The notes beneath the pieces are model-generated. The model ran no database searches and was not told the DNA's origin. It saw only the letters and a list, made by a program, of their open reading frames with translations. From IMG/VR virus record IMGVR_UViG_3300038530_003085, positions 1 through 64,000 of that record: a DNA stretch of 64,000 bases. One strand, 5' to 3'. This document shows positions 1-64,000 of this stretch, piece after piece. The stretch is from a virus. Taxonomy: Duplodnaviria > Caudoviricetes. Numbering within the stretch: the stretch's first letter is position 1; every line of letters begins with the position of its first letter. The position numbers were made by a program, and so were the translations under genes.

Positions 1-507
1 AACTGCAAAATGTTTTTTAACTTCAAAAGGCAACTTTGAGATGTTTGCTTTTTTATTAGCAACGTATATGATATCTCTCTCAACAAATAAAGGAACCATT
101 TCCTCGATGAATCTTTTATAATTTGCATTTATCAACAAATTTGAAAATGTTAGATTTTTATGATCGCCACCGTGTTCTTTAATCATCCAATTAAAATTTT
201 CATCTCCAACGTGTGGGTCGGTACCAGTGCAAATACCTTTGAAGAAATTATTTTGATTGTGCAAGTAGCATTCTAATAATTTTTCTTTAAAGAAGCCATG
301 CTTTTCAGGTATAAATTCTTTCTGTTCTTCTTCAGTGTATATGTTAGGGCCTTTTATATCACCGGTAACATAGTGGTCGTTAGCCAAGATAACTGTCTTA
401 TTCTGTAAAATAAAAAGCTCACCATCAGAAAAACGAGTGAACGCAAAATTTTCTTTATTCTTAATTTTGTCAAGGAGGGTATCAAAAGCTGTTGTAAAGT
501 CTTTCAT
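1..507 (-). CDS. Partial (runs off left edge) GT-D-fold/DUF1792-like glycosyltransferase
   Basis: Hand translation MKDFTTAFDTLLDKIKNKENFAFTRFSDGELFIL...; RFxDGE motif; ATGA overlap with wecB stop; glycosylation-cluster context. Confidence 0.5.
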   Translation of the reverse strand, partial: MKDFTTAFDTLLDKIKNKENFAFTRFSDGELFILQNKTVILANDHYVTGDIKGPNIYTEEEQKEFIPEKHGFFKEKLLECYLHNQNNFFKGICTGTDPHVGDENFNWMIKEHGGDHKNLTFSNLLINANYKRFIEEMVPLFVERDIIYVANKKANISKLPFEVKKHFAV

Positions 508-1490
508 AATTCCTCTAGTAAAATATTGGTAATTCTCTCAGCACTATGACCATCACCATATGGACACGTGTCTTCGGGAATATAATCATCAATCATAGAA
601 TAAAAATCATTTTCTACCCTATCCGGCGAAGACATAAACGCAAATGTCCCCATTCCCTCAACTCTTTCTGTGGCCTCTCTACAAACAATACATTTTTTTG
701 CAAAAAATGATGACTCCTCTTGAAGACCACCACTATCTGTAATCACTAAACGAGCTTGTGATAGTAACTTAATAAACTCTGCATATTGCATTGGCTCAAC
801 AACTTTGACATGCTTTAACAAGTCTTTGTGCTTTTGAACATTTGGATTAGGGTGCAAAGGAATAATAAATTCATACTGTGGGTTTTCAAGTGCAAGTCTA
901 TCGAATGCTGCAAACCACTCTGGTATAATGTGATGGTTTTCTCTTCGGTGCATTGTAATGACAACTTTGTTTGTGTATTCAGGTTGTATATCTACCAAAT
1001 TATCCAGTACAGTGTTGCCGACCGTAAAAATCTTTCCATCGACCCTTTCTTTATTGAGGTTTTCAGTGCAAAGCTCTGTTGGTGACAAGTGAATATCTGC
1101 CATAACAGAGACAGCACGACGATTAAACTCTTCGGGGTATGGATGATCTTTATTGAATGTTCTTAATCCTGCTTCAAGATGAATAATTTTTATTCTTCGA
1201 TGAAATGCTGCTAGTGCTACAGCAAAAACTGATGTCGTATCACCTTGAACTAATACGGCATCCACACCTTCAAAAACTGCATCGTTATTCATCATAGAAG
1301 AAACAATTGAATCAAGCCTGTTTGAGCCATCTTCAATTGTTAGCTTGTGAATATCACCTTCTACATCAGATAATAAGTCAACGTGCTGCCCGGTGAAGAG
1401 CAGTTTAAATGGAATTTTACCAGTAAAAGCCTTAATGAGAGGCTTTATTTTAATAAACTCAGGACGAGTTCCAAAACTAATGAGTATCAT
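504..1490 (-). CDS. wecB: UDP-N-acetylglucosamine 2-epimerase (non-hydrolysing)
   Basis: GTRPEFIK, TGQH, VQGDT, HLEAGLRT, PEEFNR, GNTVLD, HRREN, TDSGGLQEE, PYGDG motifs. Confidence 0.95.
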   Translation of the reverse strand: MILISFGTRPEFIKIKPLIKAFTGKIPFKLLFTGQHVDLLSDVEGDIHKLTIEDGSNRLDSIVSSMMNNDAVFEGVDAVLVQGDTTSVFAVALAAFHRRIKIIHLEAGLRTFNKDHPYPEEFNRRAVSVMADIHLSPTELCTENLNKERVDGKIFTVGNTVLDNLVDIQPEYTNKVVITMHRRENHHIIPEWFAAFDRLALENPQYEFIIPLHPNPNVQKHKDLLKHVKVVEPMQYAEFIKLLSQARLVITDSGGLQEESSFFAKKCIVCREATERVEGMGTFAFMSSPDRVENDFYSMIDDYIPEDTCPYGDGHSAERITNILLEEL

Positions 1491-3100
1491 AATGTTATAT
1501 TATTAACTGTTTTCCAGCCTTTTTGTAGTCCTGTTTGCACACATTTATCTCGCTCAGAGAAAAATTGCTGATGTGAGACTGCTGAATTCGTTGAGGTGGC
1601 CTTACTATCTATACCTAATTCATTACCAAGTATTGAGCCGTGACAGTCAATGTCCTCCGGTGGATGCGGTGGACAATATGTCGGTATGCCACCGTGAATC
1701 TTAGCCATAAAGGCAAATTGAATATCTTCGCCATTGTCCCAAGTAACAGGCTTCTCTTGCCACAAATATCTTAACCACTCTCTCTTAAAAAACCAAGAAT
1801 GACCGACTAAATCAACTTCAGTAACTTGTGGATTTTGAGTTGGCCAACCACATCTATCATGTTGAATATATCTAGGACCATTTAAAATAATTCCAGCAGA
1901 ACCTAAAATACCCTCGTGTGTTTGCATAGTGCACAAACAATTTTCGTGCCATTTTTTACCCGGTACAGTATCATCGTCATAAATAGCAATGTACTCGGTG
2001 TCTGCCAACAAAGCACCAGCAAATCTACCATAGAACTTCCAATTAAAATCATTATGGAAAATCCTATCTACGCCAAGGGATTTAAAATCATAGCCGTGAT
2101 TATCTGGATGGTCGTTAACCCATAACCAAATCTGTTTTGGTGGTTTAGTTTGACTTCTCAAAGCGTCCACCTGCATTTTTAAGTTATATGGTCTTCTGTA
2201 GGCATTTAAAATCACAGTTATGTCAGATGTGCTTTCTTGTTCAAAAACAGAGTACATACCCTCTACAACATCATTAACAACCCTTTCTCGCTGCTCTCTA
2301 ACAAAATTAATTAAATCTTGCCCTTTATACTTTGCAAACCAATCCTCAGAGAAACAACCGTTTAATTTAGTAGATGATATTTTACAACCAAGCATTCTTG
2401 CTTCGATGATAACTCTATTGAAAGTTTCTAAGACAATGGGGATATACACATATTTTTCGTGCTCTGATAATTGCTTTATAAACTCAGCGTAAGATGTAGA
2501 GCCTATAAGTGTGTATTCTAAATTGTTGTTTTGACAATATGCAACTGTTCCACTAGTATTTTTGGTTTGATTAGAGCTATTAATTACTGAACAATCATTT
2601 TGCTTCTTATTATTGCTATTTTGTTCTATGATTTGAAGTTGCTCATCGCTCCATAAACTCATTCCAAGATTGACAACATTAGTAATTTTTAAGTTTTTTT
2701 CAATTACCTGTTTATGTATCATAGATTGAGCAAATATTTTATTTGCATTAACATAAAATGGTCTGTTAATAATATGATTAGCAGGTGCTACAAAATCATC
2801 ATATATAGATGGGTTTCTATGTTTTAGATATTTATGATCATGCTCAATGATAGAGTAACTTCTAGGATGCTTTATTAACTCCCGCATAGCATCTAAATTA
2901 AGCATAACAAAATTAGAGATTAGAAACTTAAATCCAGATTTATAATATAATCTTATATGCTTGTCGGTTACTTCTTTTGATTGTAGTTTGATAATTTTAA
3001 CATTTTTTGATGCTTCATTAATTAAAATTGAATCATTAATTTCTGCACCACCAGCGATATGTTCTACAAAGAAGTCGCTAATGTAAACTATCTTTTTCAT
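1487..3100 (-). CDS. Two-domain glycosyltransferase (GT-B-like N-half plus GT-A/GT2-like C-half)
   Basis: GGAE and ETFNRVIIEARMLG in N-half; ITVILNAYRRP and IYDDD (DxD) in C-half. Confidence 0.7.
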   Translation of the reverse strand: MKKIVYISDFFVEHIAGGAEINDSILINEASKNVKIIKLQSKEVTDKHIRLYYKSGFKFLISNFVMLNLDAMRELIKHPRSYSIIEHDHKYLKHRNPSIYDDFVAPANHIINRPFYVNANKIFAQSMIHKQVIEKNLKITNVVNLGMSLWSDEQLQIIEQNSNNKKQNDCSVINSSNQTKNTSGTVAYCQNNNLEYTLIGSTSYAEFIKQLSEHEKYVYIPIVLETFNRVIIEARMLGCKISSTKLNGCFSEDWFAKYKGQDLINFVREQRERVVNDVVEGMYSVFEQESTSDITVILNAYRRPYNLKMQVDALRSQTKPPKQIWLWVNDHPDNHGYDFKSLGVDRIFHNDFNWKFYGRFAGALLADTEYIAIYDDDTVPGKKWHENCLCTMQTHEGILGSAGIILNGPRYIQHDRCGWPTQNPQVTEVDLVGHSWFFKREWLRYLWQEKPVTWDNGEDIQFAFMAKIHGGIPTYCPPHPPEDIDCHGSILGNELGIDSKATSTNSAVSHQQFFSERDKCVQTGLQKGWKTVNNITL

Positions 3101-4332
3101 TCAAATTCCACAATATCTGATGAATCTGGTTGCTTTGGTTGAGGAATATTCATTGCCTGTACAAATTGAGCGTACATATTTTTATTTGAAAATCTTTCTT
3201 TAAGCTCTAGTGCGTAATTACAAGAATCATCTACACCATTAGTGATATCGTTATAGCATTCACGCATTTTATTTTTTGCTGAAGCTTCTCGTGGAAAGGC
3301 CCACATTGAACCCTTAACTATAACTCCTTCCCATTCAACTTGCTCAGGCACTGGCATAAGATCAAATGATACATCATAAAATCTATTTTCTCCCTTTTCG
3401 TCAACAAGAAAATCTAAGTGACCAGACCATCCTGTAGCTACAACAGGTACCCCTGTATAAGCAGCTTCAAAAAGCGGTAATCCAAAACCCTCACCGTGAG
3501 TAAATGATACCAAAGATTTTACTTTTGGGTGTAAATAAATTTCGTGCATTTCTTGGTCAGTTAGATCTCCGTGTAGCAAATACAATTTACACTTTCTATC
3601 TGCATATTGTTCTTGTCTTACAATTGATAATAATTTGCCGTGCACAATTTCTCTATCAATTTGACAGTTTTTTGCAATATTAGTTTTAATGACAAGACCC
3701 ACTTCATCGTCTTTAAATTCGTCCAAGAACCATTGAATTGTGTTATCTAAATTCTTTCGAGGGCCCATTTGTGCTATAGTCACAAAATTAAAGTCATAAT
3801 CTAAATCAAATTCTAACGCTGTTAAGTTATCATATTGTTTAACCGGATAGTTTACAGATTCAATTGGAGTTTCTAATTGCAATTCAACTCGTTCATTAGT
3901 TTGATTGTGCACCGCTTCGTAAACTGTATCAGCAAAAACATCTTTTGCATGATTTGAAACAACAATAATACTATCCATTTCGTTAGCTTTTAGAATCCAC
4001 TCGTGAGATACCTTTGTAGTTTCAATCCCTGCTGTAAAACCAACATTGTATGGTGCAATTTTTTCCCATTCATTAGGAATTGTAACTTGTAAGGAAACAT
4101 CAAATGTTCCACCAGCTTCAATGTATTCAATAGTCTTTTGAACTGTAGCATCAATCCACCGCCGCTCGTCGTCATCTTCTGATACCCAAGACGTGCGCCC
4201 CCACTCAAGTGGGTGGACGTAAATATCAAACATATCCTCTCTAGAACGAAGTGATCGAAGTGCAAATCTTGACTGTTCACCATATCCAGAGCGAGTTAAT
4301 ACTGGTGCTCGAAGTAAAATTCTTTTTTTCAT
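3097..4332 (-). CDS. Glycosyltransferase family 4 (GT-B)
   Basis: SGYG, RKN, HGEGFGLPLFEA, PVVATGWSGH. Confidence 0.85.
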   Translation of the reverse strand: MKKRILLRAPVLTRSGYGEQSRFALRSLRSREDMFDIYVHPLEWGRTSWVSEDDDERRWIDATVQKTIEYIEAGGTFDVSLQVTIPNEWEKIAPYNVGFTAGIETTKVSHEWILKANEMDSIIVVSNHAKDVFADTVYEAVHNQTNERVELQLETPIESVNYPVKQYDNLTALEFDLDYDFNFVTIAQMGPRKNLDNTIQWFLDEFKDDEVGLVIKTNIAKNCQIDREIVHGKLLSIVRQEQYADRKCKLYLLHGDLTDQEMHEIYLHPKVKSLVSFTHGEGFGLPLFEAAYTGVPVVATGWSGHLDFLVDEKGENRFYDVSFDLMPVPEQVEWEGVIVKGSMWAFPREASAKNKMRECYNDITNGVDDSCNYALELKERFSNKNMYAQFVQAMNIPQPKQPDSSDIVEFE

Positions 4333-5615
4333 TATGCCACCTCCATAAAATGCCAGCGTCTATGATTGGTTCTATTCTCCCAAGAACCGTGTTTTTCTAC
4401 AATTTCGTCCATTAATTTAACCCATTTATTTTCAAAGTCTTCAAAATTATAATTATTTTTAATGTGTTGCAACCCAGCTTGCGACATTTTTTCATATTTT
4501 GGCTTGCTCAGCTTAATTGCTTTCTTCATCACAGAAGTAAAGTCTTTTTGTGAGATTCTATCTTCATAAATGTAAGGTACTTGAAGAGAACCAATTACTG
4601 CTTTAGATGCGGGTTCTATACCCCACCCAAACCAATCTTTACCGTCCGTAACTTGTTCTTGTAATCCTCCTGTCATATTAACAATAATTGGAGTGCCACA
4701 AGTCAAAGATTCAAGGGTTGAAAGACCAAAACCCTCAGCATCACTGATACCTATTGTATAATCTGCGGCCCTATACATATTAGCAAGTTCAGCAGGGGTT
4801 ACTTTATTGGTTGATAAAAGAACTTGCGCATCCGTCAAACCTAATCTATCAATAATCATAGGTAGATCTTGGCCGTGAGGATCGCGAGCATCAGTATGCA
4901 TCAACAAGACTGCTTTATCATGGCCAACTTCATCTAAAAACTCTTTAAACCACCAAATTAGTGTTCCACTTTGCTTACGTCTAGCATTGCGACTGTTCCA
5001 AAAGAATATTTTCTTGTTCGGATTGTTATAATTTACAGAGCTATTAATTACTCTGTCCCTCAACATCTTAATAGCGTTTTTTTCTTCAGTGGTCTCAGCA
5101 GGATGGAATAAAGTGCCAGGCACAGAGTGAGGCAAATAATGTGTTGAGCCATCTGGCACTACCTCAGTCACACAGCCATATGTAACTTTTGAAATTGCAA
5201 CGATTTCATCTGTTGAGCGATACCATTTACCATTAAACTCAGGTGCTGGGTAATTATCCCACACGTGGTAATATACCATTGGCATATTTGCGCGTACTTC
5301 GTTTTCAATTTCCCATAACCATTCATAAAATCTTGGGTCTGTCATAAACCACAAAACATCAGGCTTTTCTTGTTGTATAACAGAGCGGACAATTTCTGCA
5401 GTTCCATAGCCGTCGATGGGTACAATCCTGTAATCTTCTCCCCAAGGATCAATCATAACAGGCTCGTAACTTTGATGCCTCATAGCACCACCAAGACAGA
5501 TAAACTGATATCTACCAGTCTTCAATAGCGCGGTGATAAAATAGTTTGTTTGTGTTCCAACACCAGATGGTGAAAGCGGATGATCCGCCAACACTAAAAT
5601 TTTTGTTTTTTTCAT
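4332..5615 (-). CDS. Glycosyltransferase family 4 (GT-B)
   Basis: SGVG, RNARRK, AEGFGLSTLESLTCGTPII, GGLQE. Confidence 0.85.
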   Translation of the reverse strand: MKKTKILVLADHPLSPSGVGTQTNYFITALLKTGRYQFICLGGAMRHQSYEPVMIDPWGEDYRIVPIDGYGTAEIVRSVIQQEKPDVLWFMTDPRFYEWLWEIENEVRANMPMVYYHVWDNYPAPEFNGKWYRSTDEIVAISKVTYGCVTEVVPDGSTHYLPHSVPGTLFHPAETTEEKNAIKMLRDRVINSSVNYNNPNKKIFFWNSRNARRKQSGTLIWWFKEFLDEVGHDKAVLLMHTDARDPHGQDLPMIIDRLGLTDAQVLLSTNKVTPAELANMYRAADYTIGISDAEGFGLSTLESLTCGTPIIVNMTGGLQEQVTDGKDWFGWGIEPASKAVIGSLQVPYIYEDRISQKDFTSVMKKAIKLSKPKYEKMSQAGLQHIKNNYNFEDFENKWVKLMDEIVEKHGSWENRTNHRRWHFMEVA

Positions 5616-5622
5616 TTATTCC

Positions 5623-6384
5623 TCATTGACAGTGTTCTGTCTTATAAAATTTACAACCGTAACCAGCGGTGCAAGAAAGACGGTTCTTAATATATCTTTC
5701 ATTTTTGATATTGTATAATGCTGTGTTTAAAAGTTTAAGAGCATTTTCTGTTTTTCTCGGACCGCTTGTAACTCTAAAAAATTCAACATTATTCTGTTTT
5801 GCAGTTCTTTTAAGCAATGCAAAGTGAGTTTCTACATTCTTTGGGTCAACATTCATTTTTTGACAAAAGAAATGTTTATACAGTGTAAGTTGATATGTCA
5901 CCATTTTATCAGAGCGTCGTTTAGCATCCCAACCCCAAGAACAAGTCTTCCAATCAAAAATGTGAACTTTACCATCAGGAGTTGCCACTACTGCATCAAT
6001 AAAACCTTTAAACTTACACTCTTCACCTTCAATATTCTCGTAAAGAGGCATTTCAACTGCAAGGACTTCATACTCTTCAAAGTAATCGTTAAGTGCATTA
6101 TCAATCTCAGGAATAATATTATTTCCTTGCTTCATCATTTGGTGAACTGTTTTATCATCTACTGGCTCATCAAGTTCAGAAATGTTTTTCTTTAATTCTT
6201 GAACAAAATAATCTTCAGAAAATTCTTCATTAAGAAGTTTTTTCTCACAGACAGAGTGAATAGCTGAACCAAAAGCAGTATACTGATTACCAGTAAAACC
6301 GTCGATACCATCAATACGTGTTAGTTTATGATAGAAAGGACAATGGGCCCAATCTTTAAGTTCAGAATAAGAAATGTGAGACAT
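5623..6384 (-). CDS. PD-(D/E)XK exonuclease, Cas4/RecB-like
   Basis: ISYS..CP, FGSAIH, GFID..IFDWKT, QLTLY, C-terminal Cys cluster (Fe-S staple pattern). Confidence 0.85.
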   Translation of the reverse strand: MSHISYSELKDWAHCPFYHKLTRIDGIDGFTGNQYTAFGSAIHSVCEKKLLNEEFSEDYFVQELKKNISELDEPVDDKTVHQMMKQGNNIIPEIDNALNDYFEEYEVLAVEMPLYENIEGEECKFKGFIDAVVATPDGKVHIFDWKTCSWGWDAKRRSDKMVTYQLTLYKHFFCQKMNVDPKNVETHFALLKRTAKQNNVEFFRVTSGPRKTENALKLLNTALYNIKNERYIKNRLSCTAGYGCKFYKTEHCQ

Positions 6385-6406
6385 AATTTTCCTAGTTTTA
6401 TGATAT

Positions 6407-6434
6407 ATTATAACAACCTAAAATCATATGTCAA
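6407..6434 (-). promoter_or_regulatory. sigma70-type promoter TTGACA-N16-TATAAT
   Basis: Consensus hexamers upstream of the nuclease/glycosyltransferase operon. Confidence 0.65.
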
Positions 6435-7134
6435 GTTGTTCCTCATATAAAACAGAAATAATTTTATCATATACGGCTGGACTGATCTTCTTTAAAAAGT
6501 TGTGATTTGGATTTACGAAGAAATCTGCAAACGCTGTTGCAAAATATTCTCTCAAGGATGTGGCAGCATATGAGCTAATAAAAATACCGGCCGCGTAGCT
6601 ATTCAATTTGTCATAACCAATTTTTTTGTATAGCACATCATCAAATTCCTGATTGAATTCAGTATCAATAAAAAAGGTGATTGGCATTTTATATCCTTCT
6701 TCCCATAGTATGTCGTGCAGATATCTTCTTTTTCTGATAAATTCATCTCGCACTTTACCATCATCGTATATTTCATAACCATATGTAGATTCAACGGCGT
6801 GTGCTATCTCATGAACTATATCTTCAAATACATCCTCTTCGTCTGATTGAATATTTGATATGTATATTGTTCCTGAGTCATAGAAGGCTCGAATAGACCT
6901 TTCTTCAAATTCGTTAAACCAGCCAAATATTATCATCTCAATTTCACTTAATATGTGTTGTGGAACTCTCTCCTCAATTTTATTAATTACTTTTGAGACA
7001 TTAATATTGTCAATTGCATCCTTTATATAAACATGAATGCCAGATGACGTATAGAAATTATTCTGTAAGGATTCTATTTCACTTTGTTTTTGTTGAATGT
7101 AATTCTTCATTATCAGTGAATCCATTGATAGCAT
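6424..7134 (-). CDS. Zincin-like metallopeptidase-fold protein
   Basis: HEIAH plus downstream REYFA motif. Confidence 0.5.
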   Translation of the reverse strand: MLSMDSLIMKNYIQQKQSEIESLQNNFYTSSGIHVYIKDAIDNINVSKVINKIEERVPQHILSEIEMIIFGWFNEFEERSIRAFYDSGTIYISNIQSDEEDVFEDIVHEIAHAVESTYGYEIYDDGKVRDEFIRKRRYLHDILWEEGYKMPITFFIDTEFNQEFDDVLYKKIGYDKLNSYAAGIFISSYAATSLREYFATAFADFFVNPNHNFLKKISPAVYDKIISVLYEEQLDI

Positions 7135-7387
7135 CGTTTAAACCAAGCTGGTAACCACGGAGGAAGTTCTCCTCTGCCATAGCATACATAAAATCAGGGA
7201 ACTCCGTAGCTAAAATTTCTGCAACCATATTTACGGTCACCTCTTCTTTATCAAACTTTGTCCCAACATAGTCAACAAGATAATTTTTTAATTCCGAATC
7301 TTTCTCGACAACCATCGCTAAAACCGGATTTTGGTGAGCTTGTTCTTCTGTGATAGCTGATAATGTTGCTTTTTTGTCATTACTCAT
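7079..7387 (-). CDS. Hypothetical protein
   Basis: AGGAG SD; upstream promoter TTGTAA-N17-TATAAT (7407-7435). Confidence 0.65.
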   Translation of the reverse strand: MSNDKKATLSAITEEQAHQNPVLAMVVEKDSELKNYLVDYVGTKFDKEEVTVNMVAEILATEFPDFMYAMAEENFLRGYQLGLNDAINGFTDNEELHSTKTK

Positions 7388-7429
7388 AGTTGTATCTCCT
7401 TTTACTATTATAACAGATTAAGTAATATT

Positions 7430-8767
7430 TTACAATACTTTTGATGCGAGAGTAGCAAGCTCAGAACGTTCACCCTTCCTAAAGGTAACGTGACCAGCGA
7501 TATGGTACTCTTTAAATTTTTCGATAGCGTGAGCTAATCCATTAGATGTTTCGTTAACATATACATTATCAATCTGTTCAATATCACCGGTGAGAATAAT
7601 TTTGGTACCCTCACCAATTCGTGTAATTATTGTCTTAACTTCGTGTTTTGTTAAGTTTTGTGCCTCGTCAATAATAATAAAAGCATTCGCGATTGAACGA
7701 CCTCTTATATATGTTAATGCTTCTAATTCAATCTTACCTTTTTCCATATACATTTCAAGTGATGTTCTATCACCCATTAAAAATTTAAGATTGTCTTGAA
7801 TTGGCATTAACCACGGAAGCATTTTTTCTTCCATTGTGCCGGGCAAAAAACCGATATCTTTACCTAATGGCTGTACTGGTCGCGATACTATCATTCGGTC
7901 ATAGTGGTTGTTCTCGCCTCTTAAGCCTATGGTTTGCTGTAACCCTGCAGCGATTGCCATCAGAGTCTTTCCTGAGCCAGCACGGCCAATTAAAGACACA
8001 ATTTTAATATCAGGGTTCAAAAGTAAATCAATGGCAAATGCTTGTTCTTTATTTCTGGCATTGATATTCCAATCGTGAATATCTTTATGAATAACTTGCT
8101 GAAGTGGCTCAAATGAATTCTTATATCTTGCGAGGGCAGATTTTTTTTCATTCGCATTTGAGACTAACATTACATACTGATTAGGGTACCAAGGCTGTTC
8201 AAATTCTTCTTCATCAATTATTACATCTTCACCAGCGTAATACTGATCAATTATTTGATCATCAACTGAATGAATAACAAAACCATTGTAAAGCTCCTCA
8301 GATGACATAACAGCTTTTTCAGAAATAAAATCTTCTGCTGGGATTCCAATTGAATCACAGATAACTCTCATATTAATATCTCTGCTGACCATAGTTGTTT
8401 TTCGACTTAAGTCAGACATTTGAATAGTTTTCGCGGTTGCTATAATTGTATGGTCTGGCAATCTCATATCTAAATCAGGTGGAAATACAATATCATTCAA
8501 GCTTGAATATGATACTACCTTTATCATACCCATACCTTTAGCAATACGTACACCATTCTCAAGAGAACCTTTTGCTCTTAGTTCATCTAAGTGTCGAATG
8601 AAATGTCTGGCATTTTGACCAACAGAATCTTGTCTTTTTTTATGATTATCAACCTCTTCTAAAACTTTCAGTGGGATGAATATATCATGATTATCAAATT
8701 TATGTATTGCATTAGCATCAGTTAAATATACACTGGTATCTAACACGTAGTTTTTCTTTCTTGACAT
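7430..8767 (-). CDS. phoH: PIN-PhoH (PhoH2-type) ATPase/RNase
   Basis: N-terminal PIN (VLDTSV, EEVD, PDHTI, SRDINMR); GRAGSGKT, GFLPG, YIRGRS, DEAQN, GDIEQID. Confidence 0.92.
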   Translation of the reverse strand: MSRKKNYVLDTSVYLTDANAIHKFDNHDIFIPLKVLEEVDNHKKRQDSVGQNARHFIRHLDELRAKGSLENGVRIAKGMGMIKVVSYSSLNDIVFPPDLDMRLPDHTIIATAKTIQMSDLSRKTTMVSRDINMRVICDSIGIPAEDFISEKAVMSSEELYNGFVIHSVDDQIIDQYYAGEDVIIDEEEFEQPWYPNQYVMLVSNANEKKSALARYKNSFEPLQQVIHKDIHDWNINARNKEQAFAIDLLLNPDIKIVSLIGRAGSGKTLMAIAAGLQQTIGLRGENNHYDRMIVSRPVQPLGKDIGFLPGTMEEKMLPWLMPIQDNLKFLMGDRTSLEMYMEKGKIELEALTYIRGRSIANAFIIIDEAQNLTKHEVKTIITRIGEGTKIILTGDIEQIDNVYVNETSNGLAHAIEKFKEYHIAGHVTFRKGERSELATLASKVL

Positions 8768-8799
8768 ATTTGCCTTTTATACAGTATATAGTGTCCGCA

Positions 8800-9054
8800 C
8801 TAACATTTCCTAATAATTTGCCAATCAAAAACCCACACTTTAGGTCTTTCATTCTTGTTGTAGGGCACACCCCTTTTACGTAATTTTTGTACTTCAGTTA
8901 AGTTAATAATTTGAGCATACCACCCATTAACACCAATATTATTTTTTGCTCCATCAATATTATAACGGCTTTTTAGAACAACTTTAATATCAGGACCCGC
9001 AAATGATTTAACTAAAACTCTGTCATTCTTGGTATATCTTTTCTTCAACTTCAT
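8800..9054 (-). CDS. Small basic hypothetical protein (SH3/KOW-like)
   Basis: ORF with YTKNDRVLV start motif. Confidence 0.5.
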   Translation of the reverse strand: MKLKKRYTKNDRVLVKSFAGPDIKVVLKSRYNIDGAKNNIGVNGWYAQIINLTEVQKLRKRGVPYNKNERPKVWVFDWQIIRKC

Positions 9055-9197
9055 TTATTTTTTCAATTGTTTTTATTGTTGAATCTGGAATAGCCAACAT
9101 TTTCAAGCAAAAAAAGGCTGCTAAAAACATACTCATAGCCAATATTGCTAATTCTGCTACAGTTTCCATATTAATAACTATAGCTGAAAAATAAAAA

Positions 9198-9273
9198 TGG
9201 TGCCCACAGAGGGACTTGAACCCCCAACCTACGGTTTACAAAACCGTTGCTCTACCAATTGAGCTATGTGGGC
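9198..9273 (-). tRNA. tRNA-Thr(UGU)
   Basis: Full cloverleaf; anticodon arm ACGGT-TTTGTAA-ACCGT; T-loop TTCAAGT; encoded CCA. Confidence 0.95.
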
Positions 9274-9281
9274 AGATTAAA

Positions 9282-9358
9282 TGGCTGGGGCGGCTGGACT
9301 CGAACCAACAACGGCCGGGGTAACAACCCGGTGCACCTGCCTGTGGCGCTTCACCCCA
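9282..9358 (-). tRNA. Atypical tRNA-Asn(GUU) (A8, C14, G21; Gln-like acceptor stem)
   Basis: TGGGGTG/CGCCCCA-GCCA acceptor, CCGGG-TTGTTAC-CCCGG anticodon arm, GTTGG-TTCGAGT-CCAGC T arm. Confidence 0.8.
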
Positions 9359-9360
9359 AG

Positions 9361-9466
9361 AGAACCGGTTTTTTGTCTAGAACTAGGATAACCGGAAACC
9401 TCTGCCTGCGTTTGGGTCGGCAGCCCCCTCCTGCTTACAAAGCGAGCAGAACAGCGCAGAAGGTTA
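9361..9466 (-). ncRNA. Candidate structured RNA upstream of atypical tRNA
   Basis: GC-rich; pairings TCTGCT/AGCAGG, CTGCC/GGCAG, CCGGTT/AACCGG enclosing CTAG-TT-CTAG. Confidence 0.4.
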
Positions 9467-9526
9467 TTTGCAGCAGCATTCACACTGACAAGGTGCTACA
9501 CAGCCACAGCATTCACATTTTTCCAT
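9464..9526 (-). CDS. 20-aa Cys-rich metallothionein-like peptide MEKCECCGCVAPCQCECCCK
   Basis: Hand-translated; GGGAGG SD upstream; 9 of 20 residues Cys. Confidence 0.6.
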   Translation of the reverse strand: MEKCECCGCVAPCQCECCCK

Positions 9527-9556
9527 AATATAGTCCTCCCAGTATAAGTAGACAAA

Positions 9557-10033
9557 TTACGCATCAAATGTTAATGTACCGTTATTGGTCTCAACAGAAA
9601 CAGTCCAACCTGAGACACTTGGGTCAATTTCAACAAAATTTGTTAGTGGAATTTCTACTTGAGCGCTCAAAGTTGTGAATCCTCTCTTATGATCATATTT
9701 CTCAGTTGAGTAATCAATGAGTTCAGTATCATAAAAATTTTCTGTTAACGTTTCTGCTAAGAAATCCTCAAAAGCAAAGCTACCACGTTCGTATTCTTCT
9801 AGAAAATCATTATCGCGAAGATGTTGGATAATATTCCCGCTCCATCGATTACGAGCATCAAGTTTTGTATTAGCAATAAGTGAAGCAAAATCGTAAATTA
9901 CACTCGTTTCATTCATTGCATCTTCAACTTCCGTTTCATTATGCACAAAAACATCGGTTCCTTCTTCTAAAGTTAGAGTAACCATTGCGTCTTCGGGCAA
10001 GTTTAGTGATTGTAGTCTTTTTACAACAGACAT
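9557..10033 (-). CDS. Acidic hypothetical protein
   Basis: 158-aa ORF with AGGAG SD. Confidence 0.7.
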   Translation of the reverse strand: MSVVKRLQSLNLPEDAMVTLTLEEGTDVFVHNETEVEDAMNETSVIYDFASLIANTKLDARNRWSGNIIQHLRDNDFLEEYERGSFAFEDFLAETLTENFYDTELIDYSTEKYDHKRGFTTLSAQVEIPLTNFVEIDPSVSGWTVSVETNNGTLTFDA

Positions 10034-10051
10034 GTTTTCTCCTATGTTAAA

Positions 10052-10127
10052 TGGCTGCCCCTCGCGGGCTTGAACCGCGGACCCAGCGATTAACAGTCGC
10101 TTGCTCTACCAACTGAGCTAAGGGGCA
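10052..10127 (-). tRNA. tRNA-Asn(GUU), canonical
   Basis: AGCGA-CTGTTAA-TCGCT; U1-A72, G73; encoded CCA; TTGACA-N17-TATAGT promoter upstream. Confidence 0.95.
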
Positions 10128-10149
10128 GTATACATTTACTATATTCTAT

Positions 10150-10473
10150 TTAAATGCTGTTGTCAACATTTTTTGCAATCCAGACAACTGAATACCCATC
10201 TTTAGTAATATTAATACTTTGTGTATTTATCTTAGTGGGACATAAACAATCATTTCTTATTTTTACTGCGATTAAATTTTTATTTGTACCACTTAAATAG
10301 TTCAATTTTTCATACTCACAATTTTTAACTATGATTGCAGTTGTCTCTGAAGGGTACATAAAATTATTGTGGCCTATTTCTGACAAAAAACAGATTGTAT
10401 TTTTACTATTATTAATTTCCATTACTTTCCCAAAGATAATTTTTCCATAATTCAGAAACTTGATTTTTCCCAA
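10150..10473 (-). CDS. Hypothetical protein (true start probably MEINN)
   Basis: ORF filling the gap in the operon. Confidence 0.5.
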   Translation of the reverse strand: MGKIKFLNYGKIIFGKVMEINNSKNTICFLSEIGHNNFMYPSETTAIIVKNCEYEKLNYLSGTNKNLIAVKIRNDCLCPTKINTQSINITKDGYSVVWIAKNVDNSI

Positions 10474-10948
10474 CAGAACGTAAAATATTATATTTAGGTT
10501 TTACTGGTTTACAGATTAATTTCATATTTGCCTGTTCAGGAGTTCTGTTACCTTTTTTCTGATTACATTTCTTACAAGCTGCTACTAAATTATCCCAAGT
10601 ATTTTTCCCACCTTTACTTTTAGGAACAATATGGTCTAAAGTTAGTTTATCACTTGGTAATTCTATACTACAGTATTGACATTGATTATTGTCTCTAAGG
10701 ATAATCTCTCTACGGTGCGCGGAGACAATTTGAAAATGAAACTTTACAAATCTTTTTAAAACAATTACTGCTGGCAATTTAAAACTTTCACTGACAGATT
10801 TTATTTCACTTGTATAATTTTCAATTGCTTGCGCTTTACCTATTAAACACAACACTAAAGCATCGACTGCATCTACAATTTCGATTGGTCTATAGGAGAT
10901 GTCAAGTTTTAGTGTCTTTACATTATTATTTAGAGAGGACGTTGCCAT
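10412..10948 (-). CDS. HNH endonuclease (McrA/HNH_5 type)
   Basis: RDNNQCQYC...LTLDHIVPKSKGG..TWDNLVAACKKCNQKKG. Confidence 0.92.
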   Translation of the reverse strand: MATSSLNNNVKTLKLDISYRPIEIVDAVDALVLCLIGKAQAIENYTSEIKSVSESFKLPAVIVLKRFVKFHFQIVSAHRREIILRDNNQCQYCSIELPSDKLTLDHIVPKSKGGKNTWDNLVAACKKCNQKKGNRTPEQANMKLICKPVKPKYNILRSVGKNQVSELWKNYLWESNGN

Positions 10949-10985
10949 ATCTTAACTAGTGTTTTACGCTTTAAGTTTTTTTACT

Positions 10986-11471
10986 CTATCTTCCAGAGTG
11001 TTTATTTCCTATGTTATTTTGCTCTTCTAATTCAGAACCACGATGTTTTCTAAACCTATCAACAAGATCACTAGATGCATCTGCTTTGTAGTCTCCACCA
11101 ATTCCCCAAAGTAATTCAACACCAATTTCTTCACATAAATTAATTTCCGGTGTATTAGTCTTACCTCTATCGCCACCATTTGCAAAATAAGTTGGTTTTA
11201 ATCTTCGTATTGCCTCACAAACTGTGCCATCACTATCATCTACGGAATCTACAAGAACAACACCCTTTAAAGCATTTAAAATTTCTGCTCGTCGGTCCCA
11301 GTTCATAAATACAAAACCTTTTTTTCTGTAAAGCCAATCGTCTGTATTGGCTATCACAATAACATCACCATATTGTGATGCCTCCAATATCATTCTAATA
11401 TGGCCGACGTGAACTGGATCAAAACCTCCAGAAACCATCACAGTCGGTCTTTTTTCATCATTTTCAGTCAT
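10986..11471 (-). CDS. HxGH cytidylyl/adenylyltransferase (TagD/RfaE/RibL-like)
   Basis: SGGFDPVHVGH, FANGGDR. Confidence 0.85.
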   Translation of the reverse strand: MTENDEKRPTVMVSGGFDPVHVGHIRMILEASQYGDVIVIANTDDWLYRKKGFVFMNWDRRAEILNALKGVVLVDSVDDSDGTVCEAIRRLKPTYFANGGDRGKTNTPEINLCEEIGVELLWGIGGDYKADASSDLVDRFRKHRGSELEEQNNIGNKHSGR

Positions 11472-11707
11472 GACTGATTCTCCTTAATAGTTAAAAGCTG
11501 TTCTATGACTTTTTTAAACTCACCGGTGTCTAAAATACAAATTTCATAATCATAAAATTCATTTTTATTGTCATATACATTTATTATAACAGCTTTTTTA
11601 GAAATGTTTTTTAATATTTCAGAGCTTATAGAGGTATCGTTTTTAAAAGGTTGATAAAAAACTATGTCATCAATTTTAAATTTTTTCACACTCATAAACA
11701 ATATCAC
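11468..11707 (-). CDS. Small SH3/KOW-like protein
   Basis: FKIDDIVF ... AVII ... YEI pattern. Confidence 0.5.
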   Translation of the reverse strand: MILFMSVKKFKIDDIVFYQPFKNDTSISSEILKNISKKAVIINVYDNKNEFYDYEICILDTGEFKKVIEQLLTIKENQS

Positions 11708-11936
11708 TTTCTTGATAGTGCTTTAATAAGTAAACTGGTATTGCTTCAAACTTTTTAGTATTTAGCCAGTAAACTTTAGCAATTTGATGACTGTAAGTCA
11801 TTGAGGGATTAGTTTTGTGTTGATAAACTTTTAGTACAATTCCAACTCTAGCTTTCATAGGAGTATTGAAATACGCAATATAGTTGACTTCTTCGACTAT
11901 ATCTCCAACTTCAATAGATTCCAACCCAGCAGTCAC
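11676..11936 (-). CDS. Small SH3/KOW-like protein
   Basis: IEVGDIV ... VGIVL ... KVYW pattern. Confidence 0.55.
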   Translation of the reverse strand: MTAGLESIEVGDIVEEVNYIAYFNTPMKARVGIVLKVYQHKTNPSMTYSHQIAKVYWLNTKKFEAIPVYLLKHYQESDIVYECEKI

Positions 11937-11942
11937 AATACA

Positions 11943-12140
11943 TTAATTATCTTTCATATTTCTCAATCTGATTTTTTCTGCATAATCTCTTTTTTGAAAA
12001 ACAACTCTATCAACTTCCTCAGTCTCTAAATCATAAACATCTTTTATTTCCCAGAGAGCTTCTTCCATTTGGTCATGAGATATTCTATTTTTTTTCTGTA
12101 CAGGTTCAGGAGTGCTAAACCATTTTTTCCATTTAAACAT
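11943..12140 (-). CDS. Hypothetical protein (start reassigned to MFKWK)
   Basis: GAGG SD and ACTATTTA motif upstream; the longer ORF would overlap the tmRNA 3' end. Confidence 0.55.
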   Translation of the reverse strand: MFKWKKWFSTPEPVQKKNRISHDQMEEALWEIKDVYDLETEEVDRVVFQKRDYAEKIRLRNMKDN

Positions 12141-12176
12141 GATCGTCCTCAACCTTAAATAGTTTATTTTATAAAA

Positions 12177-12514
12177 TGGTGGAGATGGCGGGAGTCGAAC
12201 CCGCGTCCAGAATACTTCCAATTGTAGTCATTCACAAGCTTATTCAGTTTCTTTACCAAACTGACAAAGATAGATGGTAATAAAACAATGCTTACCATCT
12301 TGTTGCATTGAGTTTTTTGATTTTTACAACTTGTCTGTTGTGTTGATTAGATTGGATAGAAGGCTCTAATCAGCCTCCCGATTAAGCAGCTAAACGAGCA
12401 GCTTCGTCGAAGTGTAAGTTGTTATTTGCAACTAAATTATTTGAACTGTTGAGGTCGTATCTAACCTGCTTGCACTATTCTTCTTCTTTACCCTGTCGAA
12501 GCCTAATCATCCCC
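12177..12514 (-). ncRNA. ssrA: tmRNA; tag (A)ANNNLHFDEAARLAA encoded at 12429-12382
   Basis: 5' GGGGATGA..TTCGAC; 3' GACGCGGGTTCGACTCCCGCCATCTCCACCA with G3-U70; resume codon GCA; tag ends LAA. Confidence 0.95.
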
Positions 12515-12716
12515 TTGTATTTTTTATAATCACACCTAACGGTGCATAATTTACACCGTCAAGCCAAATTCTTATTTCTTTATTGACCTTTTTCTTATCG
12601 CAAAATGTATAGCCAATACTTTTTTTAGCGGCCTTAAGCGCTGCGTTTTCAGTTGAATGCTTGCTTATAAGTTCACCTTGAATATAATTTCCGTTATACT
12701 TATAAACTTTCCACAT
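12507..12716 (-). CDS. Small basic hypothetical protein
   Basis: GGAG SD; stop codon lies within the tmRNA 5' end. Confidence 0.55.
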   Translation of the reverse strand: MWKVYKYNGNYIQGELISKHSTENAALKAAKKSIGYTFCDKKKVNKEIRIWLDGVNYAPLGVIIKNTRG

Positions 12717-13312
12717 TATTGTAATCTCCTGATAATATCGTTAACATATGTAGTACTAAACCCAGTATGGATATATTGAATAATACCATCTTTATCAATA
12801 TACACATAAGTTGGAAATCCAGTAATATTGTAACCCTCGACCCCATTTCCAATAGGATCAAATATTAAATCTCTGCTAGCATACAATACAGGTGCAGTTG
12901 TGATTTCATGACTATTAACCCACTCATCTAATTCGTCATCTGTGGGTGGAAGACCTGCTGTGTAGCCGTCAATTAATAAAGTTGCCATAACTACATCTGA
13001 ATATTGATCTTGTATTTGTTGTGTGAAAGAACCAGCAAATTGGCAAGGACCACACCACATAGCAGAAAAGTCTAACACAACAATTTTATTGTTTTGTTTT
13101 TTTAGCTGCCAAATATCCTTATCTTGGTCATATAATACAATGTTGCAAGCCTTGTCACCAACTCCAAATTGCATACAGTCACTGGAACCTATAACACCAA
13201 ATTCTGTGGGAATTTCATCTACTTGCTCACTTTGAGTGTCACTAACTTCTGTGGTTTCTAGTTTTGATGGTCCACAGGCCATTAAGCTAATTAATAAACT
13301 AATCATTTTCAA
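12716..13312 (-). CDS. TlpA/ResA-like thioredoxin-fold lipoprotein
   Basis: LMAC lipobox-like signal; DFSAMWCGPC; GFPTYVYIDKDG. Confidence 0.85.
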   Translation of the reverse strand: MKMISLLISLMACGPSKLETTEVSDTQSEQVDEIPTEFGVIGSSDCMQFGVGDKACNIVLYDQDKDIWQLKKQNNKIVVLDFSAMWCGPCQFAGSFTQQIQDQYSDVVMATLLIDGYTAGLPPTDDELDEWVNSHEITTAPVLYASRDLIFDPIGNGVEGYNITGFPTYVYIDKDGIIQYIHTGFSTTYVNDIIRRLQ

Positions 13313-13634
13313 AATAATCCCTTGTTTTAAAATCTTTTAAATGTTTCATATATTCTGCATAAGTTAGACCCAAGAAACGAGCAGCATCTTTTTTACTTTT
13401 AGCAACTGATAGGGAAAACTTCAATATACCATCTTTAACAATATACGGTGTTCGTCTCCATATGTCAAAACCATAAAGGCGACTGCTAATATTCTTTGAC
13501 GCTAGTTCAAGTTTTATTGCTATCAGATCTTCTAAGGTTAAACTATTAATACAAACTAATAACTGATCACTAACTTTATTTTGATTTTTTAATTTAGTGA
13601 TAGTTGATATATTTGATAGTTTGTTAGTATTCAT
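13299..13634 (-). CDS. Hypothetical protein with possible C-terminal Fis-type HTH
   Basis: KKDAARFLGLT; promoter TTGACA-N17-TACACT at 13682-13710. Confidence 0.5.
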   Translation of the reverse strand: MNTNKLSNISTITKLKNQNKVSDQLLVCINSLTLEDLIAIKLELASKNISSRLYGFDIWRRTPYIVKDGILKFSLSVAKSKKDAARFLGLTYAEYMKHLKDFKTRDYFEND

Positions 13635-13727
13635 ATACTATGATAATCACAGTGATAGTTAAGAGTGATTGTCACAAACAAAGTGTAACGTTGAATTTAA
13701 ATCTTGTCAAGTATTTTTTTAAAAAAA

Positions 13728-14516
13728 TTAAATATCTAATTCGATTGCATCATCCGGTGCTGACATTTCGCCGGGCTCTTGAGTTTGATCATCTTTATCT
13801 TGTTGAGCCATATCGTATGCTTTGTTAGTAGGCTCAGGTACTTCTGGAGAAAGTTCCTCTTCAAATTTATTAAAATACATTTTGAGATTAGCGATTAAGT
13901 AATCATAAAATAATTCTTGATCTTCAGGATCAGATAGCAGCTCATACGAATCAATAACATTTGTTTCTATTTTTTTGTATGATTCATACGCCATATTGCG
14001 TCCTGTCTCATCACCATCTATACCTTTTCCAAACATATCTTTTGGATCTTCTTGCTTTTCTGCATCATCTGCAGATTTTTCAGCAGGTGTGCGAATATCA
14101 ATAAACTTATCGTTATCAGCAGTGCGACCAACATCAATATCAATTACTTCCTCTAGATCCCCTTCTTCATCACCTGCCTCGTTATTCATAATTGCAGGAG
14201 TCAAGGAGTTTTCCACAGCGTTAACAATGTGGGCCCTGTATGAGCTTCTTTGACTTTCGTTTGTTGTTAAAGATTTATAATCTTCCTCTAAAATTGGAAT
14301 AATCTTTTTTAACAGTTGTTCCAAAACATTGATACCAGTTGATTTATTTGGTGTAGGATCAACATCAGGAGTGTTCTCTTCGATCTTCATAAATTCACGA
14401 ATTATTTGACGCAATTTATCTTCTTGTTCATTTACGATATTTTGACGTTTATTCTTGACAGCACGAATCGCAAGTCTTATACTTTCTCTGAGAGTTTTCT
14501 CTTCATTTGGGTTCAT
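13728..14516 (-). CDS. Acidic hypothetical protein, probable virion/internal protein
   Basis: LRES/IIRE/LEE motifs. Confidence 0.6.
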   Translation of the reverse strand: MNPNEEKTLRESIRLAIRAVKNKRQNIVNEQEDKLRQIIREFMKIEENTPDVDPTPNKSTGINVLEQLLKKIIPILEEDYKSLTTNESQRSSYRAHIVNAVENSLTPAIMNNEAGDEEGDLEEVIDIDVGRTADNDKFIDIRTPAEKSADDAEKQEDPKDMFGKGIDGDETGRNMAYESYKKIETNVIDSYELLSDPEDQELFYDYLIANLKMYFNKFEEELSPEVPEPTNKAYDMAQQDKDDQTQEPGEMSAPDDAIELDI

Positions 14517-16573
14517 TGGGTAATGCCTCTTTTCATAATTAGTTCGATAACTTCATCAATCAAACTTAAATCCATATATTCATTTGTTTTCTTTTTCTTT
14601 TTGGGCCTTTTAGCCGACCCATATCCCAAAGGGGCTGAGTATCCTGCTACCGCCCCTCCAGCCATAGATGATATCTCTGATACGGATTCTAATCCTAATA
14701 TATTGAGCACTGAAGCTACATTTCCTCCACCAACAAAGTCTTCTAACATTTTACGAGCTACATCGCTCTTAGTTGCTTCTACCAATACAAATCTAAGATC
14801 ACTAGCGTGGAATTGTTCTGGATCTTTGCCGGCTTTGACACTTGGCATATTGTTATACAGTTCAGATTGCTTTTCTCTTTCTGAGTTTAACAAAGCTACG
14901 TATTCATCAGAATGCTTTGATGGCTCTACACCAGTGACTGGCACCAATTCAACTCCTTGCTTAATGTACTTTGCTGCTCCAGCCCAACGTTTACAATCAC
15001 CACCCTTATTGCTGCATCCTAGTGCTACTTTATCACCAACATTAACAGGCCCATCTTCACCAACATACTCATATGCTGCTGTCAAGGGTGAAGCATGTGG
15101 CGATATTCTAATATCGACATTATCCACTCCAGCAGTTAAAATTTTCCATATGGCCTCAGAATCTGCAGCAGTAATTTCTCTGCCATTTGGTAACTTTCTA
15201 CCACTTTTAGTTGGTTTAGATATCAATACAATAACCTCATCAGCAATATTAGCATATGCGCGCACCATATCTAAGTGCCCCTTGTGAGGTGGTTTAAACG
15301 CACCCGGGACAATTGCAATAGTTTTAGGATAGTCTCCATCAACAACCGGATCATCATCCTCGTCGCCTATATCAAATTCATCTTCTTGTTCATTAATTTC
15401 GCCTGAGAACTTGTCACCTTTATCTACAGCAAAATTAGCTCTACTAAATTCTAAGCGGTCTACAAACTTGATTCCGTTACCTCTGTGGTCAACTGCTACG
15501 TAACCTTCGGGATTACTGGCTACCAAATCACCTGAGCCATCATCAACAAAATGTTTTGTGTTATAAACAGCATTGTTGTATTTTTGAATAAAAATGTTTT
15601 TGGCTTCAAATAATAATCGACTTACCTTAAAAATATTAAGGATATCATCTTTTCTTTGTGAAAAAGATTGTAAAGTTTGTTGAGCATTTTGTGTTGCTTT
15701 CTGTTTACCTTTATCACTTTTTAATTTGTTTATTTTATTTTGAACTCTTCCAGAGTACCAATTATTAAATCCATCGAACGACTTTTCAGGATCATCTAAG
15801 AAGCTACCAGCTTTTATTTCACTATTAATGTAAATGTTTAATAATGAAAATGGTAAATCATCATAATTTATTTGACTATTGACATCGTCAGCTTCTTTAA
15901 CTAGTCTAATAATTTCGGCCTCTTCATCATCTGTAAGAGTTACAATACCAGTATCATCGGTAAAAAATGCGTCGTCAAACCAAACACCCGGTGCCCGACG
16001 TAACCCTGAGATATCTGCACCAAAACTAGCTCCACTGTCTAAGCTATCATAAGTTGTATGAAATACAATTCCAAACTTAGCTTGCTCAATTTGTCTACCA
16101 AGGTCGGAATCAACAGGCACGGCATATACGATAGTATTTGGTTTAAATTTATAGTGCGGCTCACCATCAATATTAGCAGTGCTAATCATTTCATCATCAA
16201 ACATAAAGTCACCCTGTAGGATATTTTTTATGTTTAGCGCTGGGAGATACTGCAGCGCTTTGGTGAGTTTATCCACAAGCCCCGGGGCATGCCCGTGATT
16301 CTTGACAATATCATCTTTTGTATAATTAATTTTTGGAACTTTATTAAAGATCGATTTAGTGCCGACAAAGAATTTACCGTTCTCAGGATTAGTACCAGCG
16401 AATATAGCAGGCGCTCCGTCCCATTTGACGGACGTTTGAATCTTAGAGGAGGTATTACCCTTTAAAGACTTTAAAAGCTCTAGAAGGAAGGTTCTAGCCT
16501 TTTTATAGCCCTCTGGACCTTGTGTTAAGACCAACTCTTCAAGATGGGTAAGGTGAGTATTAGCTTTCGCCAT
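14513..16573 (-). CDS. DUF6267-like (KxDG nucleotidyltransferase-like) domain fused to HxGH nucleotidyltransferase
   Basis: NTHLTHLEE, SVKWDGAPA, QGDFMF, PEGYV, IKFVDRLEFS; then PGAFKPPHKGH. Confidence 0.7.
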   Translation of the reverse strand: MAKANTHLTHLEELVLTQGPEGYKKARTFLLELLKSLKGNTSSKIQTSVKWDGAPAIFAGTNPENGKFFVGTKSIFNKVPKINYTKDDIVKNHGHAPGLVDKLTKALQYLPALNIKNILQGDFMFDDEMISTANIDGEPHYKFKPNTIVYAVPVDSDLGRQIEQAKFGIVFHTTYDSLDSGASFGADISGLRRAPGVWFDDAFFTDDTGIVTLTDDEEAEIIRLVKEADDVNSQINYDDLPFSLLNIYINSEIKAGSFLDDPEKSFDGFNNWYSGRVQNKINKLKSDKGKQKATQNAQQTLQSFSQRKDDILNIFKVSRLLFEAKNIFIQKYNNAVYNTKHFVDDGSGDLVASNPEGYVAVDHRGNGIKFVDRLEFSRANFAVDKGDKFSGEINEQEDEFDIGDEDDDPVVDGDYPKTIAIVPGAFKPPHKGHLDMVRAYANIADEVIVLISKPTKSGRKLPNGREITAADSEAIWKILTAGVDNVDIRISPHASPLTAAYEYVGEDGPVNVGDKVALGCSNKGGDCKRWAGAAKYIKQGVELVPVTGVEPSKHSDEYVALLNSEREKQSELYNNMPSVKAGKDPEQFHASDLRFVLVEATKSDVARKMLEDFVGGGNVASVLNILGLESVSEISSMAGGAVAGYSAPLGYGSAKRPKKKKKTNEYMDLSLIDEVIELIMKRGITQ

Positions 16574-16827
16574 TATTCTTCCCCTGTAACCGACTCTTCT
16601 AAAATATTAAGTTTTTCTTGGAGGACACCAATATCATTTTGCATTTTGCGGGCAAATCTCTTAACTTCGCGTAGATGCTGCTTAGCTAGCTGCATTCTGC
16701 GTTTTTCAGTTAACGTTCTTGGTTTTAGATTGGAAATAATTTCTTGGAGACCTTGAATATAAGTAAAGATAGTCTTTTCATCAACACTCTCAGTTAAGAA
16801 ATCCCTCCACGCTTTGTCTAATGACAT
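16573..16827 (-). CDS. Small helical hypothetical protein
   Basis: GAGGA SD; WRDFLTE N-terminal motif. Confidence 0.6.
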   Translation of the reverse strand: MSLDKAWRDFLTESVDEKTIFTYIQGLQEIISNLKPRTLTEKRRMQLAKQHLREVKRFARKMQNDIGVLQEKLNILEESVTGEE

Positions 16828-16922
16828 TGGTTGTTCCTCTTTAGAATATAATAACAGTAATTTTTGAATAAATTTATTGCGACTTTTTTTAAGTTCAACT
16901 TTTATACTTTAGAGACATTTTA

Positions 16923-17855
16923 TTAGCCCCTTAAGTGCTTACGAAGAACAGCAGCGATGGCTTCCTTTAATTCTTGTTGAGAATCAGATTCTTCCATGGC
17001 TTTATCATCATCGTCGCTATGAGCTTCTTCTTCCATCTTAGGCTTGCCATCATCATCGTCGTGACCTTCGCCTTCTTCCATTGTCTCATCGTCGTGTTCT
17101 TCACCTTCTTCCATTCTGTCATCATCTTCACCATGACCTTCACCTTCTTCCATTCTGTCATCATCTTCACCATGGCCTTCACCTTCTTCCATATTCTTTT
17201 CATCATCACGGCGATCTCTTTGAAGTTTTGGACGGCGAGGTCTTTCTGTTCTTTTAGCCATAGCTAATTCTTCAACAGCTTCTTCATCACCTTCACCTTC
17301 GGTTTGTATTTCGCCTGTACCGTTAAAGGCGTCAAACTCTTCTAGAGTATTAAATTTAAATCCCCAAGCTTCTGCTAACAGGGTGCGAATTTCTTCGTTT
17401 TTCCAATCTTTTGTAGACATCTTTTTATCTCCTTTTTGTAGATGTTCGTAATAAATAGTGTTTTCTTTCTTTAACATATCCTCAAAATCTCTTAAAGTCA
17501 TACTTCCGTCGCGATTTGCTTCTTGTTCCATACGTCTCAAATGAGGATCTTTTTGTGCATATCCCGGGCCCATATCATCAGAATCGCTAAACATACCATC
17601 ACAATTTTGTTTATGGTGAACCAATTCATGACCAAGTGACCTTAAAATGTCTTTCGGGTGACGACCTGTAACGTAGAGTGTGACAGACATATTATTTGGA
17701 TCATAGAATGCAGTTTTACCTAATGGATTATTAGCGTTTTCTGAATCACGTCTTAAAAATAATCTTGGTGGTTTTTCAAATCCAATTTGCTTTTGAGCAA
17801 AGGGCATAAACTTTCTTATTAAATTTTTAAGAATATCGTTTTTATCATAGACCAT
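16923..17855 (-). CDS. Zincin-motif protein with acidic tandem repeats
   Basis: RSLGHELVH..EQEAN; MEEGEGHGEDDDR repeats. Confidence 0.65.
   Translation of the reverse strand: MVYDKNDILKNLIRKFMPFAQKQIGFEKPPRLFLRRDSENANNPLGKTAFYDPNNMSVTLYVTGRHPKDILRSLGHELVHHKQNCDGMFSDSDDMGPGYAQKDPHLRRMEQEANRDGSMTLRDFEDMLKKENTIYYEHLQKGDKKMSTKDWKNEEIRTLLAEAWGFKFNTLEEFDAFNGTGEIQTEGEGDEEAVEELAMAKRTERPRRPKLQRDRRDDEKNMEEGEGHGEDDDRMEEGEGHGEDDDRMEEGEEHDDETMEEGEGHDDDDGKPKMEEEAHSDDDDKAMEESDSQQELKEAIAAVLRKHLRG
17041..17192 (-). repeat. Coding tandem repeat, unit about 36-39 bp, about 4 copies
   Basis: tcaccttcttccattctgtcatcatcttcaccatg repeated almost exactly at 17101 and 17140. Confidence 0.85.
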
Positions 17856-17886
17856 TGTAAATTAAATAGTAGTTTGTAAACTGTAA

Positions 17887-18147
17887 TCAATCGTTTTTTT
17901 TGTTTGTGATTACTGGACTTAAATAGATTGTAAATAATTCAATTAACTTACTATCGTCTGAATTGATAGGTTTGATAGTTGATATTGATACCACACGGTC
18001 TGAAACTACTTTATTATCTATTGAAACTAAAATACCAAAATTTGATATCCACTCTTCCTTTTCAATACTCCATTTTGACCATTTTACGATATCGCCGACT
18101 TCAAAATCTTCAGCTAATCCTGAACCAAAGGGCCCTTTTTCATCCAT
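17887..18147 (-). CDS. Small SH3/KOW-like protein
   Basis: FEVGDIVKW ... FGILV. Confidence 0.55.
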   Translation of the reverse strand: MDEKGPFGSGLAEDFEVGDIVKWSKWSIEKEEWISNFGILVSIDNKVVSDRVVSISTIKPINSDDSKLIELFTIYLSPVITNKKND

Positions 18148-18340
18148 TATAATAAACCATCCAAGAACATATGCCTTTACCTAAATATGAATGACATTTA
18201 TTTAGTGCTTGATCATAGTCCTTGATAGGTCTGCTAATTTTTATATTTCCATTTTCGATCCATTTTACAAGAACTAAATTAGACGAAGAAATAGAATTTT
18301 TACCGTCAAAACGGTAATACTTTTTATTTTGTATGCCCAC
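18140..18340 (-). CDS. Hypothetical protein
   Basis: ORF overlapping the next start. Confidence 0.45.
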   Translation of the reverse strand: MGIQNKKYYRFDGKNSISSSNLVLVKWIENGNIKISRPIKDYDQALNKCHSYLGKGICSWMVYYNG

Positions 18341-18511
18341 AAAATAAATAGATACAAATTTATATATGTGTTTGAGATGTGGTGAAATTAGTACAAAATA
18401 TTAGTGACAATATTGTGACGACAGTAATTTCAAAACCAACAAACGTATAGGATAACCAGCTAGCTATTACAAATAATAAACTTTTCCAAAATTTATTAAA
18501 TACAAATAACA

Positions 18512-18802
18512 TTAATTAAATTCCTTTTGATAGACAATATCAGCGTCTATGTGAACTAGTCTACCACAAGTTGTATAAATTAGTAACTTGTTATCTTTCT
18601 CATATTCATCTAAAATATAAACATTTTGATTTGTGTAAATTTTAACAAACGAACGACTTTCTGGCTGAAAACAAAATATATACCCATTCTTATTACTTTC
18701 AATACCACACTCAGGAACTAAATCAATCTCTTCATCTATCTCACCCGATAACTGCTTTATTATTTGTCTAATTAACTTTTTTTGTTGTTCAAGCTTCGAC
18801 AT
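18512..18802 (-). CDS. Hypothetical protein
   Basis: ORF in operon. Confidence 0.55.
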   Translation of the reverse strand: MSKLEQQKKLIRQIIKQLSGEIDEEIDLVPECGIESNKNGYIFCFQPESRSFVKIYTNQNVYILDEYEKDNKLLIYTTCGRLVHIDADIVYQKEFN

Positions 18803-18803
18803 A

Positions 18804-19121
18804 TTAAAACATTTTTGACCAAGCTAAAATTAAACCCATCATTGTTTGAACTGCCATAAAAATAGCTATTGATTTTGTTTTAAAAGTTTTTAAATCTTCA
18901 ATGTCATCAAACGCGGCTTTTAATTGTGGTGGTGATGCAATATCATCCATCTTATCTTTCCAAGCTTTCAAATCTTGAACACGGTCTTCTTTAGCTTTAA
19001 GTTCAGTAAGTTGATCTTTTACATGTTGTAATTCTTCACGTAAGCCTTCAATACCACCGGATAAGGTTTCAAGCTGCTGTAAAACTAGTTTTGAATATGT
19101 ATCCCAACCATTTTGACTCAT
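18804..19121 (-). CDS. Coiled-coil protein with C-terminal TM helix (start MSQNG)
   Basis: GAGG SD; ACTACTTA motif upstream; hydrophobic C-terminus. Confidence 0.6.
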   Translation of the reverse strand: MSQNGWDTYSKLVLQQLETLSGGIEGLREELQHVKDQLTELKAKEDRVQDLKAWKDKMDDIASPPQLKAAFDDIEDLKTFKTKSIAIFMAVQTMMGLILAWSKMF

Positions 19122-19161
19122 TATCAATACCTCGCAATAATAAGTAGTTTTAAATGACTTG

Positions 19162-19407
19162 TTAGTTGTCGTAAATTTTATCTGACTTATCACTACCAAT
19201 CATTGCAGAGGCAGATAAAGCGTCTTTTGGGTCTACCTTTTTAAAAACTAATGAATTTGTTTCTGGCTCAAAATACATACCAATAATATCATTTTTACTA
19301 ACAGCTTCAATTTCTTCTTGAGTTAATCTTAAAAGACCTCCGTTCTTCTTTACTATAGTTGCTAATATAGCAAATAGATACTCTGGGTCTTTCATGTATT
19401 TACTCAT
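19162..19407 (-). CDS. Hypothetical protein
   Basis: ORF in operon. Confidence 0.55.
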   Translation of the reverse strand: MSKYMKDPEYLFAILATIVKKNGGLLRLTQEEIEAVSKNDIIGMYFEPETNSLVFKKVDPKDALSASAMIGSDKSDKIYDN

Positions 19408-19939
19408 CTTTTTTAGCCTTATTCATTCTTTGTGTTTTACGCTTTGAAGCTTCTTTTCTTTGTTTTGCATAATCAAAAGATTTTTTAAGTCTTGCTTTTA
19501 CTTTTGGATCTTTAGCATTTTGATATGCTGCTCTTGCTCTTTGATGTATTAAATTAATAATTTGTGATTGACGTTTGTGTGATTTAGATTTAAAAGAGTC
19601 TTTTGAAAGTGTGTCTTTAATATCTTGAACAGTTGAGAACTTAACTGATACTGTGTCACTTGGGTTCTCGTCAGTATATAATCTTCGACCAGAACCTTTA
19701 GGCTTTTTTCCAGTACCCTTTTTTGGATCAGCTTCATATAAATCAGCACTTTCATTCTTGCGCTTCTTGCTTTTCTTTTTCTTAACGCAGTTTGGATATC
19801 GTTTCCCAAACATTGTTTTCATACCTTTTTTCTCGTAACCTTTCCAACATTTCTCTAAAAGAGTTAACGTACCAATTGTCTCTTCCAAAATAATTTCTTT
19901 AAGTTCTTCTTCTGATATATTTTCAAGTAGGTGTTTCAT
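19400..19939 (-). CDS. Basic modular protein, probable head-internal protein
   Basis: CWKGY..PNCVK and DPKKGTGKKPKGSGRRLYTDENP modules separated by LLE/LYE motifs. Confidence 0.65.
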   Translation of the reverse strand: MKHLLENISEEELKEIILEETIGTLTLLEKCWKGYEKKGMKTMFGKRYPNCVKKKKSKKRKNESADLYEADPKKGTGKKPKGSGRRLYTDENPSDTVSVKFSTVQDIKDTLSKDSFKSKSHKRQSQIINLIHQRARAAYQNAKDPKVKARLKKSFDYAKQRKEASKRKTQRMNKAKKDE

Positions 19940-20415
19940 TTTATAGGGCCCCCACCTATCCAAGCATCACAAACTCTTGCACCTGCGCACTTGAACCAGA
20001 AAAACTCACAGAATCCTACGTCTGCATTTTCTACGATGGTTTTGCCTTCTTCACCAATACCTTTTTCGATTTTTGCTAAAGTGCTTTTTCTTTGGTCAAA
20101 CGCTCCACAATTAGCACATCTAGATGCTTTGGCAGCTTCTACAGTTGTATCCCACATCTCAGCTTTATCTTCCCAGAACTCTTTGGAACCCTCTTCATCG
20201 TCTGGATTCAAAGGCCCATAACGATATTCTTTAATGGTATGATTTCTGTTTAATGTGTTGAGTTCTAAATCTGTTAAGGCATCTTCGGGCTTAACCTTCT
20301 TGCCTTCAATTTCTTTTTCTTTTTGTAACGCGGCAGGTGTATTATTATCACCCCAGTCAGAAAGTTTACTACCTTCGGTAATAAATTTACGCCAGCTTTC
20401 AAATAAAAGTTTCAT
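19936..20415 (-). CDS. Cys-containing hypothetical protein
   Basis: MKLLFESWRKFITE leader; YGPLNP, CANC..GFC..FKCAGARVCDAW. Confidence 0.65.
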   Translation of the reverse strand: MKLLFESWRKFITEGSKLSDWGDNNTPAALQKEKEIEGKKVKPEDALTDLELNTLNRNHTIKEYRYGPLNPDDEEGSKEFWEDKAEMWDTTVEAAKASRCANCGAFDQRKSTLAKIEKGIGEEGKTIVENADVGFCEFFWFKCAGARVCDAWIGGGPIK

Positions 20416-22880
20416 AATTTTAAATAGTCCTTCCAAGTTGAAATGATCGATTCATTTGTTTGCATTGATGCAGGCTGTCGTGCTTTGATTGCTTGTGCCA
20501 TCACTCTCCTATATACAACGTTAAGGTTGTCTTCATCGTCCATATCACCCTCTACAAGCTCTTGAAAAAGTCCAGCCATAATATCAGGCTCGTCAATATT
20601 TATCGAGAACACAGTGGTAAATTTGATGCTTCCGCCGGTCTCTACAGTTCTTGCATCCATTTGTAGATAATACTGTGTGTTCTCAGCCTTTCTGGGCTCT
20701 TCTAATAATTGTCTTCTCAACTCAATTCTAAAATCACGAGAATCTGTGATTTGTTTTAACACATCAAGACTAACACCAAATTCTTCAGGGTCATAATAAA
20801 AAGTATTGCTTGCGGTGGATTCATAAGACTCACTGTATTGTCCATCAGTTTCCAAATCCCACTCATATGACGTCAAATCTCTGTCTTCAATTTGCATTGC
20901 TAAATTAACATAGGCACCACCTTCCATCTGACCTTCTCTTCTAAAGTATTCAATCAATATTGCTTCAAATGCATCTCTTCTGTCATCGATTAGTGAATCA
21001 ATTTTTTGAAGTGCTTCCTCGTACTCTTCTGGTAAAGCCATATATGAACCGCCGGCGATTGCTGGATGTTCAAAATTAATTTGAATAGTCAAGTGTATTT
21101 CTTCGCGAACACGACGAATTGTTGGTGTATCTCTATCTGAGGGCACAAAAATATCACCATATAAATCAGTTATAGCCTCAACAGAATTCCACACGACTTC
21201 TTCTGCATTACTTGGAAGTCTTTTCCAGTCATTTACATCAAATTTAGCAATAAATGCAGCATAAGGTCTAATATAAGCACCTTCACCGCCATCATCTTGA
21301 ACTTCATAGTCAGAATATGTCTGAGCCATTCTGTTATTATAATCGTTCATTATTTGTTCACACTGTGCTTCATACTGTGCGATAATGTCGCCAACTAAAT
21401 TAGCATCAATACTATCTTCTGTATCTGTGTTCTGCTTCATTGAGCCTTCGACTTCTATATCAGCACCTAAAAGTTGCTGCATTAGTTTAAGTCTACCGGA
21501 TGCACCGGCAGTATCTTCGTATGAACCACCAAAAATCGTAAACCTATTTAAGTTAACCTTGCCATCTTCTCTTGGCATATTTTGGATAACTTCTTCTTGA
21601 GTAGATCTTGCCCAGTCTGTGACTGTATCTGCTATACCGGGGATGTCAGCACCGTAGACTCTTTTTTCTGGCATACCGACATCTTGTCCGTCATCGTATC
21701 GTTTTGGTGTGTCAGTGTCATAATAACGAACATGTCGAACTCTAAGTCTTGAAAGTGGATTTAAATCACCTGTAAACGGTCTTTTATCGTCGGCAAATAT
21801 TTCACCTTCTTGAATTTCTTGTTCTGCACTGTTTATATTTCCTGTGTTAGTGGCGCTCAGAAGGTCTTCAGTCTCAACCACGTATGCTACCGCTCCGTGA
21901 CCCTGAGCCTCGGCTACAGCGCATTTATAGTAGGATTGATAGGCATTTGTACGGCTAGCAGGTGAATGACACGATGTAATCTGGTCAAAATCACTCATTC
22001 TAAGCACATCGATAGGATGTCGGGTAATAATAATTGAAAATTTGTCATTATCGAGGTTATTAATCTCTTTTTTGATGAACGCGGCGTTCTTTTTCCAATA
22101 TTCGCCGTATTTAGTGGCTAAATCAGTTAAATTATAGCCTGCAGGTCCAGCAACTCCCGGATTTACGACATATAAGTAAATTTGATTGTTAATTCTCTTA
22201 AAATTCTCCAATTCTTTCTCATCGAGTGCTGCTTTGAGCATTTTTCCGGTAACTCGGTTTGGTGTATTAATTGGCAGGCCAGATGCTAGCTTGTAATTAA
22301 TACCCTCCATATATTTGTATACTTTTTGGTATATTTCGTCTTTTCTTCGGCTTAAATCCGCTAATTTGGAGAAAAGCTTGCCGATTTTCATCTGAATCTT
22401 CTTAGTTTTCTTCTTTGGTTCAGGTCCACCCATCAAATTATCAAGAAAATCGTCAGATGTACGTATATCTCGCTCGGCATACACCATACCTTTATCCCAA
22501 TCTACTTCATATTCTTGAGATCTAAAGAATTCTGCGAACTTTCCAAGTTCTGTTGACTGATCAATGGTTGGAAACGGTATAACAACTCGCATTTTACCGC
22601 TAAAAAGGTCATTTAAAGGTAAATTTGCCGGGTCAAGGTCGTCTAAAACATCTTCAAGGACTCTCAACTCGTCTTCTTCGATTTCACGAAGGATAGATTC
22701 GTTTTTTCGTTCACCTTTTTTGGATCTTGATCGTTGATTTTTGCAAAATTGCTTCATTGTGAACCCTTTTGGGTTATCACACTTCTTTCTTCGTTTAGCT
22801 CTTTCAGATTTAGAGAACTTTTCGTCTAAATTATCTAAAATAGCAGCAGTTTTTGCTAAAATTTGCTCATCTGTAAGCAT
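20412..22880 (-). CDS. Large hypothetical protein (822 aa), probable virion-associated
   Basis: Basic CDNPKGFTMKQFC module, then ITRHPIDVLRMSD..SCH domain. Confidence 0.7.
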   Translation of the reverse strand: MLTDEQILAKTAAILDNLDEKFSKSERAKRRKKCDNPKGFTMKQFCKNQRSRSKKGERKNESILREIEEDELRVLEDVLDDLDPANLPLNDLFSGKMRVVIPFPTIDQSTELGKFAEFFRSQEYEVDWDKGMVYAERDIRTSDDFLDNLMGGPEPKKKTKKIQMKIGKLFSKLADLSRRKDEIYQKVYKYMEGINYKLASGLPINTPNRVTGKMLKAALDEKELENFKRINNQIYLYVVNPGVAGPAGYNLTDLATKYGEYWKKNAAFIKKEINNLDNDKFSIIITRHPIDVLRMSDFDQITSCHSPASRTNAYQSYYKCAVAEAQGHGAVAYVVETEDLLSATNTGNINSAEQEIQEGEIFADDKRPFTGDLNPLSRLRVRHVRYYDTDTPKRYDDGQDVGMPEKRVYGADIPGIADTVTDWARSTQEEVIQNMPREDGKVNLNRFTIFGGSYEDTAGASGRLKLMQQLLGADIEVEGSMKQNTDTEDSIDANLVGDIIAQYEAQCEQIMNDYNNRMAQTYSDYEVQDDGGEGAYIRPYAAFIAKFDVNDWKRLPSNAEEVVWNSVEAITDLYGDIFVPSDRDTPTIRRVREEIHLTIQINFEHPAIAGGSYMALPEEYEEALQKIDSLIDDRRDAFEAILIEYFRREGQMEGGAYVNLAMQIEDRDLTSYEWDLETDGQYSESYESTASNTFYYDPEEFGVSLDVLKQITDSRDFRIELRRQLLEEPRKAENTQYYLQMDARTVETGGSIKFTTVFSINIDEPDIMAGLFQELVEGDMDDEDNLNVVYRRVMAQAIKARQPASMQTNESIISTWKDYLKL

Positions 22881-22881
22881 A

Positions 22882-24474
22882 TTACCACTTCTTGCAAGAC
22901 CAATAACGTGCTTTTAACTTAGAGCCGGGGTTCTTGCAGTTATGACGGGCTCTAAATGACTTTCTACGTGCTGGAGAGTCCTTTTTAATCTCCATATTTG
23001 CATCACCATACCGAATAATTTTCTCTGTTCCGCCTTCACATGCCTTTACAACAAACTTTTTCTTGCCATATCCAGCCTCACCCTTGCGAATTCGTCTTGA
23101 TGAGTTACATTTCATACGATCTTTGGCAGATTTCTTCTTTTTCTTCTTTTCATCAAGCACTGCTTCCATCTCTTCTTTAACCATTATGATAATTTTTTCA
23201 CCATTTTTGCCATATGTTCTGCAAGGATTGCTTCCGCAGCCACAATTAGGAGACTCGGTGATAGTTTCGTCCTCTCTTAACTCACTATCATCAGAATCAT
23301 CAACAATTTTTTGTATTTTATCAGCTTGACCAGCGTGTAATTTAGATGCTTTTTTAAGTTGTCCGGCAATATCTTGCAAAGTTTCCTCGTCTTCTTTAGA
23401 GTGCGACTCATCTAATTCATCATTTGGCGAACGATCAATAATATCTTGTATATCATCTGCTTGTTCGCCGTGCATTTTAGATGATTTTCTTAAAGCTTTC
23501 GCAATATCCTTTAGCTTTTCTTCATCTTCCTTACTGTGTGATTCATTTAATACCTCAAAAATAGTATTTTGAATTTCAATTTCTAAAGATTCCTTTTTAG
23601 AATTGCCCCAATTCTTAGCACCAACTTTACGACACTTGACTAATGCACCAGAGGCGTAAGCACTTGGCCAAACTTTATAGCGTGATTTAACTTTATAATA
23701 ACAGGCGTCTCTTTTAGCAGTTTTCTTTTTCTTCTTTTTACGTTTTTCGTCTAAGACGGCTTCAAGTTCCTCTTTGACTATTTCTTCAAGACCTTTAGCC
23801 GGCTTCATCGCTGACCGGTCGAAACCTAAATTAGTTGCTGGTTTTGTATCTGGCATACCGGCATCAGCAAATTCTTCGTAGCTCATTTTAGATTCCATAT
23901 CTTTAATTGCTTGTTGAGCCACTTCTTTAGCTAACTTTAAACGGTCTTCATCTGATATATTCTGCACAGCCCTTTGAGCTTCCTCATCACTTTCTGGTTT
24001 TCTACCCAATAATTTGGTTGCCAGTGCGAATACAAGTGTGGTTGCAAGAATTGCTGTGCCCATGCCCTCATTAACTTGCTTGAGTTCTTCTCTGATCATT
24101 TGTTCTAAATCCATGTACAATTCCTCGTTTTTCTTTTTAGATTTTTTCTTACGGCCGCCTTTTTGTGGATCAGTTTTGACGTAAGTTGGCTTTGCAGCGC
24201 CTCTTTTTTTAGTTTGGCCGGGATCTTTCCTTCTCTTACGGCGCCCAGCAGACTCTCTTTCTTTTTTAGTCATACTTTTGTATTTTTTTCGGGACACACA
24301 TTTGGGTGTTGTCTTTTGACCCGGCTGTCGCGCACAAGGTTTACCATCATACTTACCGCCAGCTTGTCTCCAACCACCACCTTTAAACCATTGACGAAGA
24401 CCTTCTTCATCCAACGACTCTTCATCAAGTGTTATTTCGTCAATAGAACCGTATAAATCATCCATTTTTATCAA
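22882..24474 (-). CDS. Modular basic/acidic polyprotein-like head protein with internal duplication
   Basis: Modules GLRQWF..., DACYYKVKSRYKVWPSAYASG..., RRKSFRARHNC..ARYWSC; twin ESHSKEDEE units; repeated KEE.EAVLDEK. Confidence 0.7.
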   Translation of the reverse strand: MIKMDDLYGSIDEITLDEESLDEEGLRQWFKGGGWRQAGGKYDGKPCARQPGQKTTPKCVSRKKYKSMTKKERESAGRRKRRKDPGQTKKRGAAKPTYVKTDPQKGGRKKKSKKKNEELYMDLEQMIREELKQVNEGMGTAILATTLVFALATKLLGRKPESDEEAQRAVQNISDEDRLKLAKEVAQQAIKDMESKMSYEEFADAGMPDTKPATNLGFDRSAMKPAKGLEEIVKEELEAVLDEKRKKKKKKTAKRDACYYKVKSRYKVWPSAYASGALVKCRKVGAKNWGNSKKESLEIEIQNTIFEVLNESHSKEDEEKLKDIAKALRKSSKMHGEQADDIQDIIDRSPNDELDESHSKEDEETLQDIAGQLKKASKLHAGQADKIQKIVDDSDDSELREDETITESPNCGCGSNPCRTYGKNGEKIIIMVKEEMEAVLDEKKKKKKSAKDRMKCNSSRRIRKGEAGYGKKKFVVKACEGGTEKIIRYGDANMEIKKDSPARRKSFRARHNCKNPGSKLKARYWSCKKW

Positions 24475-24916
24475 ATCCTGCTATTTTTAAAGCTTTCTCC
24501 AATAAATAGATCGGAAATTCTGTATTTTCAATGTCTTTTATCTGTTCAATAGTGGCCCATTTCCAATCATCATGTTCAATTTCATTGGTTATTGGGTTTG
24601 GTTTGTCAACGTTCACACGTCCAGTCCACTTCAAAGTCAAAAAATAATGTTTTTTAGGTTTTGGTTCCCCAAGATAAATTAAATCAGAAGTATCACATAG
24701 TAAATCTGTTTCTTCATCTAGTTCGCGAACAGCACCTGCTTCAACTGAACGGTCCTTATCGTCAATATGTCCACCCGGTATTGTCCATTGGCCTCCCCTC
24801 TCATCTATATTAGACCGTCTTAAAATTAGAAACCGTTGCTTGTCATCAAGACAAACAACGATCCCAACTGTTTTTAACTCCTTTTCAGTTAAAAATTTGT
24901 TCCATTTATAATTCAT
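24458..24916 (-). CDS. Nudix hydrolase
   Basis: WTIPGGHID......GAVRELDEETDL Nudix box. Confidence 0.88.
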   Translation of the reverse strand: MNYKWNKFLTEKELKTVGIVVCLDDKQRFLILRRSNIDERGGQWTIPGGHIDDKDRSVEAGAVRELDEETDLLCDTSDLIYLGEPKPKKHYFLTLKWTGRVNVDKPNPITNEIEHDDWKWATIEQIKDIENTEFPIYLLEKALKIAGFDKNG

Positions 24917-25653
24917 TTACACGCTTTATAGCCTTTAACGCTACCTCTGCAAAAAGCATCGAGAGCAGTATTAATGTCAATGTTCCTAATTGGAGCAACC
25001 CAAATTAAATTTTCTTGAATTTGCACTCCATAAGAATATTGCACATCAACACCATATAGTATACCAACTAATTCACCATCTGTGTTGTAAACTCCAGAGC
25101 CCGAACATCCAAACCAACCATAGGTGTTAACGATTAGTTGAGTGCCAGAACCTACTAATTCTTCATACCCTACAATTCTACCGTTAAACGACATTAACTT
25201 GTGCCAAGACGGATGACCTGAGTAAACAATATCCGTGCCGATTTCATATTTTTTGGTTGGCTTCCAAGGCATAGCTTTTAAATATCTAAATGGTGTTGAT
25301 ACAACTAAGACTGCGATATCGTGCTCGCGGCTTTGATAAATAAGTGTAGCATTTCTTTGTTCGTGTTCGTTGGCCACTAAATAACTTGAGCCTAAAACCC
25401 CATCAGCCACGTGTTTAGCGGTCAATACTAATGTTAAATCTTTATATTGTACGACAGTGCCACTACCGTGACCTCCTCCGGCAACCACCTTGACGGCTGC
25501 ACCTCGAACTTTTTTCTCAACAACAGTTAAAGATTTATTAATTTTTTCAATTGGTTGTTTTGGCTTATAGCCATCTGCAGCCACACTATTAGTGTTAATT
25601 GTAATCATAGAGCACAAACAAGCGGCTACAAAATATTTAAGTAACTTTTTCAT
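24913..25653 (-). CDS. Secreted trypsin-like serine protease
   Basis: Signal peptide; LTAKH, DIAVL, GCSGSG triad motifs. Confidence 0.85.
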   Translation of the reverse strand: MKKLLKYFVAACLCSMITINTNSVAADGYKPKQPIEKINKSLTVVEKKVRGAAVKVVAGGGHGSGTVVQYKDLTLVLTAKHVADGVLGSSYLVANEHEQRNATLIYQSREHDIAVLVVSTPFRYLKAMPWKPTKKYEIGTDIVYSGHPSWHKLMSFNGRIVGYEELVGSGTQLIVNTYGWFGCSGSGVYNTDGELVGILYGVDVQYSYGVQIQENLIWVAPIRNIDINTALDAFCRGSVKGYKACK

Positions 25654-25671
25654 TATTTTATTCCTTTAATT

Positions 25672-26688
25672 TTAAGAGCCAGAGTCTACAGCGCCCGTAT
25701 CTAACTCAATATATCTATATCCTATTTCAACTAATGACCCAGCAGTTGGTATAATAGTAAAATAAACGGTGTTATCTGATTCTTGATAATACCAGTCATG
25801 ATTAAGTATTCCATCGATGAATACTCTTATTGAATCCTCCTCAGCTTTATGAGTTAATTCTTTTTTTTCATAAGGTTCAATTGAGTGAGTTGCGTCGGTA
25901 ACACCGGGTGTCCAGTCCTCACTGCATATGTCAAGAATAACACCACTTAACATATTGGTTGCCTCTCGATACCTTTTCCCAACATAGTGTCCGGGCACCC
26001 ATCCGCCACATAAAGAATCTTCAGGCTCAACATTAATAATACTTGCCATAAAAACTGAGCCCATTCTCCTAGAACTGTACCAATCCATAAAATCTGAAAC
26101 GGCGGGATATTCAATAATACTTTGTTCATCTTCATCGGAGACAAATACAACGAGTAGCCCCGCGTCAGGACGCATCCAAGTGTTCGAGTAAGGGTTATTA
26201 ACAATATAATCGTAAACCGCGTTGAAACCCTCCTCAAACGGCGCACTAATAAGTGTTGTTAGCATATCTCTCGCATCATCAGCATCATCTCCCGGTACCA
26301 GAGGGAACTCGGTGCTTGTGATAGCTTTGCGCGGGTCAGCGCTAATCATTACCAATCTCCAATCAGATGTTGGTAACGCAGCAATCATAGCTTCCACGCC
26401 GGCAATTAATCTATCATTGTGTGTTGCCATTGACCCAGACCGGTCAATTACCCAAATAATGTCAATACCGTCAACCGACATATGTTGTGTAAATGAATCA
26501 ACCCAAATAATACCCTCATTAACAGGTACTTCTACTTCAACATATACAGGTACTTCAACTTCGACCGGAACTTCTACAAGTACCTCAACTTCAATTTGTT
26601 CTCTAATTGTTCGATCTTCAGATTGATCACCAATACGATAATCGGTATAGCACGACAGCATACCAATAATGAAAATTATTAACCCCAC
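25672..26688 (-). CDS. vWA-domain lipoprotein (GTG start after GGAGG)
   Basis: MLSC lipobox-like signal; VEVPVEV linker; IDRSGSM MIDAS; VSDEDE. Confidence 0.75.
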   Translation of the reverse strand: MGLIIFIIGMLSCYTDYRIGDQSEDRTIREQIEVEVLVEVPVEVEVPVYVEVEVPVNEGIIWVDSFTQHMSVDGIDIIWVIDRSGSMATHNDRLIAGVEAMIAALPTSDWRLVMISADPRKAITSTEFPLVPGDDADDARDMLTTLISAPFEEGFNAVYDYIVNNPYSNTWMRPDAGLLVVFVSDEDEQSIIEYPAVSDFMDWYSSRRMGSVFMASIINVEPEDSLCGGWVPGHYVGKRYREATNMLSGVILDICSEDWTPGVTDATHSIEPYEKKELTHKAEEDSIRVFIDGILNHDWYYQESDNTVYFTIIPTAGSLVEIGYRYIELDTGAVDSGS

Positions 26689-26951
26689 ATTAAATCCTCC
26701 GTTTATAAACTTGCCATTAGTAATTATGTCGTTATTCATCTTCTCGACGAAGAAGTGCAAAACTTAATAAAAGCATATTGCAGAGTGACAATATTTCTAA
26801 ATCAAACCAGTCATTCATACTTGCGTATATGAAAAGCCAAATATTGGCCAAAAAGGCGGCCACGACAAAAGGAAACAGTATTTTGATTAGTTTGTTTAAT
26901 TTGTCCACTATTGTAACTACAGAATGATATATTCAAAACCGAAATTTTTTT

Positions 26952-27251
26952 CTAAATTTTTTCTTGTTTATTATTACCGCTAATCGAGTGATGTATATAA
27001 ATTCCTATCGCAATAGACATCTTTAATCCGTATTCTTCCACATATGTTGTTCCCGTAAACGCATGAAACTCGTCATTGGTGCTTACCCAATAAACTTTCC
27101 AAAATTTTGATTTGTAGTAATAACCAGCAATGTGAGGATCCTCCTCGGGCTCCATTAAAATACCAATGGTGCCTATAAGTTCATCCACCAGCATATCACC
27201 GGCTTGCAATTCAAGTTTATTCGCCTCAGTCCTTAAATCAGTATCGTCCAC
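26952..27251 (-). CDS. Small SH3/KOW-like protein
   Basis: LQAGDMLVD..IGIL..WKVYW. Confidence 0.55.
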   Translation of the reverse strand: MDDTDLRTEANKLELQAGDMLVDELIGTIGILMEPEEDPHIAGYYYKSKFWKVYWVSTNDEFHAFTGTTYVEEYGLKMSIAIGIYIHHSISGNNKQEKI

Positions 27252-27254
27252 AAC

Positions 27255-27569
27255 TTATTTGACTTCCATTGAGCTTGAGTGCGGGTTATTCTCGTCTATT
27301 ATGACCACTATTCCAGCTTTGATCAAATTAAGCAACCCGGACTCAGAGTACATAACGCGACCATCTTTAGACCACACACTATCCCACACCCAAGTGATGT
27401 AATGCTCCGACTCCCACACTAAATCATATGGTATGCTATATGAATCATCATTATAGTAATGGGCCTCTCTTGTCGAGAAACGTCGAACAAGTATACCAAT
27501 ACTCTTGGTATCAACATCATACAACGTCATACCCTCGACCAAAACTTGGCCGGCGTTTTTGTAACCCAT
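27255..27569 (-). CDS. Small SH3/KOW-like protein, related to its neighbour
   Basis: EGMTLYD..IGILV..W..VW..E.GL. Confidence 0.55.
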   Translation of the reverse strand: MGYKNAGQVLVEGMTLYDVDTKSIGILVRRFSTREAHYYNDDSYSIPYDLVWESEHYITWVWDSVWSKDGRVMYSESGLLNLIKAGIVVIIDENNPHSSSMEVK

Positions 27570-27587
27570 ACTTTAACTAGGGCTAAT

Positions 27588-27827
27588 TTATAACTTGTAC
27601 CAATTTTGACGTAACTTGATGCACTCAAATAGTGCTTTCTTCTTGTCGCTCTCTTTAACGTTAACTAAATTACAAGTATCAATAGGTGTGTATGGCTCAA
27701 TGTGCTCAGTAGCATCGTCTATTTTTTTGACGTAAGGTGACTGTAGGTCCTTAATCTCGCAATAGTCCAAATTGACAGACGTATTAACATTGCTAGCCAT
27801 ATAAACATATGCAATCAATTTTAACAT
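27588..27827 (-). CDS. Hypothetical protein
   Basis: AAGGA SD; late-type motif upstream. Confidence 0.5.
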   Translation of the reverse strand: MLKLIAYVYMASNVNTSVNLDYCEIKDLQSPYVKKIDDATEHIEPYTPIDTCNLVNVKESDKKKALFECIKLRQNWYKL

Positions 27828-27860
27828 TAATTAATCCTTAAAACGTGTATAAGTAGTGGT

Positions 27861-28106
27861 TTAAATTTTAATTCTATCAATAATATACGGGTGCTGAATC
27901 GATAAATCTTTGTATAGCTTTTTAAGCACCGATTTAGTGATATCCCCAATATCATCCTTCACTGACTTCGACTTAAGCACCTTTTCAACTTCATCTTCCA
28001 CCATAGACTTAAGTTCTTTTGATATCATACGCTTAACTTCGTCCTTATCGGATTTCGTTAATTCTTCGTATATGATTTGTTTTAATCTTTTTCTAGTGAT
28101 AACCAT
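27861..28106 (-). CDS. Hypothetical protein, probable head-associated
   Basis: ITRKRLKQIIYEE leader; ACTATTTA upstream. Confidence 0.6.
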   Translation of the reverse strand: MVITRKRLKQIIYEELTKSDKDEVKRMISKELKSMVEDEVEKVLKSKSVKDDIGDITKSVLKKLYKDLSIQHPYIIDRIKI

Positions 28107-28137
28107 GTTATTTCTACCACTGTAAATAGTTCAATGC

Positions 28138-28425
28138 CTACTCAAGTTCATCATAAAAGTACGCTTTTGTCAAATTATGCGATGAGCACGTGCGTATGTA
28201 ACCACTTTTCACGTGCATTATTTTGAATAACTGATGTCTACCATACGGCTTCATATCCCATTGGGCATTATTTTCTTCAACTATGATAGCCAATTTATCA
28301 TCTTGATCCGTTTCTACAAACTTCCAATTTACCGCATCTGGTGGAATTACGTATGTATCGTGGTAATACACCAAATCACCCAACTTGAATTCTCGATATC
28401 TTCTTGTGTCTTCTGTAAATGCCAT
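28138..28425 (-). CDS. Small SH3/KOW-like protein
   Basis: FKLGDLVYY. Confidence 0.55.
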   Translation of the reverse strand: MAFTEDTRRYREFKLGDLVYYHDTYVIPPDAVNWKFVETDQDDKLAIIVEENNAQWDMKPYGRHQLFKIMHVKSGYIRTCSSHNLTKAYFYDELE

Positions 28426-28445
28426 ATAGCTAATTCACATTGCGT

Positions 28446-28688
28446 TTAGACCGCTTTTCTAAGTCTACGTATGGTATGCATCCATATTCGTTCCTTAACG
28501 CCCTCGTGTGGAAATACGACCCAATATACTTTTACCATATCCATACCCGGATGATCATCACTAGCATCGTATAATTGTATAATCATAGCCAATCCCCCGT
28601 GGCAAGAACAAGTCACTAAGTCTCCGACTTTGAAGTTGTGCTTGGGTGGTATCTCGAAGTACTTGTATAGTCTCTCCTTATATCCCAC
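28446..28688 (-). CDS. Small SH3/KOW-like protein
   Basis: FKVGDLV..VKVYW. Confidence 0.55.
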   Translation of the reverse strand: MGYKERLYKYFEIPPKHNFKVGDLVTCSCHGGLAMIIQLYDASDDHPGMDMVKVYWVVFPHEGVKERIWMHTIRRLRKAV

Positions 28689-28704
28689 AATGTGCCCTCA
28701 TAGT

Positions 28705-29469
28705 AACTATCTGGGAAAATTTTTAGGCGCATTTTTCGGAAGGTCAAATATCTCAATTTTTTACAGCCGTATCGAAAACGTACTTAGCCGGCCTGTCAGC
28801 ACTGTCGCATATGTAGAGACATACATTCGGGTAGGTAGGGGGTAGGGGGGTACTACTTCCTCATTGTCTGCTTTCAAACTGGCATATGCTTAAGTGTCTT
28901 TTACTGTATTATTTATTATTACTCTCGCGACTGTCTCTCACATGCCACTTCACATAGTCAAACAATAGGCCGGCATAGATGTAAGCAAACACTGGCACAA
29001 AAGGCAGGAACAAACTGCAATCTGCTAGTCTCTGTCGTCTGGTCTTCTTCTTACTCATACTGTAACTATTACCTATTTGTTTTTGTACTCTCGCGCACAT
29101 TCCGAGGGGGCCGGAAAGTTTTGTCGCAAACTATATGCGACGTGTGACAAGCGTTATGTCTATCTTTTATGTATTACCCTCGCGCGCATATCCGTCACGT
29201 TTGTCACATATGTATCACGCAAGTGCGACAAGCGCAACAAACATCACGGCAAACAATACCGCGCCGGCATTGTCGGCAAAATCCCCATCAAACCTCATCA
29301 ATCTCTCCTCCATCATAATCGGACATAATATGACTTGACACTTGACAATGCACAAATCACACGTATACTAAACACCAGCATAAAACCAGCACAACTAAAA
29401 CATTACAACATAAAACATAAGTGTATCAAATAATATACACGTATCAAAATGTATACACCACAAAACACA
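28705..29469. other. Mostly non-coding region, candidate replication origin or packaging/terminus region
   Basis: A/T tracts, G-run 28829-28850, inverted repeats, strongly G-poor plus strand 29340-29470, plus-strand promoter-like TTGACA-N16-TATACT. Confidence 0.4.
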
Positions 29470-29691
29470 CTAAGTCATTTCATACACATTCTCTACTTCA
29501 CTATCATCTACTACTTTAATATACAATCTGTCTACCACTACACAAGACACTCTCTGTAAACACTTTAATGAGTTATTATACAACGTATAGTTGTCATTGT
29601 CTTTATCAACTACAACACAATGACCTTTGACTGAACTTTTTTTACTGTATCTACTGATGAGTTCTCCGGGTTTAAACATTGATATCACCAA
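29470..29691 (-). CDS. Small SH3/KOW-like protein (start probably MFKPG)
   Basis: FKPGELIS..GHCVVV. Confidence 0.5.
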   Translation of the reverse strand: MVISMFKPGELISRYSKKSSVKGHCVVVDKDNDNYTLYNNSLKCLQRVSCVVVDRLYIKVVDDSEVENVYEMT

Positions 29692-29983
29692 ACTCTTTAT
29701 TTGATTCCTCGGTCATTTGTGCAAGGTCCGCCATTGTGAGCTTTACAGTTTTTCTATATTTGTTCTGTTCTCGCATCAGTTTATTGTATCGCTTCTTATC
29801 GTACTTGTTGATGTGAAGGTTCTTGATGCCCAGTCGTTCCAGTCGCTTCTTGAAGTTAACGATATTCACCAGCAAAGCAGAGTTATTGTCGACACGAGAA
29901 TCAGCGCGGGTCAGAATAACCTCGCGACCTTGTAGCTTCCCATCAATCTCTTCAATGACTGTTTGTGTAATATAATACTTCAT
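29672..29983 (-). CDS. Hypothetical protein
   Basis: 103-aa ORF. Confidence 0.6.
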   Translation of the reverse strand: MKYYITQTVIEEIDGKLQGREVILTRADSRVDNNSALLVNIVNFKKRLERLGIKNLHINKYDKKRYNKLMREQNKYRKTVKLTMADLAQMTEESNKEFGDINV

Positions 29984-29990
29984 AATAAAA

Positions 29991-30186
29991 TGTGGGATTT
30001 TTATTTTAACTCGCGGCCCCTTCGAGTATCCCCTTACATAAGACTCTATGTTTATAAAGCTGGCTGTCTTCAGTTAGTTCCAGCGGGTTAGTTATTGTCA
30101 TGAGGGTGGCTAATCCTCTTATAGCCGTTAGTCTCGAAACTTCATTATCTTAACCTCTCGCGCTTGGCGCTTTGCGGGTTTCGGGT
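29991..30186 (-). ncRNA. Candidate multi-hairpin structured RNA
   Basis: CGAAAC/GTTTCG, GGCTA/TAGCC with GAGG/CCTC pseudoknot option, GCTGG/CCAGC, ACATA/TATGT, GGGAT/ATCCC. Confidence 0.4.
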
Positions 30187-30190
30187 ACGA

Positions 30191-30526
30191 TCAAATGCCT
30201 TCGCCGCCTTCGAGCGCAGCGAGATCAGCCTTCTCCTCATCGGTCAGATACTTAGCATCTTTCCGCTTCAGACTTGCAGGGCTCATCTTAGTTGGGTTAG
30301 CAAGTTCAGAGTTACAACCAGCAGCAAACGACTCAGCCCATTCGCGGTCAGGGAAGTCCATCACGGCTTGCTTGCCTTGCTTAGTGGAGTTGCGGAACAC
30401 AACCCACATGCGAGGAGCAACTTGCTCAACGGTCCAGCCGGTGATCTGCTTACGCGTTGGCGGTGCAGGGGCAGGCTTGTAGTTTTTCTTCGTTTGAATC
30501 TTGATTTGGTCGATAGCACGTTGCAT
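30191..30526 (-). CDS. Early hypothetical protein
   Basis: AAGGAG SD directly after a cassette promoter. Confidence 0.7.
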   Translation of the reverse strand: MQRAIDQIKIQTKKNYKPAPAPPTRKQITGWTVEQVAPRMWVVFRNSTKQGKQAVMDFPDREWAESFAAGCNSELANPTKMSPASLKRKDAKYLTDEEKADLAALEGGEGI

Positions 30527-30554
30527 AGATGAACTCCTTTCTTTCTATGCTAAT

Positions 30555-30608
30555 AATATAACACCGACAGAGGTAAAAGTCAACAATTAAGTTGTCAAGA
30601 GAATGTCA
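30555..30608 (-). promoter_or_regulatory. Cassette promoter 1 (TGACA-N6-TGACA-N9-TTGACT-N17-TATATT)
   Basis: Read directly; contains the stop of ORF 30606-30818. Confidence 0.8.
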
Positions 30609-30818
30609 AGCCGCTGGTGGCAAGTCATCATCTTTACCGAATGGCAGATAAGAAACATTACCACCAGCATCCAAAATCTGGTTCTCAACCACAATCATTT
30701 GGTCTACAATCTTTTTGTAGTTCTCCGAGTGACTGCCTTCTTTTCTTTTGATCTCGCCTGCCAAAGCGGTCAGGGCTTCGAGCTTCTGTTGCCAGATGTG
30801 CATTTGAAAGTTATTCAT
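30606..30818 (-). CDS. Hypothetical protein
   Basis: GGAGG SD. Confidence 0.65.
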   Translation of the reverse strand: MNNFQMHIWQQKLEALTALAGEIKRKEGSHSENYKKIVDQMIVVENQILDAGGNVSYLPFGKDDDLPPAA

Positions 30819-30833
30819 AGTTTTATCTCCTCC

Positions 30834-31316
30834 CTATGAAACCAGAACAAGATCCCGTTCTGGATAAGAAACTTTATAAGTGGTCTTCGGAGCATTTGGG
30901 CCCACCCACTCAACGATCACTTGTCCACCAGTCCCGGCATCAGTCACCAGACCGGTCAAGCCAGCATACCCTTGCCGGATCGCTCGCTTGTTTTCCTTGC
31001 CCCGAACAAGCTGACCGGGGGTGAACTTAGGCGGAGGCGGCAACAGAGAGTGAATCATCTGAGTTGCATTATCGCGGAACGATCCGGCATAGTAGTCGCT
31101 GTAAAGACAACTGTGATCATCGACTCGACGGACGTGGAAGTTGCAGGCCTCGGCATCCATTTGGTCTTCATCGTCACATCGACCGTTAGCCAAGAACGAG
31201 CCGACATATCCGTTGTGCACAAATGTCCAGCGACCAGTATCGTTGGTTACCTCGATATCGATGCCTTGCTTCTTGAAGTGAGTTTTGATTTTCTTGATTA
31301 CTGCTTTGACTTTCAT
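30834..31316 (-). CDS. Hypothetical protein with C-terminal SH3/KOW-like module
   Basis: AAGGAG SD; FTPGQLVR..TGLV..VEW. Confidence 0.7.
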   Translation of the reverse strand: MKVKAVIKKIKTHFKKQGIDIEVTNDTGRWTFVHNGYVGSFLANGRCDDEDQMDAEACNFHVRRVDDHSCLYSDYYAGSFRDNATQMIHSLLPPPPKFTPGQLVRGKENKRAIRQGYAGLTGLVTDAGTGGQVIVEWVGPNAPKTTYKVSYPERDLVLVS

Positions 31317-31344
31317 GTGTAATGCTCTCCTTGATTACATATAT

Positions 31345-31398
31345 AATATAACATAGCGGATGGGGTTTTACAAGGGCGATCGTGTCAAGAAGATGTCA
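31345..31398 (-). promoter_or_regulatory. Cassette promoter 2 (-35 TTGTAA)
   Basis: Same spacing; contains the stop of ORF 31385-31591. Confidence 0.75.
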
Positions 31399-31591
31399 CG
31401 AGTTTAAGAAACTTACTGTTATGTACATGTGGCTCGTGACAGTCAATGCCACGATTCCACAAAACCCTAACATCGCCATTGCCCGCGAACTTACCAGTCT
31501 CAACAACCAACCCAATCGTCGATTCCTTTAAAGGAATTTCCTTTCCAGCCCATGTCGGACTGCGCCAAGCTACTAGATCACCGACTTTCAT
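31385..31591 (-). CDS. MKVGDLV-family small protein
   Basis: MKVGDLVAW..IGLVVE..RVLW. Confidence 0.7.
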   Translation of the reverse strand: MKVGDLVAWRSPTWAGKEIPLKESTIGLVVETGKFAGNGDVRVLWNRGIDCHEPHVHNSKFLKLVTSS

Positions 31592-31752
31592 ACGCTCACC
31601 AATACTTTAACATCCTGCGGAAGACCCCAGATATCACGAGGGTGGCTTTGCGCCTTGATGCGAACACCAAGTTCTTTGTCAATCTCAACAATCACACCCA
31701 GCTTCTCACCGTGATGCTTCGTTCTAACTCTTACCAAATCACCGACTTTCAT
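31588..31752 (-). CDS. MKVGDLV-family small protein (54 aa, below ORF-track cutoff)
   Basis: Hand translation MKVGDLVRVRTKHHGEKLGVIVEID...LVSV. Confidence 0.7.
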   Translation of the reverse strand: MKVGDLVRVRTKHHGEKLGVIVEIDKELGVRIKAQSHPRDIWGLPQDVKVLVSV

Positions 31753-31906
31753 TGATCACCTTCCCGCCCCAACTATTGACCCAATACTCAAGCCCTCCAT
31801 CCATCGAGCGCACTAATACTTCGCCCTTGTCATTAGCTTTGATAGCTAATCCGATGTATGGCTTTATGCTCGGCAGCTTCACGCTAATCAAATCACCGAC
31901 TTTCAT
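31739..31906 (-). CDS. MKVGDLV-family small protein (55 aa)
   Basis: Hand translation MKVGDLISVKLPSIKPYIGLAI...KVINESR. Confidence 0.7.
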   Translation of the reverse strand: MKVGDLISVKLPSIKPYIGLAIKANDKGEVLVRSMDGGLEYWVNSWGGKVINESR

Positions 31907-32109
31907 TACCTACCTGCCCATCGTGCATCTTGCACACTTCCAACGTATTGATATGCACCCTTATTGTAAAGTGGTGCCGTACACTTCTTCATCCGTTCGG
32001 CAGTCTGGTTAGCATATTGCTCGCCACACTCCAAGCAGTGTTCATATCCCAAGGCTTTCCGCTTCGGGCTAAACTCTTCACCGCAATCGAAACATTGAGG
32101 CCAGTTCAT
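31906..32109 (-). CDS. Small zinc-finger protein (DksA/TraR-like C4)
   Basis: CFDCGEE..KR.ALGY..CLECG. Confidence 0.65.
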   Translation of the reverse strand: MNWPQCFDCGEEFSPKRKALGYEHCLECGEQYANQTAERMKKCTAPLYNKGAYQYVGSVQDARWAGR

Positions 32110-32198
32110 TTGTTCTCTCCATTTTCAAGCGAATAGATCATGTAGATCGCGCCGCCAGCAGCAGCAAACACACTAAGGGTAACCAACAACAAAACCAT
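32106..32198 (-). CDS. 30-aa single-TM peptide
   Basis: MVLLLVTLSVFAAAGGAIYMIYSLENGENK; SD; first gene after cassette promoter 3. Confidence 0.55.
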   Translation of the reverse strand: MVLLLVTLSVFAAAGGAIYMIYSLENGENK

Positions 32199-32222
32199 TT
32201 CCTCTCTCCTTTCTATACATAT

Positions 32223-32276
32223 AATATAACATAGAGATTGGTGATATGCAAGAGTTAAGTTGTCAAGAGAATGTCA
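32223..32276 (-). promoter_or_regulatory. Cassette promoter 3 (-35 TTGCAT)
   Basis: Same spacing; contains the stop of the 27-aa ORF 32263-32346. Confidence 0.75.
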
Positions 32277-32342
32277 AGAGATAAAACATTCCGCCAAACA
32301 CAACAGTGGAAATAGCGATCATTACGCACTGCTCCGCATATG

Positions 32343-32528
32343 TCATGATGGATTGACAACCTGAAGCCACTTAACGGGCTCCCAATCAGCGATGTTAACT
32401 TCTGGCCAGTAGACTTTGGCTCGCTGGTCGAAGTGGTTAAATCCTACCACCACGCCGATTGGATCCGGTCCACGAGTCGAGGGAAATCTTACAAGATCAC
32501 CTAACTTCATTTCTTTTTCCTTAATCAT
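32343..32528 (-). CDS. MKVGDLV-family small protein
   Basis: MKLGDLVRF..IGVVV..KVYW. Confidence 0.65.
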   Translation of the reverse strand: MIKEKEMKLGDLVRFPSTRGPDPIGVVVGFNHFDQRAKVYWPEVNIADWEPVKWLQVVNPS

Positions 32529-32537
32529 TCCAAATAC

Positions 32538-32966
32538 TTACCAGCCTGTAGGGTCATTCGGACGTGACCACAGGTCATGGCCCTTAATCTCTGATGTTGT
32601 TTCATCATCAGCGGCAGGAGCCTCAACAGTGAACTCACCGAAGCGCAGGCGTGCATTACGACGGCTTGCGGCCCGGCTGTTTGCCTTCATTTGCTCGCGG
32701 GCCTGAATGCCAGCATCGATAAAATCATCCTCAGCGACCGTAAAGCTAAAGCCCTCGTCAATGTCAGTCGGCTCGGTGTCAATAACCCAGTCAGGGTCAT
32801 CGTGGCGAGCAACTTGTTCAAGTAGATCGTGCATAAGATCCTGAGACTCAGGGGTTGGCATAATCGCACCATTGAGGGCATCCATAATCATATTGACCTC
32901 AGATTCGGTAAGTGTAATGTTCAAAAGTTCGTCATTCATTTTGTTGTCTCCTAACAAGTTGCCCAT
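32538..32966 (-). CDS. Acidic hypothetical protein (start probably MNDEL)
   Basis: AGGAG SD before the internal ATG. Confidence 0.65.
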   Translation of the reverse strand: MGNLLGDNKMNDELLNITLTESEVNMIMDALNGAIMPTPESQDLMHDLLEQVARHDDPDWVIDTEPTDIDEGFSFTVAEDDFIDAGIQAREQMKANSRAASRRNARLRFGEFTVEAPAADDETTSEIKGHDLWSRPNDPTGW

Positions 32967-33052
32967 TGAAAGGCAAGAAAAATAAGGGCGGACCAGCAGG
33001 TCACGTCAGCGATGATAAGAGCGGCCATCATGCCGCGGCGTTGTTGAAGCAT
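32951..33052 (-). CDS. 33-aa single-TM peptide
   Basis: MLQQRRGMMAALIIADVTCWSALIFLAFQWATC; AAGGAG SD. Confidence 0.5.
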   Translation of the reverse strand: MLQQRRGMMAALIIADVTCWSALIFLAFQWATC

Positions 33053-33076
33053 TTGCTTTCTCCTTCTTACTCTTAT

Positions 33077-33130
33077 AATATAGCACCCGCGAGGGTACAA
33101 GTCAATGGTTTTGTTGTCAAGTGGATGTCA
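33077..33130 (-). promoter_or_regulatory. Cassette promoter 4 (-35 TTGACT)
   Basis: Same spacing; contains the stop of the vWA-peptidase gene. Confidence 0.8.
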
Positions 33131-34351
33131 AGAGTCGATTGCAATCACACGTTCGTTTGTTTGAAAGTATGGGCGCGCCGCACAGCGCGCGGTAGTCATC
33201 CACATACGCTGGCACTTACTTGGAACAGGCTTAGGTGCCATCATATCAGTTAGAACAATGTGACCGTCAAACTCTCGTTCGTTAACGTACTTTGTAGGCG
33301 CGTTAAAACAAGTACCACCAGTCAAGACACGCTCGGTCTTACGGCTTTGTCCTTTCTTCCAAACGTAGACCATAGACTCAGCAACCGCGGTGTCAAAAGG
33401 GATCACCGTGAACTCCGCAATCTCTGCTAACTGGTTAAGTTCGGAGAAGAAAGCAGCCAACATAGCATCATCGACAGAACCAGATTGGTCAATAGAAACG
33501 GCTATCTTTGCGTGTCTACGGACTCGCTTGCCCGGATGGACCCGCGGGTAACGTTTGTTGATACGACGCGGTGTAGACCGCTTGTCGGCCCGTTGTGAGG
33601 TCTTTACGAAGTACCGCAGCACCTTGCGCCAGTCAATCTTGGTAGCAATACGGTCCATAATCTCAGAGCGCATACTTGATGAGACGGTGCCCCAGTTACG
33701 CGACTTCTCAGCCTCATCGGCAGCTTTCTTGATAGTGTCCTTAAGACGCTCCTTAGCGATCTCTTGAGTGGTTCCGTCAACGTCACCAAATCCGTCGTGG
33801 TCATCCATAGAATCCATACCACCAAACGGATCACCGTTGCCTTCACCCTCTTGCTTTTCATTCTCTACCATTTCTTTGAGGGCTTCAAGGTACCACTCAT
33901 AGGTCTTGAATGATGGAAGGTCCTTAAACATACCCTCACCGGGGATACAAGCCTTCATAGCTTGACCGCCAACGTCTGGGCCGGGTGTCGCTTCAGAGGG
34001 CAGGTAATCCGAAATGTGGCAGTTAATAGCCAAGTCCATAGCAATATTATCAATCTTCTTGAGACCGTCTACAGGCTTACGGCCAGTAACATGCTCAAAG
34101 ATGAGGTGATAGAACTCGTGCATCAACACACCCTGCATATGCCGATCCGAAAGCTGACCCATAAACTCAGGGTTGTACATCAGTTCAAACTGTGCCGTGG
34201 TGGGGTTAACACGCACACCAGCGGTAGGAATGGCAGTGGTCGAAATCTTGTCGATACGACGGGACAATGCAGCGAAGAAAGGCTCCCGCATAAGCAGCCG
34301 TGCAGTGTGCATATTCAGGTCAAATGGCTTAGTAGTCTTGTCGTCTGACAT
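33128..34351 (-). CDS. DUF2201-type metallopeptidase plus vWA domain protein
   Basis: PTAGV..YNPEF..HEFYH..NIAMDLAIN; SIDQSGS; GGTCF; LTD. Confidence 0.88.
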   Translation of the reverse strand: MSDDKTTKPFDLNMHTARLLMREPFFAALSRRIDKISTTAIPTAGVRVNPTTAQFELMYNPEFMGQLSDRHMQGVLMHEFYHLIFEHVTGRKPVDGLKKIDNIAMDLAINCHISDYLPSEATPGPDVGGQAMKACIPGEGMFKDLPSFKTYEWYLEALKEMVENEKQEGEGNGDPFGGMDSMDDHDGFGDVDGTTQEIAKERLKDTIKKAADEAEKSRNWGTVSSSMRSEIMDRIATKIDWRKVLRYFVKTSQRADKRSTPRRINKRYPRVHPGKRVRRHAKIAVSIDQSGSVDDAMLAAFFSELNQLAEIAEFTVIPFDTAVAESMVYVWKKGQSRKTERVLTGGTCFNAPTKYVNEREFDGHIVLTDMMAPKPVPSKCQRMWMTTARCAARPYFQTNERVIAIDS

Positions 34352-34372
34352 GTTCTATCTCCTTACATATAT

Positions 34373-34426
34373 AATATAGCACCGTGAGGCACCAAGGTCA
34401 AGGTTTAAGTTGTCAAGGAAATGTCA
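34373..34426 (-). promoter_or_regulatory. Cassette promoter 5 (-35 TTGACC)
   Basis: Same spacing; contains the stop of ORF 34424-34639. Confidence 0.8.
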
Positions 34427-34639
34427 AGGGATTTTATACAAAGCTCTGAATGCAGTTTCGGTTATCCAGCCGCAGCTACCGTCAGATACATATACTTTGA
34501 ACTTGTATCTCCGGTTGACAATATCACCATATCTGGATCTGGCAGTCTCTTCTTTGCCAAGAACAATGCCCGGCAAACCTTCGTATTTCTTAATAACAAG
34601 ATCTCCGATGGCTATTTTATCAATCCACATTTGAGACAA
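34424..34639 (-). CDS. Small SH3/KOW-like protein
   Basis: IAIGDLVI..PGIVL. Confidence 0.6.
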   Translation of the reverse strand: MSQMWIDKIAIGDLVIKKYEGLPGIVLGKEETARSRYGDIVNRRYKFKVYVSDGSCGWITETAFRALYKIP

Positions 34640-34853
34640 CGATTAGATCCTCTTCGTGAAAGTCCATATTCTCTTCAGTCTTTAGCCAGCGAACTTTATA
34701 GCGTTTCCTTCGGTCTATCGGCTTATAAATCTCAACCACCATACCGATACCGTGGGCCCTTTTAAAAGCCATACCAAGGCCGCCGGGGCCTGATAGTTTT
34801 ACCAGATCCCCGATTTTAGGCGGTGATAGTCGTGGCGGAATGCGATGGCGCAT
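34620..34853 (-). CDS. Small SH3/KOW-like protein
   Basis: PKIGDLVKL..IGMVVE..YKVRW. Confidence 0.65.
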   Translation of the reverse strand: MRHRIPPRLSPPKIGDLVKLSGPGGLGMAFKRAHGIGMVVEIYKPIDRRKRYKVRWLKTEENMDFHEEDLIVVSNVD

Positions 34854-35941
34854 TAGTCTTCAGTATTGCCTCCCAAGATTTCAACAAGGTGGTCGCTCAC
34901 ACGCTTACCATCGTGAGTGGTGGCCTTGTGCAGAGCCACAACGTTCTGCATGTTATCAGCATCTCCAAGGACGGTCCAAAGCTTCATAGCGATCTCGGAT
35001 GGAAGACGGACAAAGTATTCAGCCAAGTTAGTAACTTGAGTTTCGCTAAGCTGCTCGATGAAGATTTCTGAGGCTTCAAACTTCTCAATCATCGCGGCGT
35101 GGTCATTGATACCCCAGTTATCAACCTTCTCAAAGTCGCCATCATCAATGATGTCCTCAATGGTCACTTGCCACTCGTACTTCTCAACGAAGTCACGGAG
35201 AGTAACAGCGGCCTCGAAGCCAACAAAAGCAGTGGCGAGGTTGAACAGCAGATCACGATCGCCATCTTCGGCGAACACACCAGCAGGCTCAGCGGTACCG
35301 CAGAAGCGGTCCCAAGAGCGACGAGAAGGATAGACCTTGTTGGGCTCAAAGTCACCCTCGTGTTCCAAGTGCTTGCGGTTGTGGTTAATGAAGTCCCAAA
35401 CAATAGATGGGACGCGTCCATGGGCCCACTTAAGCCAATCTTCAATGGTAGGCTCGACATCGAACACAGTCCAGCGGTCAAGCTCTGCAGGGTCCATCTC
35501 GCCCACTTGGTATTGAGCACCGTGCTCGCCACCATTGACAGCAGCGACAATCAAAGTGTCCTCGTGCAAGTGCCAACCGTTCAGCTTGCGGCTATCGGTA
35601 AGCTCGAAAAGACCTTGACGGACTTCCATAGTAGCACGGTCAACCTCATCCAAGAAGAGAAGTACACCTTGCTCACAAGCAGTAACAAGCCAGTCAGGGG
35701 CATTCCAAGTGGTGGCCTTGCGACCATTGATAGCGGTATCAGCCGTATCAGGAAGACCAAGCAGGTCACCCTCGGTCATCTGTGATGCGCGGCGCTCAAC
35801 GACAGGCAGACCGCGCTCCTCTGCAATCTGGTAGACGACTTGTGATTTACCGATACCGTGACGGCCGCGAAGCAAGACGGGAAGTCGAGCATCGAGGATG
35901 AACGGAGCGGTAGTGGTGAATGTTGCGAAGTCGATAGCCAT
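34853..35941 (-). CDS. MoxR-like AAA+ ATPase
   Basis: GRHGIGKS Walker A, DLLGLP, LFLDEVDR Walker B, AAVN, MDPAELDR, SRRSW. Confidence 0.9.
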   Translation of the reverse strand: MAIDFATFTTTAPFILDARLPVLLRGRHGIGKSQVVYQIAEERGLPVVERRASQMTEGDLLGLPDTADTAINGRKATTWNAPDWLVTACEQGVLLFLDEVDRATMEVRQGLFELTDSRKLNGWHLHEDTLIVAAVNGGEHGAQYQVGEMDPAELDRWTVFDVEPTIEDWLKWAHGRVPSIVWDFINHNRKHLEHEGDFEPNKVYPSRRSWDRFCGTAEPAGVFAEDGDRDLLFNLATAFVGFEAAVTLRDFVEKYEWQVTIEDIIDDGDFEKVDNWGINDHAAMIEKFEASEIFIEQLSETQVTNLAEYFVRLPSEIAMKLWTVLGDADNMQNVVALHKATTHDGKRVSDHLVEILGGNTED

Positions 35942-35991
35942 GTTGTGTTCTCCAGTTTGGGAGGTTGTTTAGTTCTTTGCCTTACTCTATA

Positions 35992-36045
35992 AATATAGCA
36001 CCGAATGGTGTTTCGGTCAAGTATTTTATTGTCAGAGAAATGTCA
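35992..36045 (-). promoter_or_regulatory. Cassette promoter 6 (-35 TTGACC)
   Basis: Same spacing; contains the stop of ORF 36043-36861. Confidence 0.8.
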
Positions 36046-36861
36046 AGAGATCATATTTGGATAATCATCAGTCAAGCCAAGTTTGATAATAATATCTCTC
36101 GCTTGCTCATTTGGGAAACGAAACTGAGTCCGTCGTTTTTCGTAGCCTTTCCGGGTTGTGAAAAACTGCTTGTAAGCGAACTTAACAGTTTTCTCATCTT
36201 CAAAGTCGAGCCAGCCCTCTGGCATATTGTATGTGGTGGTCACGCTCATCAAATCAGCGGGAACATTACCACTGTCGATATGTTCTCGCGATTCCCGCAA
36301 AAGTCCAACAATAGTGGTTGAATCACCATAACCGGGCTTTGTAATATCTTTAATGTTTTTGTGGATTGCTTTGAGTTCACTATTGCCCCAGTGGCAGCCC
36401 TCCCACTCAAAACCCGTAATGTAGCGAAGAGTTGGCTTGTAACCATATCCCTTATCTTCGCCAAGGTATTGAAACGTGCGAACTGGCACGATTGAGCCCA
36501 CACCGACACCATTGTTTACCAACTGCTCCCAGACTGCTTTTCTGGTAAACTTTGAAATCTCAGCGAATACTTTTTTGTCGCTCTTCAGAAAGCGGCAAGT
36601 CCGGCGAGTGTGACCTTGCCGACCACAGTAACCACAGTGGACGTTGGTTGTCCTCTTCTTCTTGGGGAGATCTTCGCCAGTGACAATGTTCAAACCAGTC
36701 CGGGCCTCATACTCTTGACGGAATGTATCAGCACGGTAATCGCCTTGCTCAATAGCCCTCTCGTAACCTTGCTTCAGGTGCTCGTTCTTTTTCGGGCAGG
36801 TGCGAGAGTTATGACCTGTACGGTAACAGTATGAGCAGCGGACGGTACCATTGTATGACAT
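36043..36861 (-). CDS. Protein with two CCHC zinc knuckles
   Basis: CSYCYRTGHNSRTC and CGYCGRQGHTRRTC. Confidence 0.8.
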   Translation of the reverse strand: MSYNGTVRCSYCYRTGHNSRTCPKKNEHLKQGYERAIEQGDYRADTFRQEYEARTGLNIVTGEDLPKKKRTTNVHCGYCGRQGHTRRTCRFLKSDKKVFAEISKFTRKAVWEQLVNNGVGVGSIVPVRTFQYLGEDKGYGYKPTLRYITGFEWEGCHWGNSELKAIHKNIKDITKPGYGDSTTIVGLLRESREHIDSGNVPADLMSVTTTYNMPEGWLDFEDEKTVKFAYKQFFTTRKGYEKRRTQFRFPNEQARDIIIKLGLTDDYPNMIS

Positions 36862-36882
36862 TTGTTCTCTCCTTACCCTTAT

Positions 36883-36935
36883 AATATAACAACATCAGGG
36901 CCATCGTCAATGCGAAAGTTGTCAAGCAGATGTCA
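36883..36935 (-). promoter_or_regulatory. Cassette promoter 7 (-35 TTGACG, N16)
   Basis: Contains the stop of ORF 36922-37080. Confidence 0.75.
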
Positions 36936-37080
36936 AGAGTTCCAACAAATCACTGCGTGCTGGTAATGGATCGGCATAATCGTGCCACTTAACAAGTAAA
37001 TCACCATTGCCGACAAACTTTCCAACCTCGACAACGATACCAACGGAACCTTTCCAGCGGACCAAATCACCCACTTTCAT
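36922..37080 (-). CDS. MKVGDLV-family small protein (start reassigned)
   Basis: MKVGDLVRWKGSVGIVVEVGKFVGNGD, similar to 31385-31591 (ETGKFAGNGD). Confidence 0.7.
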   Translation of the reverse strand: MKVGDLVRWKGSVGIVVEVGKFVGNGDLLVKWHDYADPLPARSDLLELLTSA

Positions 37081-37402
37081 GCATTTTCTCCGTGATGTGC
37101 CGACACTTTCGTCGCCAGCCAAACCCGGCACACGTGCAACCCCATACGTGGCCGTCATAGGTCACTGTATAGCTTTTGCCAGTGCTGCCTTGGACTTCCC
37201 AAGACTGAACATTAGAAGGCGTCTCAGGCGCGCTCCTTGGCTTGTAAATCATAACGTGATCAATAGAATCAAGTGTTGCAGTCTCGTCAACTGGCAGCCA
37301 AAACTGACCGGAAACCGCCCACTTCTGACCGTTTCCATCAGTGTAGAGCATTGGGCGCATATTAACAATAACAGGTAGTTCCACAATAACCTCTAAAGAC
37401 AA
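37067..37402 (-). CDS. SWIM zinc-finger protein
   Basis: VQGSTGKSYTV..W.CTC.GF..RRKCRH. Confidence 0.75.
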   Translation of the reverse strand: MSLEVIVELPVIVNMRPMLYTDGNGQKWAVSGQFWLPVDETATLDSIDHVMIYKPRSAPETPSNVQSWEVQGSTGKSYTVTYDGHVWGCTCAGFGWRRKCRHITEKMHESG

Positions 37403-37563
37403 GCAGGAGTTTTAACAAAAAGACGATACCCGTCTCTGGGCTCAAAGTTGTTTTCGCGGATAAAAGTGCTTCGAGCCTCTTCTTTAGTCTCGGCGACAAT
37501 GGAAGCCAAAGTCTCGTAAGTCTTTGTTTTAAAACAGTAAAGTTTGATATCAAATGATGTCAT
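37393..37563 (-). CDS. 56-aa hypothetical protein
   Basis: Hand translation MTSFDIKLYCF...KTPACL; GGAGG SD. Confidence 0.55.
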   Translation of the reverse strand: MTSFDIKLYCFKTKTYETLASIVAETKEEARSTFIRENNFEPRDGYRLFVKTPACL

Positions 37564-37764
37564 TTATGCCTCCGCCGGGATAGTAGCTGCAACACTAAGC
37601 GTCATAAAAGTTTCAACTTCTTCTTTCGATACTTTTGGATCGTTCAATGAACCCTGAAGCATCAGGGCAGTAATAGTCGCATCCAAACCAATCTTAGTTC
37701 TTTCAATCTGTGTAAGACCTTTTGACCAGTCTTCGGTGCGGATAAGTGGGATATCAAATGTCAT
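37564..37764 (-). CDS. Hypothetical protein
   Basis: AAGGAG SD after cassette promoter 8. Confidence 0.65.
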   Translation of the reverse strand: MTFDIPLIRTEDWSKGLTQIERTKIGLDATITALMLQGSLNDPKVSKEEVETFMTLSVAATIPAEA

Positions 37765-37785
37765 GTTGTTTCTCCTTACAAATAT

Positions 37786-37838
37786 AATATAACCTTTTAA
37801 GGGCGCGCGTCAATGAATGTAATGTCAAGCGAATGTCA
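37786..37838 (-). promoter_or_regulatory. Cassette promoter 8 (-35 TTGACG, N16)
   Basis: Contains the stop of the DUF4385 gene. Confidence 0.75.
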
Positions 37839-38321
37839 AGGCTTCTTTTCATACTTTTGCCTGTGCTCTTGTTTCATAGCCAAATAAGGCGCAAACTCGC
37901 GGGCCTCTTTCCAACAGGCATAAAATATTCGAGCAGATTGTGCTTTTTCGCAGGTTAGCGCATCAGGCTCCTGCGGAATAATACTGCCGTCATCATTATA
38001 CTTTCGTCCATCGCGATGATTTGCATAACGTCGAGCGCGTGTAAATCCCATATGCAGGAACTTTTTAGCCATATCGGCGCCAACAAAATCTCCCTCGTTA
38101 ACGTAAGTATAGAACATCATTAGGATATTTTGACTTGATACTTGCGCCTCGCGAACAGTCTTGAAACGCCAGTGCGCGCAGATATCAGACTTGTAAGGCT
38201 CACATAGCAACACACCCTGTTGGCCGCGGCCAATCCTGTACATTTCAGGGTGTTTCCTATAGTCAATATCGGGGTTCCACTTTTCAAAATATGATTTATC
38301 AACTTGCTTTCTTGCCATCAC
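37836..38321 (-). CDS. DUF4385 family protein
   Basis: YRIGRGQQGVLLCEPYKS..WRFKT..DFVGADMAKKFLHMGFTRARRYANH. Confidence 0.8.
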   Translation of the reverse strand: MMARKQVDKSYFEKWNPDIDYRKHPEMYRIGRGQQGVLLCEPYKSDICAHWRFKTVREAQVSSQNILMMFYTYVNEGDFVGADMAKKFLHMGFTRARRYANHRDGRKYNDDGSIIPQEPDALTCEKAQSARIFYACWKEAREFAPYLAMKQEHRQKYEKKP

Positions 38322-38584
38322 TTCTTCTTTGGAAATCTTCCTTGATTACCCATACCATCATAATCAATAAAATCGCTATCAGGTTCAGTATAATTGAGTT
38401 TATTATTCTCGTCAAGTTTTTTAACTAAATGATCTGATAGCTCTTCCAATTCATTAATAACAAAAGCATACTCTCGTAGATTACCATTGCGTTGCAAATG
38501 CAATGCTTGCTCTTGAAGTCTAGTAATTTTCTTTTTGATACTATTAATTTCTCTGTTGAAGAGAAAATCTTTAATAAATTTCAT
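38318..38584 (-). CDS. Hypothetical protein
   Basis: ATGA-coupled ORF. Confidence 0.55.
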   Translation of the reverse strand: MKFIKDFLFNREINSIKKKITRLQEQALHLQRNGNLREYAFVINELEELSDHLVKKLDENNKLNYTEPDSDFIDYDGMGNQGRFPKKK

Positions 38585-38916
38585 TTCTTTCTCCTTGGTA
38601 AGTATGGTCTGATACCATAAGCAAAAATATAGTAACCGGCGTCAAATAAACTTCTCACAACAGGGAGACGAGAGATACAAACTGCCCTGTTAAAGCCCAT
38701 TTTTTCATACATCAGCCTGAACGTTTCAGGCCCTTTGGTTGCCTTTTGGTCAAACCAGCCAATCATTTCTTTTTCAAAGTCAGCGACGTTGCCATCAAAG
38801 TCTTCGGCACTAATGTCAACAAATTCGATACCACATGCTTCAGCCCTTTCACGGATCGTGTTAATCTCTAGCGAGCAAACATAACAACTTTCATCATAGT
38901 ATACTTTGTCAGACAT
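38581..38916 (-). CDS. DCC1/DUF393-like thiol-disulfide oxidoreductase
   Basis: YYDESCYVC..E; IEFVDIS; Y..FA..RP.LP. Confidence 0.75.
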   Translation of the reverse strand: MSDKVYYDESCYVCSLEINTIRERAEACGIEFVDISAEDFDGNVADFEKEMIGWFDQKATKGPETFRLMYEKMGFNRAVCISRLPVVRSLFDAGYYIFAYGIRPYLPRRKK

Positions 38917-39019
38917 TAGTTATCCATATTGTCAAGAATGTAAAGCGAAAAAGTGAATCCAAGCACAATAAACGCCACTACACAATTAATAAAAACTTGA
39001 TACATTTCCATAGTTCCCC

Positions 39020-39208
39020 CTATCTTTCACTTATAACTGTTAGTAAATCCACGTTGTTCCAGTCCCTTGGGCTTTCATCTGACCACTGGTCAAACCAATG
39101 AACTTGAGCCTCGTTGAGTTTTGATTTTTTTCTGAATTTAATTATCACACCGTGACCAATCCATCCAGTCGGATCATATGTAACTCTCACCAAATCACCG
39201 ATCTTCAT
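39020..39208 (-). CDS. MKVGDLV-family small protein
   Basis: MKIGDLVRV..GVII..VHW..LTVISE. Confidence 0.7.
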   Translation of the reverse strand: MKIGDLVRVTYDPTGWIGHGVIIKFRKKSKLNEAQVHWFDQWSDESPRDWNNVDLLTVISER

Positions 39209-39371
39209 CGATCACTTCCAATCTTTTAGCTTGATCATTAGTATAATGCCATTGTCCATTAACACCAAACCATTTAACAACAACGTAGTCAGGTGTAATT
39301 TTCTCTACCACACCATTAGCAACTTCATATTTCCACATAGGCTGCATTCTTACTTTGTCGCCAACTTTCAT
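39195..39371 (-). CDS. MKVGDLV-family small protein (58 aa)
   Basis: Hand translation MKVGDKVRMQPMWKYEVANGVVE..VKW..LEVIDEDR. Confidence 0.7.
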   Translation of the reverse strand: MKVGDKVRMQPMWKYEVANGVVEKITPDYVVVKWFGVNGQWHYTNDQAKRLEVIDEDR

Positions 39372-39670
39372 TTTACAAACTTCAAATCCTTTCTAAAAAA
39401 GTAAGAAGTTTGGTATGGTCTTGCTGCTCTCATATTGCCATTATTCCATCTTCCTGCCGGTCCATCCGGCATCCAACGAACAAAATAATACTTTTTTTCG
39501 TTATCCGAAGTGTGATTGGTAATATGTGGATTGTCTTCAACATTAATAATCATACCAATAATATTCTTTTTCTCCATCCAAATCTTGTTACGCCACTTCC
39601 ACATTGGAGCAGTCTGCAGAACATACGAGGATAAAGTAACCAAATCACCGACTTTCACATCACGCTCCAA
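39368..39670 (-). CDS. MKVGDLV-family protein
   Basis: VKVGDLVTL..IGMII..FVRW..DLKFV. Confidence 0.7.
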   Translation of the reverse strand: MERDVKVGDLVTLSSYVLQTAPMWKWRNKIWMEKKNIIGMIINVEDNPHITNHTSDNEKKYYFVRWMPDGPAGRWNNGNMRAARPYQTSYFFRKDLKFVK

Positions 39671-39766
39671 ATACTGTAGCCAATCACTGCTAACGCAACA
39701 GTAATACCAAGCCAGCTATACACCAGCAAGAGACGCTCTGCCCTTTCAATATCATCTTTAAATGTT

Positions 39767-39982
39767 CTATTTTCCTTCACTTAGCACCTTCAACATTTTT
39801 TTAAGCTCAAAAGTTATTTCACCATCAAACCATTGAACCTTGGCAACTGACCTGCCATGATCAATCCTCGTTTCTTTGGGTCCAATAACCGTGATGATTC
39901 CTCGATGACTAGAGTCATGACGACTGCAAACCAAATCCCCTACATTCACGGGCGCACCATAGACTGCTTGAGAGCCTCGCAA
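39767..39982 (-). CDS. MKVGDLV-family small protein
   Basis: VNVGDLV..RGIIT..KVQWFDG..LKVLSE. Confidence 0.6.
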   Translation of the reverse strand: MRGSQAVYGAPVNVGDLVCSRHDSSHRGIITVIGPKETRIDHGRSVAKVQWFDGEITFELKKMLKVLSEGK

Positions 39983-40212
39983 GTTTCATCACTGATGCAG
40001 TTGGTTACAGCCCTAAAGATGGCGTCTTGGTTTTCAATCATAATCTCCAGATCGCCGGTCATTTTTTCCGTAAGATAAATCATATTATCAAGGCTTTCGG
40101 CAGATCTATCCAGTGATTCAGATACACTATCCCGCGCTAGCGGGATCGCGGTTTCTACGTTTTGTGGGTCATTGCAGCCAATGATGATGGGTAATACGAT
40201 AATGTTTAGCAT
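39946..40212 (-). CDS. Small putative lipoprotein
   Basis: IIGC lipobox-like signal; AGGAG SD. Confidence 0.55.
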   Translation of the reverse strand: MLNIIVLPIIIGCNDPQNVETAIPLARDSVSESLDRSAESLDNMIYLTEKMTGDLEIMIENQDAIFRAVTNCISDETCEALKQSMVRP

Positions 40213-40236
40213 TTTGTCTCCTATTTGCTTGTATTG

Positions 40237-40515
40237 TTATTGAGCGCCGTTGAACACACGATCAGCGAAGCGCTTTGCATTGCGAAGGTTTGGCAAGTCG
40301 TCTAGGTCTTTAACTTGTGTAGAGTCTTCGCTCTTCATATGTTGGATAGACTCGCGCATATACTTGCGAAGAAGCTTAATGAACTCAATCTTGCCAAACT
40401 CCTCCTTGTGATACGTAACATTGCGTGAGTACTTTGTGTGCATAATACGCACCATCTTCAATGCGTCGTTGATGCCTTCGGGGTCATCGGAATCAATTAC
40501 AATTGTCATTTTCAT
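40237..40515 (-). CDS. Hypothetical protein (start reassigned to MKMTI)
   Basis: Perfect TTGACA-N17-TATAAT at 40522-40550 immediately upstream. Confidence 0.6.
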   Translation of the reverse strand: MKMTIVIDSDDPEGINDALKMVRIMHTKYSRNVTYHKEEFGKIEFIKLLRKYMRESIQHMKSEDSTQVKDLDDLPNLRNAKRFADRVFNGAQ

Positions 40516-40604
40516 AGAACTATTATAAGCCCTTGCTTGCGCCTTGTCAAGCGTTGTGTTTGTAAAAAGGAAAAATTTACCGAAAAAAATCGCGCGATCG
40601 GCGC

Positions 40605-40913
40605 TCAATCACTCTCTAACATCACCACTCCGGGGGGCGCGCTGCCTGAAACGACGCCCCCGTGCTTCGCTATGACTGTGGTGACAAGCCAAACTGGGAC
40701 ATACGGATAAACTGTGCCCGTTGGGTCTGTGTCATCCTCGCAATACTTCTCAATCAATGGCTCGACTCTGTTTGGGAACCCAATCTCGACTGATTCATAT
40801 ACCTCGGCCGTGTCCGACTGCGGGTAGCTGTAGGAATACGCACTCGCTTGAACGGACATACTAAAGCCGCTCTTGCAAACTATTCTTTGGTAGAATGGCC
40901 TTTCCCTACTCAC
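40605..40913 (-). CDS. Conserved phage hypothetical protein
   Basis: C.SGFSMSVQAS..Y.SVEIGFP..TVYPYVP pattern. Confidence 0.65.
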   Translation of the reverse strand: MSRERPFYQRIVCKSGFSMSVQASAYSYSYPQSDTAEVYESVEIGFPNRVEPLIEKYCEDDTDPTGTVYPYVPVWLVTTVIAKHGGVVSGSAPPGVVMLESD

Positions 40914-40916
40914 AAA

Positions 40917-41150
40917 TCAATCCTCAACTAGTTCTAGAAACATCTCGTGAAACTTTAAAACTTTACCGCCGGCAAAAGCAACATTATAAAATGCAGTGTA
41001 TGAACGACTCTCATCGATTTCTTCAGGAACCGTCTCCATCACAAGGCCCAGCCTGTGGCTTGGGATTGCGACATCATGAGTTGAGTCCTTGACACGCACA
41101 AGGTTACCGGGCTTAAACTTTGACAAATCTAATATCTCGTTTCTCCTCAT
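40917..41150 (-). CDS. Small SH3/KOW-like protein
   Basis: FKPGNLVRV..LGLVM..LELV. Confidence 0.6.
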   Translation of the reverse strand: MRRNEILDLSKFKPGNLVRVKDSTHDVAIPSHRLGLVMETVPEEIDESRSYTAFYNVAFAGGKVLKFHEMFLELVED

Positions 41151-41159
41151 AAGTAGTCC

Positions 41160-41348
41160 CTAAACTCTAACAACCGAATGTGAAACATCATTAACGATGC
41201 TAGAGTAATGTATAACATTTTTTGCTCCATCATTCCAATGAATCGTAATGTAGCCTTTAGACTCCTCGATAACAACTCCCATCCTCTTGTCAAAGGATCT
41301 ATAAATAATCAAGTCTCCTACTTTAATAGTTTCCATCAATAATCTCAA
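41160..41348 (-). CDS. MKVGDLV-family small protein
   Basis: IKVGDLII..MGVVIE..IHWNDG. Confidence 0.6.
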   Translation of the reverse strand: MRLLMETIKVGDLIIYRSFDKRMGVVIEESKGYITIHWNDGAKNVIHYSSIVNDVSHSVVRV

Positions 41349-41514
41349 GTACGCCCGTATCGTACCACTCCGTTTCCCCGTTTATAAAATGAACTTTAGC
41401 AGAAAAAGTAATGTGACCTGTTTTAGAAATCTCAAGAATAACACCAAGATTGACCTCCTCATCTGCATAAGGATGAGGTACAAACTTGTACCTTACGAGA
41501 TCACCCACCTTCAC
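41323..41514 (-). CDS. MKVGDLV-family small protein (GTG start)
   Basis: VKVGDLVRY..LGVILE..KVHF..LEII; GGAGG SD. Confidence 0.65.
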   Translation of the reverse strand: MKVGDLVRYKFVPHPYADEEVNLGVILEISKTGHITFSAKVHFINGETEWYDTGVLEIIDGNY

Positions 41515-41683
41515 TGATAACCTCCAACCAAGCTTTTGGCTCCCAATCAATCTTGCCGGAACCTCCTATCCATCGAACACCAACTAGTGCGGTTCGACCG
41601 TAGCCTCTCTTGTTAACACTCACAACCACACCGACAAAGCCAGTTTGGTGCGTGTGCATTCTTACAAGACTTCCAATCTTCAT
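41501..41683 (-). CDS. MKVGDLV-family small protein
   Basis: MKIGSLVR..VGVVV..VRW..LEVISEGG. Confidence 0.65.
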   Translation of the reverse strand: MKIGSLVRMHTHQTGFVGVVVSVNKRGYGRTALVGVRWIGGSGKIDWEPKAWLEVISEGG

Positions 41684-41719
41684 ACAAATAACTTAACATT
41701 GATCAGAACAAAAAGCAAG

Positions 41720-41917
41720 TCAAGAGCCTGTGATAATTATAACATCATCGACTCTTTCATTAATTAAGCACTTATGTCCGTTGATCCAGACGATCCAAAT
41801 TTCCTCATCCCTCTCAAAACCTTTGCTAATGTAAGAATCAATAATAATACCCGGATTTGACCAATCATCATCCCCGAAAGACTTGGGCTTAAAAGAAATC
41901 AAATCACCTACTTTCAC
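41720..41917 (-). CDS. MKVGDLV-family small protein
   Basis: MKVGDLISF..PGIIID..IVW. Confidence 0.65.
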   Translation of the reverse strand: MKVGDLISFKPKSFGDDDWSNPGIIIDSYISKGFERDEEIWIVWINGHKCLINERVDDVIIITGS

Positions 41918-42119
41918 TTATGACCTCAATTAAATCTATTTCAGGCATAAGAATGTGCTCCTTCATATCATCAAAACAATACATTTTAAGCACCGAAGTT
42001 CTGTCATCGGAAGGAACTTCAACAATCACGCCGATGAACGGATCACCCCATCCCTCAATCGATTGATCGTATGGGTTCTTCATAGCATATTGCAGCTTAA
42101 TCAGATCCCCTACTTTTAT
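41904..42119 (-). CDS. MKVGDLV-family ORF with ATA at the expected start position (non-canonical start or pseudogene)
   Basis: Hand translation IKVGDLIKLQY..IGVIVE..IEVISESR. Confidence 0.5.
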   Translation of the reverse strand: MKVGDLIKLQYAMKNPYDQSIEGWGDPFIGVIVEVPSDDRTSVLKMYCFDDMKEHILMPEIDLIEVISESR

Positions 42120-42259
42120 TGATAATATCGTAATCGAAACTCTCCATAATTCTGTCTTGTTTGATAAGTTTACGAGACAGATTGATAATTTGTGACCTAT
42201 GAAACTTGATCATACGATGGTGAGATTCAATACATTCCTTAATCATATTTTCCTGTTGT

Positions 42260-42499
42260 TCAGTCATTTAATTCTTTTTGATCCTCCAAATTACACACAA
42301 TAACGGTATCTGAGTCTTCATGAATCTTAATCACATAAAACTTTTGCCCTTCCGTAATTTCACAAGGAAATGCGTTAATTGGCATCACTGCTTGTGCTGG
42401 TCCGCCATTTAAGGCAGGATTTGCACTAAGCTCAACGGAGGCAAAATGTGAATCAAAAGAGTCAATAACACCCACAAGCACAAAAGTTTTTAAAATCAT
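42260..42499 (-). CDS. Hypothetical protein
   Basis: GGAGG SD. Confidence 0.6.
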   Translation of the reverse strand: MILKTFVLVGVIDSFDSHFASVELSANPALNGGPAQAVMPINAFPCEITEGQKFYVIKIHEDSDTVIVCNLEDQKELND

Positions 42500-42503
42500 A
42501 ATA

Positions 42504-42725
42504 TTAGTCCTCCATATCTTCGTATATTTTTAAGTAAGACGCCCACTCTTCAGTGATTATACCAGTGTGCCAACGTATTTTAAATCGTGGGGTATGTGAA
42601 TATGAGTGCTCAATGGCCTCCACAATAATCCCCGGTGGTCTGCGCTGACCTAAGCCTCTATATCTTTCCCACTTAAAAAGTGCTGACGGCTCAGGCACAT
42701 ATGTAACCAGATCACCGACTTTCAT
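42504..42725 (-). CDS. MKVGDLV-family small protein
   Basis: MKVGDLVTY..PGIIVE..KIRW. Confidence 0.7.
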   Translation of the reverse strand: MKVGDLVTYVPEPSALFKWERYRGLGQRRPPGIIVEAIEHSYSHTPRFKIRWHTGIITEEWASYLKIYEDMED

Positions 42726-42938
42726 TTTAGCACATCATTGATTCTATCTTTCAAGCGCTGATCTTGGGTTTCATTAGCGATTTCTGCAAGAAAATCTTCA
42801 AGTTGAGACAGGCGTTTTTGTTGCTCGTGCAATGGATTAACAACAGAAATACCTTTATCCTCTAACTTGGAGTGGTAATAAGAATCATGATATGACATTG
42901 CAAGCCTCGATTATAAATAGTTAGTAAATTACATAAAG

Positions 42939-43014
42939 TGGTACGGGTGGCAGGATTTGAACCTGCGACCAATCGCATATAAGACGACTGCTCTTACCGC
43001 TGAGCTACACCCGC
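42939..43014 (-). tRNA. tRNA-Ile(UAU)
   Basis: GTCGT-CTTATAT-GCGAT anticodon arm; A73; encoded CCA. Confidence 0.88.
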
Positions 43015-43021
43015 AAAGAAA

Positions 43022-43098
43022 TGGCACACCCTGTAGGGCTCGAACCTACGACCCTCGGCTTAGAAGGCCGATGCTCTATCCAACTGAGCTAAGGGTGC
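43022..43098 (-). tRNA. tRNA-Arg(UCU)
   Basis: TCGGC-CTTCTAA-GCCGA; A20 in D loop; encoded CCA. Confidence 0.95.
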
Positions 43099-43107
43099 TT
43101 AATACCT

Positions 43108-43566
43108 CTATAGCATAACTTTTGCTTGCTTCTTTGTCAAGTACTTTTCAGACAAAAGTGAATACTTTACGAAAGGTGAAATATTCTCGTATTGAAAAGA
43201 CATTTCATCCTCCATTTCAATGCGATCATCAAAACGAAACCCAACAACAAACACTTTACCAATCGATTCACTTTCGGGGTCAGTGACAGCCCAAAAAGTG
43301 TGCTTCATCCCACGCTCCCTGTGCATACAGGTAACTTTAGTATTCTTTGGAAGATGATCGAGATGCCACAAGTGTGACATTTTGCCATCACGATCTCGCC
43401 AGTAATGTGGAATCGTGTAAGCTTTGTCCATTGTTTCAAACTTTGCAAGGTTAACAAAAGGAAGATGTGAGTCATCCCTAAGAAATGCAACGGTGCCTTT
43501 GCGTACTTTAGCTTGCTTCATTGCCAGACTCCTCCGGTGAAATACAATCCTCAAAGTAAACAACAA
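43108..43566 (-). CDS. Hypothetical protein (start probably MKQAK)
   Basis: GGAG SD before the internal ATG. Confidence 0.6.
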   Translation of the reverse strand: MLFTLRIVFHRRSLAMKQAKVRKGTVAFLRDDSHLPFVNLAKFETMDKAYTIPHYWRDRDGKMSHLWHLDHLPKNTKVTCMHRERGMKHTFWAVTDPESESIGKVFVVGFRFDDRIEMEDEMSFQYENISPFVKYSLLSEKYLTKKQAKVML

Positions 43567-43714
43567 TATTGCCCGGGCAGATTGCTAGTGGCTCTTGCCC
43601 CTCCTCGGCGTGATTATTAATATAATCATACCAAGCATCATTCTTATCGTGTGAGGAAACAAAAGTATAACTTCCATTCCCACTCTGACTGCTATAAATA
43701 ATTGTGTAGATCAT
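43508..43714 (-). CDS. Hypothetical protein
   Basis: GGAGG SD. Confidence 0.55.
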   Translation of the reverse strand: MIYTIIYSSQSGNGSYTFVSSHDKNDAWYDYINNHAEEGQEPLAICPGNIVVYFEDCISPEESGNEAS

Positions 43715-43987
43715 TTAATCCTCCGTAATAAGTCTACCTGCTGAATCTCTACCCTCAAGTTCCCACTGTAATTTTTTTAGCTCTGCAAGCCTTAAACAAG
43801 AATTCCATACTTTGGTTGCATAAACGAGGCAGTCACTATTCTGACTGTAGAATGCATCTAGTTTATCATTCTTGACTTTACTTTGCAACTCTTTGGTAGC
43901 ATCTTCTAAAGATTTGAGATTCATTTCTAAAGTCTTTAAACAAAGATTTTGTGCTTGCCACAGTTTATTTGTTTTGAATATATCCAC
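43715..43987 (-). CDS. Hypothetical protein
   Basis: ORF in operon. Confidence 0.55.
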   Translation of the reverse strand: MDIFKTNKLWQAQNLCLKTLEMNLKSLEDATKELQSKVKNDKLDAFYSQNSDCLVYATKVWNSCLRLAELKKLQWELEGRDSAGRLITED

Positions 43988-44117
43988 TTGTTTCTTCGCT
44001 TACTTTTTTAGTTGAGCCCAACTTAAAGATAAACCACCGTAAGCCGACAACAAAAAAAGTTGCCGTGCTTACAAATGATGCCATCCCCAAGAACTCATAA
44101 AGGTTGCCTGTCATATT

Positions 44118-44303
44118 CTACTCCCGATAGTAATTTGCCAAGCCCATAAGTGTTGGGGCCCAAAGACCGACAAAGATTCCAAACCTTTCAGCGTGTGCCG
44201 GATCTGCACTTGATGCAACCCAGACATAAATGCTGCAGGCGACGGAAATCAGAGAGGCTGCAAAGAATGCCACAGCCACATTATTGTCTCTTGTAGTTAA
44301 CAT
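44118..44303 (-). CDS. Small two-TM membrane protein
   Basis: ERFGIFVGLWAPTL motif; GGGAG SD. Confidence 0.65.
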   Translation of the reverse strand: MLTTRDNNVAVAFFAASLISVACSIYVWVASSADPAHAERFGIFVGLWAPTLMGLANYYRE

Positions 44304-44328
44304 ATTTTCTCCCTTTTGTTATGTTAAA

Positions 44329-44405
44329 TGGTGGGCCCTGTCGGACTCGAACCGACGACTCTCCCGTTATGAGCGGGATGCTCTAACCAACTGAACTAAA
44401 GGCCC
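44329..44405 (-). tRNA. tRNA with CAU anticodon, most likely Ile2 (lysidine type)
   Basis: TCCCG-CTCATAA-CGGGA; GGGCCTT acceptor with C4-G69/C5-G68; paired 1-72, so not an initiator. Confidence 0.85.
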
Positions 44406-44410
44406 AAAAG

Positions 44411-44558
44411 TGCCCTTGCCTATCCTCCATCCGTCGAACAATCATGATAGCTGCAGCTATTAATCTCTTCAACCAGACTTCTGAACTTCTCGCAAGGGTG
44501 TGGTGATCAATGTGCATCCAGCTTGCTTAACGGACTTGAACCGATTTGTGATTCCACA
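44411..44558 (-). ncRNA. Candidate ncRNA with permuted T-arm/D-arm module and a second stem-closed domain
   Basis: TGTGG..CGG-TTCAAGT-CCG..GCA-AGCTGGA-TGC..CCACA; CCCTTGC/GCAAGGG. Confidence 0.45.
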
Positions 44559-44571
44559 GTAAAATAAAAGA

Positions 44572-44657
44572 TGGTAGCTGATGCGAGACTCGAACTCGCA
44601 AGCCCAAAGGGCGACAGATTTTAAGTCTGTTGTGTATACCAATTCCACCAATCAGCC
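44572..44657 (-). tRNA. tRNA-Leu(UAA)
   Basis: ACAGA-CTTAAAA-TCTGT; long variable arm GCCC-TTT-GGGC; encoded CCA. Confidence 0.95.
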
Positions 44658-44665
44658 ATAAATAA

Positions 44666-44694
44666 ATTATAATAGGTTAGCGACACGCTGTCAA
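44666..44694 (-). promoter_or_regulatory. Consensus sigma70 promoter for the tRNA cluster
   Basis: TTGACA-N17-TATAAT. Confidence 0.8.
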
Positions 44695-44701
44695 GTAGTT
44701 T

Positions 44702-44938
44702 TTATAATTTTATTAGTTCGGATTCAATAAAATATCGTTTTGTTCCGTCAAGACATAAAACAGTGTAGACATAATCTTGAAAGTATTCCATTTCATAGTC
44801 GATATCAATGATGACACCAGTGTGGGTTGTAGTAAAATAATCATCAGGATCATCGTGCCAATAATAATATTCAATAATATCATAAAAGCCCTTAACGAGA
44901 TTGCCTATCTTATATTTTGGTGGTATATCAAATCCCAT
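44702..44938 (-). CDS. Small SH3/KOW-like protein
   Basis: YKIGNLVK..TGVIID..YTV..DG. Confidence 0.6.
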   Translation of the reverse strand: MGFDIPPKYKIGNLVKGFYDIIEYYYWHDDPDDYFTTTHTGVIIDIDYEMEYFQDYVYTVLCLDGTKRYFIESELIKL

Positions 44939-44959
44939 ACATTATTTAGTATGAGCCAC

Positions 44960-45586
44960 CTACTTTCTTTTTAACTTAATAAACCGCTCTTCAATAATCA
45001 CCGGGATTGTGCTACCGATCGGTAGAATCTTATACATTTTTGCACCCTTGGCAGCAGAACGAATAACATCTAGCACTCGAATGATAAGGCCACCTTTGGC
45101 GCGAAAAGCCTTAACAGCTTGATCTTGGCTACTCCAAGTTGTGGGTGCCGAAATGCCAATATTCTTTGCATAACAGTTCGCGCGAGCAGCCACAAGAGTG
45201 CCGGCAGGATATTTAGGTTCAGCGTGGTGTGTATCTAAAACTCTCTGAGCATACTTATTACTACGCATTTTCGTATATGCCCGCATATCAGGCACCAAGC
45301 CTTTGAGAATATCGCGAGTTAACTCAGAAAAGTAGCCGGTGGTGTTATAATACTGCGCAAGCACAAGTGCATCCGACTTATGCTCTTTAATGTATACGCT
45401 CTCCCACTCATCGTGAAGGGATTGAGCCTCCTCGCCGTTACGAAGGATAACTTTGGTAGCAGTCGTAACTTGTTTCTCTGAGAGTGTACGACCCTTCTCA
45501 AGCTGACCTAAAATCGATTCAAGAAATCCACGGTCCCACCCTGTACATACTGGACGACTAAGAGCCATTTCAATTTCTTCTTTCAT
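44960..45586 (-). CDS. Hypothetical protein with C-terminal SH3-like module
   Basis: GGAGG SD; WDRGFLESI..LSEKQ; KYPAGTLV. Confidence 0.7.
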   Translation of the reverse strand: MKEEIEMALSRPVCTGWDRGFLESILGQLEKGRTLSEKQVTTATKVILRNGEEAQSLHDEWESVYIKEHKSDALVLAQYYNTTGYFSELTRDILKGLVPDMRAYTKMRSNKYAQRVLDTHHAEPKYPAGTLVAARANCYAKNIGISAPTTWSSQDQAVKAFRAKGGLIIRVLDVIRSAAKGAKMYKILPIGSTIPVIIEERFIKLKRK

Positions 45587-45604
45587 GTTCCCTCCAACAC
45601 TTAT

Positions 45605-45657
45605 AATATATAGGATACATACTAGAAGGTCAAGAATTATTTGTCAGCTAAATGTCA
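45605..45657 (-). promoter_or_regulatory. Cassette promoter 9 (-35 TTGACC, N8 to box)
   Basis: Contains the stop of ORF 45655-45996. Confidence 0.75.
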
Positions 45658-45996
45658 GTAATCATCAACTTCAGGGGACAGTACGATTGCGTCGATGTAT
45701 CCGTGTGGAACTTTAACAACTTGACATCGCCAACCACCCCATTTAGGGATTACATCAAATAGTGGAAAGTCGGGACACTGTGTGATTATGGTCTCACTCG
45801 GAACATCAACCTCAACAATTACCTCAAGAACAGAACCCCCATCATCAGAACCAGCGACAACTTCGTACCTACCACCGTAGTAATTGGATATTTCAAGTGT
45901 CAGGGAGTTGATAGCATTTTGTTTTGATAATTTTTCGCCATCATTAAAAAATATATTAGCCATCTTTTCTCTCACTGATAACTTCAACGAAATCAT
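45655..45996 (-). CDS. Hypothetical protein (start probably MANIF)
   Basis: ORF in operon. Confidence 0.6.
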   Translation of the reverse strand: MISLKLSVREKMANIFFNDGEKLSKQNAINSLTLEISNYYGGRYEVVAGSDDGGSVLEVIVEVDVPSETIITQCPDFPLFDVIPKWGGWRCQVVKVPHGYIDAIVLSPEVDDY

Positions 45997-46195
45997 AATT
46001 CGTATCTAAAATAACTAGCTTTGAATCCTTACAATCGAAACAGTGGGCAATAATAGCAGTGCTTTTTTTGCGTGATATATCCAAAACTATACCATATCTG
46101 TATATCGGCGAGATCCCCACAACATCAGTTGGTGAAGCTTTAAAAGTGTCGTGATGTGAAACCCACTTAATGAGGTCACCATTTTTTACCCGCAT
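45956..46195 (-). CDS. MKVGDLV-family small protein
   Basis: VKNGDLIKW..YGIVLD..VEVISE. Confidence 0.6.
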   Translation of the reverse strand: MRVKNGDLIKWVSHHDTFKASPTDVVGISPIYRYGIVLDISRKKSTAIIAHCFDCKDSKLVILDTNYDFVEVISERKDG

Positions 46196-46206
46196 ATAGT
46201 AACTAT

Positions 46207-46470
46207 TTATTCTTTAATATTTGTCTTTAAAATGGTAACTTTTGATCTAGCAGAAAAGTAATTTACTTTTATGTCAAGCTCGCCTTTAAATATGTTTCTT
46301 AGTATTGTAACAGTTGGCTTAATTGATGAGTCATCAAGTCTAATAAAAACCCCAGAATTGCCCGTATTGCACAGTTTAAGCGCATCGCGGTGCGCGGCCT
46401 TAATTGACGAGTAAACGCCATACAGGCTATCATTATCGTCAAATAAACAATATATATTAATCTTTGTCAT
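46207..46470 (-). CDS. Hypothetical protein
   Basis: GVYSS..AA motif. Confidence 0.55.
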   Translation of the reverse strand: MTKINIYCLFDDNDSLYGVYSSIKAAHRDALKLCNTGNSGVFIRLDDSSIKPTVTILRNIFKGELDIKVNYFSARSKVTILKTNIKE

Positions 46471-46728
46471 TCAATTATTCTCTGAGAAAGGCAAATCAAT
46501 TAGATCAGTAATTTGGCAGGCATGTTCAATAAAGCAAATCTGCTCTTCAAGTTCTTTAATTAAGTCGGGGTCATCATTATTTTTAGCAATCTGCAATTGT
46601 ACAACAAGCTCTTGATGTTGCATCATAGTTTCATAGTATAGTTGAGAGAAGTACAGCGATGTGCCAAAATCATCAACCCTTTTTAGGACATCTGCGAAGG
46701 GCCCGCAGGAAAAACCAGTACTTTTCAT
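46471..46728 (-). CDS. Hypothetical protein
   Basis: AAGGAG SD. Confidence 0.55.
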   Translation of the reverse strand: MKSTGFSCGPFADVLKRVDDFGTSLYFSQLYYETMMQHQELVVQLQIAKNNDDPDLIKELEEQICFIEHACQITDLIDLPFSENN

Positions 46729-46749
46729 AACTAAACTCCTTTTAATTGT

Positions 46750-46986
46750 TTAACCACCACACCCCTTGCATCTTGAGCGGTAGTGTTCTTTGTGTTCATT
46801 TGGATCCATATCAATCTTTTTGAAATTATTAATTTTATCTTCAATATATCGGCCTTGTCCAAAGGCTCGAATCATATCATTGCTGCGGTTGAACGCCCCA
46901 CATAAAACAATTATTTGGCTGGGCTCATAAAGCAAATATTCGCCGGGGAAGACTTTACTACTCTCGTCAATACTAACAAACTTCAT
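46750..46986 (-). CDS. Hypothetical protein with C-terminal CxxC
   Basis: AAGGA SD. Confidence 0.55.
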   Translation of the reverse strand: MKFVSIDESSKVFPGEYLLYEPSQIIVLCGAFNRSNDMIRAFGQGRYIEDKINNFKKIDMDPNEHKEHYRSRCKGCGG

Positions 46987-47906
46987 TATTGATCCTTAAT
47001 AGTCATTTTATCATCATACGCTTTCTTTTTTAAATCATTCAAATAGCCGAGCGTGTCATTTCTTCTCAGTATTTTGAACGCAATATTTTCAACTGAGAAT
47101 TCCTGCTTAGGGCTTTCAAGTCCAGCACGACGCATATTCCTAATCTTCTCTTTTAGTCTATCGATATTTTTCAAAGCTGTGTTATATTTTTTAGCTGTGA
47201 TTAGGTTAGCAACTATATTAACTTGAAATTCAATATCTTGTGCTTTCATTTTGGCAGAAGGGAAATCAATACTGCTTCTGTATTTTTTTGGTCGTTTAAT
47301 CCAATCACCTTTTAAAAGAGAATAAACCCCGGATGACTTGTGCGATTCACCTTCATTTTCAACATATATCTCAACGTCATACCCCTTCATTGTAATATCA
47401 TGGTCATTATTCCACTTCATACGCGCATTGTCAAAAAATGATTTAACAAGATCTATATTTTCATCAACTTCTAAAAAATCAACAATAATATGTAAATCAA
47501 CATCAGAGTAGTTTGACCAATTGTAGTTAGCAAGTGAACCAGTCAAAGTAATGTCTTTAACGTTAACATCGATGGGCAGCCCATCAATAAAATTCAGTGC
47601 TATTTGAATTAATCTCTCGCGAATACGGGGGTTGATTTCTTCACCATCCCATATTTCAGGCTCAAGTGTTTCATTTGTATCGAAAGATGATGCTTCAACT
47701 TCCTCGCCCAATGCTCCAAAGCCCGGAGGCGCAGACTTTGATCTAGTGTCGGGCGGTTCTTCATCAAATGGTGCACCGCCTTGTCGTTGTGGGCCAGTCT
47801 GGGTGTACTTATTTCGGCCTTTCACATAGCCCTTGCGGACTTTCTTTTGATATGCTTCCACTTCGTGAATTGAGTCTACGAAGTCCTTCCAATTTGTTCC
47901 ATTCAT
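46986..47906 (-). CDS. Pol-beta-superfamily nucleotidyltransferase-like protein
   Basis: LTGSLANYNWSNYSDVDLH..VEIYV; ENIAFKILRR. Confidence 0.75.
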   Translation of the reverse strand: MNGTNWKDFVDSIHEVEAYQKKVRKGYVKGRNKYTQTGPQRQGGAPFDEEPPDTRSKSAPPGFGALGEEVEASSFDTNETLEPEIWDGEEINPRIRERLIQIALNFIDGLPIDVNVKDITLTGSLANYNWSNYSDVDLHIIVDFLEVDENIDLVKSFFDNARMKWNNDHDITMKGYDVEIYVENEGESHKSSGVYSLLKGDWIKRPKKYRSSIDFPSAKMKAQDIEFQVNIVANLITAKKYNTALKNIDRLKEKIRNMRRAGLESPKQEFSVENIAFKILRRNDTLGYLNDLKKKAYDDKMTIKDQ

Positions 47907-47918
47907 ACTATAATTAGT

Positions 47919-48593
47919 CTACCAACTACTAATTGCTACTCTTCGCCAAGTATCAGTAGCAATACAAATGTAAATATAATTTTGGTCATAACATATTTCG
48001 CCAGCTTCACCAAAAGTATTTGAGCTAGGAATTGTTCTTTGGCTTCTCAATCTGATAGTGTCGCCATCAATGTCAAGTATTTGGCTTGGTGACTTAGTAT
48101 TAATACCAACCTTATCATTAGCACCATCTACATAAATCATGTGAGTGTTGTTGTCAGACTCAACACGGAAATCCATCAGGGAAGTAGAGCCGTCATTAAT
48201 CACCACCTCTGGCGATGTAGACCCTTGAATATTTGAAGTGGCTCGTAACCTCAGCCCCTCTCTCAAAGTACCACCATCGCTAATCTCGAACACCATATGC
48301 TTATTGCTAGCTCGGTTCACAACCTTTAGGTTATCCGAATCATTGATAAATATTTCTGCCCGGTTCTGTCCACTCTCGGTAAACTTTATCTTAGGTTGTG
48401 TCCCATCAAGACTTAAAAGAGAATCAGGGGTTGTCGTTCCGATTCCAACATTAGAGCCGGAGACAACCAAAACAGCGGTTCCAGCAGCCTCAAGAGCGAT
48501 GTAATCGTCCTCAAAGTCAATCTCGGTGTTTGTGTCATCTTCAAATTGAAGATCTCCAACTTTGCGATTGCCTCTCGAATATTTGTATGTCAT
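47919..48593 (-). CDS. Tail-fibre-like structural protein
   Basis: NVGIGTTTP repeats; C-terminal GEICYDQNYIYICIATDTWRR. Confidence 0.65.
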   Translation of the reverse strand: MTYKYSRGNRKVGDLQFEDDTNTEIDFEDDYIALEAAGTAVLVVSGSNVGIGTTTPDSLLSLDGTQPKIKFTESGQNRAEIFINDSDNLKVVNRASNKHMVFEISDGGTLREGLRLRATSNIQGSTSPEVVINDGSTSLMDFRVESDNNTHMIYVDGANDKVGINTKSPSQILDIDGDTIRLRSQRTIPSSNTFGEAGEICYDQNYIYICIATDTWRRVAISSW

Positions 48594-48603
48594 AACTTAA
48601 TTC

Positions 48604-49815
48604 CTATAAAGGATAATATACATCGGCTGCCATCGCCATATTAGCAATACCATCAAAAATGTGCGGCACGGCATAGTTTGGAGAGGTTGGACCTTGTAAA
48701 GAATCTGATATTTTTACCCAAGTTTCAGCATTGTCTGTACTCTTAAAAATGTTTCCACCTCTGGTGCCAACCAACCAAGTAGTGCCATCAGTAGCGGAAC
48801 AGCGGATTGGTTTGGAGTTTCCACCTGCAAATTGAATGGTGTCCAAATTTGATATTGAGGTTCCGTTTACATCAAGAATTGCAATTCTTGAGGCTTTGTT
48901 CACGTTACTGTAAGGTTGAATCATTACCCTTCCATTGTATGCTCGGATAAAATGGGGAACTGCACCCACATCAACAAATGTGCCGGCATTACCAGTAATT
49001 ACTGTTTCGCTACTCCAAGTAGTAAAGTCTGTGCCAGAACAAGTCCTAACATTGTAGTTTCCACCATTAATATATGAAACAATCCAAGTGTTATTTGATT
49101 TATTATAGCCGATACCCACCCCTCTTACCATAGTAAATGGGGTAGATTTTGTGAAGCTCGCACCATCATCGGTGCTCAGATAGAAGCCGTCATCGTGAAC
49201 AAAAGCCCAAGTTCCAGAACCGTTTGATGCAATTGTGTGGACATCTTCACTAGAATCCCCAGACGGCACTGCAATAGCTTGCCAATTTTGTCCGCCGTCT
49301 CTACTTCTATAAACAGCCTGATCATTACTTTGCTCGCCAACAGCCATCCAAGTTCCGGCGGCCGCTCCACCAGAGTCAGCACCCCAGACTACATCAAAAA
49401 TCTGTACTTGATTACTGTTGGAGCCGGTTACATCTACTAAAGTCCAAGGGTTTACATCTGCAGCACTTGGTGGAGTACCGGCGACGACTTCGACAGCAGA
49501 GCCCGACTGGATAGCAAATTCATTAGTGGTGTGACTTACTTGTGCTGCTATATAAATACCATTACCGCTGGCATCTTTACCATATCCTAATGCACGAATA
49601 CCACGGGCGGTACGACTTTCAACACCCCATATGTTGTAGCCTCCAAGCCAATCATGAGCAGAATTATTAGTTGTGGCGGCTGTTATGGTGTCATTAGACA
49701 AATAGTAAAACTTACCTTGATTATCGCCGCTTCGACCAGATGTTACAGACCATCGTGTTGCACCAGTGCTTGGCTCTGTGTAGTCAATAGTTGTCCCTCT
49801 AAATTTGTAAGTCAT
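48604..49815 (-). CDS. BNR/Asp-box beta-propeller, putative receptor-binding protein
   Basis: SRDGGQNW, STDDGASF, STDNAETW. Confidence 0.7.
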   Translation of the reverse strand: MTYKFRGTTIDYTEPSTGATRWSVTSGRSGDNQGKFYYLSNDTITAATTNNSAHDWLGGYNIWGVESRTARGIRALGYGKDASGNGIYIAAQVSHTTNEFAIQSGSAVEVVAGTPPSAADVNPWTLVDVTGSNSNQVQIFDVVWGADSGGAAAGTWMAVGEQSNDQAVYRSRDGGQNWQAIAVPSGDSSEDVHTIASNGSGTWAFVHDDGFYLSTDDGASFTKSTPFTMVRGVGIGYNKSNNTWIVSYINGGNYNVRTCSGTDFTTWSSETVITGNAGTFVDVGAVPHFIRAYNGRVMIQPYSNVNKASRIAILDVNGTSISNLDTIQFAGGNSKPIRCSATDGTTWLVGTRGGNIFKSTDNAETWVKISDSLQGPTSPNYAVPHIFDGIANMAMAADVYYPL

Positions 49816-49827
49816 AATTCATTTTCC

Positions 49828-50970
49828 TTAATCAAGTGGTAAGAATACATCTGCCGCAACACCGCCCATACCACCATTTCCAAAACCAGTTATACCATTG
49901 GAAAGTCTAATCCAGTTTGCTGTATTGTCCGTGCTGATCCAAGTGTCTCCATCTCTAGCAGTGATCATCCACACATTCCCATCGGTGAATCCACTACAGA
50001 ATGTATCGGTAGTGCCCGTTAGTTGTTGGGTATCCATATTCGAGATCGTAGTGCCGTTAACATCGCAAGTCGCAACTCTGGATTTCTTGGAAGTATCTGT
50101 TGCTGATACAAACATAACTTTTCCATCGTATGCGACGACTCTCACTCTTCTACCAAAACTTGTGCCGATGTCTGATGAATGTCCCTCTACGGCACCGCCG
50201 GTGCCAGTTAGTGCCGTCTCCGCGCTCCAAGTGGTAAAATCCGTCCCAGAGCAAGACCTTGCATTTAGGACACCGCCGTTAGTGTATGAGACTATCCAAG
50301 TGTTGTTTGATGCATTGTAAGCAATGCCATTGCCTCTGACCATTGTAAACGGTGTTGATTTTGTAAAGCTTGCACCATCATCAGTGCTGAGGTAAAAACC
50401 GTCGTCGTGAACGAATGCCCAAGTGCCTGAGCCGTTTGATGCGATTTGGGGAATGTACTCGCCCGTATCGCCATTTGGCACTGCTACGGCCGACCAGTTT
50501 ACTCCACCGTCAGTGCTTCTATACACACGTGAGTGAGCGCCTGTACCAACTGCCATCCAAACACCTGCGGTAGCGCCGCTAGAGTGGGCTGCCCAGAGCA
50601 CATCGACAATTACAGCGATACCTCCCGTAGTGCTGATATTGATAGTCGTCCAATTAGCAGTGCTGGTGACATCGGTGCCGCTGCGGGCAAGCTCTTTGTT
50701 TCCATCGTTCGCGGCTGCAATGTAAATACCATCGCCATTTGAGTCTTTTCCATAGCCCAGAGCGAAAACATTTTCTTCGCTGCCAAAAGGTGTATAACTA
50801 CCACTCCAGCTATTAACAGTGCCAGTACTATGTCCACTTACTGTATCGTTATCAAGATACCAAAATCTACCGCCGTTGCTACCGCCGCCAATTACAGACC
50901 ATCGTGTAGCCCCAGCGCTGGGCTCCGTATAATCAATTGTTGTTCCTCTGAACTTGTAAGTCATTCTCAC
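49828..50970 (-). CDS. BNR/Asp-box beta-propeller, paralog of 48604-49815
   Basis: STDGGVNW, STDDGASF, STDNTANW; shared N-terminus. Confidence 0.7.
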   Translation of the reverse strand: MRMTYKFRGTTIDYTEPSAGATRWSVIGGGSNGGRFWYLDNDTVSGHSTGTVNSWSGSYTPFGSEENVFALGYGKDSNGDGIYIAAANDGNKELARSGTDVTSTANWTTINISTTGGIAVIVDVLWAAHSSGATAGVWMAVGTGAHSRVYRSTDGGVNWSAVAVPNGDTGEYIPQIASNGSGTWAFVHDDGFYLSTDDGASFTKSTPFTMVRGNGIAYNASNNTWIVSYTNGGVLNARSCSGTDFTTWSAETALTGTGGAVEGHSSDIGTSFGRRVRVVAYDGKVMFVSATDTSKKSRVATCDVNGTTISNMDTQQLTGTTDTFCSGFTDGNVWMITARDGDTWISTDNTANWIRLSNGITGFGNGGMGGVAADVFLPLD

Positions 50971-50987
50971 TATCTCCTTTGTGTATA

Positions 50988-51431
50988 TTAAATAGTTTGC
51001 TCTGTCTCAGATTCCGCAGAATTCTTAACTATTGAACCATCGGCTTTATGAACAATTTGTTCGCCATCTTCAAATGTAATAATTGTATTGTTTGTCGGAT
51101 GAGAACTAACGTGAATTTTAATAAAATCATCGAATGCATCAAAGAAAGCAATTGATCCCCTAGGGGCTGGCGTTAGCCAGTGTATAACCGTATGACCGGT
51201 GGCAAATGTTGCACCTTCTATCACAACACCTTCACCCGATATGCCTGTCTCGTCATTCTGCCGGCAGACTGTAAAGGTGCGGATGCCCTGCGGTGCTCGT
51301 TTAGATGGCTTCTTAGGTTTTAAATCTTCGGCTACGGTCGAAATCTCATCTTCGTCTCTGATTTCATCGGTGCTCATCATTATCCTCAGTTGTGGTTTGT
51401 TTGGAAAGTTTTTCTGTATCAATCCTTTCAT
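50988..51431 (-). CDS. Conserved hypothetical protein (start probably MSTDE)
   Basis: F...R..DETGISG.GVV.EG..F..G..V..W pattern. Confidence 0.6.
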   Translation of the reverse strand: MKGLIQKNFPNKPQLRIMMSTDEIRDEDEISTVAEDLKPKKPSKRAPQGIRTFTVCRQNDETGISGEGVVIEGATFATGHTVIHWLTPAPRGSIAFFDAFDDFIKIHVSSHPTNNTIITFEDGEQIVHKADGSIVKNSAESETEQTI

Positions 51432-51546
51432 TTATCATTGCCTTAAATATTTTAATACTGTTTTGGATTTCATTAACCTTAGTGTCCAAACTCTCAAGCT
51501 TATCAATCATAGTTGTATAGAAACATGGTATCTTATTTTCCGACAT
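51364..51546 (-). CDS. Small coiled-coil protein
   Basis: AAGGA SD. Confidence 0.45.
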   Translation of the reverse strand: MSENKIPCFYTTMIDKLESLDTKVNEIQNSIKIFKAMINERIDTEKLSKQTTTEDNDEHR

Positions 51547-52324
51547 TTGTTAATTCCTTTTTAGTAATCACAGACCAATCGACTTTGTATATAGGTACGA
51601 CAATCATTACATTTTCTAAAATCGCTGTTCCAAATTCGTTTTGTCCTACATCAATAGCCAGAATATAGCCCATTAATTTTCCTGATTGATCAAAAACACC
51701 AGAACCAGATGAGCCTGACCAAGCATACGATTGTATGTAAATTAGACCTTGAGAATCAAAACCCATTATATTACCAGCGACAGTCAGGGGACCAATTGAA
51801 TTTGGGTATCCTGTATATACAATTTTATTTAATAATGTTAATGACTTACTCCACCCATTATTGTTCTTTACGAAGTCTTTAGGATAAGTTAAAGGCTTTC
51901 TATTGGTTACATAATCCACCTCTAATATAGCATAATCGTTTTGCTTGTCAATGACAATTTCATCAAAGCAATCAAAAAGCTCGCCATCGGACTCAATTTG
52001 TATTGTTTCGCAACCACCAAGTAAGCCGTGTGAAGTAGTGATAACATAATTTGTATTATCATAAACAAAAAATGTTCCGCTAGAAGTGGATATCATACCG
52101 CCATCGATATCAAGCGACATCACTCTAACTGAACTGGTTCGTGATTTTTTAATTGATTTTACACTATTGACATTTCTAGCATCAGAAATTTTCGATATTG
52201 TACTTAAGTCACGAACTGGCAACTGATTACTAACATATTGTCCATATACAACAAGATGAGTTAAGAATGCAGCGATAGTAGCAATTACAAAACAACCTAA
52301 TACATTCTTTAACATACTACTCAT
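51533..52324 (-). CDS. Membrane-anchored trypsin-like serine protease
   Basis: N-terminal TM; ITTSH, DYAIL, GSSGSG. Confidence 0.8.
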   Translation of the reverse strand: MSSMLKNVLGCFVIATIAAFLTHLVVYGQYVSNQLPVRDLSTISKISDARNVNSVKSIKKSRTSSVRVMSLDIDGGMISTSSGTFFVYDNTNYVITTSHGLLGGCETIQIESDGELFDCFDEIVIDKQNDYAILEVDYVTNRKPLTYPKDFVKNNNGWSKSLTLLNKIVYTGYPNSIGPLTVAGNIMGFDSQGLIYIQSYAWSGSSGSGVFDQSGKLMGYILAIDVGQNEFGTAILENVMIVVPIYKVDWSVITKKELTNVGK

Positions 52325-52326
52325 AA

Positions 52327-55300
52327 TTAAACTTGCGCCTGATAACTAAAAAATACTGGCACTTCATCAAGACCAGATTTCTTAGCGAACCAAACAATAT
52401 CTTCATTGCCTGTTATTTTTGCACGACCATTTTTACCAATCGAGAAGTAAACAGGATTTTGTGCACCATATTCAATAAAGTTTTGATACATACCATCAAA
52501 TGCATCTTTAGGCGCTCTAAATTCCCTACCGATATATGGCAATAACTCCTCTACTGGTACCATAACATGATACGAACTGTCATTAGTATTCATTGGCCGG
52601 TCATAACCCATCACTCCGCCTTCAACCCAATCGTCGATGACTTGCTGAAGCATTTTGCGAGGCGTTGGCATAGGTGCAGCTTGAGGCATTCTAGCAAATC
52701 CAAGACCTGTCGCAACACCACCAAAATTTGATATACCACCACCAGTGGCGGCGCCTGCTCCATACTCTTTAAGAGTCTTAGGCTTATCTGCGAGTTCAGC
52801 CTTACCAATGCGAAGTATGCGAAGCCCTTTAATTTTCATAAGGCCCGGAATCAAAACATTTTTACGATATTCTTCTCTTGAAACACTGCCCAACAATTCA
52901 AACTTGATTTGATATGTTGCAACTTGACTTGTACCAACATCTCGGCTATCCCCGATTGCCCTGACAGTGGTAACACCTTCAATACCTCTAATCTCTGTTT
53001 GTGTTTGCTGTACTTCTCCACCAACATTTTTTTGTATTGATAGATCAGCCCTAATTGAATAAATTCTTAAATCATAGTTTGGATCTCTTTCATTCAGCAG
53101 CCTATCAATCCTGTTAATCTGATCCTCAACTGATTCGCTCATAGGCTTACCAGTCGCTCTGTGTTCTAATTTTCTCACAAGATAATCAAATCGCTTGGGC
53201 TTGCCATCTTCATCGATTGAAGTTATATCGGTGCTGAACATATTAAAGTTTCCGCGAGCCATTGGAACAAGGAATCTCGTAACCAATACATACCTTTCAT
53301 ACTCACTCATATTTGCATAGTTGCTCTCAAACCAATCCAACATCAACGGTCCTCGCTCCCGTATGAGTTCCGCAATTCGATTCGATAAAGGGATGAATGC
53401 ACCCGGGGCTCGGTCCAACACCATTTGCATTTGAGACTTCGATTTGTTAATGAGGGCTTGCACATCTTGATTACTCGTCACTCGACTTTTTCTTAGCTCA
53501 AGCTTCTTGATAAACTCGTCAACATAAAACTTGATTGTCTCGTTGGCTGCTTTGACAACCAGTTGTGGGTTCTCGTTCAAGTAGGAAGCGATGTCTTTAA
53601 TGACTCCCACTTCATCAGCACCTGACTTCGGACCAACTCGCATACGATACAGCCAAGCGATTCTAAATGTTGGAAACTCTTCAGGGCTGGATACATCGTA
53701 TTTAACCGATGGCAACACCACAAAGTCAGTGTCATCTGCGAGCAACTTAGCAGCCTCTTGAGGTTTTACATAATCTGGACCAAAGTCAAAATCTTGTTGT
53801 CCTTTTGCTTTTGTTGCCATTGCTTCTCTGACGGCATTGTTAAGTTTGGCGGCGAATGCATTCGCAATTGATGGATCCATAATGCCCTGCATATTTGCAT
53901 AGCCGTATCGTTTACCATACCCAAATATCTCTATCAAGATTTGCATAGGGTCTGATGTTCCGCCAACAACATTTCCTGTTCCCATAGCATACAAAAAAGT
54001 AGATGTTGGTAATTTTTGCGGGTAGTAATGGAGTGGCTGTCTATCGTCTGCGAGCCAATCAAACTCAAGACCGCCGCCCATATCTTTAACATGCCACTTG
54101 TCAAGATCAGTTAAGTTAATTAAGTCTTGCTTGTCTCTATCATATCTTGTCTTCTCGATGTAATCTTCTGCGGCGAGTGCTTGCCTGATAGTTTCGATAG
54201 ACTCAGGTGCGACATCACTTTCAAATTCAAGCATAGAGTCAGCCCAGTCATCATACTCTCTGACCTCGCCGTCTTCGTCAGCATAGGTTGTTTCATAATT
54301 CATTAATCGAACACGAAGGTGTGCAGTTGCTGGGTAACTTGGATCAAAGTCTTCGTCATCTGGCTGGGCTGCCACAAGCATTACTACGTCATATTCATAA
54401 TCGGCTTGGTCGCCGGGGAGTTCATTAGCCATATCGTCTAGCCCAATCTCAGACGCGAAGCGGGATCGTTCGGAATATGAACCACCGGGGATATCCTCAA
54501 GTTCTAGTGGCTCATCAGAATCAGGTCCAGCCATTGGTCTAAACATTCCGTCCCTGCTTTCAACACCGGGCCAACCGAGATTAATTGTAAACTCATAATC
54601 TGCGGACATATTCACATACACGGTGTCGCCGCCATCATAAGTTTCTGGTATATCATAACCTATGGATGCTCTTTCAAGTTCATCACGGTTATCGTAGAAT
54701 CTGTCATCTACATTCCGACAGTATTCTTCGGCTGCTTCGGCGGTCGCTTCCGGTCCTGCCGTGGTTCTGGCACCGGTCTGACTAGCCAAATATTGCACCA
54801 TCTCTCGAAGACCTTCTTCATCTTGCGAGTGTTGGCCAGTTTCACGGATCTCTTCTATGCCCATATTTTCAACAAACCAAACAATGTGATCCCAAGTTTC
54901 CTCTGGTGGTGCCAAGTTTTCTCTGCCTTTGATTTGGTAGATAACATTATCACCGGCTGCGATTGTCACATAAGATGATGGGTCTCTTCTTTTTGATTGT
55001 TGCTTGCGAAGCGAATACAAAGAACCTTCTGGTGTATCGCCACAGTGTCCCATACGACTTGCTTCTATTGAACAGTTGGATGTCTGCAAGTCATACCAAT
55101 ACGAGCCGTCATCAAACTCGTGTAAAACTTGCTCAGGGTTTTCTCTATCTAGGAAGTATTGCTGTGCGTAAGCGTTTGCTTCGCGGAGGCTGTCCTGATC
55201 TTTGATGAGTTCATAATTGGTCGGGTCATCATTAAGAAATGCGATCAATTGATCGTATCGATTCCACCACATATCAAAGTTATCTTGGTAGAAGTTGGCA

Positions 55301-55824
55301 AGGTATTCTTTTGTGCTCTCGACTTTTTCGCTTGGGATGCCTGCTTTGCTTAGTGCCTTGATGCCCTTCATAAATGCTTTCCGCCAAGTTCCCATTGGCT
55401 TACCGACTGCATTACGGAGATTGATAAGGACAAAACTAACTTGTTCAGATTGCTTGATTCTCTCGTCATCGTATGCCACTCGCGGAGCATTAGTGCCCTT
55501 GTTTATATCAAACGGCTCTACCGTTCTCGCCACAGGGTCAGCCATTCTTTTTGTAGGATCTTCTAACTGAACATAATCGCCATAATCATCGATCAACTTG
55601 GTGACCAATACATACTTTAAATTGTTTGGTGTAAAGGCGCCTCGCATAGAGCCAACTGATTTCTTCCAGTTGTTGCCAATGTACATCTTTGCTTTCTCGG
55701 ATGCATTTGGCATTGCCTCTTCAATCCGATCAATAACAAACTCAGGCAAACCGATGTCTCGTATGCCCTCCGTCAATACTTCTTCGCGAAGATACTCAAA
55801 CCAATTGCCTGTAGAAATATCCAT
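52327..55824 (-). CDS. 1165-aa mosaic protein with PcfJ-like domain and degenerate ParB-like C-terminus
   Basis: EASRMGHCG..YSLR..IYQIKGREN; NPVYF..ITGNED..AKKSGLDEVPV. Confidence 0.6.
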   Translation of the reverse strand: MDISTGNWFEYLREEVLTEGIRDIGLPEFVIDRIEEAMPNASEKAKMYIGNNWKKSVGSMRGAFTPNNLKYVLVTKLIDDYGDYVQLEDPTKRMADPVARTVEPFDINKGTNAPRVAYDDERIKQSEQVSFVLINLRNAVGKPMGTWRKAFMKGIKALSKAGIPSEKVESTKEYLANFYQDNFDMWWNRYDQLIAFLNDDPTNYELIKDQDSLREANAYAQQYFLDRENPEQVLHEFDDGSYWYDLQTSNCSIEASRMGHCGDTPEGSLYSLRKQQSKRRDPSSYVTIAAGDNVIYQIKGRENLAPPEETWDHIVWFVENMGIEEIRETGQHSQDEEGLREMVQYLASQTGARTTAGPEATAEAAEEYCRNVDDRFYDNRDELERASIGYDIPETYDGGDTVYVNMSADYEFTINLGWPGVESRDGMFRPMAGPDSDEPLELEDIPGGSYSERSRFASEIGLDDMANELPGDQADYEYDVVMLVAAQPDDEDFDPSYPATAHLRVRLMNYETTYADEDGEVREYDDWADSMLEFESDVAPESIETIRQALAAEDYIEKTRYDRDKQDLINLTDLDKWHVKDMGGGLEFDWLADDRQPLHYYPQKLPTSTFLYAMGTGNVVGGTSDPMQILIEIFGYGKRYGYANMQGIMDPSIANAFAAKLNNAVREAMATKAKGQQDFDFGPDYVKPQEAAKLLADDTDFVVLPSVKYDVSSPEEFPTFRIAWLYRMRVGPKSGADEVGVIKDIASYLNENPQLVVKAANETIKFYVDEFIKKLELRKSRVTSNQDVQALINKSKSQMQMVLDRAPGAFIPLSNRIAELIRERGPLMLDWFESNYANMSEYERYVLVTRFLVPMARGNFNMFSTDITSIDEDGKPKRFDYLVRKLEHRATGKPMSESVEDQINRIDRLLNERDPNYDLRIYSIRADLSIQKNVGGEVQQTQTEIRGIEGVTTVRAIGDSRDVGTSQVATYQIKFELLGSVSREEYRKNVLIPGLMKIKGLRILRIGKAELADKPKTLKEYGAGAATGGGISNFGGVATGLGFARMPQAAPMPTPRKMLQQVIDDWVEGGVMGYDRPMNTNDSSYHVMVPVEELLPYIGREFRAPKDAFDGMYQNFIEYGAQNPVYFSIGKNGRAKITGNEDIVWFAKKSGLDEVPVFFSYQAQV

Positions 55825-55867
55825 TTATTTTAACTCCAACAATATAAATAGTTGTTTTTGACAGTAT

Positions 55868-56626
55868 CTACGAAAAAGGCTCTGTCTTTAATAGTTCTGC
55901 TGTATCTTCCCAGGTTTCTACCTCATAAGCGGCGCCATTTCGATGCTGACGCAATACCTCAGCCAAGGAGTGGTCATTACCTGGGAAAGGAATTCTATCG
56001 CCTACAAAGTGAATCTGATTGTATTCCAAAGCCTCAACAAAAAAACGTGGAATAACCTGTGACTTATCATTGCCCTTATTAAAAATATCCATTGAGACGG
56101 CACCACCAATAACAAAGTCAAGTTCAGGATACTTTTTACGAAGTTTGTTAACTATTCTGGCCCTTTCTTTATTTTCAATATCGTACTTTTCGTAATCCAT
56201 TCGCTGCTTTTTGGTAGCGTTTCTGCCAACAATTGAAAAGTTAATCATACCAGTTCTCAAATCATGATGTTTCCCTGTCTTTGTGTGATAATTGGACTTT
56301 GCGACGTAAGAATTCAATGATCTATAAAGGTTTTTAGGTGCAATAAATTTATTTTCATAGACAATATCCCATTCGTGCATACCTGAATTATTAATTTGTT
56401 CACGTCTCTGATAAAAAACATTACCCATACAAGCGAATACACCCTGAGTAGAGTTAATAATATCAGTGCCAAGTTGATCAATTAGCCTTACAAATGAACC
56501 ACCGGATACGATATAAACCTCTTTGTCATCCATCCAATGCAAAAATGTTTTTTTAAATTTATCGTCTATCTTCGACTTAGCAGGTGTTAAAGTTCCGTCA
56601 ACGTCAAACAAATAAATACTACCCAT
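55868..56626 (-). CDS. HAD-superfamily phosphomannomutase (PMM/SEC53-like)
   Basis: LFDVDGTLTP, VSGG, RTGMINFSIVGRNA, IGGAVSMDIF..G.DK, IHFVGD..GND. Confidence 0.82.
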   Translation of the reverse strand: MGSIYLFDVDGTLTPAKSKIDDKFKKTFLHWMDDKEVYIVSGGSFVRLIDQLGTDIINSTQGVFACMGNVFYQRREQINNSGMHEWDIVYENKFIAPKNLYRSLNSYVAKSNYHTKTGKHHDLRTGMINFSIVGRNATKKQRMDYEKYDIENKERARIVNKLRKKYPELDFVIGGAVSMDIFNKGNDKSQVIPRFFVEALEYNQIHFVGDRIPFPGNDHSLAEVLRQHRNGAAYEVETWEDTAELLKTEPFS

Positions 56627-56629
56627 ATC

Positions 56630-56980
56630 TCATCTCCAAAATAATTGCACTGCCACAATAAGTGCGGAAAGTAATACGCACACCATAGTTTTTAATGTGA
56701 ACATACTTTCATTTAGGTAATACCAAGTCAATATAGGAAATGTGAGGTAAGACATACAAAAAATCAAAAATCTAGGACCCCAGACTTCACCCCACTCTTC
56801 ATAACAAAGCTTGATACCGTACCAAAAACAGATACCTGTCGGTACAGAAAATAATACTGCGGCTAAAAGTGGCTTGTCTTTCCACCAGTCCCACACGAAT
56901 TGCGAGTTTAGCTGAAACCAGCCAAGTGTTTGGCCAAGTGCAAATAGGAAACACGCAAATAAAATATTAAAAGTTGGCAA
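56630..56980 (-). CDS. Four-TM small membrane protein (DMT/SMR-like)
   Basis: Four hydrophobic segments; YLNE before the last helix. Confidence 0.55.
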   Translation of the reverse strand: MPTFNILFACFLFALGQTLGWFQLNSQFVWDWWKDKPLLAAVLFSVPTGICFWYGIKLCYEEWGEVWGPRFLIFCMSYLTFPILTWYYLNESMFTLKTMVCVLLSALIVAVQLFWR

Positions 56981-57731
56981 TCAGAACCTCCTCAGCAAAC
57001 TTTGTTGCCTCTGTATTTCTACCCCATTTGTCAATAATTTTGACATTATAATCTTTGTACAAGTTTAGCGCTTGTTTGGAGTAATTGTATAATATAATAA
57101 CCTTTTTGTCCGTGTTGTCAATAAATTTTTTTAAATCTTTATGTATTACTCTGGTCTGCTCAAAACCAAGATTTTTACCATCTTCTAAAAAATTGAATGA
57201 AAAATTTCTGACCGGCAAAAAAACATAGTCACATCTATTTTGAATCTTGTTTATGGAATTAATAAAATTATCATCTTTGTCAAATACAACATGTAAATTT
57301 TCATTTTGATATGATTTAAGCTTAATCAGTTTTCTGCTAAAGTCCACATTATCTAATAGCTTACCAGAAGATACGTACCCCAAGTCAGAACTATGGTTCA
57401 ATAAATAAAACATAGCAGATCTAATAAATGGATCATGATATTTTGGCCACTCTTTCTGCAACACATCAAAAATATTTTCACTTTCTATGGGGCAGAAATG
57501 TTTTACAATCTCTGACAGTCTGTTAGCATCGTGCTGTAGGCACTCCCAAAACTCGTAGTTCACGTATTTATTGGTGTGAGCAACGACAAATCTTTTGTCT
57601 CCAGCCAACTGGGACTCTATATTCCCATCATACAATAGGAAAGAATGCACGACTGAGCCAACAGGTATTATTTTTTTTAGTGTTGAGAGCGATTTACTAT
57701 CACTAATCGGAGACTTCAGAGGATTGTTCAT
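56967..57731 (-). CDS. Degenerate Dam/D12-class DNA adenine methylase homolog
   Basis: RSAMFYLLN and EVLIANF retained; FxGxG and DPPY absent. Confidence 0.5.
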   Translation of the reverse strand: MNNPLKSPISDSKSLSTLKKIIPVGSVVHSFLLYDGNIESQLAGDKRFVVAHTNKYVNYEFWECLQHDANRLSEIVKHFCPIESENIFDVLQKEWPKYHDPFIRSAMFYLLNHSSDLGYVSSGKLLDNVDFSRKLIKLKSYQNENLHVVFDKDDNFINSINKIQNRCDYVFLPVRNFSFNFLEDGKNLGFEQTRVIHKDLKKFIDNTDKKVIILYNYSKQALNLYKDYNVKIIDKWGRNTEATKFAEEVLIANF

Positions 57732-58101
57732 CGCTCATTCTCTCAGAAAATGCTTTAAGCTTTTGCTCAATATTATTAAACGTATCCGCATTCGGGGCGA
57801 ATGGATTAACTTGGTGCTCAGGTTCTTGTTGCACAGCCTGTCGAGGCTCCTCAACATTCATCCTAATATAGCCCGTCACGATCTTGGTTATGTCATCAAG
57901 GATATGATCGGCACGAGAGAGAGAAAGTCTCAGTTCATTAATCTGTTTTATGCCCTCGACAGAAATGACATCTGCGACAAGTTCATTGTATAATTCACCA
58001 GTGACTTCGTTTTCAGCGCCAAACTTTTCAACCAGCCTTTCAACCTCACTAGGTAACTCATCTAAATCAATTGAAAATTGTATATTTACTCTTTGTGACA
58101 C
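57703..58101 (-). CDS. Hypothetical protein
   Basis: GAGG SD. Confidence 0.6.
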   Translation of the reverse strand: MSQRVNIQFSIDLDELPSEVERLVEKFGAENEVTGELYNELVADVISVEGIKQINELRLSLSRADHILDDITKIVTGYIRMNVEEPRQAVQQEPEHQVNPFAPNADTFNNIEQKLKAFSERMSDEQSSEVSD

Positions 58102-58102
58102 T

Positions 58103-58420
58103 TTAACCTCTCAAAATTGTTTTTGTTTGTTGTAATTTTTCTTCTACTAATTGCGGTGAGCCAACTACAATAATTTCAGTGCCAGTTTGACCACGATTAA
58201 TGGTCAGCTTGGTAAACTGGTGATTACTATCCATACCGGGTAACAACGAATTACTTTCGTTTAATTGTCCAAGGCGTGAGTCTTCACGTATCATTACTAC
58301 GTGCTCAGGGTTGACAAAAATATCACGCAGGGAATACTCTTGTTTTGAAGAGGTAAGAGTATTTCTTTGACAAACCTCTGTCAGCTTAACTAACATATTC
58401 ATTCTCCATTGGATATACAT
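58103..58420 (-). CDS. Hypothetical protein, weak FlbD-like pattern
   Basis: VKLT..FVNPEHVVMIRE..TKL..IIV. Confidence 0.5.
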   Translation of the reverse strand: MYIQWRMNMLVKLTEVCQRNTLTSSKQEYSLRDIFVNPEHVVMIREDSRLGQLNESNSLLPGMDSNHQFTKLTINRGQTGTEIIVVGSPQLVEEKLQQTKTILRG

Positions 58421-58595
58421 CCCTTCTTTTTAAATTCCATTCTGCACCATTAGCATAAACAAGATAAACAGTGTTAGTGCCTCCCAAATAAACACCAACG
58501 ATGGGTCTATCAGTTGTTCGATGTCTCATACCACTACCGGCATCTGACCACAATTGTACGCCCTGCGGAATATGAATTAAATCTCCTTGATTCAT
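58386..58595 (-). CDS. Small SH3/KOW-like protein (start MNQGD)
   Basis: ATGA overlap with the groEL stop. Confidence 0.5.
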   Translation of the reverse strand: MNQGDLIHIPQGVQLWSDAGSGMRHRTTDRPIVGVYLGGTNTVYLVYANGAEWNLKRRDVYPMENEYVS

Positions 58596-60178
58596 ACATC
58601 GGCCCCAGTTTGAACAATTCCGTAGTTTGTTGTTATCAGTGTTCCGGCGCAACTAGCGGCATTTTGCAGGGCAGTACGTGTAACCTTCACGGGATCAATG
58701 ACACCATCACTTGTTAAATCTGTTAGTTGGTTACTCCTAAAGTTCCAGCCCATATTAGTATCAGAATCCAAAACTTCTTGTACAATAATGTCAGGAGACA
58801 AGCCAGCGTTTTCAGCCATCTGTCTAATGGGTGCATAACAGGCATTCTTAACAATGACAGCGCCATTAATCTGCTCATGGTGGCCATCTTCAGTGGCAAT
58901 AACCATCTTTTGACAAGCACGTAATAACGCTGTCCCGCCACCGGGCACTACACCCTCATCTTGTGCGGCTTTTACAGCCTCTAGTGCATCCTCAATCCTG
59001 TGCTTTTTCTCGGTCATTTCAACTTCTGTTGCTCCACCAACACGGATGACAGCTACGCCGGATGCAAGTCGTGTAATTCTATTTTGTATCATTCTGCAAG
59101 CGTCAAGAGAGTCGGTATCTTCCATAATTGCTTTTAACGAGTCAATTTTACTTTCGATAACTTCAACATTGGCATTGCCACCAACAAAGATAGTACTATT
59201 TTTACTTGACTCAACAAATTTAGAAGTCCCAAAATCAATCATCTTGGTATCTTGCAATTTCTTGCCGCTCTCCTTTGATACAAATGTTGCACCTACAGAT
59301 AATGCCAAATCAGACAATGTGTTTCTACGCTCCTCTCCGTATCCGGGGGCTTTGATGGCAGCTACCTTCATCGTACCTCGCATAGCATTCATAATTAACG
59401 CTGCTAATGCTTGGCCTTCAATGTCTTCAGAAACAATAATCAATGGGCGACCTTCGCGCGCTGCAGTCTCAAGCACAGGCAGGATTTGATCAACCGAAGT
59501 AATTCGATAATCGGTTACCAATATCATAGGATCATCGTGATGCATTACAGCCCTGCGATCATCTGTAACAAAAGCAGAGGCACAATACCCAGAATTAAAA
59601 CTAAAGCCCTCTGTGATATCGAGGGAGGTGTCAATAGAATTTGATTCCTCAATTGTAATTGAGCCATCATGGCCAACCCGGTCAAAAGCCATTGCAATGA
59701 GTTTTCCAATGGACGCATCATTGTTGGCCGATATAGTGGCAATGTGCTCAACATCTTCAAGACTATTAATCGGTATCGCCATATCTTTCAGATTTAAGAC
59801 AACTTGTTTAACAGAGGCCTCAATGCCGCGTTGTAGCTCAATTGGTGAAACCCCAGACGCAATAAATTTCTGTGCTTCTGTTAAAATAGAGCGAGCCAAC
59901 ACGGTTGATGTAGTGGTGCCATCTCCAGCACCGTTGTTAGTTTCAATAGCTGCTTGTCGAATGATTTGAGCACCAGCGTTTTCAAATGGATCATCAAGAG
60001 AAACAAACGCGGCAACAGTAACACCGTCCTTGGTAATAAATGGATTCTTGCCTTTTTCTTGTAGCAGAACATTTCGGCCGCGAGGGCCGAGTGTAGAGGC
60101 AACGTTGTCTGCTAGAACATTGGCTCCTGTTATAATCTTTTGTTGTAATGATTGATTGTCGTCATATGCTCGACTCAT
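58592..60178 (-). CDS. groEL: Chaperonin GroEL (phage-type, no GGM tail)
   Basis: TLGPRGRNV, ITKDGVTVA, GDGTTT, KAPGYG, VGGATE.E, RIEDAL, VPGGG, GVIDP.KV. Confidence 0.95.
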   Translation of the reverse strand: MSRAYDDNQSLQQKIITGANVLADNVASTLGPRGRNVLLQEKGKNPFITKDGVTVAAFVSLDDPFENAGAQIIRQAAIETNNGAGDGTTTSTVLARSILTEAQKFIASGVSPIELQRGIEASVKQVVLNLKDMAIPINSLEDVEHIATISANNDASIGKLIAMAFDRVGHDGSITIEESNSIDTSLDITEGFSFNSGYCASAFVTDDRRAVMHHDDPMILVTDYRITSVDQILPVLETAAREGRPLIIVSEDIEGQALAALIMNAMRGTMKVAAIKAPGYGEERRNTLSDLALSVGATFVSKESGKKLQDTKMIDFGTSKFVESSKNSTIFVGGNANVEVIESKIDSLKAIMEDTDSLDACRMIQNRITRLASGVAVIRVGGATEVEMTEKKHRIEDALEAVKAAQDEGVVPGGGTALLRACQKMVIATEDGHHEQINGAVIVKNACYAPIRQMAENAGLSPDIIVQEVLDSDTNMGWNFRSNQLTDLTSDGVIDPVKVTRTALQNAASCAGTLITTNYGIVQTGADV

Positions 60179-60201
60179 TAATACCTCTCAGTTGTGTAAA
60201 T

Positions 60202-60230
60202 ATTATATATCATTAAAAGAAAAATGTCAA
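60202..60230 (-). promoter_or_regulatory. Consensus sigma70 promoter of the groEL operon
   Basis: TTGACA-N17-TATAAT. Confidence 0.8.
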
Positions 60231-60235
60231 TTTAT

Positions 60236-61930
60236 TTATTGGGTGTCTCTAACTTTTTCTGTCTTTGTTTCGATATTTTGTGCGTCACCAATCGCGCTAG
60301 TTGCTTTTTCCGTATCTGCTAAACCACTAGCAAAGAACCCGTTCAAGTTATCAGAAAGCTCCCTAAGAGACTCAAAGATAGCAAATACTTCAGAATTAAG
60401 TAAAGATGTAGTTTGAGCTAACATTTGTTGAATTGCTGCAGCACCAACTTCAAGGGTTGCCATAGGCTTAGCTAGATTCAATACTTCTGACCTGTTAAGA
60501 GAAAACTGCATTTCATTCAAATAGCCATTTGATTTTAACAATGCTTGCTTTTGAGCTTCTTTATTGCCTTTAATACCATTATAATATTCAATACTTCTCT
60601 CGGCGGCCGCATTAATGTTTGCAGCCTCTGCGGACCTTTCCTTACCTTTGCTGCCTTTTGTTACACGATAACTTGACAAAGATGGAAGGATTTGTGCAAT
60701 TTTTTCCTTTCGTCCAGCGCGAAGTTCTCCAACTTGTTCTGAAGCTTTGTCTAGCGCAGAATAGATAGCTAACACAACCTGCCCCAACTCCTGTGCGTTC
60801 TCAAGCGCTGGAATACCTCTGAGAACTTGCTCCATATTCTCTCGATTGGATTTCTTTCTTTTGTCAGCATAGCGTCGAACAGGGGTGGATGAACTTGCAA
60901 TCGAAAACATTTCATCAGTACCATATTGGAAATAGGGACTTGAAACAATGGCATTAACAATTTGATCATTATTAATTAAATCATTGAGGTTTTGAACAAA
61001 AAGCTCTTGAACCATATCTGTCGTTACCCTAATCCGCTCAGGTGCCTCAACATCAGATAGTTCGTTGCCCTCAAGTGGCAGGATAATACATGCTGCGGAT
61101 GCTGGTTTCGATTCACCAATAATATCCATAATGTTATCAAGAGTGAAATCAAACTGATAGAAAGTTAGGTTTCCTGTTAAGTTTTCCGCTTCTCCTTTAA
61201 GATTTTTCATAACGACAAGATATGTCATTCTATTGTCTTTAGAATCGTTTAATAAATCGCCGACAAGATCAACAAAACTACCTCCAACCTCTACGCTCTT
61301 TTCATTATAAAGTTTAAGACTGATAGGCTCACCATCTGTACCGCCAGCATAGAAATCTGCAATTGTTCCCGTATTGGCAGGCACCTGAACACCATCTAAT
61401 AGTGTTGCTAGGAAAGATTCAAAACTGAAACCGGCTGATGATGCGTTGAAATTAGCAATGATTTTTGTCAGCGTTTTATAGAAAACAAGCATTGATACAG
61501 CCTGTTGGACCTTAGCAGATCTTGTTTTCGCAGATTGAAGATATTGTTCGGGATTGTTATAAAAATTTGATAGTTTACTAAGTTGTTCAGGCAACGAATT
61601 AAGTCCGCGGACAGAATCTGCACCAAGTATGTTCTCTAAATAACTCTCAAGAAGCTGACGTTCGCGACCCTTAACTGGCGCGCCTCCACCATCGGGAGTG
61701 CGTACATCAGACCAGCCTAATTCTGAAACTTCGATTTCAGGGATCATAGAAAGTTTAAACGTTAAATCTCGTGATTTCTTTTCGGACACAATAGCTTTAT
61801 CGTAAATCACTTTGGTAACACTATCAATGATCTGTTCCAATTCATTTAATGGTGAGGCTTCTTTTGTGTTTTCTCGAACCTCGATAAACATATCTTTTAA
61901 ATAATTTGACACTTCATACTCCTTATACAA
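60236..61930 (-). CDS. Large hypothetical protein, possible PD-(D/E)XK-like core
   Basis: GFSFESFLA..IADF..ISLKL. Confidence 0.55.
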   Translation of the reverse strand: MYKEYEVSNYLKDMFIEVRENTKEASPLNELEQIIDSVTKVIYDKAIVSEKKSRDLTFKLSMIPEIEVSELGWSDVRTPDGGGAPVKGRERQLLESYLENILGADSVRGLNSLPEQLSKLSNFYNNPEQYLQSAKTRSAKVQQAVSMLVFYKTLTKIIANFNASSAGFSFESFLATLLDGVQVPANTGTIADFYAGGTDGEPISLKLYNEKSVEVGGSFVDLVGDLLNDSKDNRMTYLVVMKNLKGEAENLTGNLTFYQFDFTLDNIMDIIGESKPASAACIILPLEGNELSDVEAPERIRVTTDMVQELFVQNLNDLINNDQIVNAIVSSPYFQYGTDEMFSIASSSTPVRRYADKRKKSNRENMEQVLRGIPALENAQELGQVVLAIYSALDKASEQVGELRAGRKEKIAQILPSLSSYRVTKGSKGKERSAEAANINAAAERSIEYYNGIKGNKEAQKQALLKSNGYLNEMQFSLNRSEVLNLAKPMATLEVGAAAIQQMLAQTTSLLNSEVFAIFESLRELSDNLNGFFASGLADTEKATSAIGDAQNIETKTEKVRDTQ

Positions 61931-62555
61931 TAATGTCTGCGATCCCTAGTTCTACCGCTTCTTCTGCAGATAAATAGACATTTACTTTCTTCTCCAGAAG
62001 CTTCTTTAAATCTTTCTTTGTCAAGTTGGTCTCTGCTATGAGGGCGTCACTGTACATTTTTTGTATCTGCTCGATGGCATCCATTTCATTTATAAGATTG
62101 TGAAGTGGGCCATGGCTACCACCAATAACAGAGTGAACCATTACTCTACAGTTTTTACCAATACAACGCTTTCCTTTGGTGCCGGCAGCTAATAACAAGA
62201 CGCCTGCTGACATAACCTTGCCCAAACCAATAGTTTGAATTGGGGTGCGCTCTCTTATTACACGCATTATATCATACATCCCAAACATATCATCAGCGGA
62301 GCCACCATACGTTGAGATATAAAATTCTACTGGTCTATTTTCGTCAGTGATTCTGTTAATCTCGTCGAGATATATCAGCGCGTGTATCAACTCAGCTATT
62401 TTGTCGTCTGAAACATCAGAGAACAAACCTATCACTCGCAAGTCCGGTTGCGGAGGAGAAGCAAGTAGTTTTTCAAGTTCACTTTCTAAAAGTTTCTTTT
62501 CTTTGTCACTAACCTTTTTACCACCTGCAATCCTATCCAATATTCTATTAATCAT
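61923..62555 (-). CDS. clpP: ClpP-family protease subunit
   Basis: FYISTYGGS, GLGKVMSAG, GTKGKR, RVMVHS, YLSAEEAVELGIAD. Confidence 0.88.
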   Translation of the reverse strand: MINRILDRIAGGKKVSDKEKKLLESELEKLLASPPQPDLRVIGLFSDVSDDKIAELIHALIYLDEINRITDENRPVEFYISTYGGSADDMFGMYDIMRVIRERTPIQTIGLGKVMSAGVLLLAAGTKGKRCIGKNCRVMVHSVIGGSHGPLHNLINEMDAIEQIQKMYSDALIAETNLTKKDLKKLLEKKVNVYLSAEEAVELGIADIIV

Positions 62556-62985
62556 TATCTATTCTCCAAAATTTATATGCCTCTTCTTGATGGAGAACAA
62601 GGTATTGCATTGCAGAATCCCAATCATCAAATCCTATGATATCTCTAAATGTTTGAGGTGTGTTATTAATTAACCACATTACACTCTTACTTTTAAAACT
62701 TTTTCTTTCGTCTTCTACGCCTCTTTTAAACCTATCAATAACAATTTGATCACTCTCAGAATCTTTAAGATTTGTGAGCATTACTTCTTCTGCAATTTTA
62801 TAATTTTCCATTGCTTTTGCCATCATCAATAAGTAGATGACTCTACCTGATTTCATTAATTTAAGTGAAACCCTCGTTGACTTAAAAAAATAAAACGTTT
62901 GACATGTGACATATCCAAACAAAAAAACTAGCGCATATAACCAAAATGGATCCACAATACCCCCGAAAAAAATAACCACTAGCAT
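62548..62985 (-). CDS. Membrane-anchored hypothetical protein
   Basis: N-terminal TM segment. Confidence 0.6.
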   Translation of the reverse strand: MLVVIFFGGIVDPFWLYALVFLFGYVTCQTFYFFKSTRVSLKLMKSGRVIYLLMMAKAMENYKIAEEVMLTNLKDSESDQIVIDRFKRGVEDERKSFKSKSVMWLINNTPQTFRDIIGFDDWDSAMQYLVLHQEEAYKFWRIDND

Positions 62986-62999
62986 TGCTGCTAATGGTT

Positions 63000-63028
63000 A
63001 TTATAATGACTCACAACAGTTTTGTCAA
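63000..63028 (-). promoter_or_regulatory. Consensus sigma70 promoter of the clpP operon
   Basis: TTGACA-N17-TATAAT. Confidence 0.8.
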
Positions 63029-63643
63029 CTATTTTGATGTTAATCTGTTTAAAATTCTTTCTGCGAGTTGATCAATCATCTCTGCATTTTCGTTTTTTGC
63101 CTGAAGTCTCTCAGCAACTCGACGTGCGATTTCATTGACAACTTCTTCTTCATTGATATCATCATCGTGTTCTTCTTCCATCATAGGATCATCGTCACCG
63201 TCATCCATCGCATCTACCGCGGCGTCCATTTCCATACCACCGGGCTCATCCTCACGATCCATATCCATTTCAGCATCGTCATCCATATCAACCTCAACTT
63301 CATCATCTAAAACGTCTTCGAGGGCAGATTCAAGCGCTCCCATAAAGTCATCGATAGACACCATCTTGGCACCGCCAGCAGGGGCGTCCATTTTCATATC
63401 CATGTCCATATCCATTTTTGGGGCATCATCGTCATCATCGCCCATATCCATATCCATTTCTTCGGAAGTTACACCAGCTTCGCCGGCAGGATCATCGTCT
63501 TGAACGTTTTCACCCTCTTCCATAGTATCGTCTTCATCTTGACCATACATTTCTCTAATTTTATCATCACCGATGGGTCTAAGTTCAGCAAGCTTCATAA
63601 AGCTACGAAGTTCAGCCTCGGTTAAAAGTGTTTTGCGAGCCAT
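63029..63643 (-). CDS. Highly acidic Met/Asp-rich protein, scaffold/core-like
   Basis: MARKTLLTEAE leader; MDMDM runs; AAGGAG SD; ACTATTTA upstream. Confidence 0.65.
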   Translation of the reverse strand: MARKTLLTEAELRSFMKLAELRPIGDDKIREMYGQDEDDTMEEGENVQDDDPAGEAGVTSEEMDMDMGDDDDDAPKMDMDMDMKMDAPAGGAKMVSIDDFMGALESALEDVLDDEVEVDMDDDAEMDMDREDEPGGMEMDAAVDAMDDGDDDPMMEEEHDDDINEEEVVNEIARRVAERLQAKNENAEMIDQLAERILNRLTSK

Positions 63644-63735
63644 TATATTTCTCCTTTAAAATGTGTAAATTTACAATTTTGGCATCAAAATAAGTCAGTA
63701 ATAAATAGTCCTGTATTTTACAAAAACTAATAAAA

Positions 63736-63987
63736 TTACCATTCTACGCCTAAGCGGCGTAACTTCATAAGAGCTTTTTGCTCTATTTGTTTAACTCTGG
63801 CAAACGAAATTGACAGTCGCTCACCTATTTCTCTAAGGGTCATTGAGTCGTTTTCATTGATTGAAATGAGCGTACAATTTTTCTCATCTGGGTAATCAAT
63901 CCACATTCTACAACTTTCCACAGGACAACTAGTATTAAGTTCTATACATTTTCTGGAACATGGTCTGAGACCATCAAAGTTTTTCAT
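63736..63987 (-). CDS. Stand-alone sigma70 region-4 HTH protein with Cys-rich N-terminus
   Basis: MTLREIGERLSISFARVKQIEQKALMKLR; five Cys upstream. Confidence 0.75.
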   Translation of the reverse strand: MKNFDGLRPCSRKCIELNTSCPVESCRMWIDYPDEKNCTLISINENDSMTLREIGERLSISFARVKQIEQKALMKLRRLGVEW

Positions 63988-64000
63988 AGCTCTGGGTGTT

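What the first reader, a model, noticed from the sequence alone, without database searches (positions are those of the whole stretch)
26952..46195. Expanded array of tiny MKVGDLV SH3/KOW-like genes joined by a dual-frame DNA joint
Seen: more than 20 ORFs of about 50-105 aa in this span (plus outliers at 8800, 11468, 11676, 17887 and 58386) share (M)K-[VIL]-G-D-L-V ... G-[IV]-[IV]-[IV] ... V-x-W ... L-E-V-I-[SN]-E but have highly variable middles. The 14-mer RTGAAAGTNGGTGA (or a near variant) occurs at 31578, 31739, 31893, 37067, 39195, 39645, 41501, 41904 and 42712. It encodes MKVGD in one frame and often the end of the previous gene in another (..NESR*, ..HESG*, ..DEDR*, ..SEGG*, ..SESR*). 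Inference: a self-similar scaffold library in which the joint gives translational coupling and microhomology for duplication or exchange. It could be a diversified binder repertoire against host defence or ribosome/RNAP targets. The fold is inferred from pattern only.
Basis: partly seen in the sequence, partly recalled or inferred. Interest (0 to 1): 0.75.

Follow-up and report, generated by a model that had tools for sequence, protein, structure and literature searches.

The report
Swappable mini-barrel gene cassettes in phage
An uncultured 187-kb marine T4-related phage carries about 25 tiny genes for one small barrel-shaped protein, many chained by a standard overlapping stop/ribosome-site/start joint, and close relatives have gained, lost and reordered whole genes at that joint; what the proteins bind is still unknown.

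Summary
Profile searches find 22 secure and about 4 borderline members of one ~60-residue family in the genome, all on the coding strand. ORFs 26952, 27255, 29470, 8800 and 58386 are not supported. Two AlphaFold models give the same five-strand SH3/KOW-like barrel; the variable middles are loop insertions.

The 14-mer is part of a ~32-nt joint, T-GGAGGT-NATNA-RTG-AAA-GTC-GGT-GAT. Its L-E-V codons carry the next gene's ribosome-binding site, and GGT-GA supplies the upstream stop. Across 83 related loci, 248 of about 300 adjacent family pairs overlap by exactly 14 nt.

Codon choice in the joint far exceeds amino-acid need: GTC 62% against 6-19% at the family's other conserved valines, and GAG 91% at one glutamate against GAA 93% four codons later.

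Copy number near the conserved ATPase ranges from 5 to 18. Eleven of 23 clean indels between near-identical phages remove 1, 2 or 4 whole genes between two joints. Three of these events lie in or beside the window's 31385-31906 trio.

The genes are under purifying selection (dN/dS 0.13-0.33). Their target is unknown.

The closest known analogue is PeSL-mediated shuffling in T4-type phages. This scan has already met the same array in at least seven other genomes.

The parts
45956..46195 (-). family member (79 aa, ...VEVISERKDG*), stands alone
   Evidence: ext-only HMM E 5.7e-5; hhalign 95%
44702..44938 (-). borderline divergent member (YKIGNLV...)
   Evidence: HMM E 0.014; hhalign 47%; middle-only HMM E 0.0024
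42504..42725 (-). family member; its ATG overlaps the stop of non-family gene 42722-42898 by 4 nt (ATGA)
41904..42119 (-). family member with a decayed joint: ATA where the start should be and GGG-GA instead of GGT-GA; the next in-frame ATG is at 42083
41904..41917 (-). 14-nt joint GTGAAAGTAGGTGA: ...VISESR* upstream, M(GTG)KVGD downstream
41720..41917 (-). family member (65 aa), GTG start
   Evidence: HMM E 7e-19
41501..41683 (-). family member (60 aa); modelled
   Evidence: AF2 pLDDT 87.7, five strands; Spt5 KOW Z 9.4
41501..41514 (-). 14-nt joint GTGAAGGTGGGTGA: ...ISEGG* upstream, MKVGD downstream; GGAGGT lies 5 nt upstream
41323..41514 (-). family member (63 aa), GTG start
   Evidence: HMM E 1e-13
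41323..41336 (-). 14-nt overlap of a different sequence (ATGGAAACTATTAA): ...IIDGNY* upstream, METIKVGD downstream
41160..41336 (-). family member
   Evidence: HMM E 1e-10
40917..41150 (-). divergent member (FKPGNLVRV...)
   Evidence: hhalign 92%
39767..39949 (-). family member
   Evidence: HMM E 8e-10
39368..39658 (-). family member (96 aa) with a helical insert; GTGA overlap with 39655-39780
   Evidence: AF2 pLDDT 84.2, same barrel plus helices at residues 11-28
39195..39371 (-). family member; ATGA overlap with 39368
39195..39208 (-). 14-nt joint ATGAAGATCGGTGA: ...VIDEDR* upstream, MKIGD downstream
39020..39208 (-). family member, last of its chain
   Evidence: HMM E 2e-14
37067..37080 (-). 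14-nt joint ATGAAAGTGGGTGA that ends a non-family gene (37067-37402, ...MHESG*)
36922..37080 (-). family member (52 aa); its stop TGA lies inside a TTGACA box
34620..34853 (-). family member directly after the AAA ATPase; the most widely kept orthologue (22 loci)
34424..34639 (-). divergent member (IAIGDLV...)
   Evidence: hhalign 87%
32343..32528 (-). family member
   Evidence: HMM E 1e-12
31739..31906 (-). cassette A; absent in relative L081, moved in L068
31739..31752 (-). 14-nt joint ATGAAAGTCGGTGA: ...VINESR* upstream, MKVGD downstream
31588..31752 (-). cassette B; kept in L081 and L068
31385..31591 (-). cassette C; ATGA overlap with B; stop inside a TTGACA box; absent in L081
28446..28688 (-). 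family member with an N-terminal extension
   Evidence: HMM E 6e-5
28138..28425 (-). divergent member (95 aa)
   Evidence: HMM E 0.003; hhalign 76%
17887..18147 (-). outlying divergent member
   Evidence: window-seeded iterative HMM E 3.5e-10 (the ORF was drawn into that profile during iteration); outside-only HMM E 0.041; hhalign 80%
11468..11936 (-). two adjacent outlying members (11676-11936 and 11468-11707)
   Evidence: HMM E 1e-6 and 4e-8

Best explanation
This is a hyperplastic early-gene region of an uncultured marine Far-T4-like myovirus. It holds about 25 diverged copies of one stand-alone ~60-residue SH3/KOW-like beta-barrel protein.

The copies are arranged as cassettes. The last eight codons of a gene (L-E-V-I-[S/N]-E-S-R-stop) and the first five codons of the next gene (M-K-V-G-D) are one ~32-nt DNA module:
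- GGAGGT inside the L-E-V codons is the next gene's ribosome-binding site.
- The [S/N]-E codons contain its GTG or ATG start.
- Its GGT-GA (Gly-Asp) codons supply the upstream TGA stop.

Shown here:
- The module is the standard junction in this phage clade.
- It is held at the DNA level beyond what either protein requires.
- Near-identical phages differ by deletion, insertion or relocation of whole cassettes, with the joint repeated at both breakpoints. Because every cassette carries the same ends, such events leave the neighbouring reading frames and initiation signals intact.
- Each cassette is under purifying selection.

Inferred:
- The overlap gives termination-reinitiation coupling along operons driven by sigma70-like early promoters.
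- The proteins are early-made binders of host or phage macromolecules, with hypervariable loops on a fixed core, whose repertoire turns over quickly under host-specific selection (host takeover or counter-defence).

The target is unknown.
For: Family and fold:
- An HMM built only from outside sequences recovers 22 ORFs at E<1e-3.
- A middle-only HMM that leaves out both joint-coded ends, and leaves out this genome's own clusters, still finds 13 members at E<1e-3. Its top 27 hits are family members or family candidates, including 26952 and the C-terminus of 30834, which other tests do not support.
- The AF2 models have pLDDT 87.7 and 84.2 and the same five strands. Structural matches: Spt5 KOW Z 9.4 with rmsd 1.6 A over 56 residues, PsaE Z 8.6, NusG KOW Z 7.5.

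Joint:
- Among adjacent family pairs in 83 loci, 248 overlap by 14 nt, 31 by 4 nt, and few by anything else.
- The logo of 201 unique joints is T-GGAGGT-NATNA-RTG-AAA-GTC-GGT-GAT.
- In 307 cluster representatives, Val3 is GTC in 62%, against 6-19% at the family's other conserved Val columns. Gly4 is GGT in 86%, against 35% at Gly20. Glu55 is GAG in 91%, while Glu59 is GAA in 93%.
- Background codon use is GTC 21%, GGT 37% and GAG 51%.
- There is no conserved RNA fold at the joint.
- The exact 25-nt joint pattern occurs in at least 120 IMG/VR stretches.

Turnover:
- 775 family genes fall into 398 clusters at 55% identity.
- There are 5-18 copies in the 10 kb upstream of the AAA ATPase and 0-7 downstream.
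- 11 of 23 clean indels between loci at least 88% identical have joint sequence at a breakpoint, mostly at both. The joint-to-joint events remove 1, 2 or 4 whole genes with an 8-38 nt repeat at the ends.
- In the window, cassette A (31753-31906) is missing from L081. C is also missing there, but that deletion has only 3 nt of microhomology and ends at a promoter box. L068 carries one extra cassette and has A and B on the other side of the Zn-ribbon gene.

Selection and expression:
- dN/dS is 0.13-0.33 for the family, against 0.11 for the neighbouring ATPase.
- TTGACx-17-TATATT promoter-like sites lie on the coding strand in front of the operons.
Against: - No experiment or expression data were available. 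Coupling and early timing are inferred from sequence.
- The protein target is unknown. There is no significant match to any Pfam or PHROG family. The longer relatives retrieved and read are mostly tandem copies of the domain; one (P0255) has an unexamined ~95-aa N-terminal part, and none points to a function. pI ranges from 4.3 to 10.3.
- Ends of high-identity segments between relatives are enriched at the joints 5.4-fold, but also 4.2-fold at the ends of non-family genes. That measure is therefore not specific to the joint.
- The relatives are metagenome assemblies. Short repeats could in principle cause some mis-joins.
- Only 6 of about 22 starts in this window use the 14-nt overlap. The rest use 4-nt or 1-nt overlaps or gaps.
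Confidence: 0.72

Rival explanations
1. The joint is conserved only because it is a dual-coded translation initiation and termination region. Recombination at it is an unselected by-product of being a repeat, so there is no 'cassette system'.
For: - A perfect ribosome-binding site, start and stop sit in the joint, and the region is unstructured.
- Dual coding alone explains GGT, GAG and GAA.
- Segment ends are enriched at all gene boundaries, not only at joints.
Against: - GTC at Val3 stays at 56% in starts that no upstream gene overlaps. It is not required by either protein, since AGG would also give Arg.
- Homology at the breakpoints runs up to 38 nt, beyond the dual-coded part.
Confidence: 0.3
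2. The proteins are nucleic-acid or ribosome/RNA-polymerase ligands in the manner of KOW, Tudor or Sm domains. They would tune host or phage transcription and translation rather than counter defence.
For: - The best structural matches are the KOW domains of Spt5 and NusG, ribosomal eS4, and the UvrD Tudor domain bound to RNA polymerase.
- The profile gives a weak match to the T. maritima NusG KOW domain (E 0.016).
Against: - No member reaches any Pfam KOW, Tudor or SH3 threshold.
- The charge range is very wide (pI 4.3-10.3), and the loops differ between copies. This does not fit one common nucleic-acid ligand.
Confidence: 0.2
3. Neighbouring cassette products assemble into fixed hetero-oligomers, and the overlaps serve to set their stoichiometry.
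For: Overlapping unidirectional gene pairs often encode subunits of heteromeric complexes (PMC10666635). Chains of up to 7 coupled genes occur.
Against: Near-identical phages differ by single cassettes and by cassette order, and copy number ranges from 5 to 18. An obligate complex would not tolerate this.
Confidence: 0.07
4. The small ORFs are non-functional filler or selfish repeats.
For: No known function. Decayed copies exist (the 42083-42119 joint).
Against: - dN/dS is 0.13-0.33 in 19 orthologue groups.
- The barrel models are confident.
- 1072 clusters at 50% identity match the profile in public data.
Confidence: 0.04

Closest known systems
PeSL (promoter-early stem-loop) cassettes in hyperplastic regions of T4-type phages (Arbiol et al. 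2010, PMC2839356; Comeau et al. 2014, PMC4122927)
   Same: Short repeated regulatory motifs between small non-essential early genes of T4-superfamily phages. Indels, replacements and reordering between close relatives have their ends in the repeats.
   Different: A PeSL is an intergenic promoter plus terminator stem-loop. The joint here is coding on both sides (ribosome-binding site, start and stop in two frames), has no stem-loop, and links members of a single protein family. PeSL-like promoter boxes (TTGACAACTT) also bound some indels in this clade.
KOW / SH3-like small beta-barrels (NusG/Spt5 KOW; also PsaE, R67 DHFR, DsrB, DUF2158)
   Same: A five-strand barrel of about 55-60 residues. It has a KOW-like opening 'KVGDxV' and a G-[IV]-V second strand. 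Z 9.4 to Spt5 KOW.
   Different: Stand-alone and phage-encoded. No significant profile match to any of these families. Loops are hypervariable. The two conserved ends are partly dictated by the DNA joint.
Translationally coupled overlapping gene pairs (ATGA / TGATG; Huber et al. 2019, PMC6728339; PMC10666635)
   Same: Co-directional genes in which the stop of one gene overlaps the start of the next, with an upstream ribosome-binding site inside the preceding gene.
   Different: The usual overlaps are 4 or 1 nt. Here one fixed 14-nt overlap, with the same sequence, is reused hundreds of times across a clade.

Membership tests
KOW domain (Pfam PF00467; NusG/Spt5/uL24 type) | Five-strand SH3-like barrel superposable on solved KOW domains | tested here: met
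   AF2 pLDDT 87.7. VIA-align gives Z 9.4, rmsd 1.6 A over 56 residues to MjSpt5 KOW, and Z 7.5 to NusG.
KOW domain (Pfam PF00467; NusG/Spt5/uL24 type) | Significant match to the KOW sequence profile | tested here: not met
   No KOW hit for 10 window members at E<=1. KOW is not among the 25 families listed for the 110 family sequences at E<=0.1 (27 matched; two are not shown). Against PDB sequences, NusG scores only E 0.016.
KOW domain (Pfam PF00467; NusG/Spt5/uL24 type) | Occurs as a domain of a transcription factor or ribosomal protein | tested here: not met
   The proteins are stand-alone at 45-138 aa. The longer forms read are mostly tandem copies of the same unit; P0255 has an unexamined ~95-aa N-terminal part.
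DUF2158 (PF09926) / DsrB (PF10781) small barrel proteins | Profile match above the curated cut-off | tested here: not met
   DUF2158: 5 of 110 members, best E 0.007. DsrB: 12.8 bits against a cut-off of 25. The ESM atlas gives DsrB as the nearest named cluster, at only 0.89.
PeSL regulatory cassettes | Repeat consists of a sigma70-like promoter plus a terminator stem-loop | tested here: not met
   The joint logo is ribosome-binding site, start and stop. RNAalifold finds no structure; z = -0.2.
PeSL regulatory cassettes | Repeated many times in a hyperplastic region of small early genes | tested here: met
   9 copies in the window against 0.22 expected. 248 joints in 83 loci.
PeSL regulatory cassettes | Indels and rearrangements between close relatives end in the repeats | tested here: met
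   11 of 23 clean indels end in joints, with 8-38 nt of repeat. The G000/L081/L068 comparison shows it in this window.
PeSL regulatory cassettes | Recombination between repeats releases mini-circles | not testable with these tools
   This needs PCR or long reads on phage DNA.

The most novel reading that the evidence does not exclude
The ~32-nt joint is a selected 'plug-and-play' recombination site written inside coding sequence. By giving every cassette identical, frame-safe ends that also carry the ribosome-binding site, start and stop, the phage population could shuffle, add and drop members of a hypervariable binder library between co-infecting genomes. That would be a coding-sequence counterpart of PeSLs or integron cassettes, and the joints would evolve in concert.
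Probability: 0.4. Interest if true: 0.75.

Novelty: new variant of a known kind. Interest (0 to 1): 0.6.

Why it matters
If the reading is right, it shows a way for a virus to keep a large, fast-changing repertoire of small proteins. One short DNA module acts as stop, ribosome site, start and crossover point, so whole genes can be exchanged without breaking their neighbours. This extends the PeSL idea of modular shuffling from intergenic regulatory repeats into overlapping coding sequence.

It also shows that much of a protein family's 'signature' can be imposed by DNA-level function: 13 of about 18 conserved positions lie in the joint.

The family is abundant in ocean viromes (1072 clusters at 50% identity), is absent from Pfam and PHROGs, and has no known function. 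It is therefore a defined target for expression, pull-down and counter-defence screens.

Tried and rejected
- Pfam and PHROGs on ten members: nothing significant.
- Pfam on 110 family sequences: only scattered weak SH3/Tudor/DUF2158 hits.
- tblastn of a member against 50,697 deposited phage genomes: no match.
- blastn of the ATPase/VWA region against the same set: no match.
The neighbouring ATPase was used as the anchor instead.
- Search for fused forms: the longer relatives retrieved are mostly tandem copies; none gave a functional clue. Long multi-stretch hits such as P0124 are unrelated repeat proteins.
- Conserved RNA structure at the joint: none.
- Enrichment of segment ends at joints: real (55 against 9.5 expected), but ends of non-family genes show nearly the same enrichment. 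It was dropped as specific evidence.
- Literature searches for a description of this family or joint found none. The Far-T4 paper (PMC4360716) does not mention it.
- ORFs 26952, 27255, 29470, 8800 and 58386, and the C-terminus of 30834, were considered as members and are not supported.


Full report
**Setting**

The window is the first 64 kb of a single 187,393-bp contig in which almost all long ORFs lie on the minus strand. The genome encodes:
- a gp23-like major capsid protein, best cultured matches Flavobacterium phage immuto (49%) and Rhodothermus phage RM378 (43%);
- a terminase and a portal;
- GroEL, PhoH, and a MoxR-type AAA ATPase with a DUF2201/VWA partner;
- seven tRNAs and a tmRNA.

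It is therefore an uncultured marine member of the distant 'Far-T4' branch of the T4 superfamily (compare PMC4360716). The host is unknown.

**Checking the observation**

The 14-mer RTGAAAGTNGGTGA (up to 1 mismatch) occurs 9 times, always on the coding strand, against 0.22 expected.

Reading the junctions:
- At 31739, 37067, 39195, 41501 and 41904 the same 14 bases are the start M-K-[VI]-G-D of one gene and the last codons plus TGA of the previous gene (..NESR*, ..HESG*, ..DEDR*, ..SEGG*, ..SESR*).
- A sixth 14-nt overlap, with another sequence, is at 41323-41336.
- At 31578, 39358, 39645 and 42712 the overlap is ATGA or GTGA. At 31893 it is TAATG.

Family membership:
- An iterative HMM seeded from window ORFs converges on 24 genome ORFs.
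- An HMM built only from outside homologues finds 22 at E<1e-3 and 27 at E<0.05 among 1254 ORFs, all on the coding strand.
- hhalign supports the divergent members 34424, 40917, 45956, 17887 and 28138.
- hhalign does not support 26952, 27255, 29470, 58386 or 8800.

The left end of the stated span and two of the named outliers are not part of the family.

**Is it one protein family or only shared ends?**

13 of the roughly 18 conserved profile positions lie in the two ends. I therefore built a profile from columns 8-53 only, using relatives' genes and leaving out every cluster that contains a gene of this genome. It still finds 13 window members at E<1e-3. Its top 27 hits are family members or candidates, including two (26952 and the C-terminus of 30834) that other tests do not support.

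Structure predictions:
- AlphaFold2 on 41501-41683 gives a five-strand barrel (pLDDT 87.7).
- The most aberrant member, 39368-39658 (96 aa), gives the same strands plus two helices inserted in the first loop (pLDDT 84.2).
- A search of all PDB representatives puts the Spt5 KOW domain first (Z 9.4, rmsd 1.6 A over 56 residues). PsaE, R67 DHFR, NusG KOW and Tudor/chromo domains follow.
- Foldseek E-values are weak, 0.02-0.2.

No Pfam or PHROG family is matched significantly. The fold claim (SH3/KOW-like) is supported. Membership of the KOW family is not.

**The family outside this genome**

- A profile search of 1.8 billion cluster representatives finds 1072 clusters at E<=1e-3. Almost all are 55-75-residue proteins that begin at residue 1.
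- The word-indexed search finds 203 proteins, mostly from marine metagenomes and unnamed.
- BFVD structure hits are runs of consecutive uncharacterised accessions, which suggests several copies per genome.
- tblastn against deposited phage genomes finds nothing.

**Anatomy of the joint**

I used the neighbouring AAA ATPase as an anchor and fetched 80 related IMG/VR loci (57-94% protein identity), plus a 196-kb Tara contig. These hold 775 family genes.

Junction lengths: among adjacent family pairs, 248 overlap by exactly 14 nt and 31 by 4 nt; other values are rare. Chains of up to seven genes are linked this way.

Sequence: the logo of 201 unique joints is T-GGAGGT-NATNA-RTG-AAA-GTC-GGT-GAT. 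Read in the two frames:
- The C-terminal L-E-V of the upstream protein is written as (T/C)TG-GAG-GTN. That is a perfect ribosome-binding site 5 nt before the next start.
- The next-but-one codon is AGT (Ser) or AAT (Asn), which makes the start GTG or ATG.
- The downstream Gly-Asp codons GGT-GA give the upstream stop.

GTG is used in 41% of overlapped starts, against 12% of the others.

**Is the DNA more constrained than the proteins require?**

Yes. Using one representative per 55%-identity cluster (n=307) and the family's own conserved columns as controls:

| Position | Codon use in the joint | Control column(s) in the same family |
|---|---|---|
| Val3 | GTC 62% | 6%, 19%, 19% and 7% at the four other conserved Val columns |
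| Gly4 | GGT 86% | 35% at Gly20 |
| Glu55 (in L-E-V) | GAG 91% | Glu59, four codons later, is GAA 93% |
| Leu54 | ends in G in 77% | no control column compared |

Background usage is GTC 21%, GGT 37% and GAG 51%. GGT, GAG and GAA follow from dual coding and the ribosome-binding site.

GTC does not follow from either. It persists at 56% in starts that no upstream gene overlaps, either Arg codon would serve the upstream frame, and the joint has no conserved RNA structure. This remains unexplained. Homogenisation of joints by recombination is one candidate.

**Comparison among relatives**

- In loci with full flanks there are 5-18 family genes in the 10 kb upstream of the ATPase and 0-7 downstream.
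- The 775 genes fall into 398 clusters at 55% identity, and most clusters occur in only a few loci.
- Recent in-locus duplicates exist but are rare: 87%, 77% and 65% identical pairs, some adjacent.

I then looked for clean indels between loci at least 88% identical in DNA:
- 11 of 23 have joint sequence at a breakpoint, mostly at both. The joint-to-joint events remove or add 1, 2 or 4 whole genes, with the aligned segments overlapping by 8-38 nt. This is the signature of an event between direct repeats.
- Most of the remaining events end at TTGACAACTT-type promoter boxes.

Three of these events concern this window:
- Cassette A (31753-31906) is absent from L081.
- Cassette C (31385-31591) is also absent there, with only 3 nt of microhomology.
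- L068 has an extra 50-residue cassette between A and B, and carries A-X-B upstream of the Zn-ribbon gene rather than downstream, with C joined directly to the Zn-ribbon gene.

One apparent further line of evidence was withdrawn. Ends of high-identity segments are enriched at joints (55 against 9.5 expected). A control shows nearly the same enrichment at the ends of non-family genes (4.2-fold against 5.4-fold). It reflects the general mosaicism of phage genomes at gene boundaries.

**Are the genes functional?**

Pairwise dN/dS in 19 orthologue groups is 0.13-0.33 (median 0.26), against 0.11 for the ATPase. This indicates purifying selection with somewhat faster protein change; dS is near saturation, so the values are rough.

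At least one copy is decaying: at 42083-42119, ATA stands at the start position and GGG-GA replaces GGT-GA.

Sigma70-like TTGACx-17-TATATT sites lie on the coding strand in front of the gene chains at 45633, 44694, 43140, 40550, 38415, 37813, 36910, 36020, 34401, 33105 and 30583. In total 63 sites were found against 40.5 +/- 6.5 expected. This fits early transcription by host polymerase but was not tested.

**What the proteins do**

This is not resolved.
- The conserved positions are core positions. The loops differ in length and sequence, and pI ranges from 4.3 to 10.3.
- The longer relatives retrieved and read are mostly tandem copies of the unit.
- The neighbouring genes are mostly of unknown function.

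These features, together with the rapid turnover, fit a repertoire of early binders with different partners (host takeover or counter-defence). The KOW-like fold keeps ribosome or RNA-polymerase targets possible. Obligate hetero-oligomers of neighbours are unlikely, given the single-cassette differences between near-identical phages. The folding test was not available.

**Comparison with what is known**

The closest described system is PeSL-mediated modular shuffling in T4-type phages (PMC2839356, PMC4122927). In both cases, repeated regulatory motifs between small early genes serve as points of exchange.
- Same: the phage superfamily, the hyperplastic setting, and indel ends that fall in the repeats.
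- Different: the repeat here is a two-frame coding joint rather than an intergenic promoter-terminator, it has no stem-loop, and it links paralogues of one family.

Overlaps of 4 and 1 nt are the usual coupling geometry in prokaryotes (PMC6728339, PMC10666635). A single fixed 14-nt overlap reused across a clade is unusual. I found no paper describing this family or joint.

**Earlier scan findings**

After I had reached these conclusions, a look-up showed that this scan has already met the same array in at least seven other genomes of the clade, with follow-up reports reaching the same reading. That is not independent evidence, but it means this window is a further instance rather than a first sighting.

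**Verdict**

It is untested for the proposed targets. This is a new variant of a known kind of system.

Noticed in passing
window 12177-12514 (-): A phage-encoded tmRNA (Rfam RF00023, 117.8 bits; ARAGORN tag peptide ANNNLHFDEAARLAA). It lies near a tRNA cluster at 9198-10127; four more tRNAs are at 42939-44657.
   Followed up: partly
window 31385-31410, 36905-36940, 41715-41725 (-): Family genes that end a chain finish ...L[VL]TS[SA]*, with the TGA stop inside a TTGACA-like box next to a TTGACx-17-TATATT promoter-like site. Several clean indels between near-identical relatives end at 'TTGACAACTT' boxes, which is PeSL-like behaviour. This is the subject of notes e1-5781847 and e1-5781857.
   Followed up: partly
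window 42083-42119 (-): Decayed joint: ATA at the start position and GGG-GA instead of GGT-GA, so the upstream ORF 42097-42267 runs 9 nt further. The family gene may start only at the internal ATG at 42083 and so lack its first strand.
   Followed up: partly
L068 7631-8948; L081 4098-4893: Close relatives (88-94% DNA identity) carry the window's 31385-31906 cassettes in another order (L068, with one extra 50-aa cassette) or only one of the three (L081).
   Followed up: yes
window 30834-31316 (-): A 160-aa protein whose last ~60 residues (FTPGQLVRGKE...VIVEW...DLVLVS) look like the same barrel joined to an unknown N-terminal domain. hhalign gives only 30% probability.
   Followed up: partly
genome 105813-107624 (L084:2813-4624, -): The major capsid protein is gp23-like but 603 aa long. 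Matches to cultured phages cover only about 60% of it in two pieces, which suggests a large insertion.
   Followed up: no
P0005, P0178, P0156 (metagenome proteins): Occasional in-frame fusions of two adjacent cassettes (e.g. ...WLEVISERS-VKVGDLV...). A frame change at the joint seems to give two-barrel proteins, or these may be sequencing errors.
   Followed up: no
window 58592-60178, 7430-8767, 33128-35941 (-): The phage encodes GroEL, a PIN-PhoH fusion, and a MoxR-type AAA ATPase with a DUF2201 metallopeptidase/VWA partner. The ATPase is a good syntenic anchor for the clade.
   Followed up: partly
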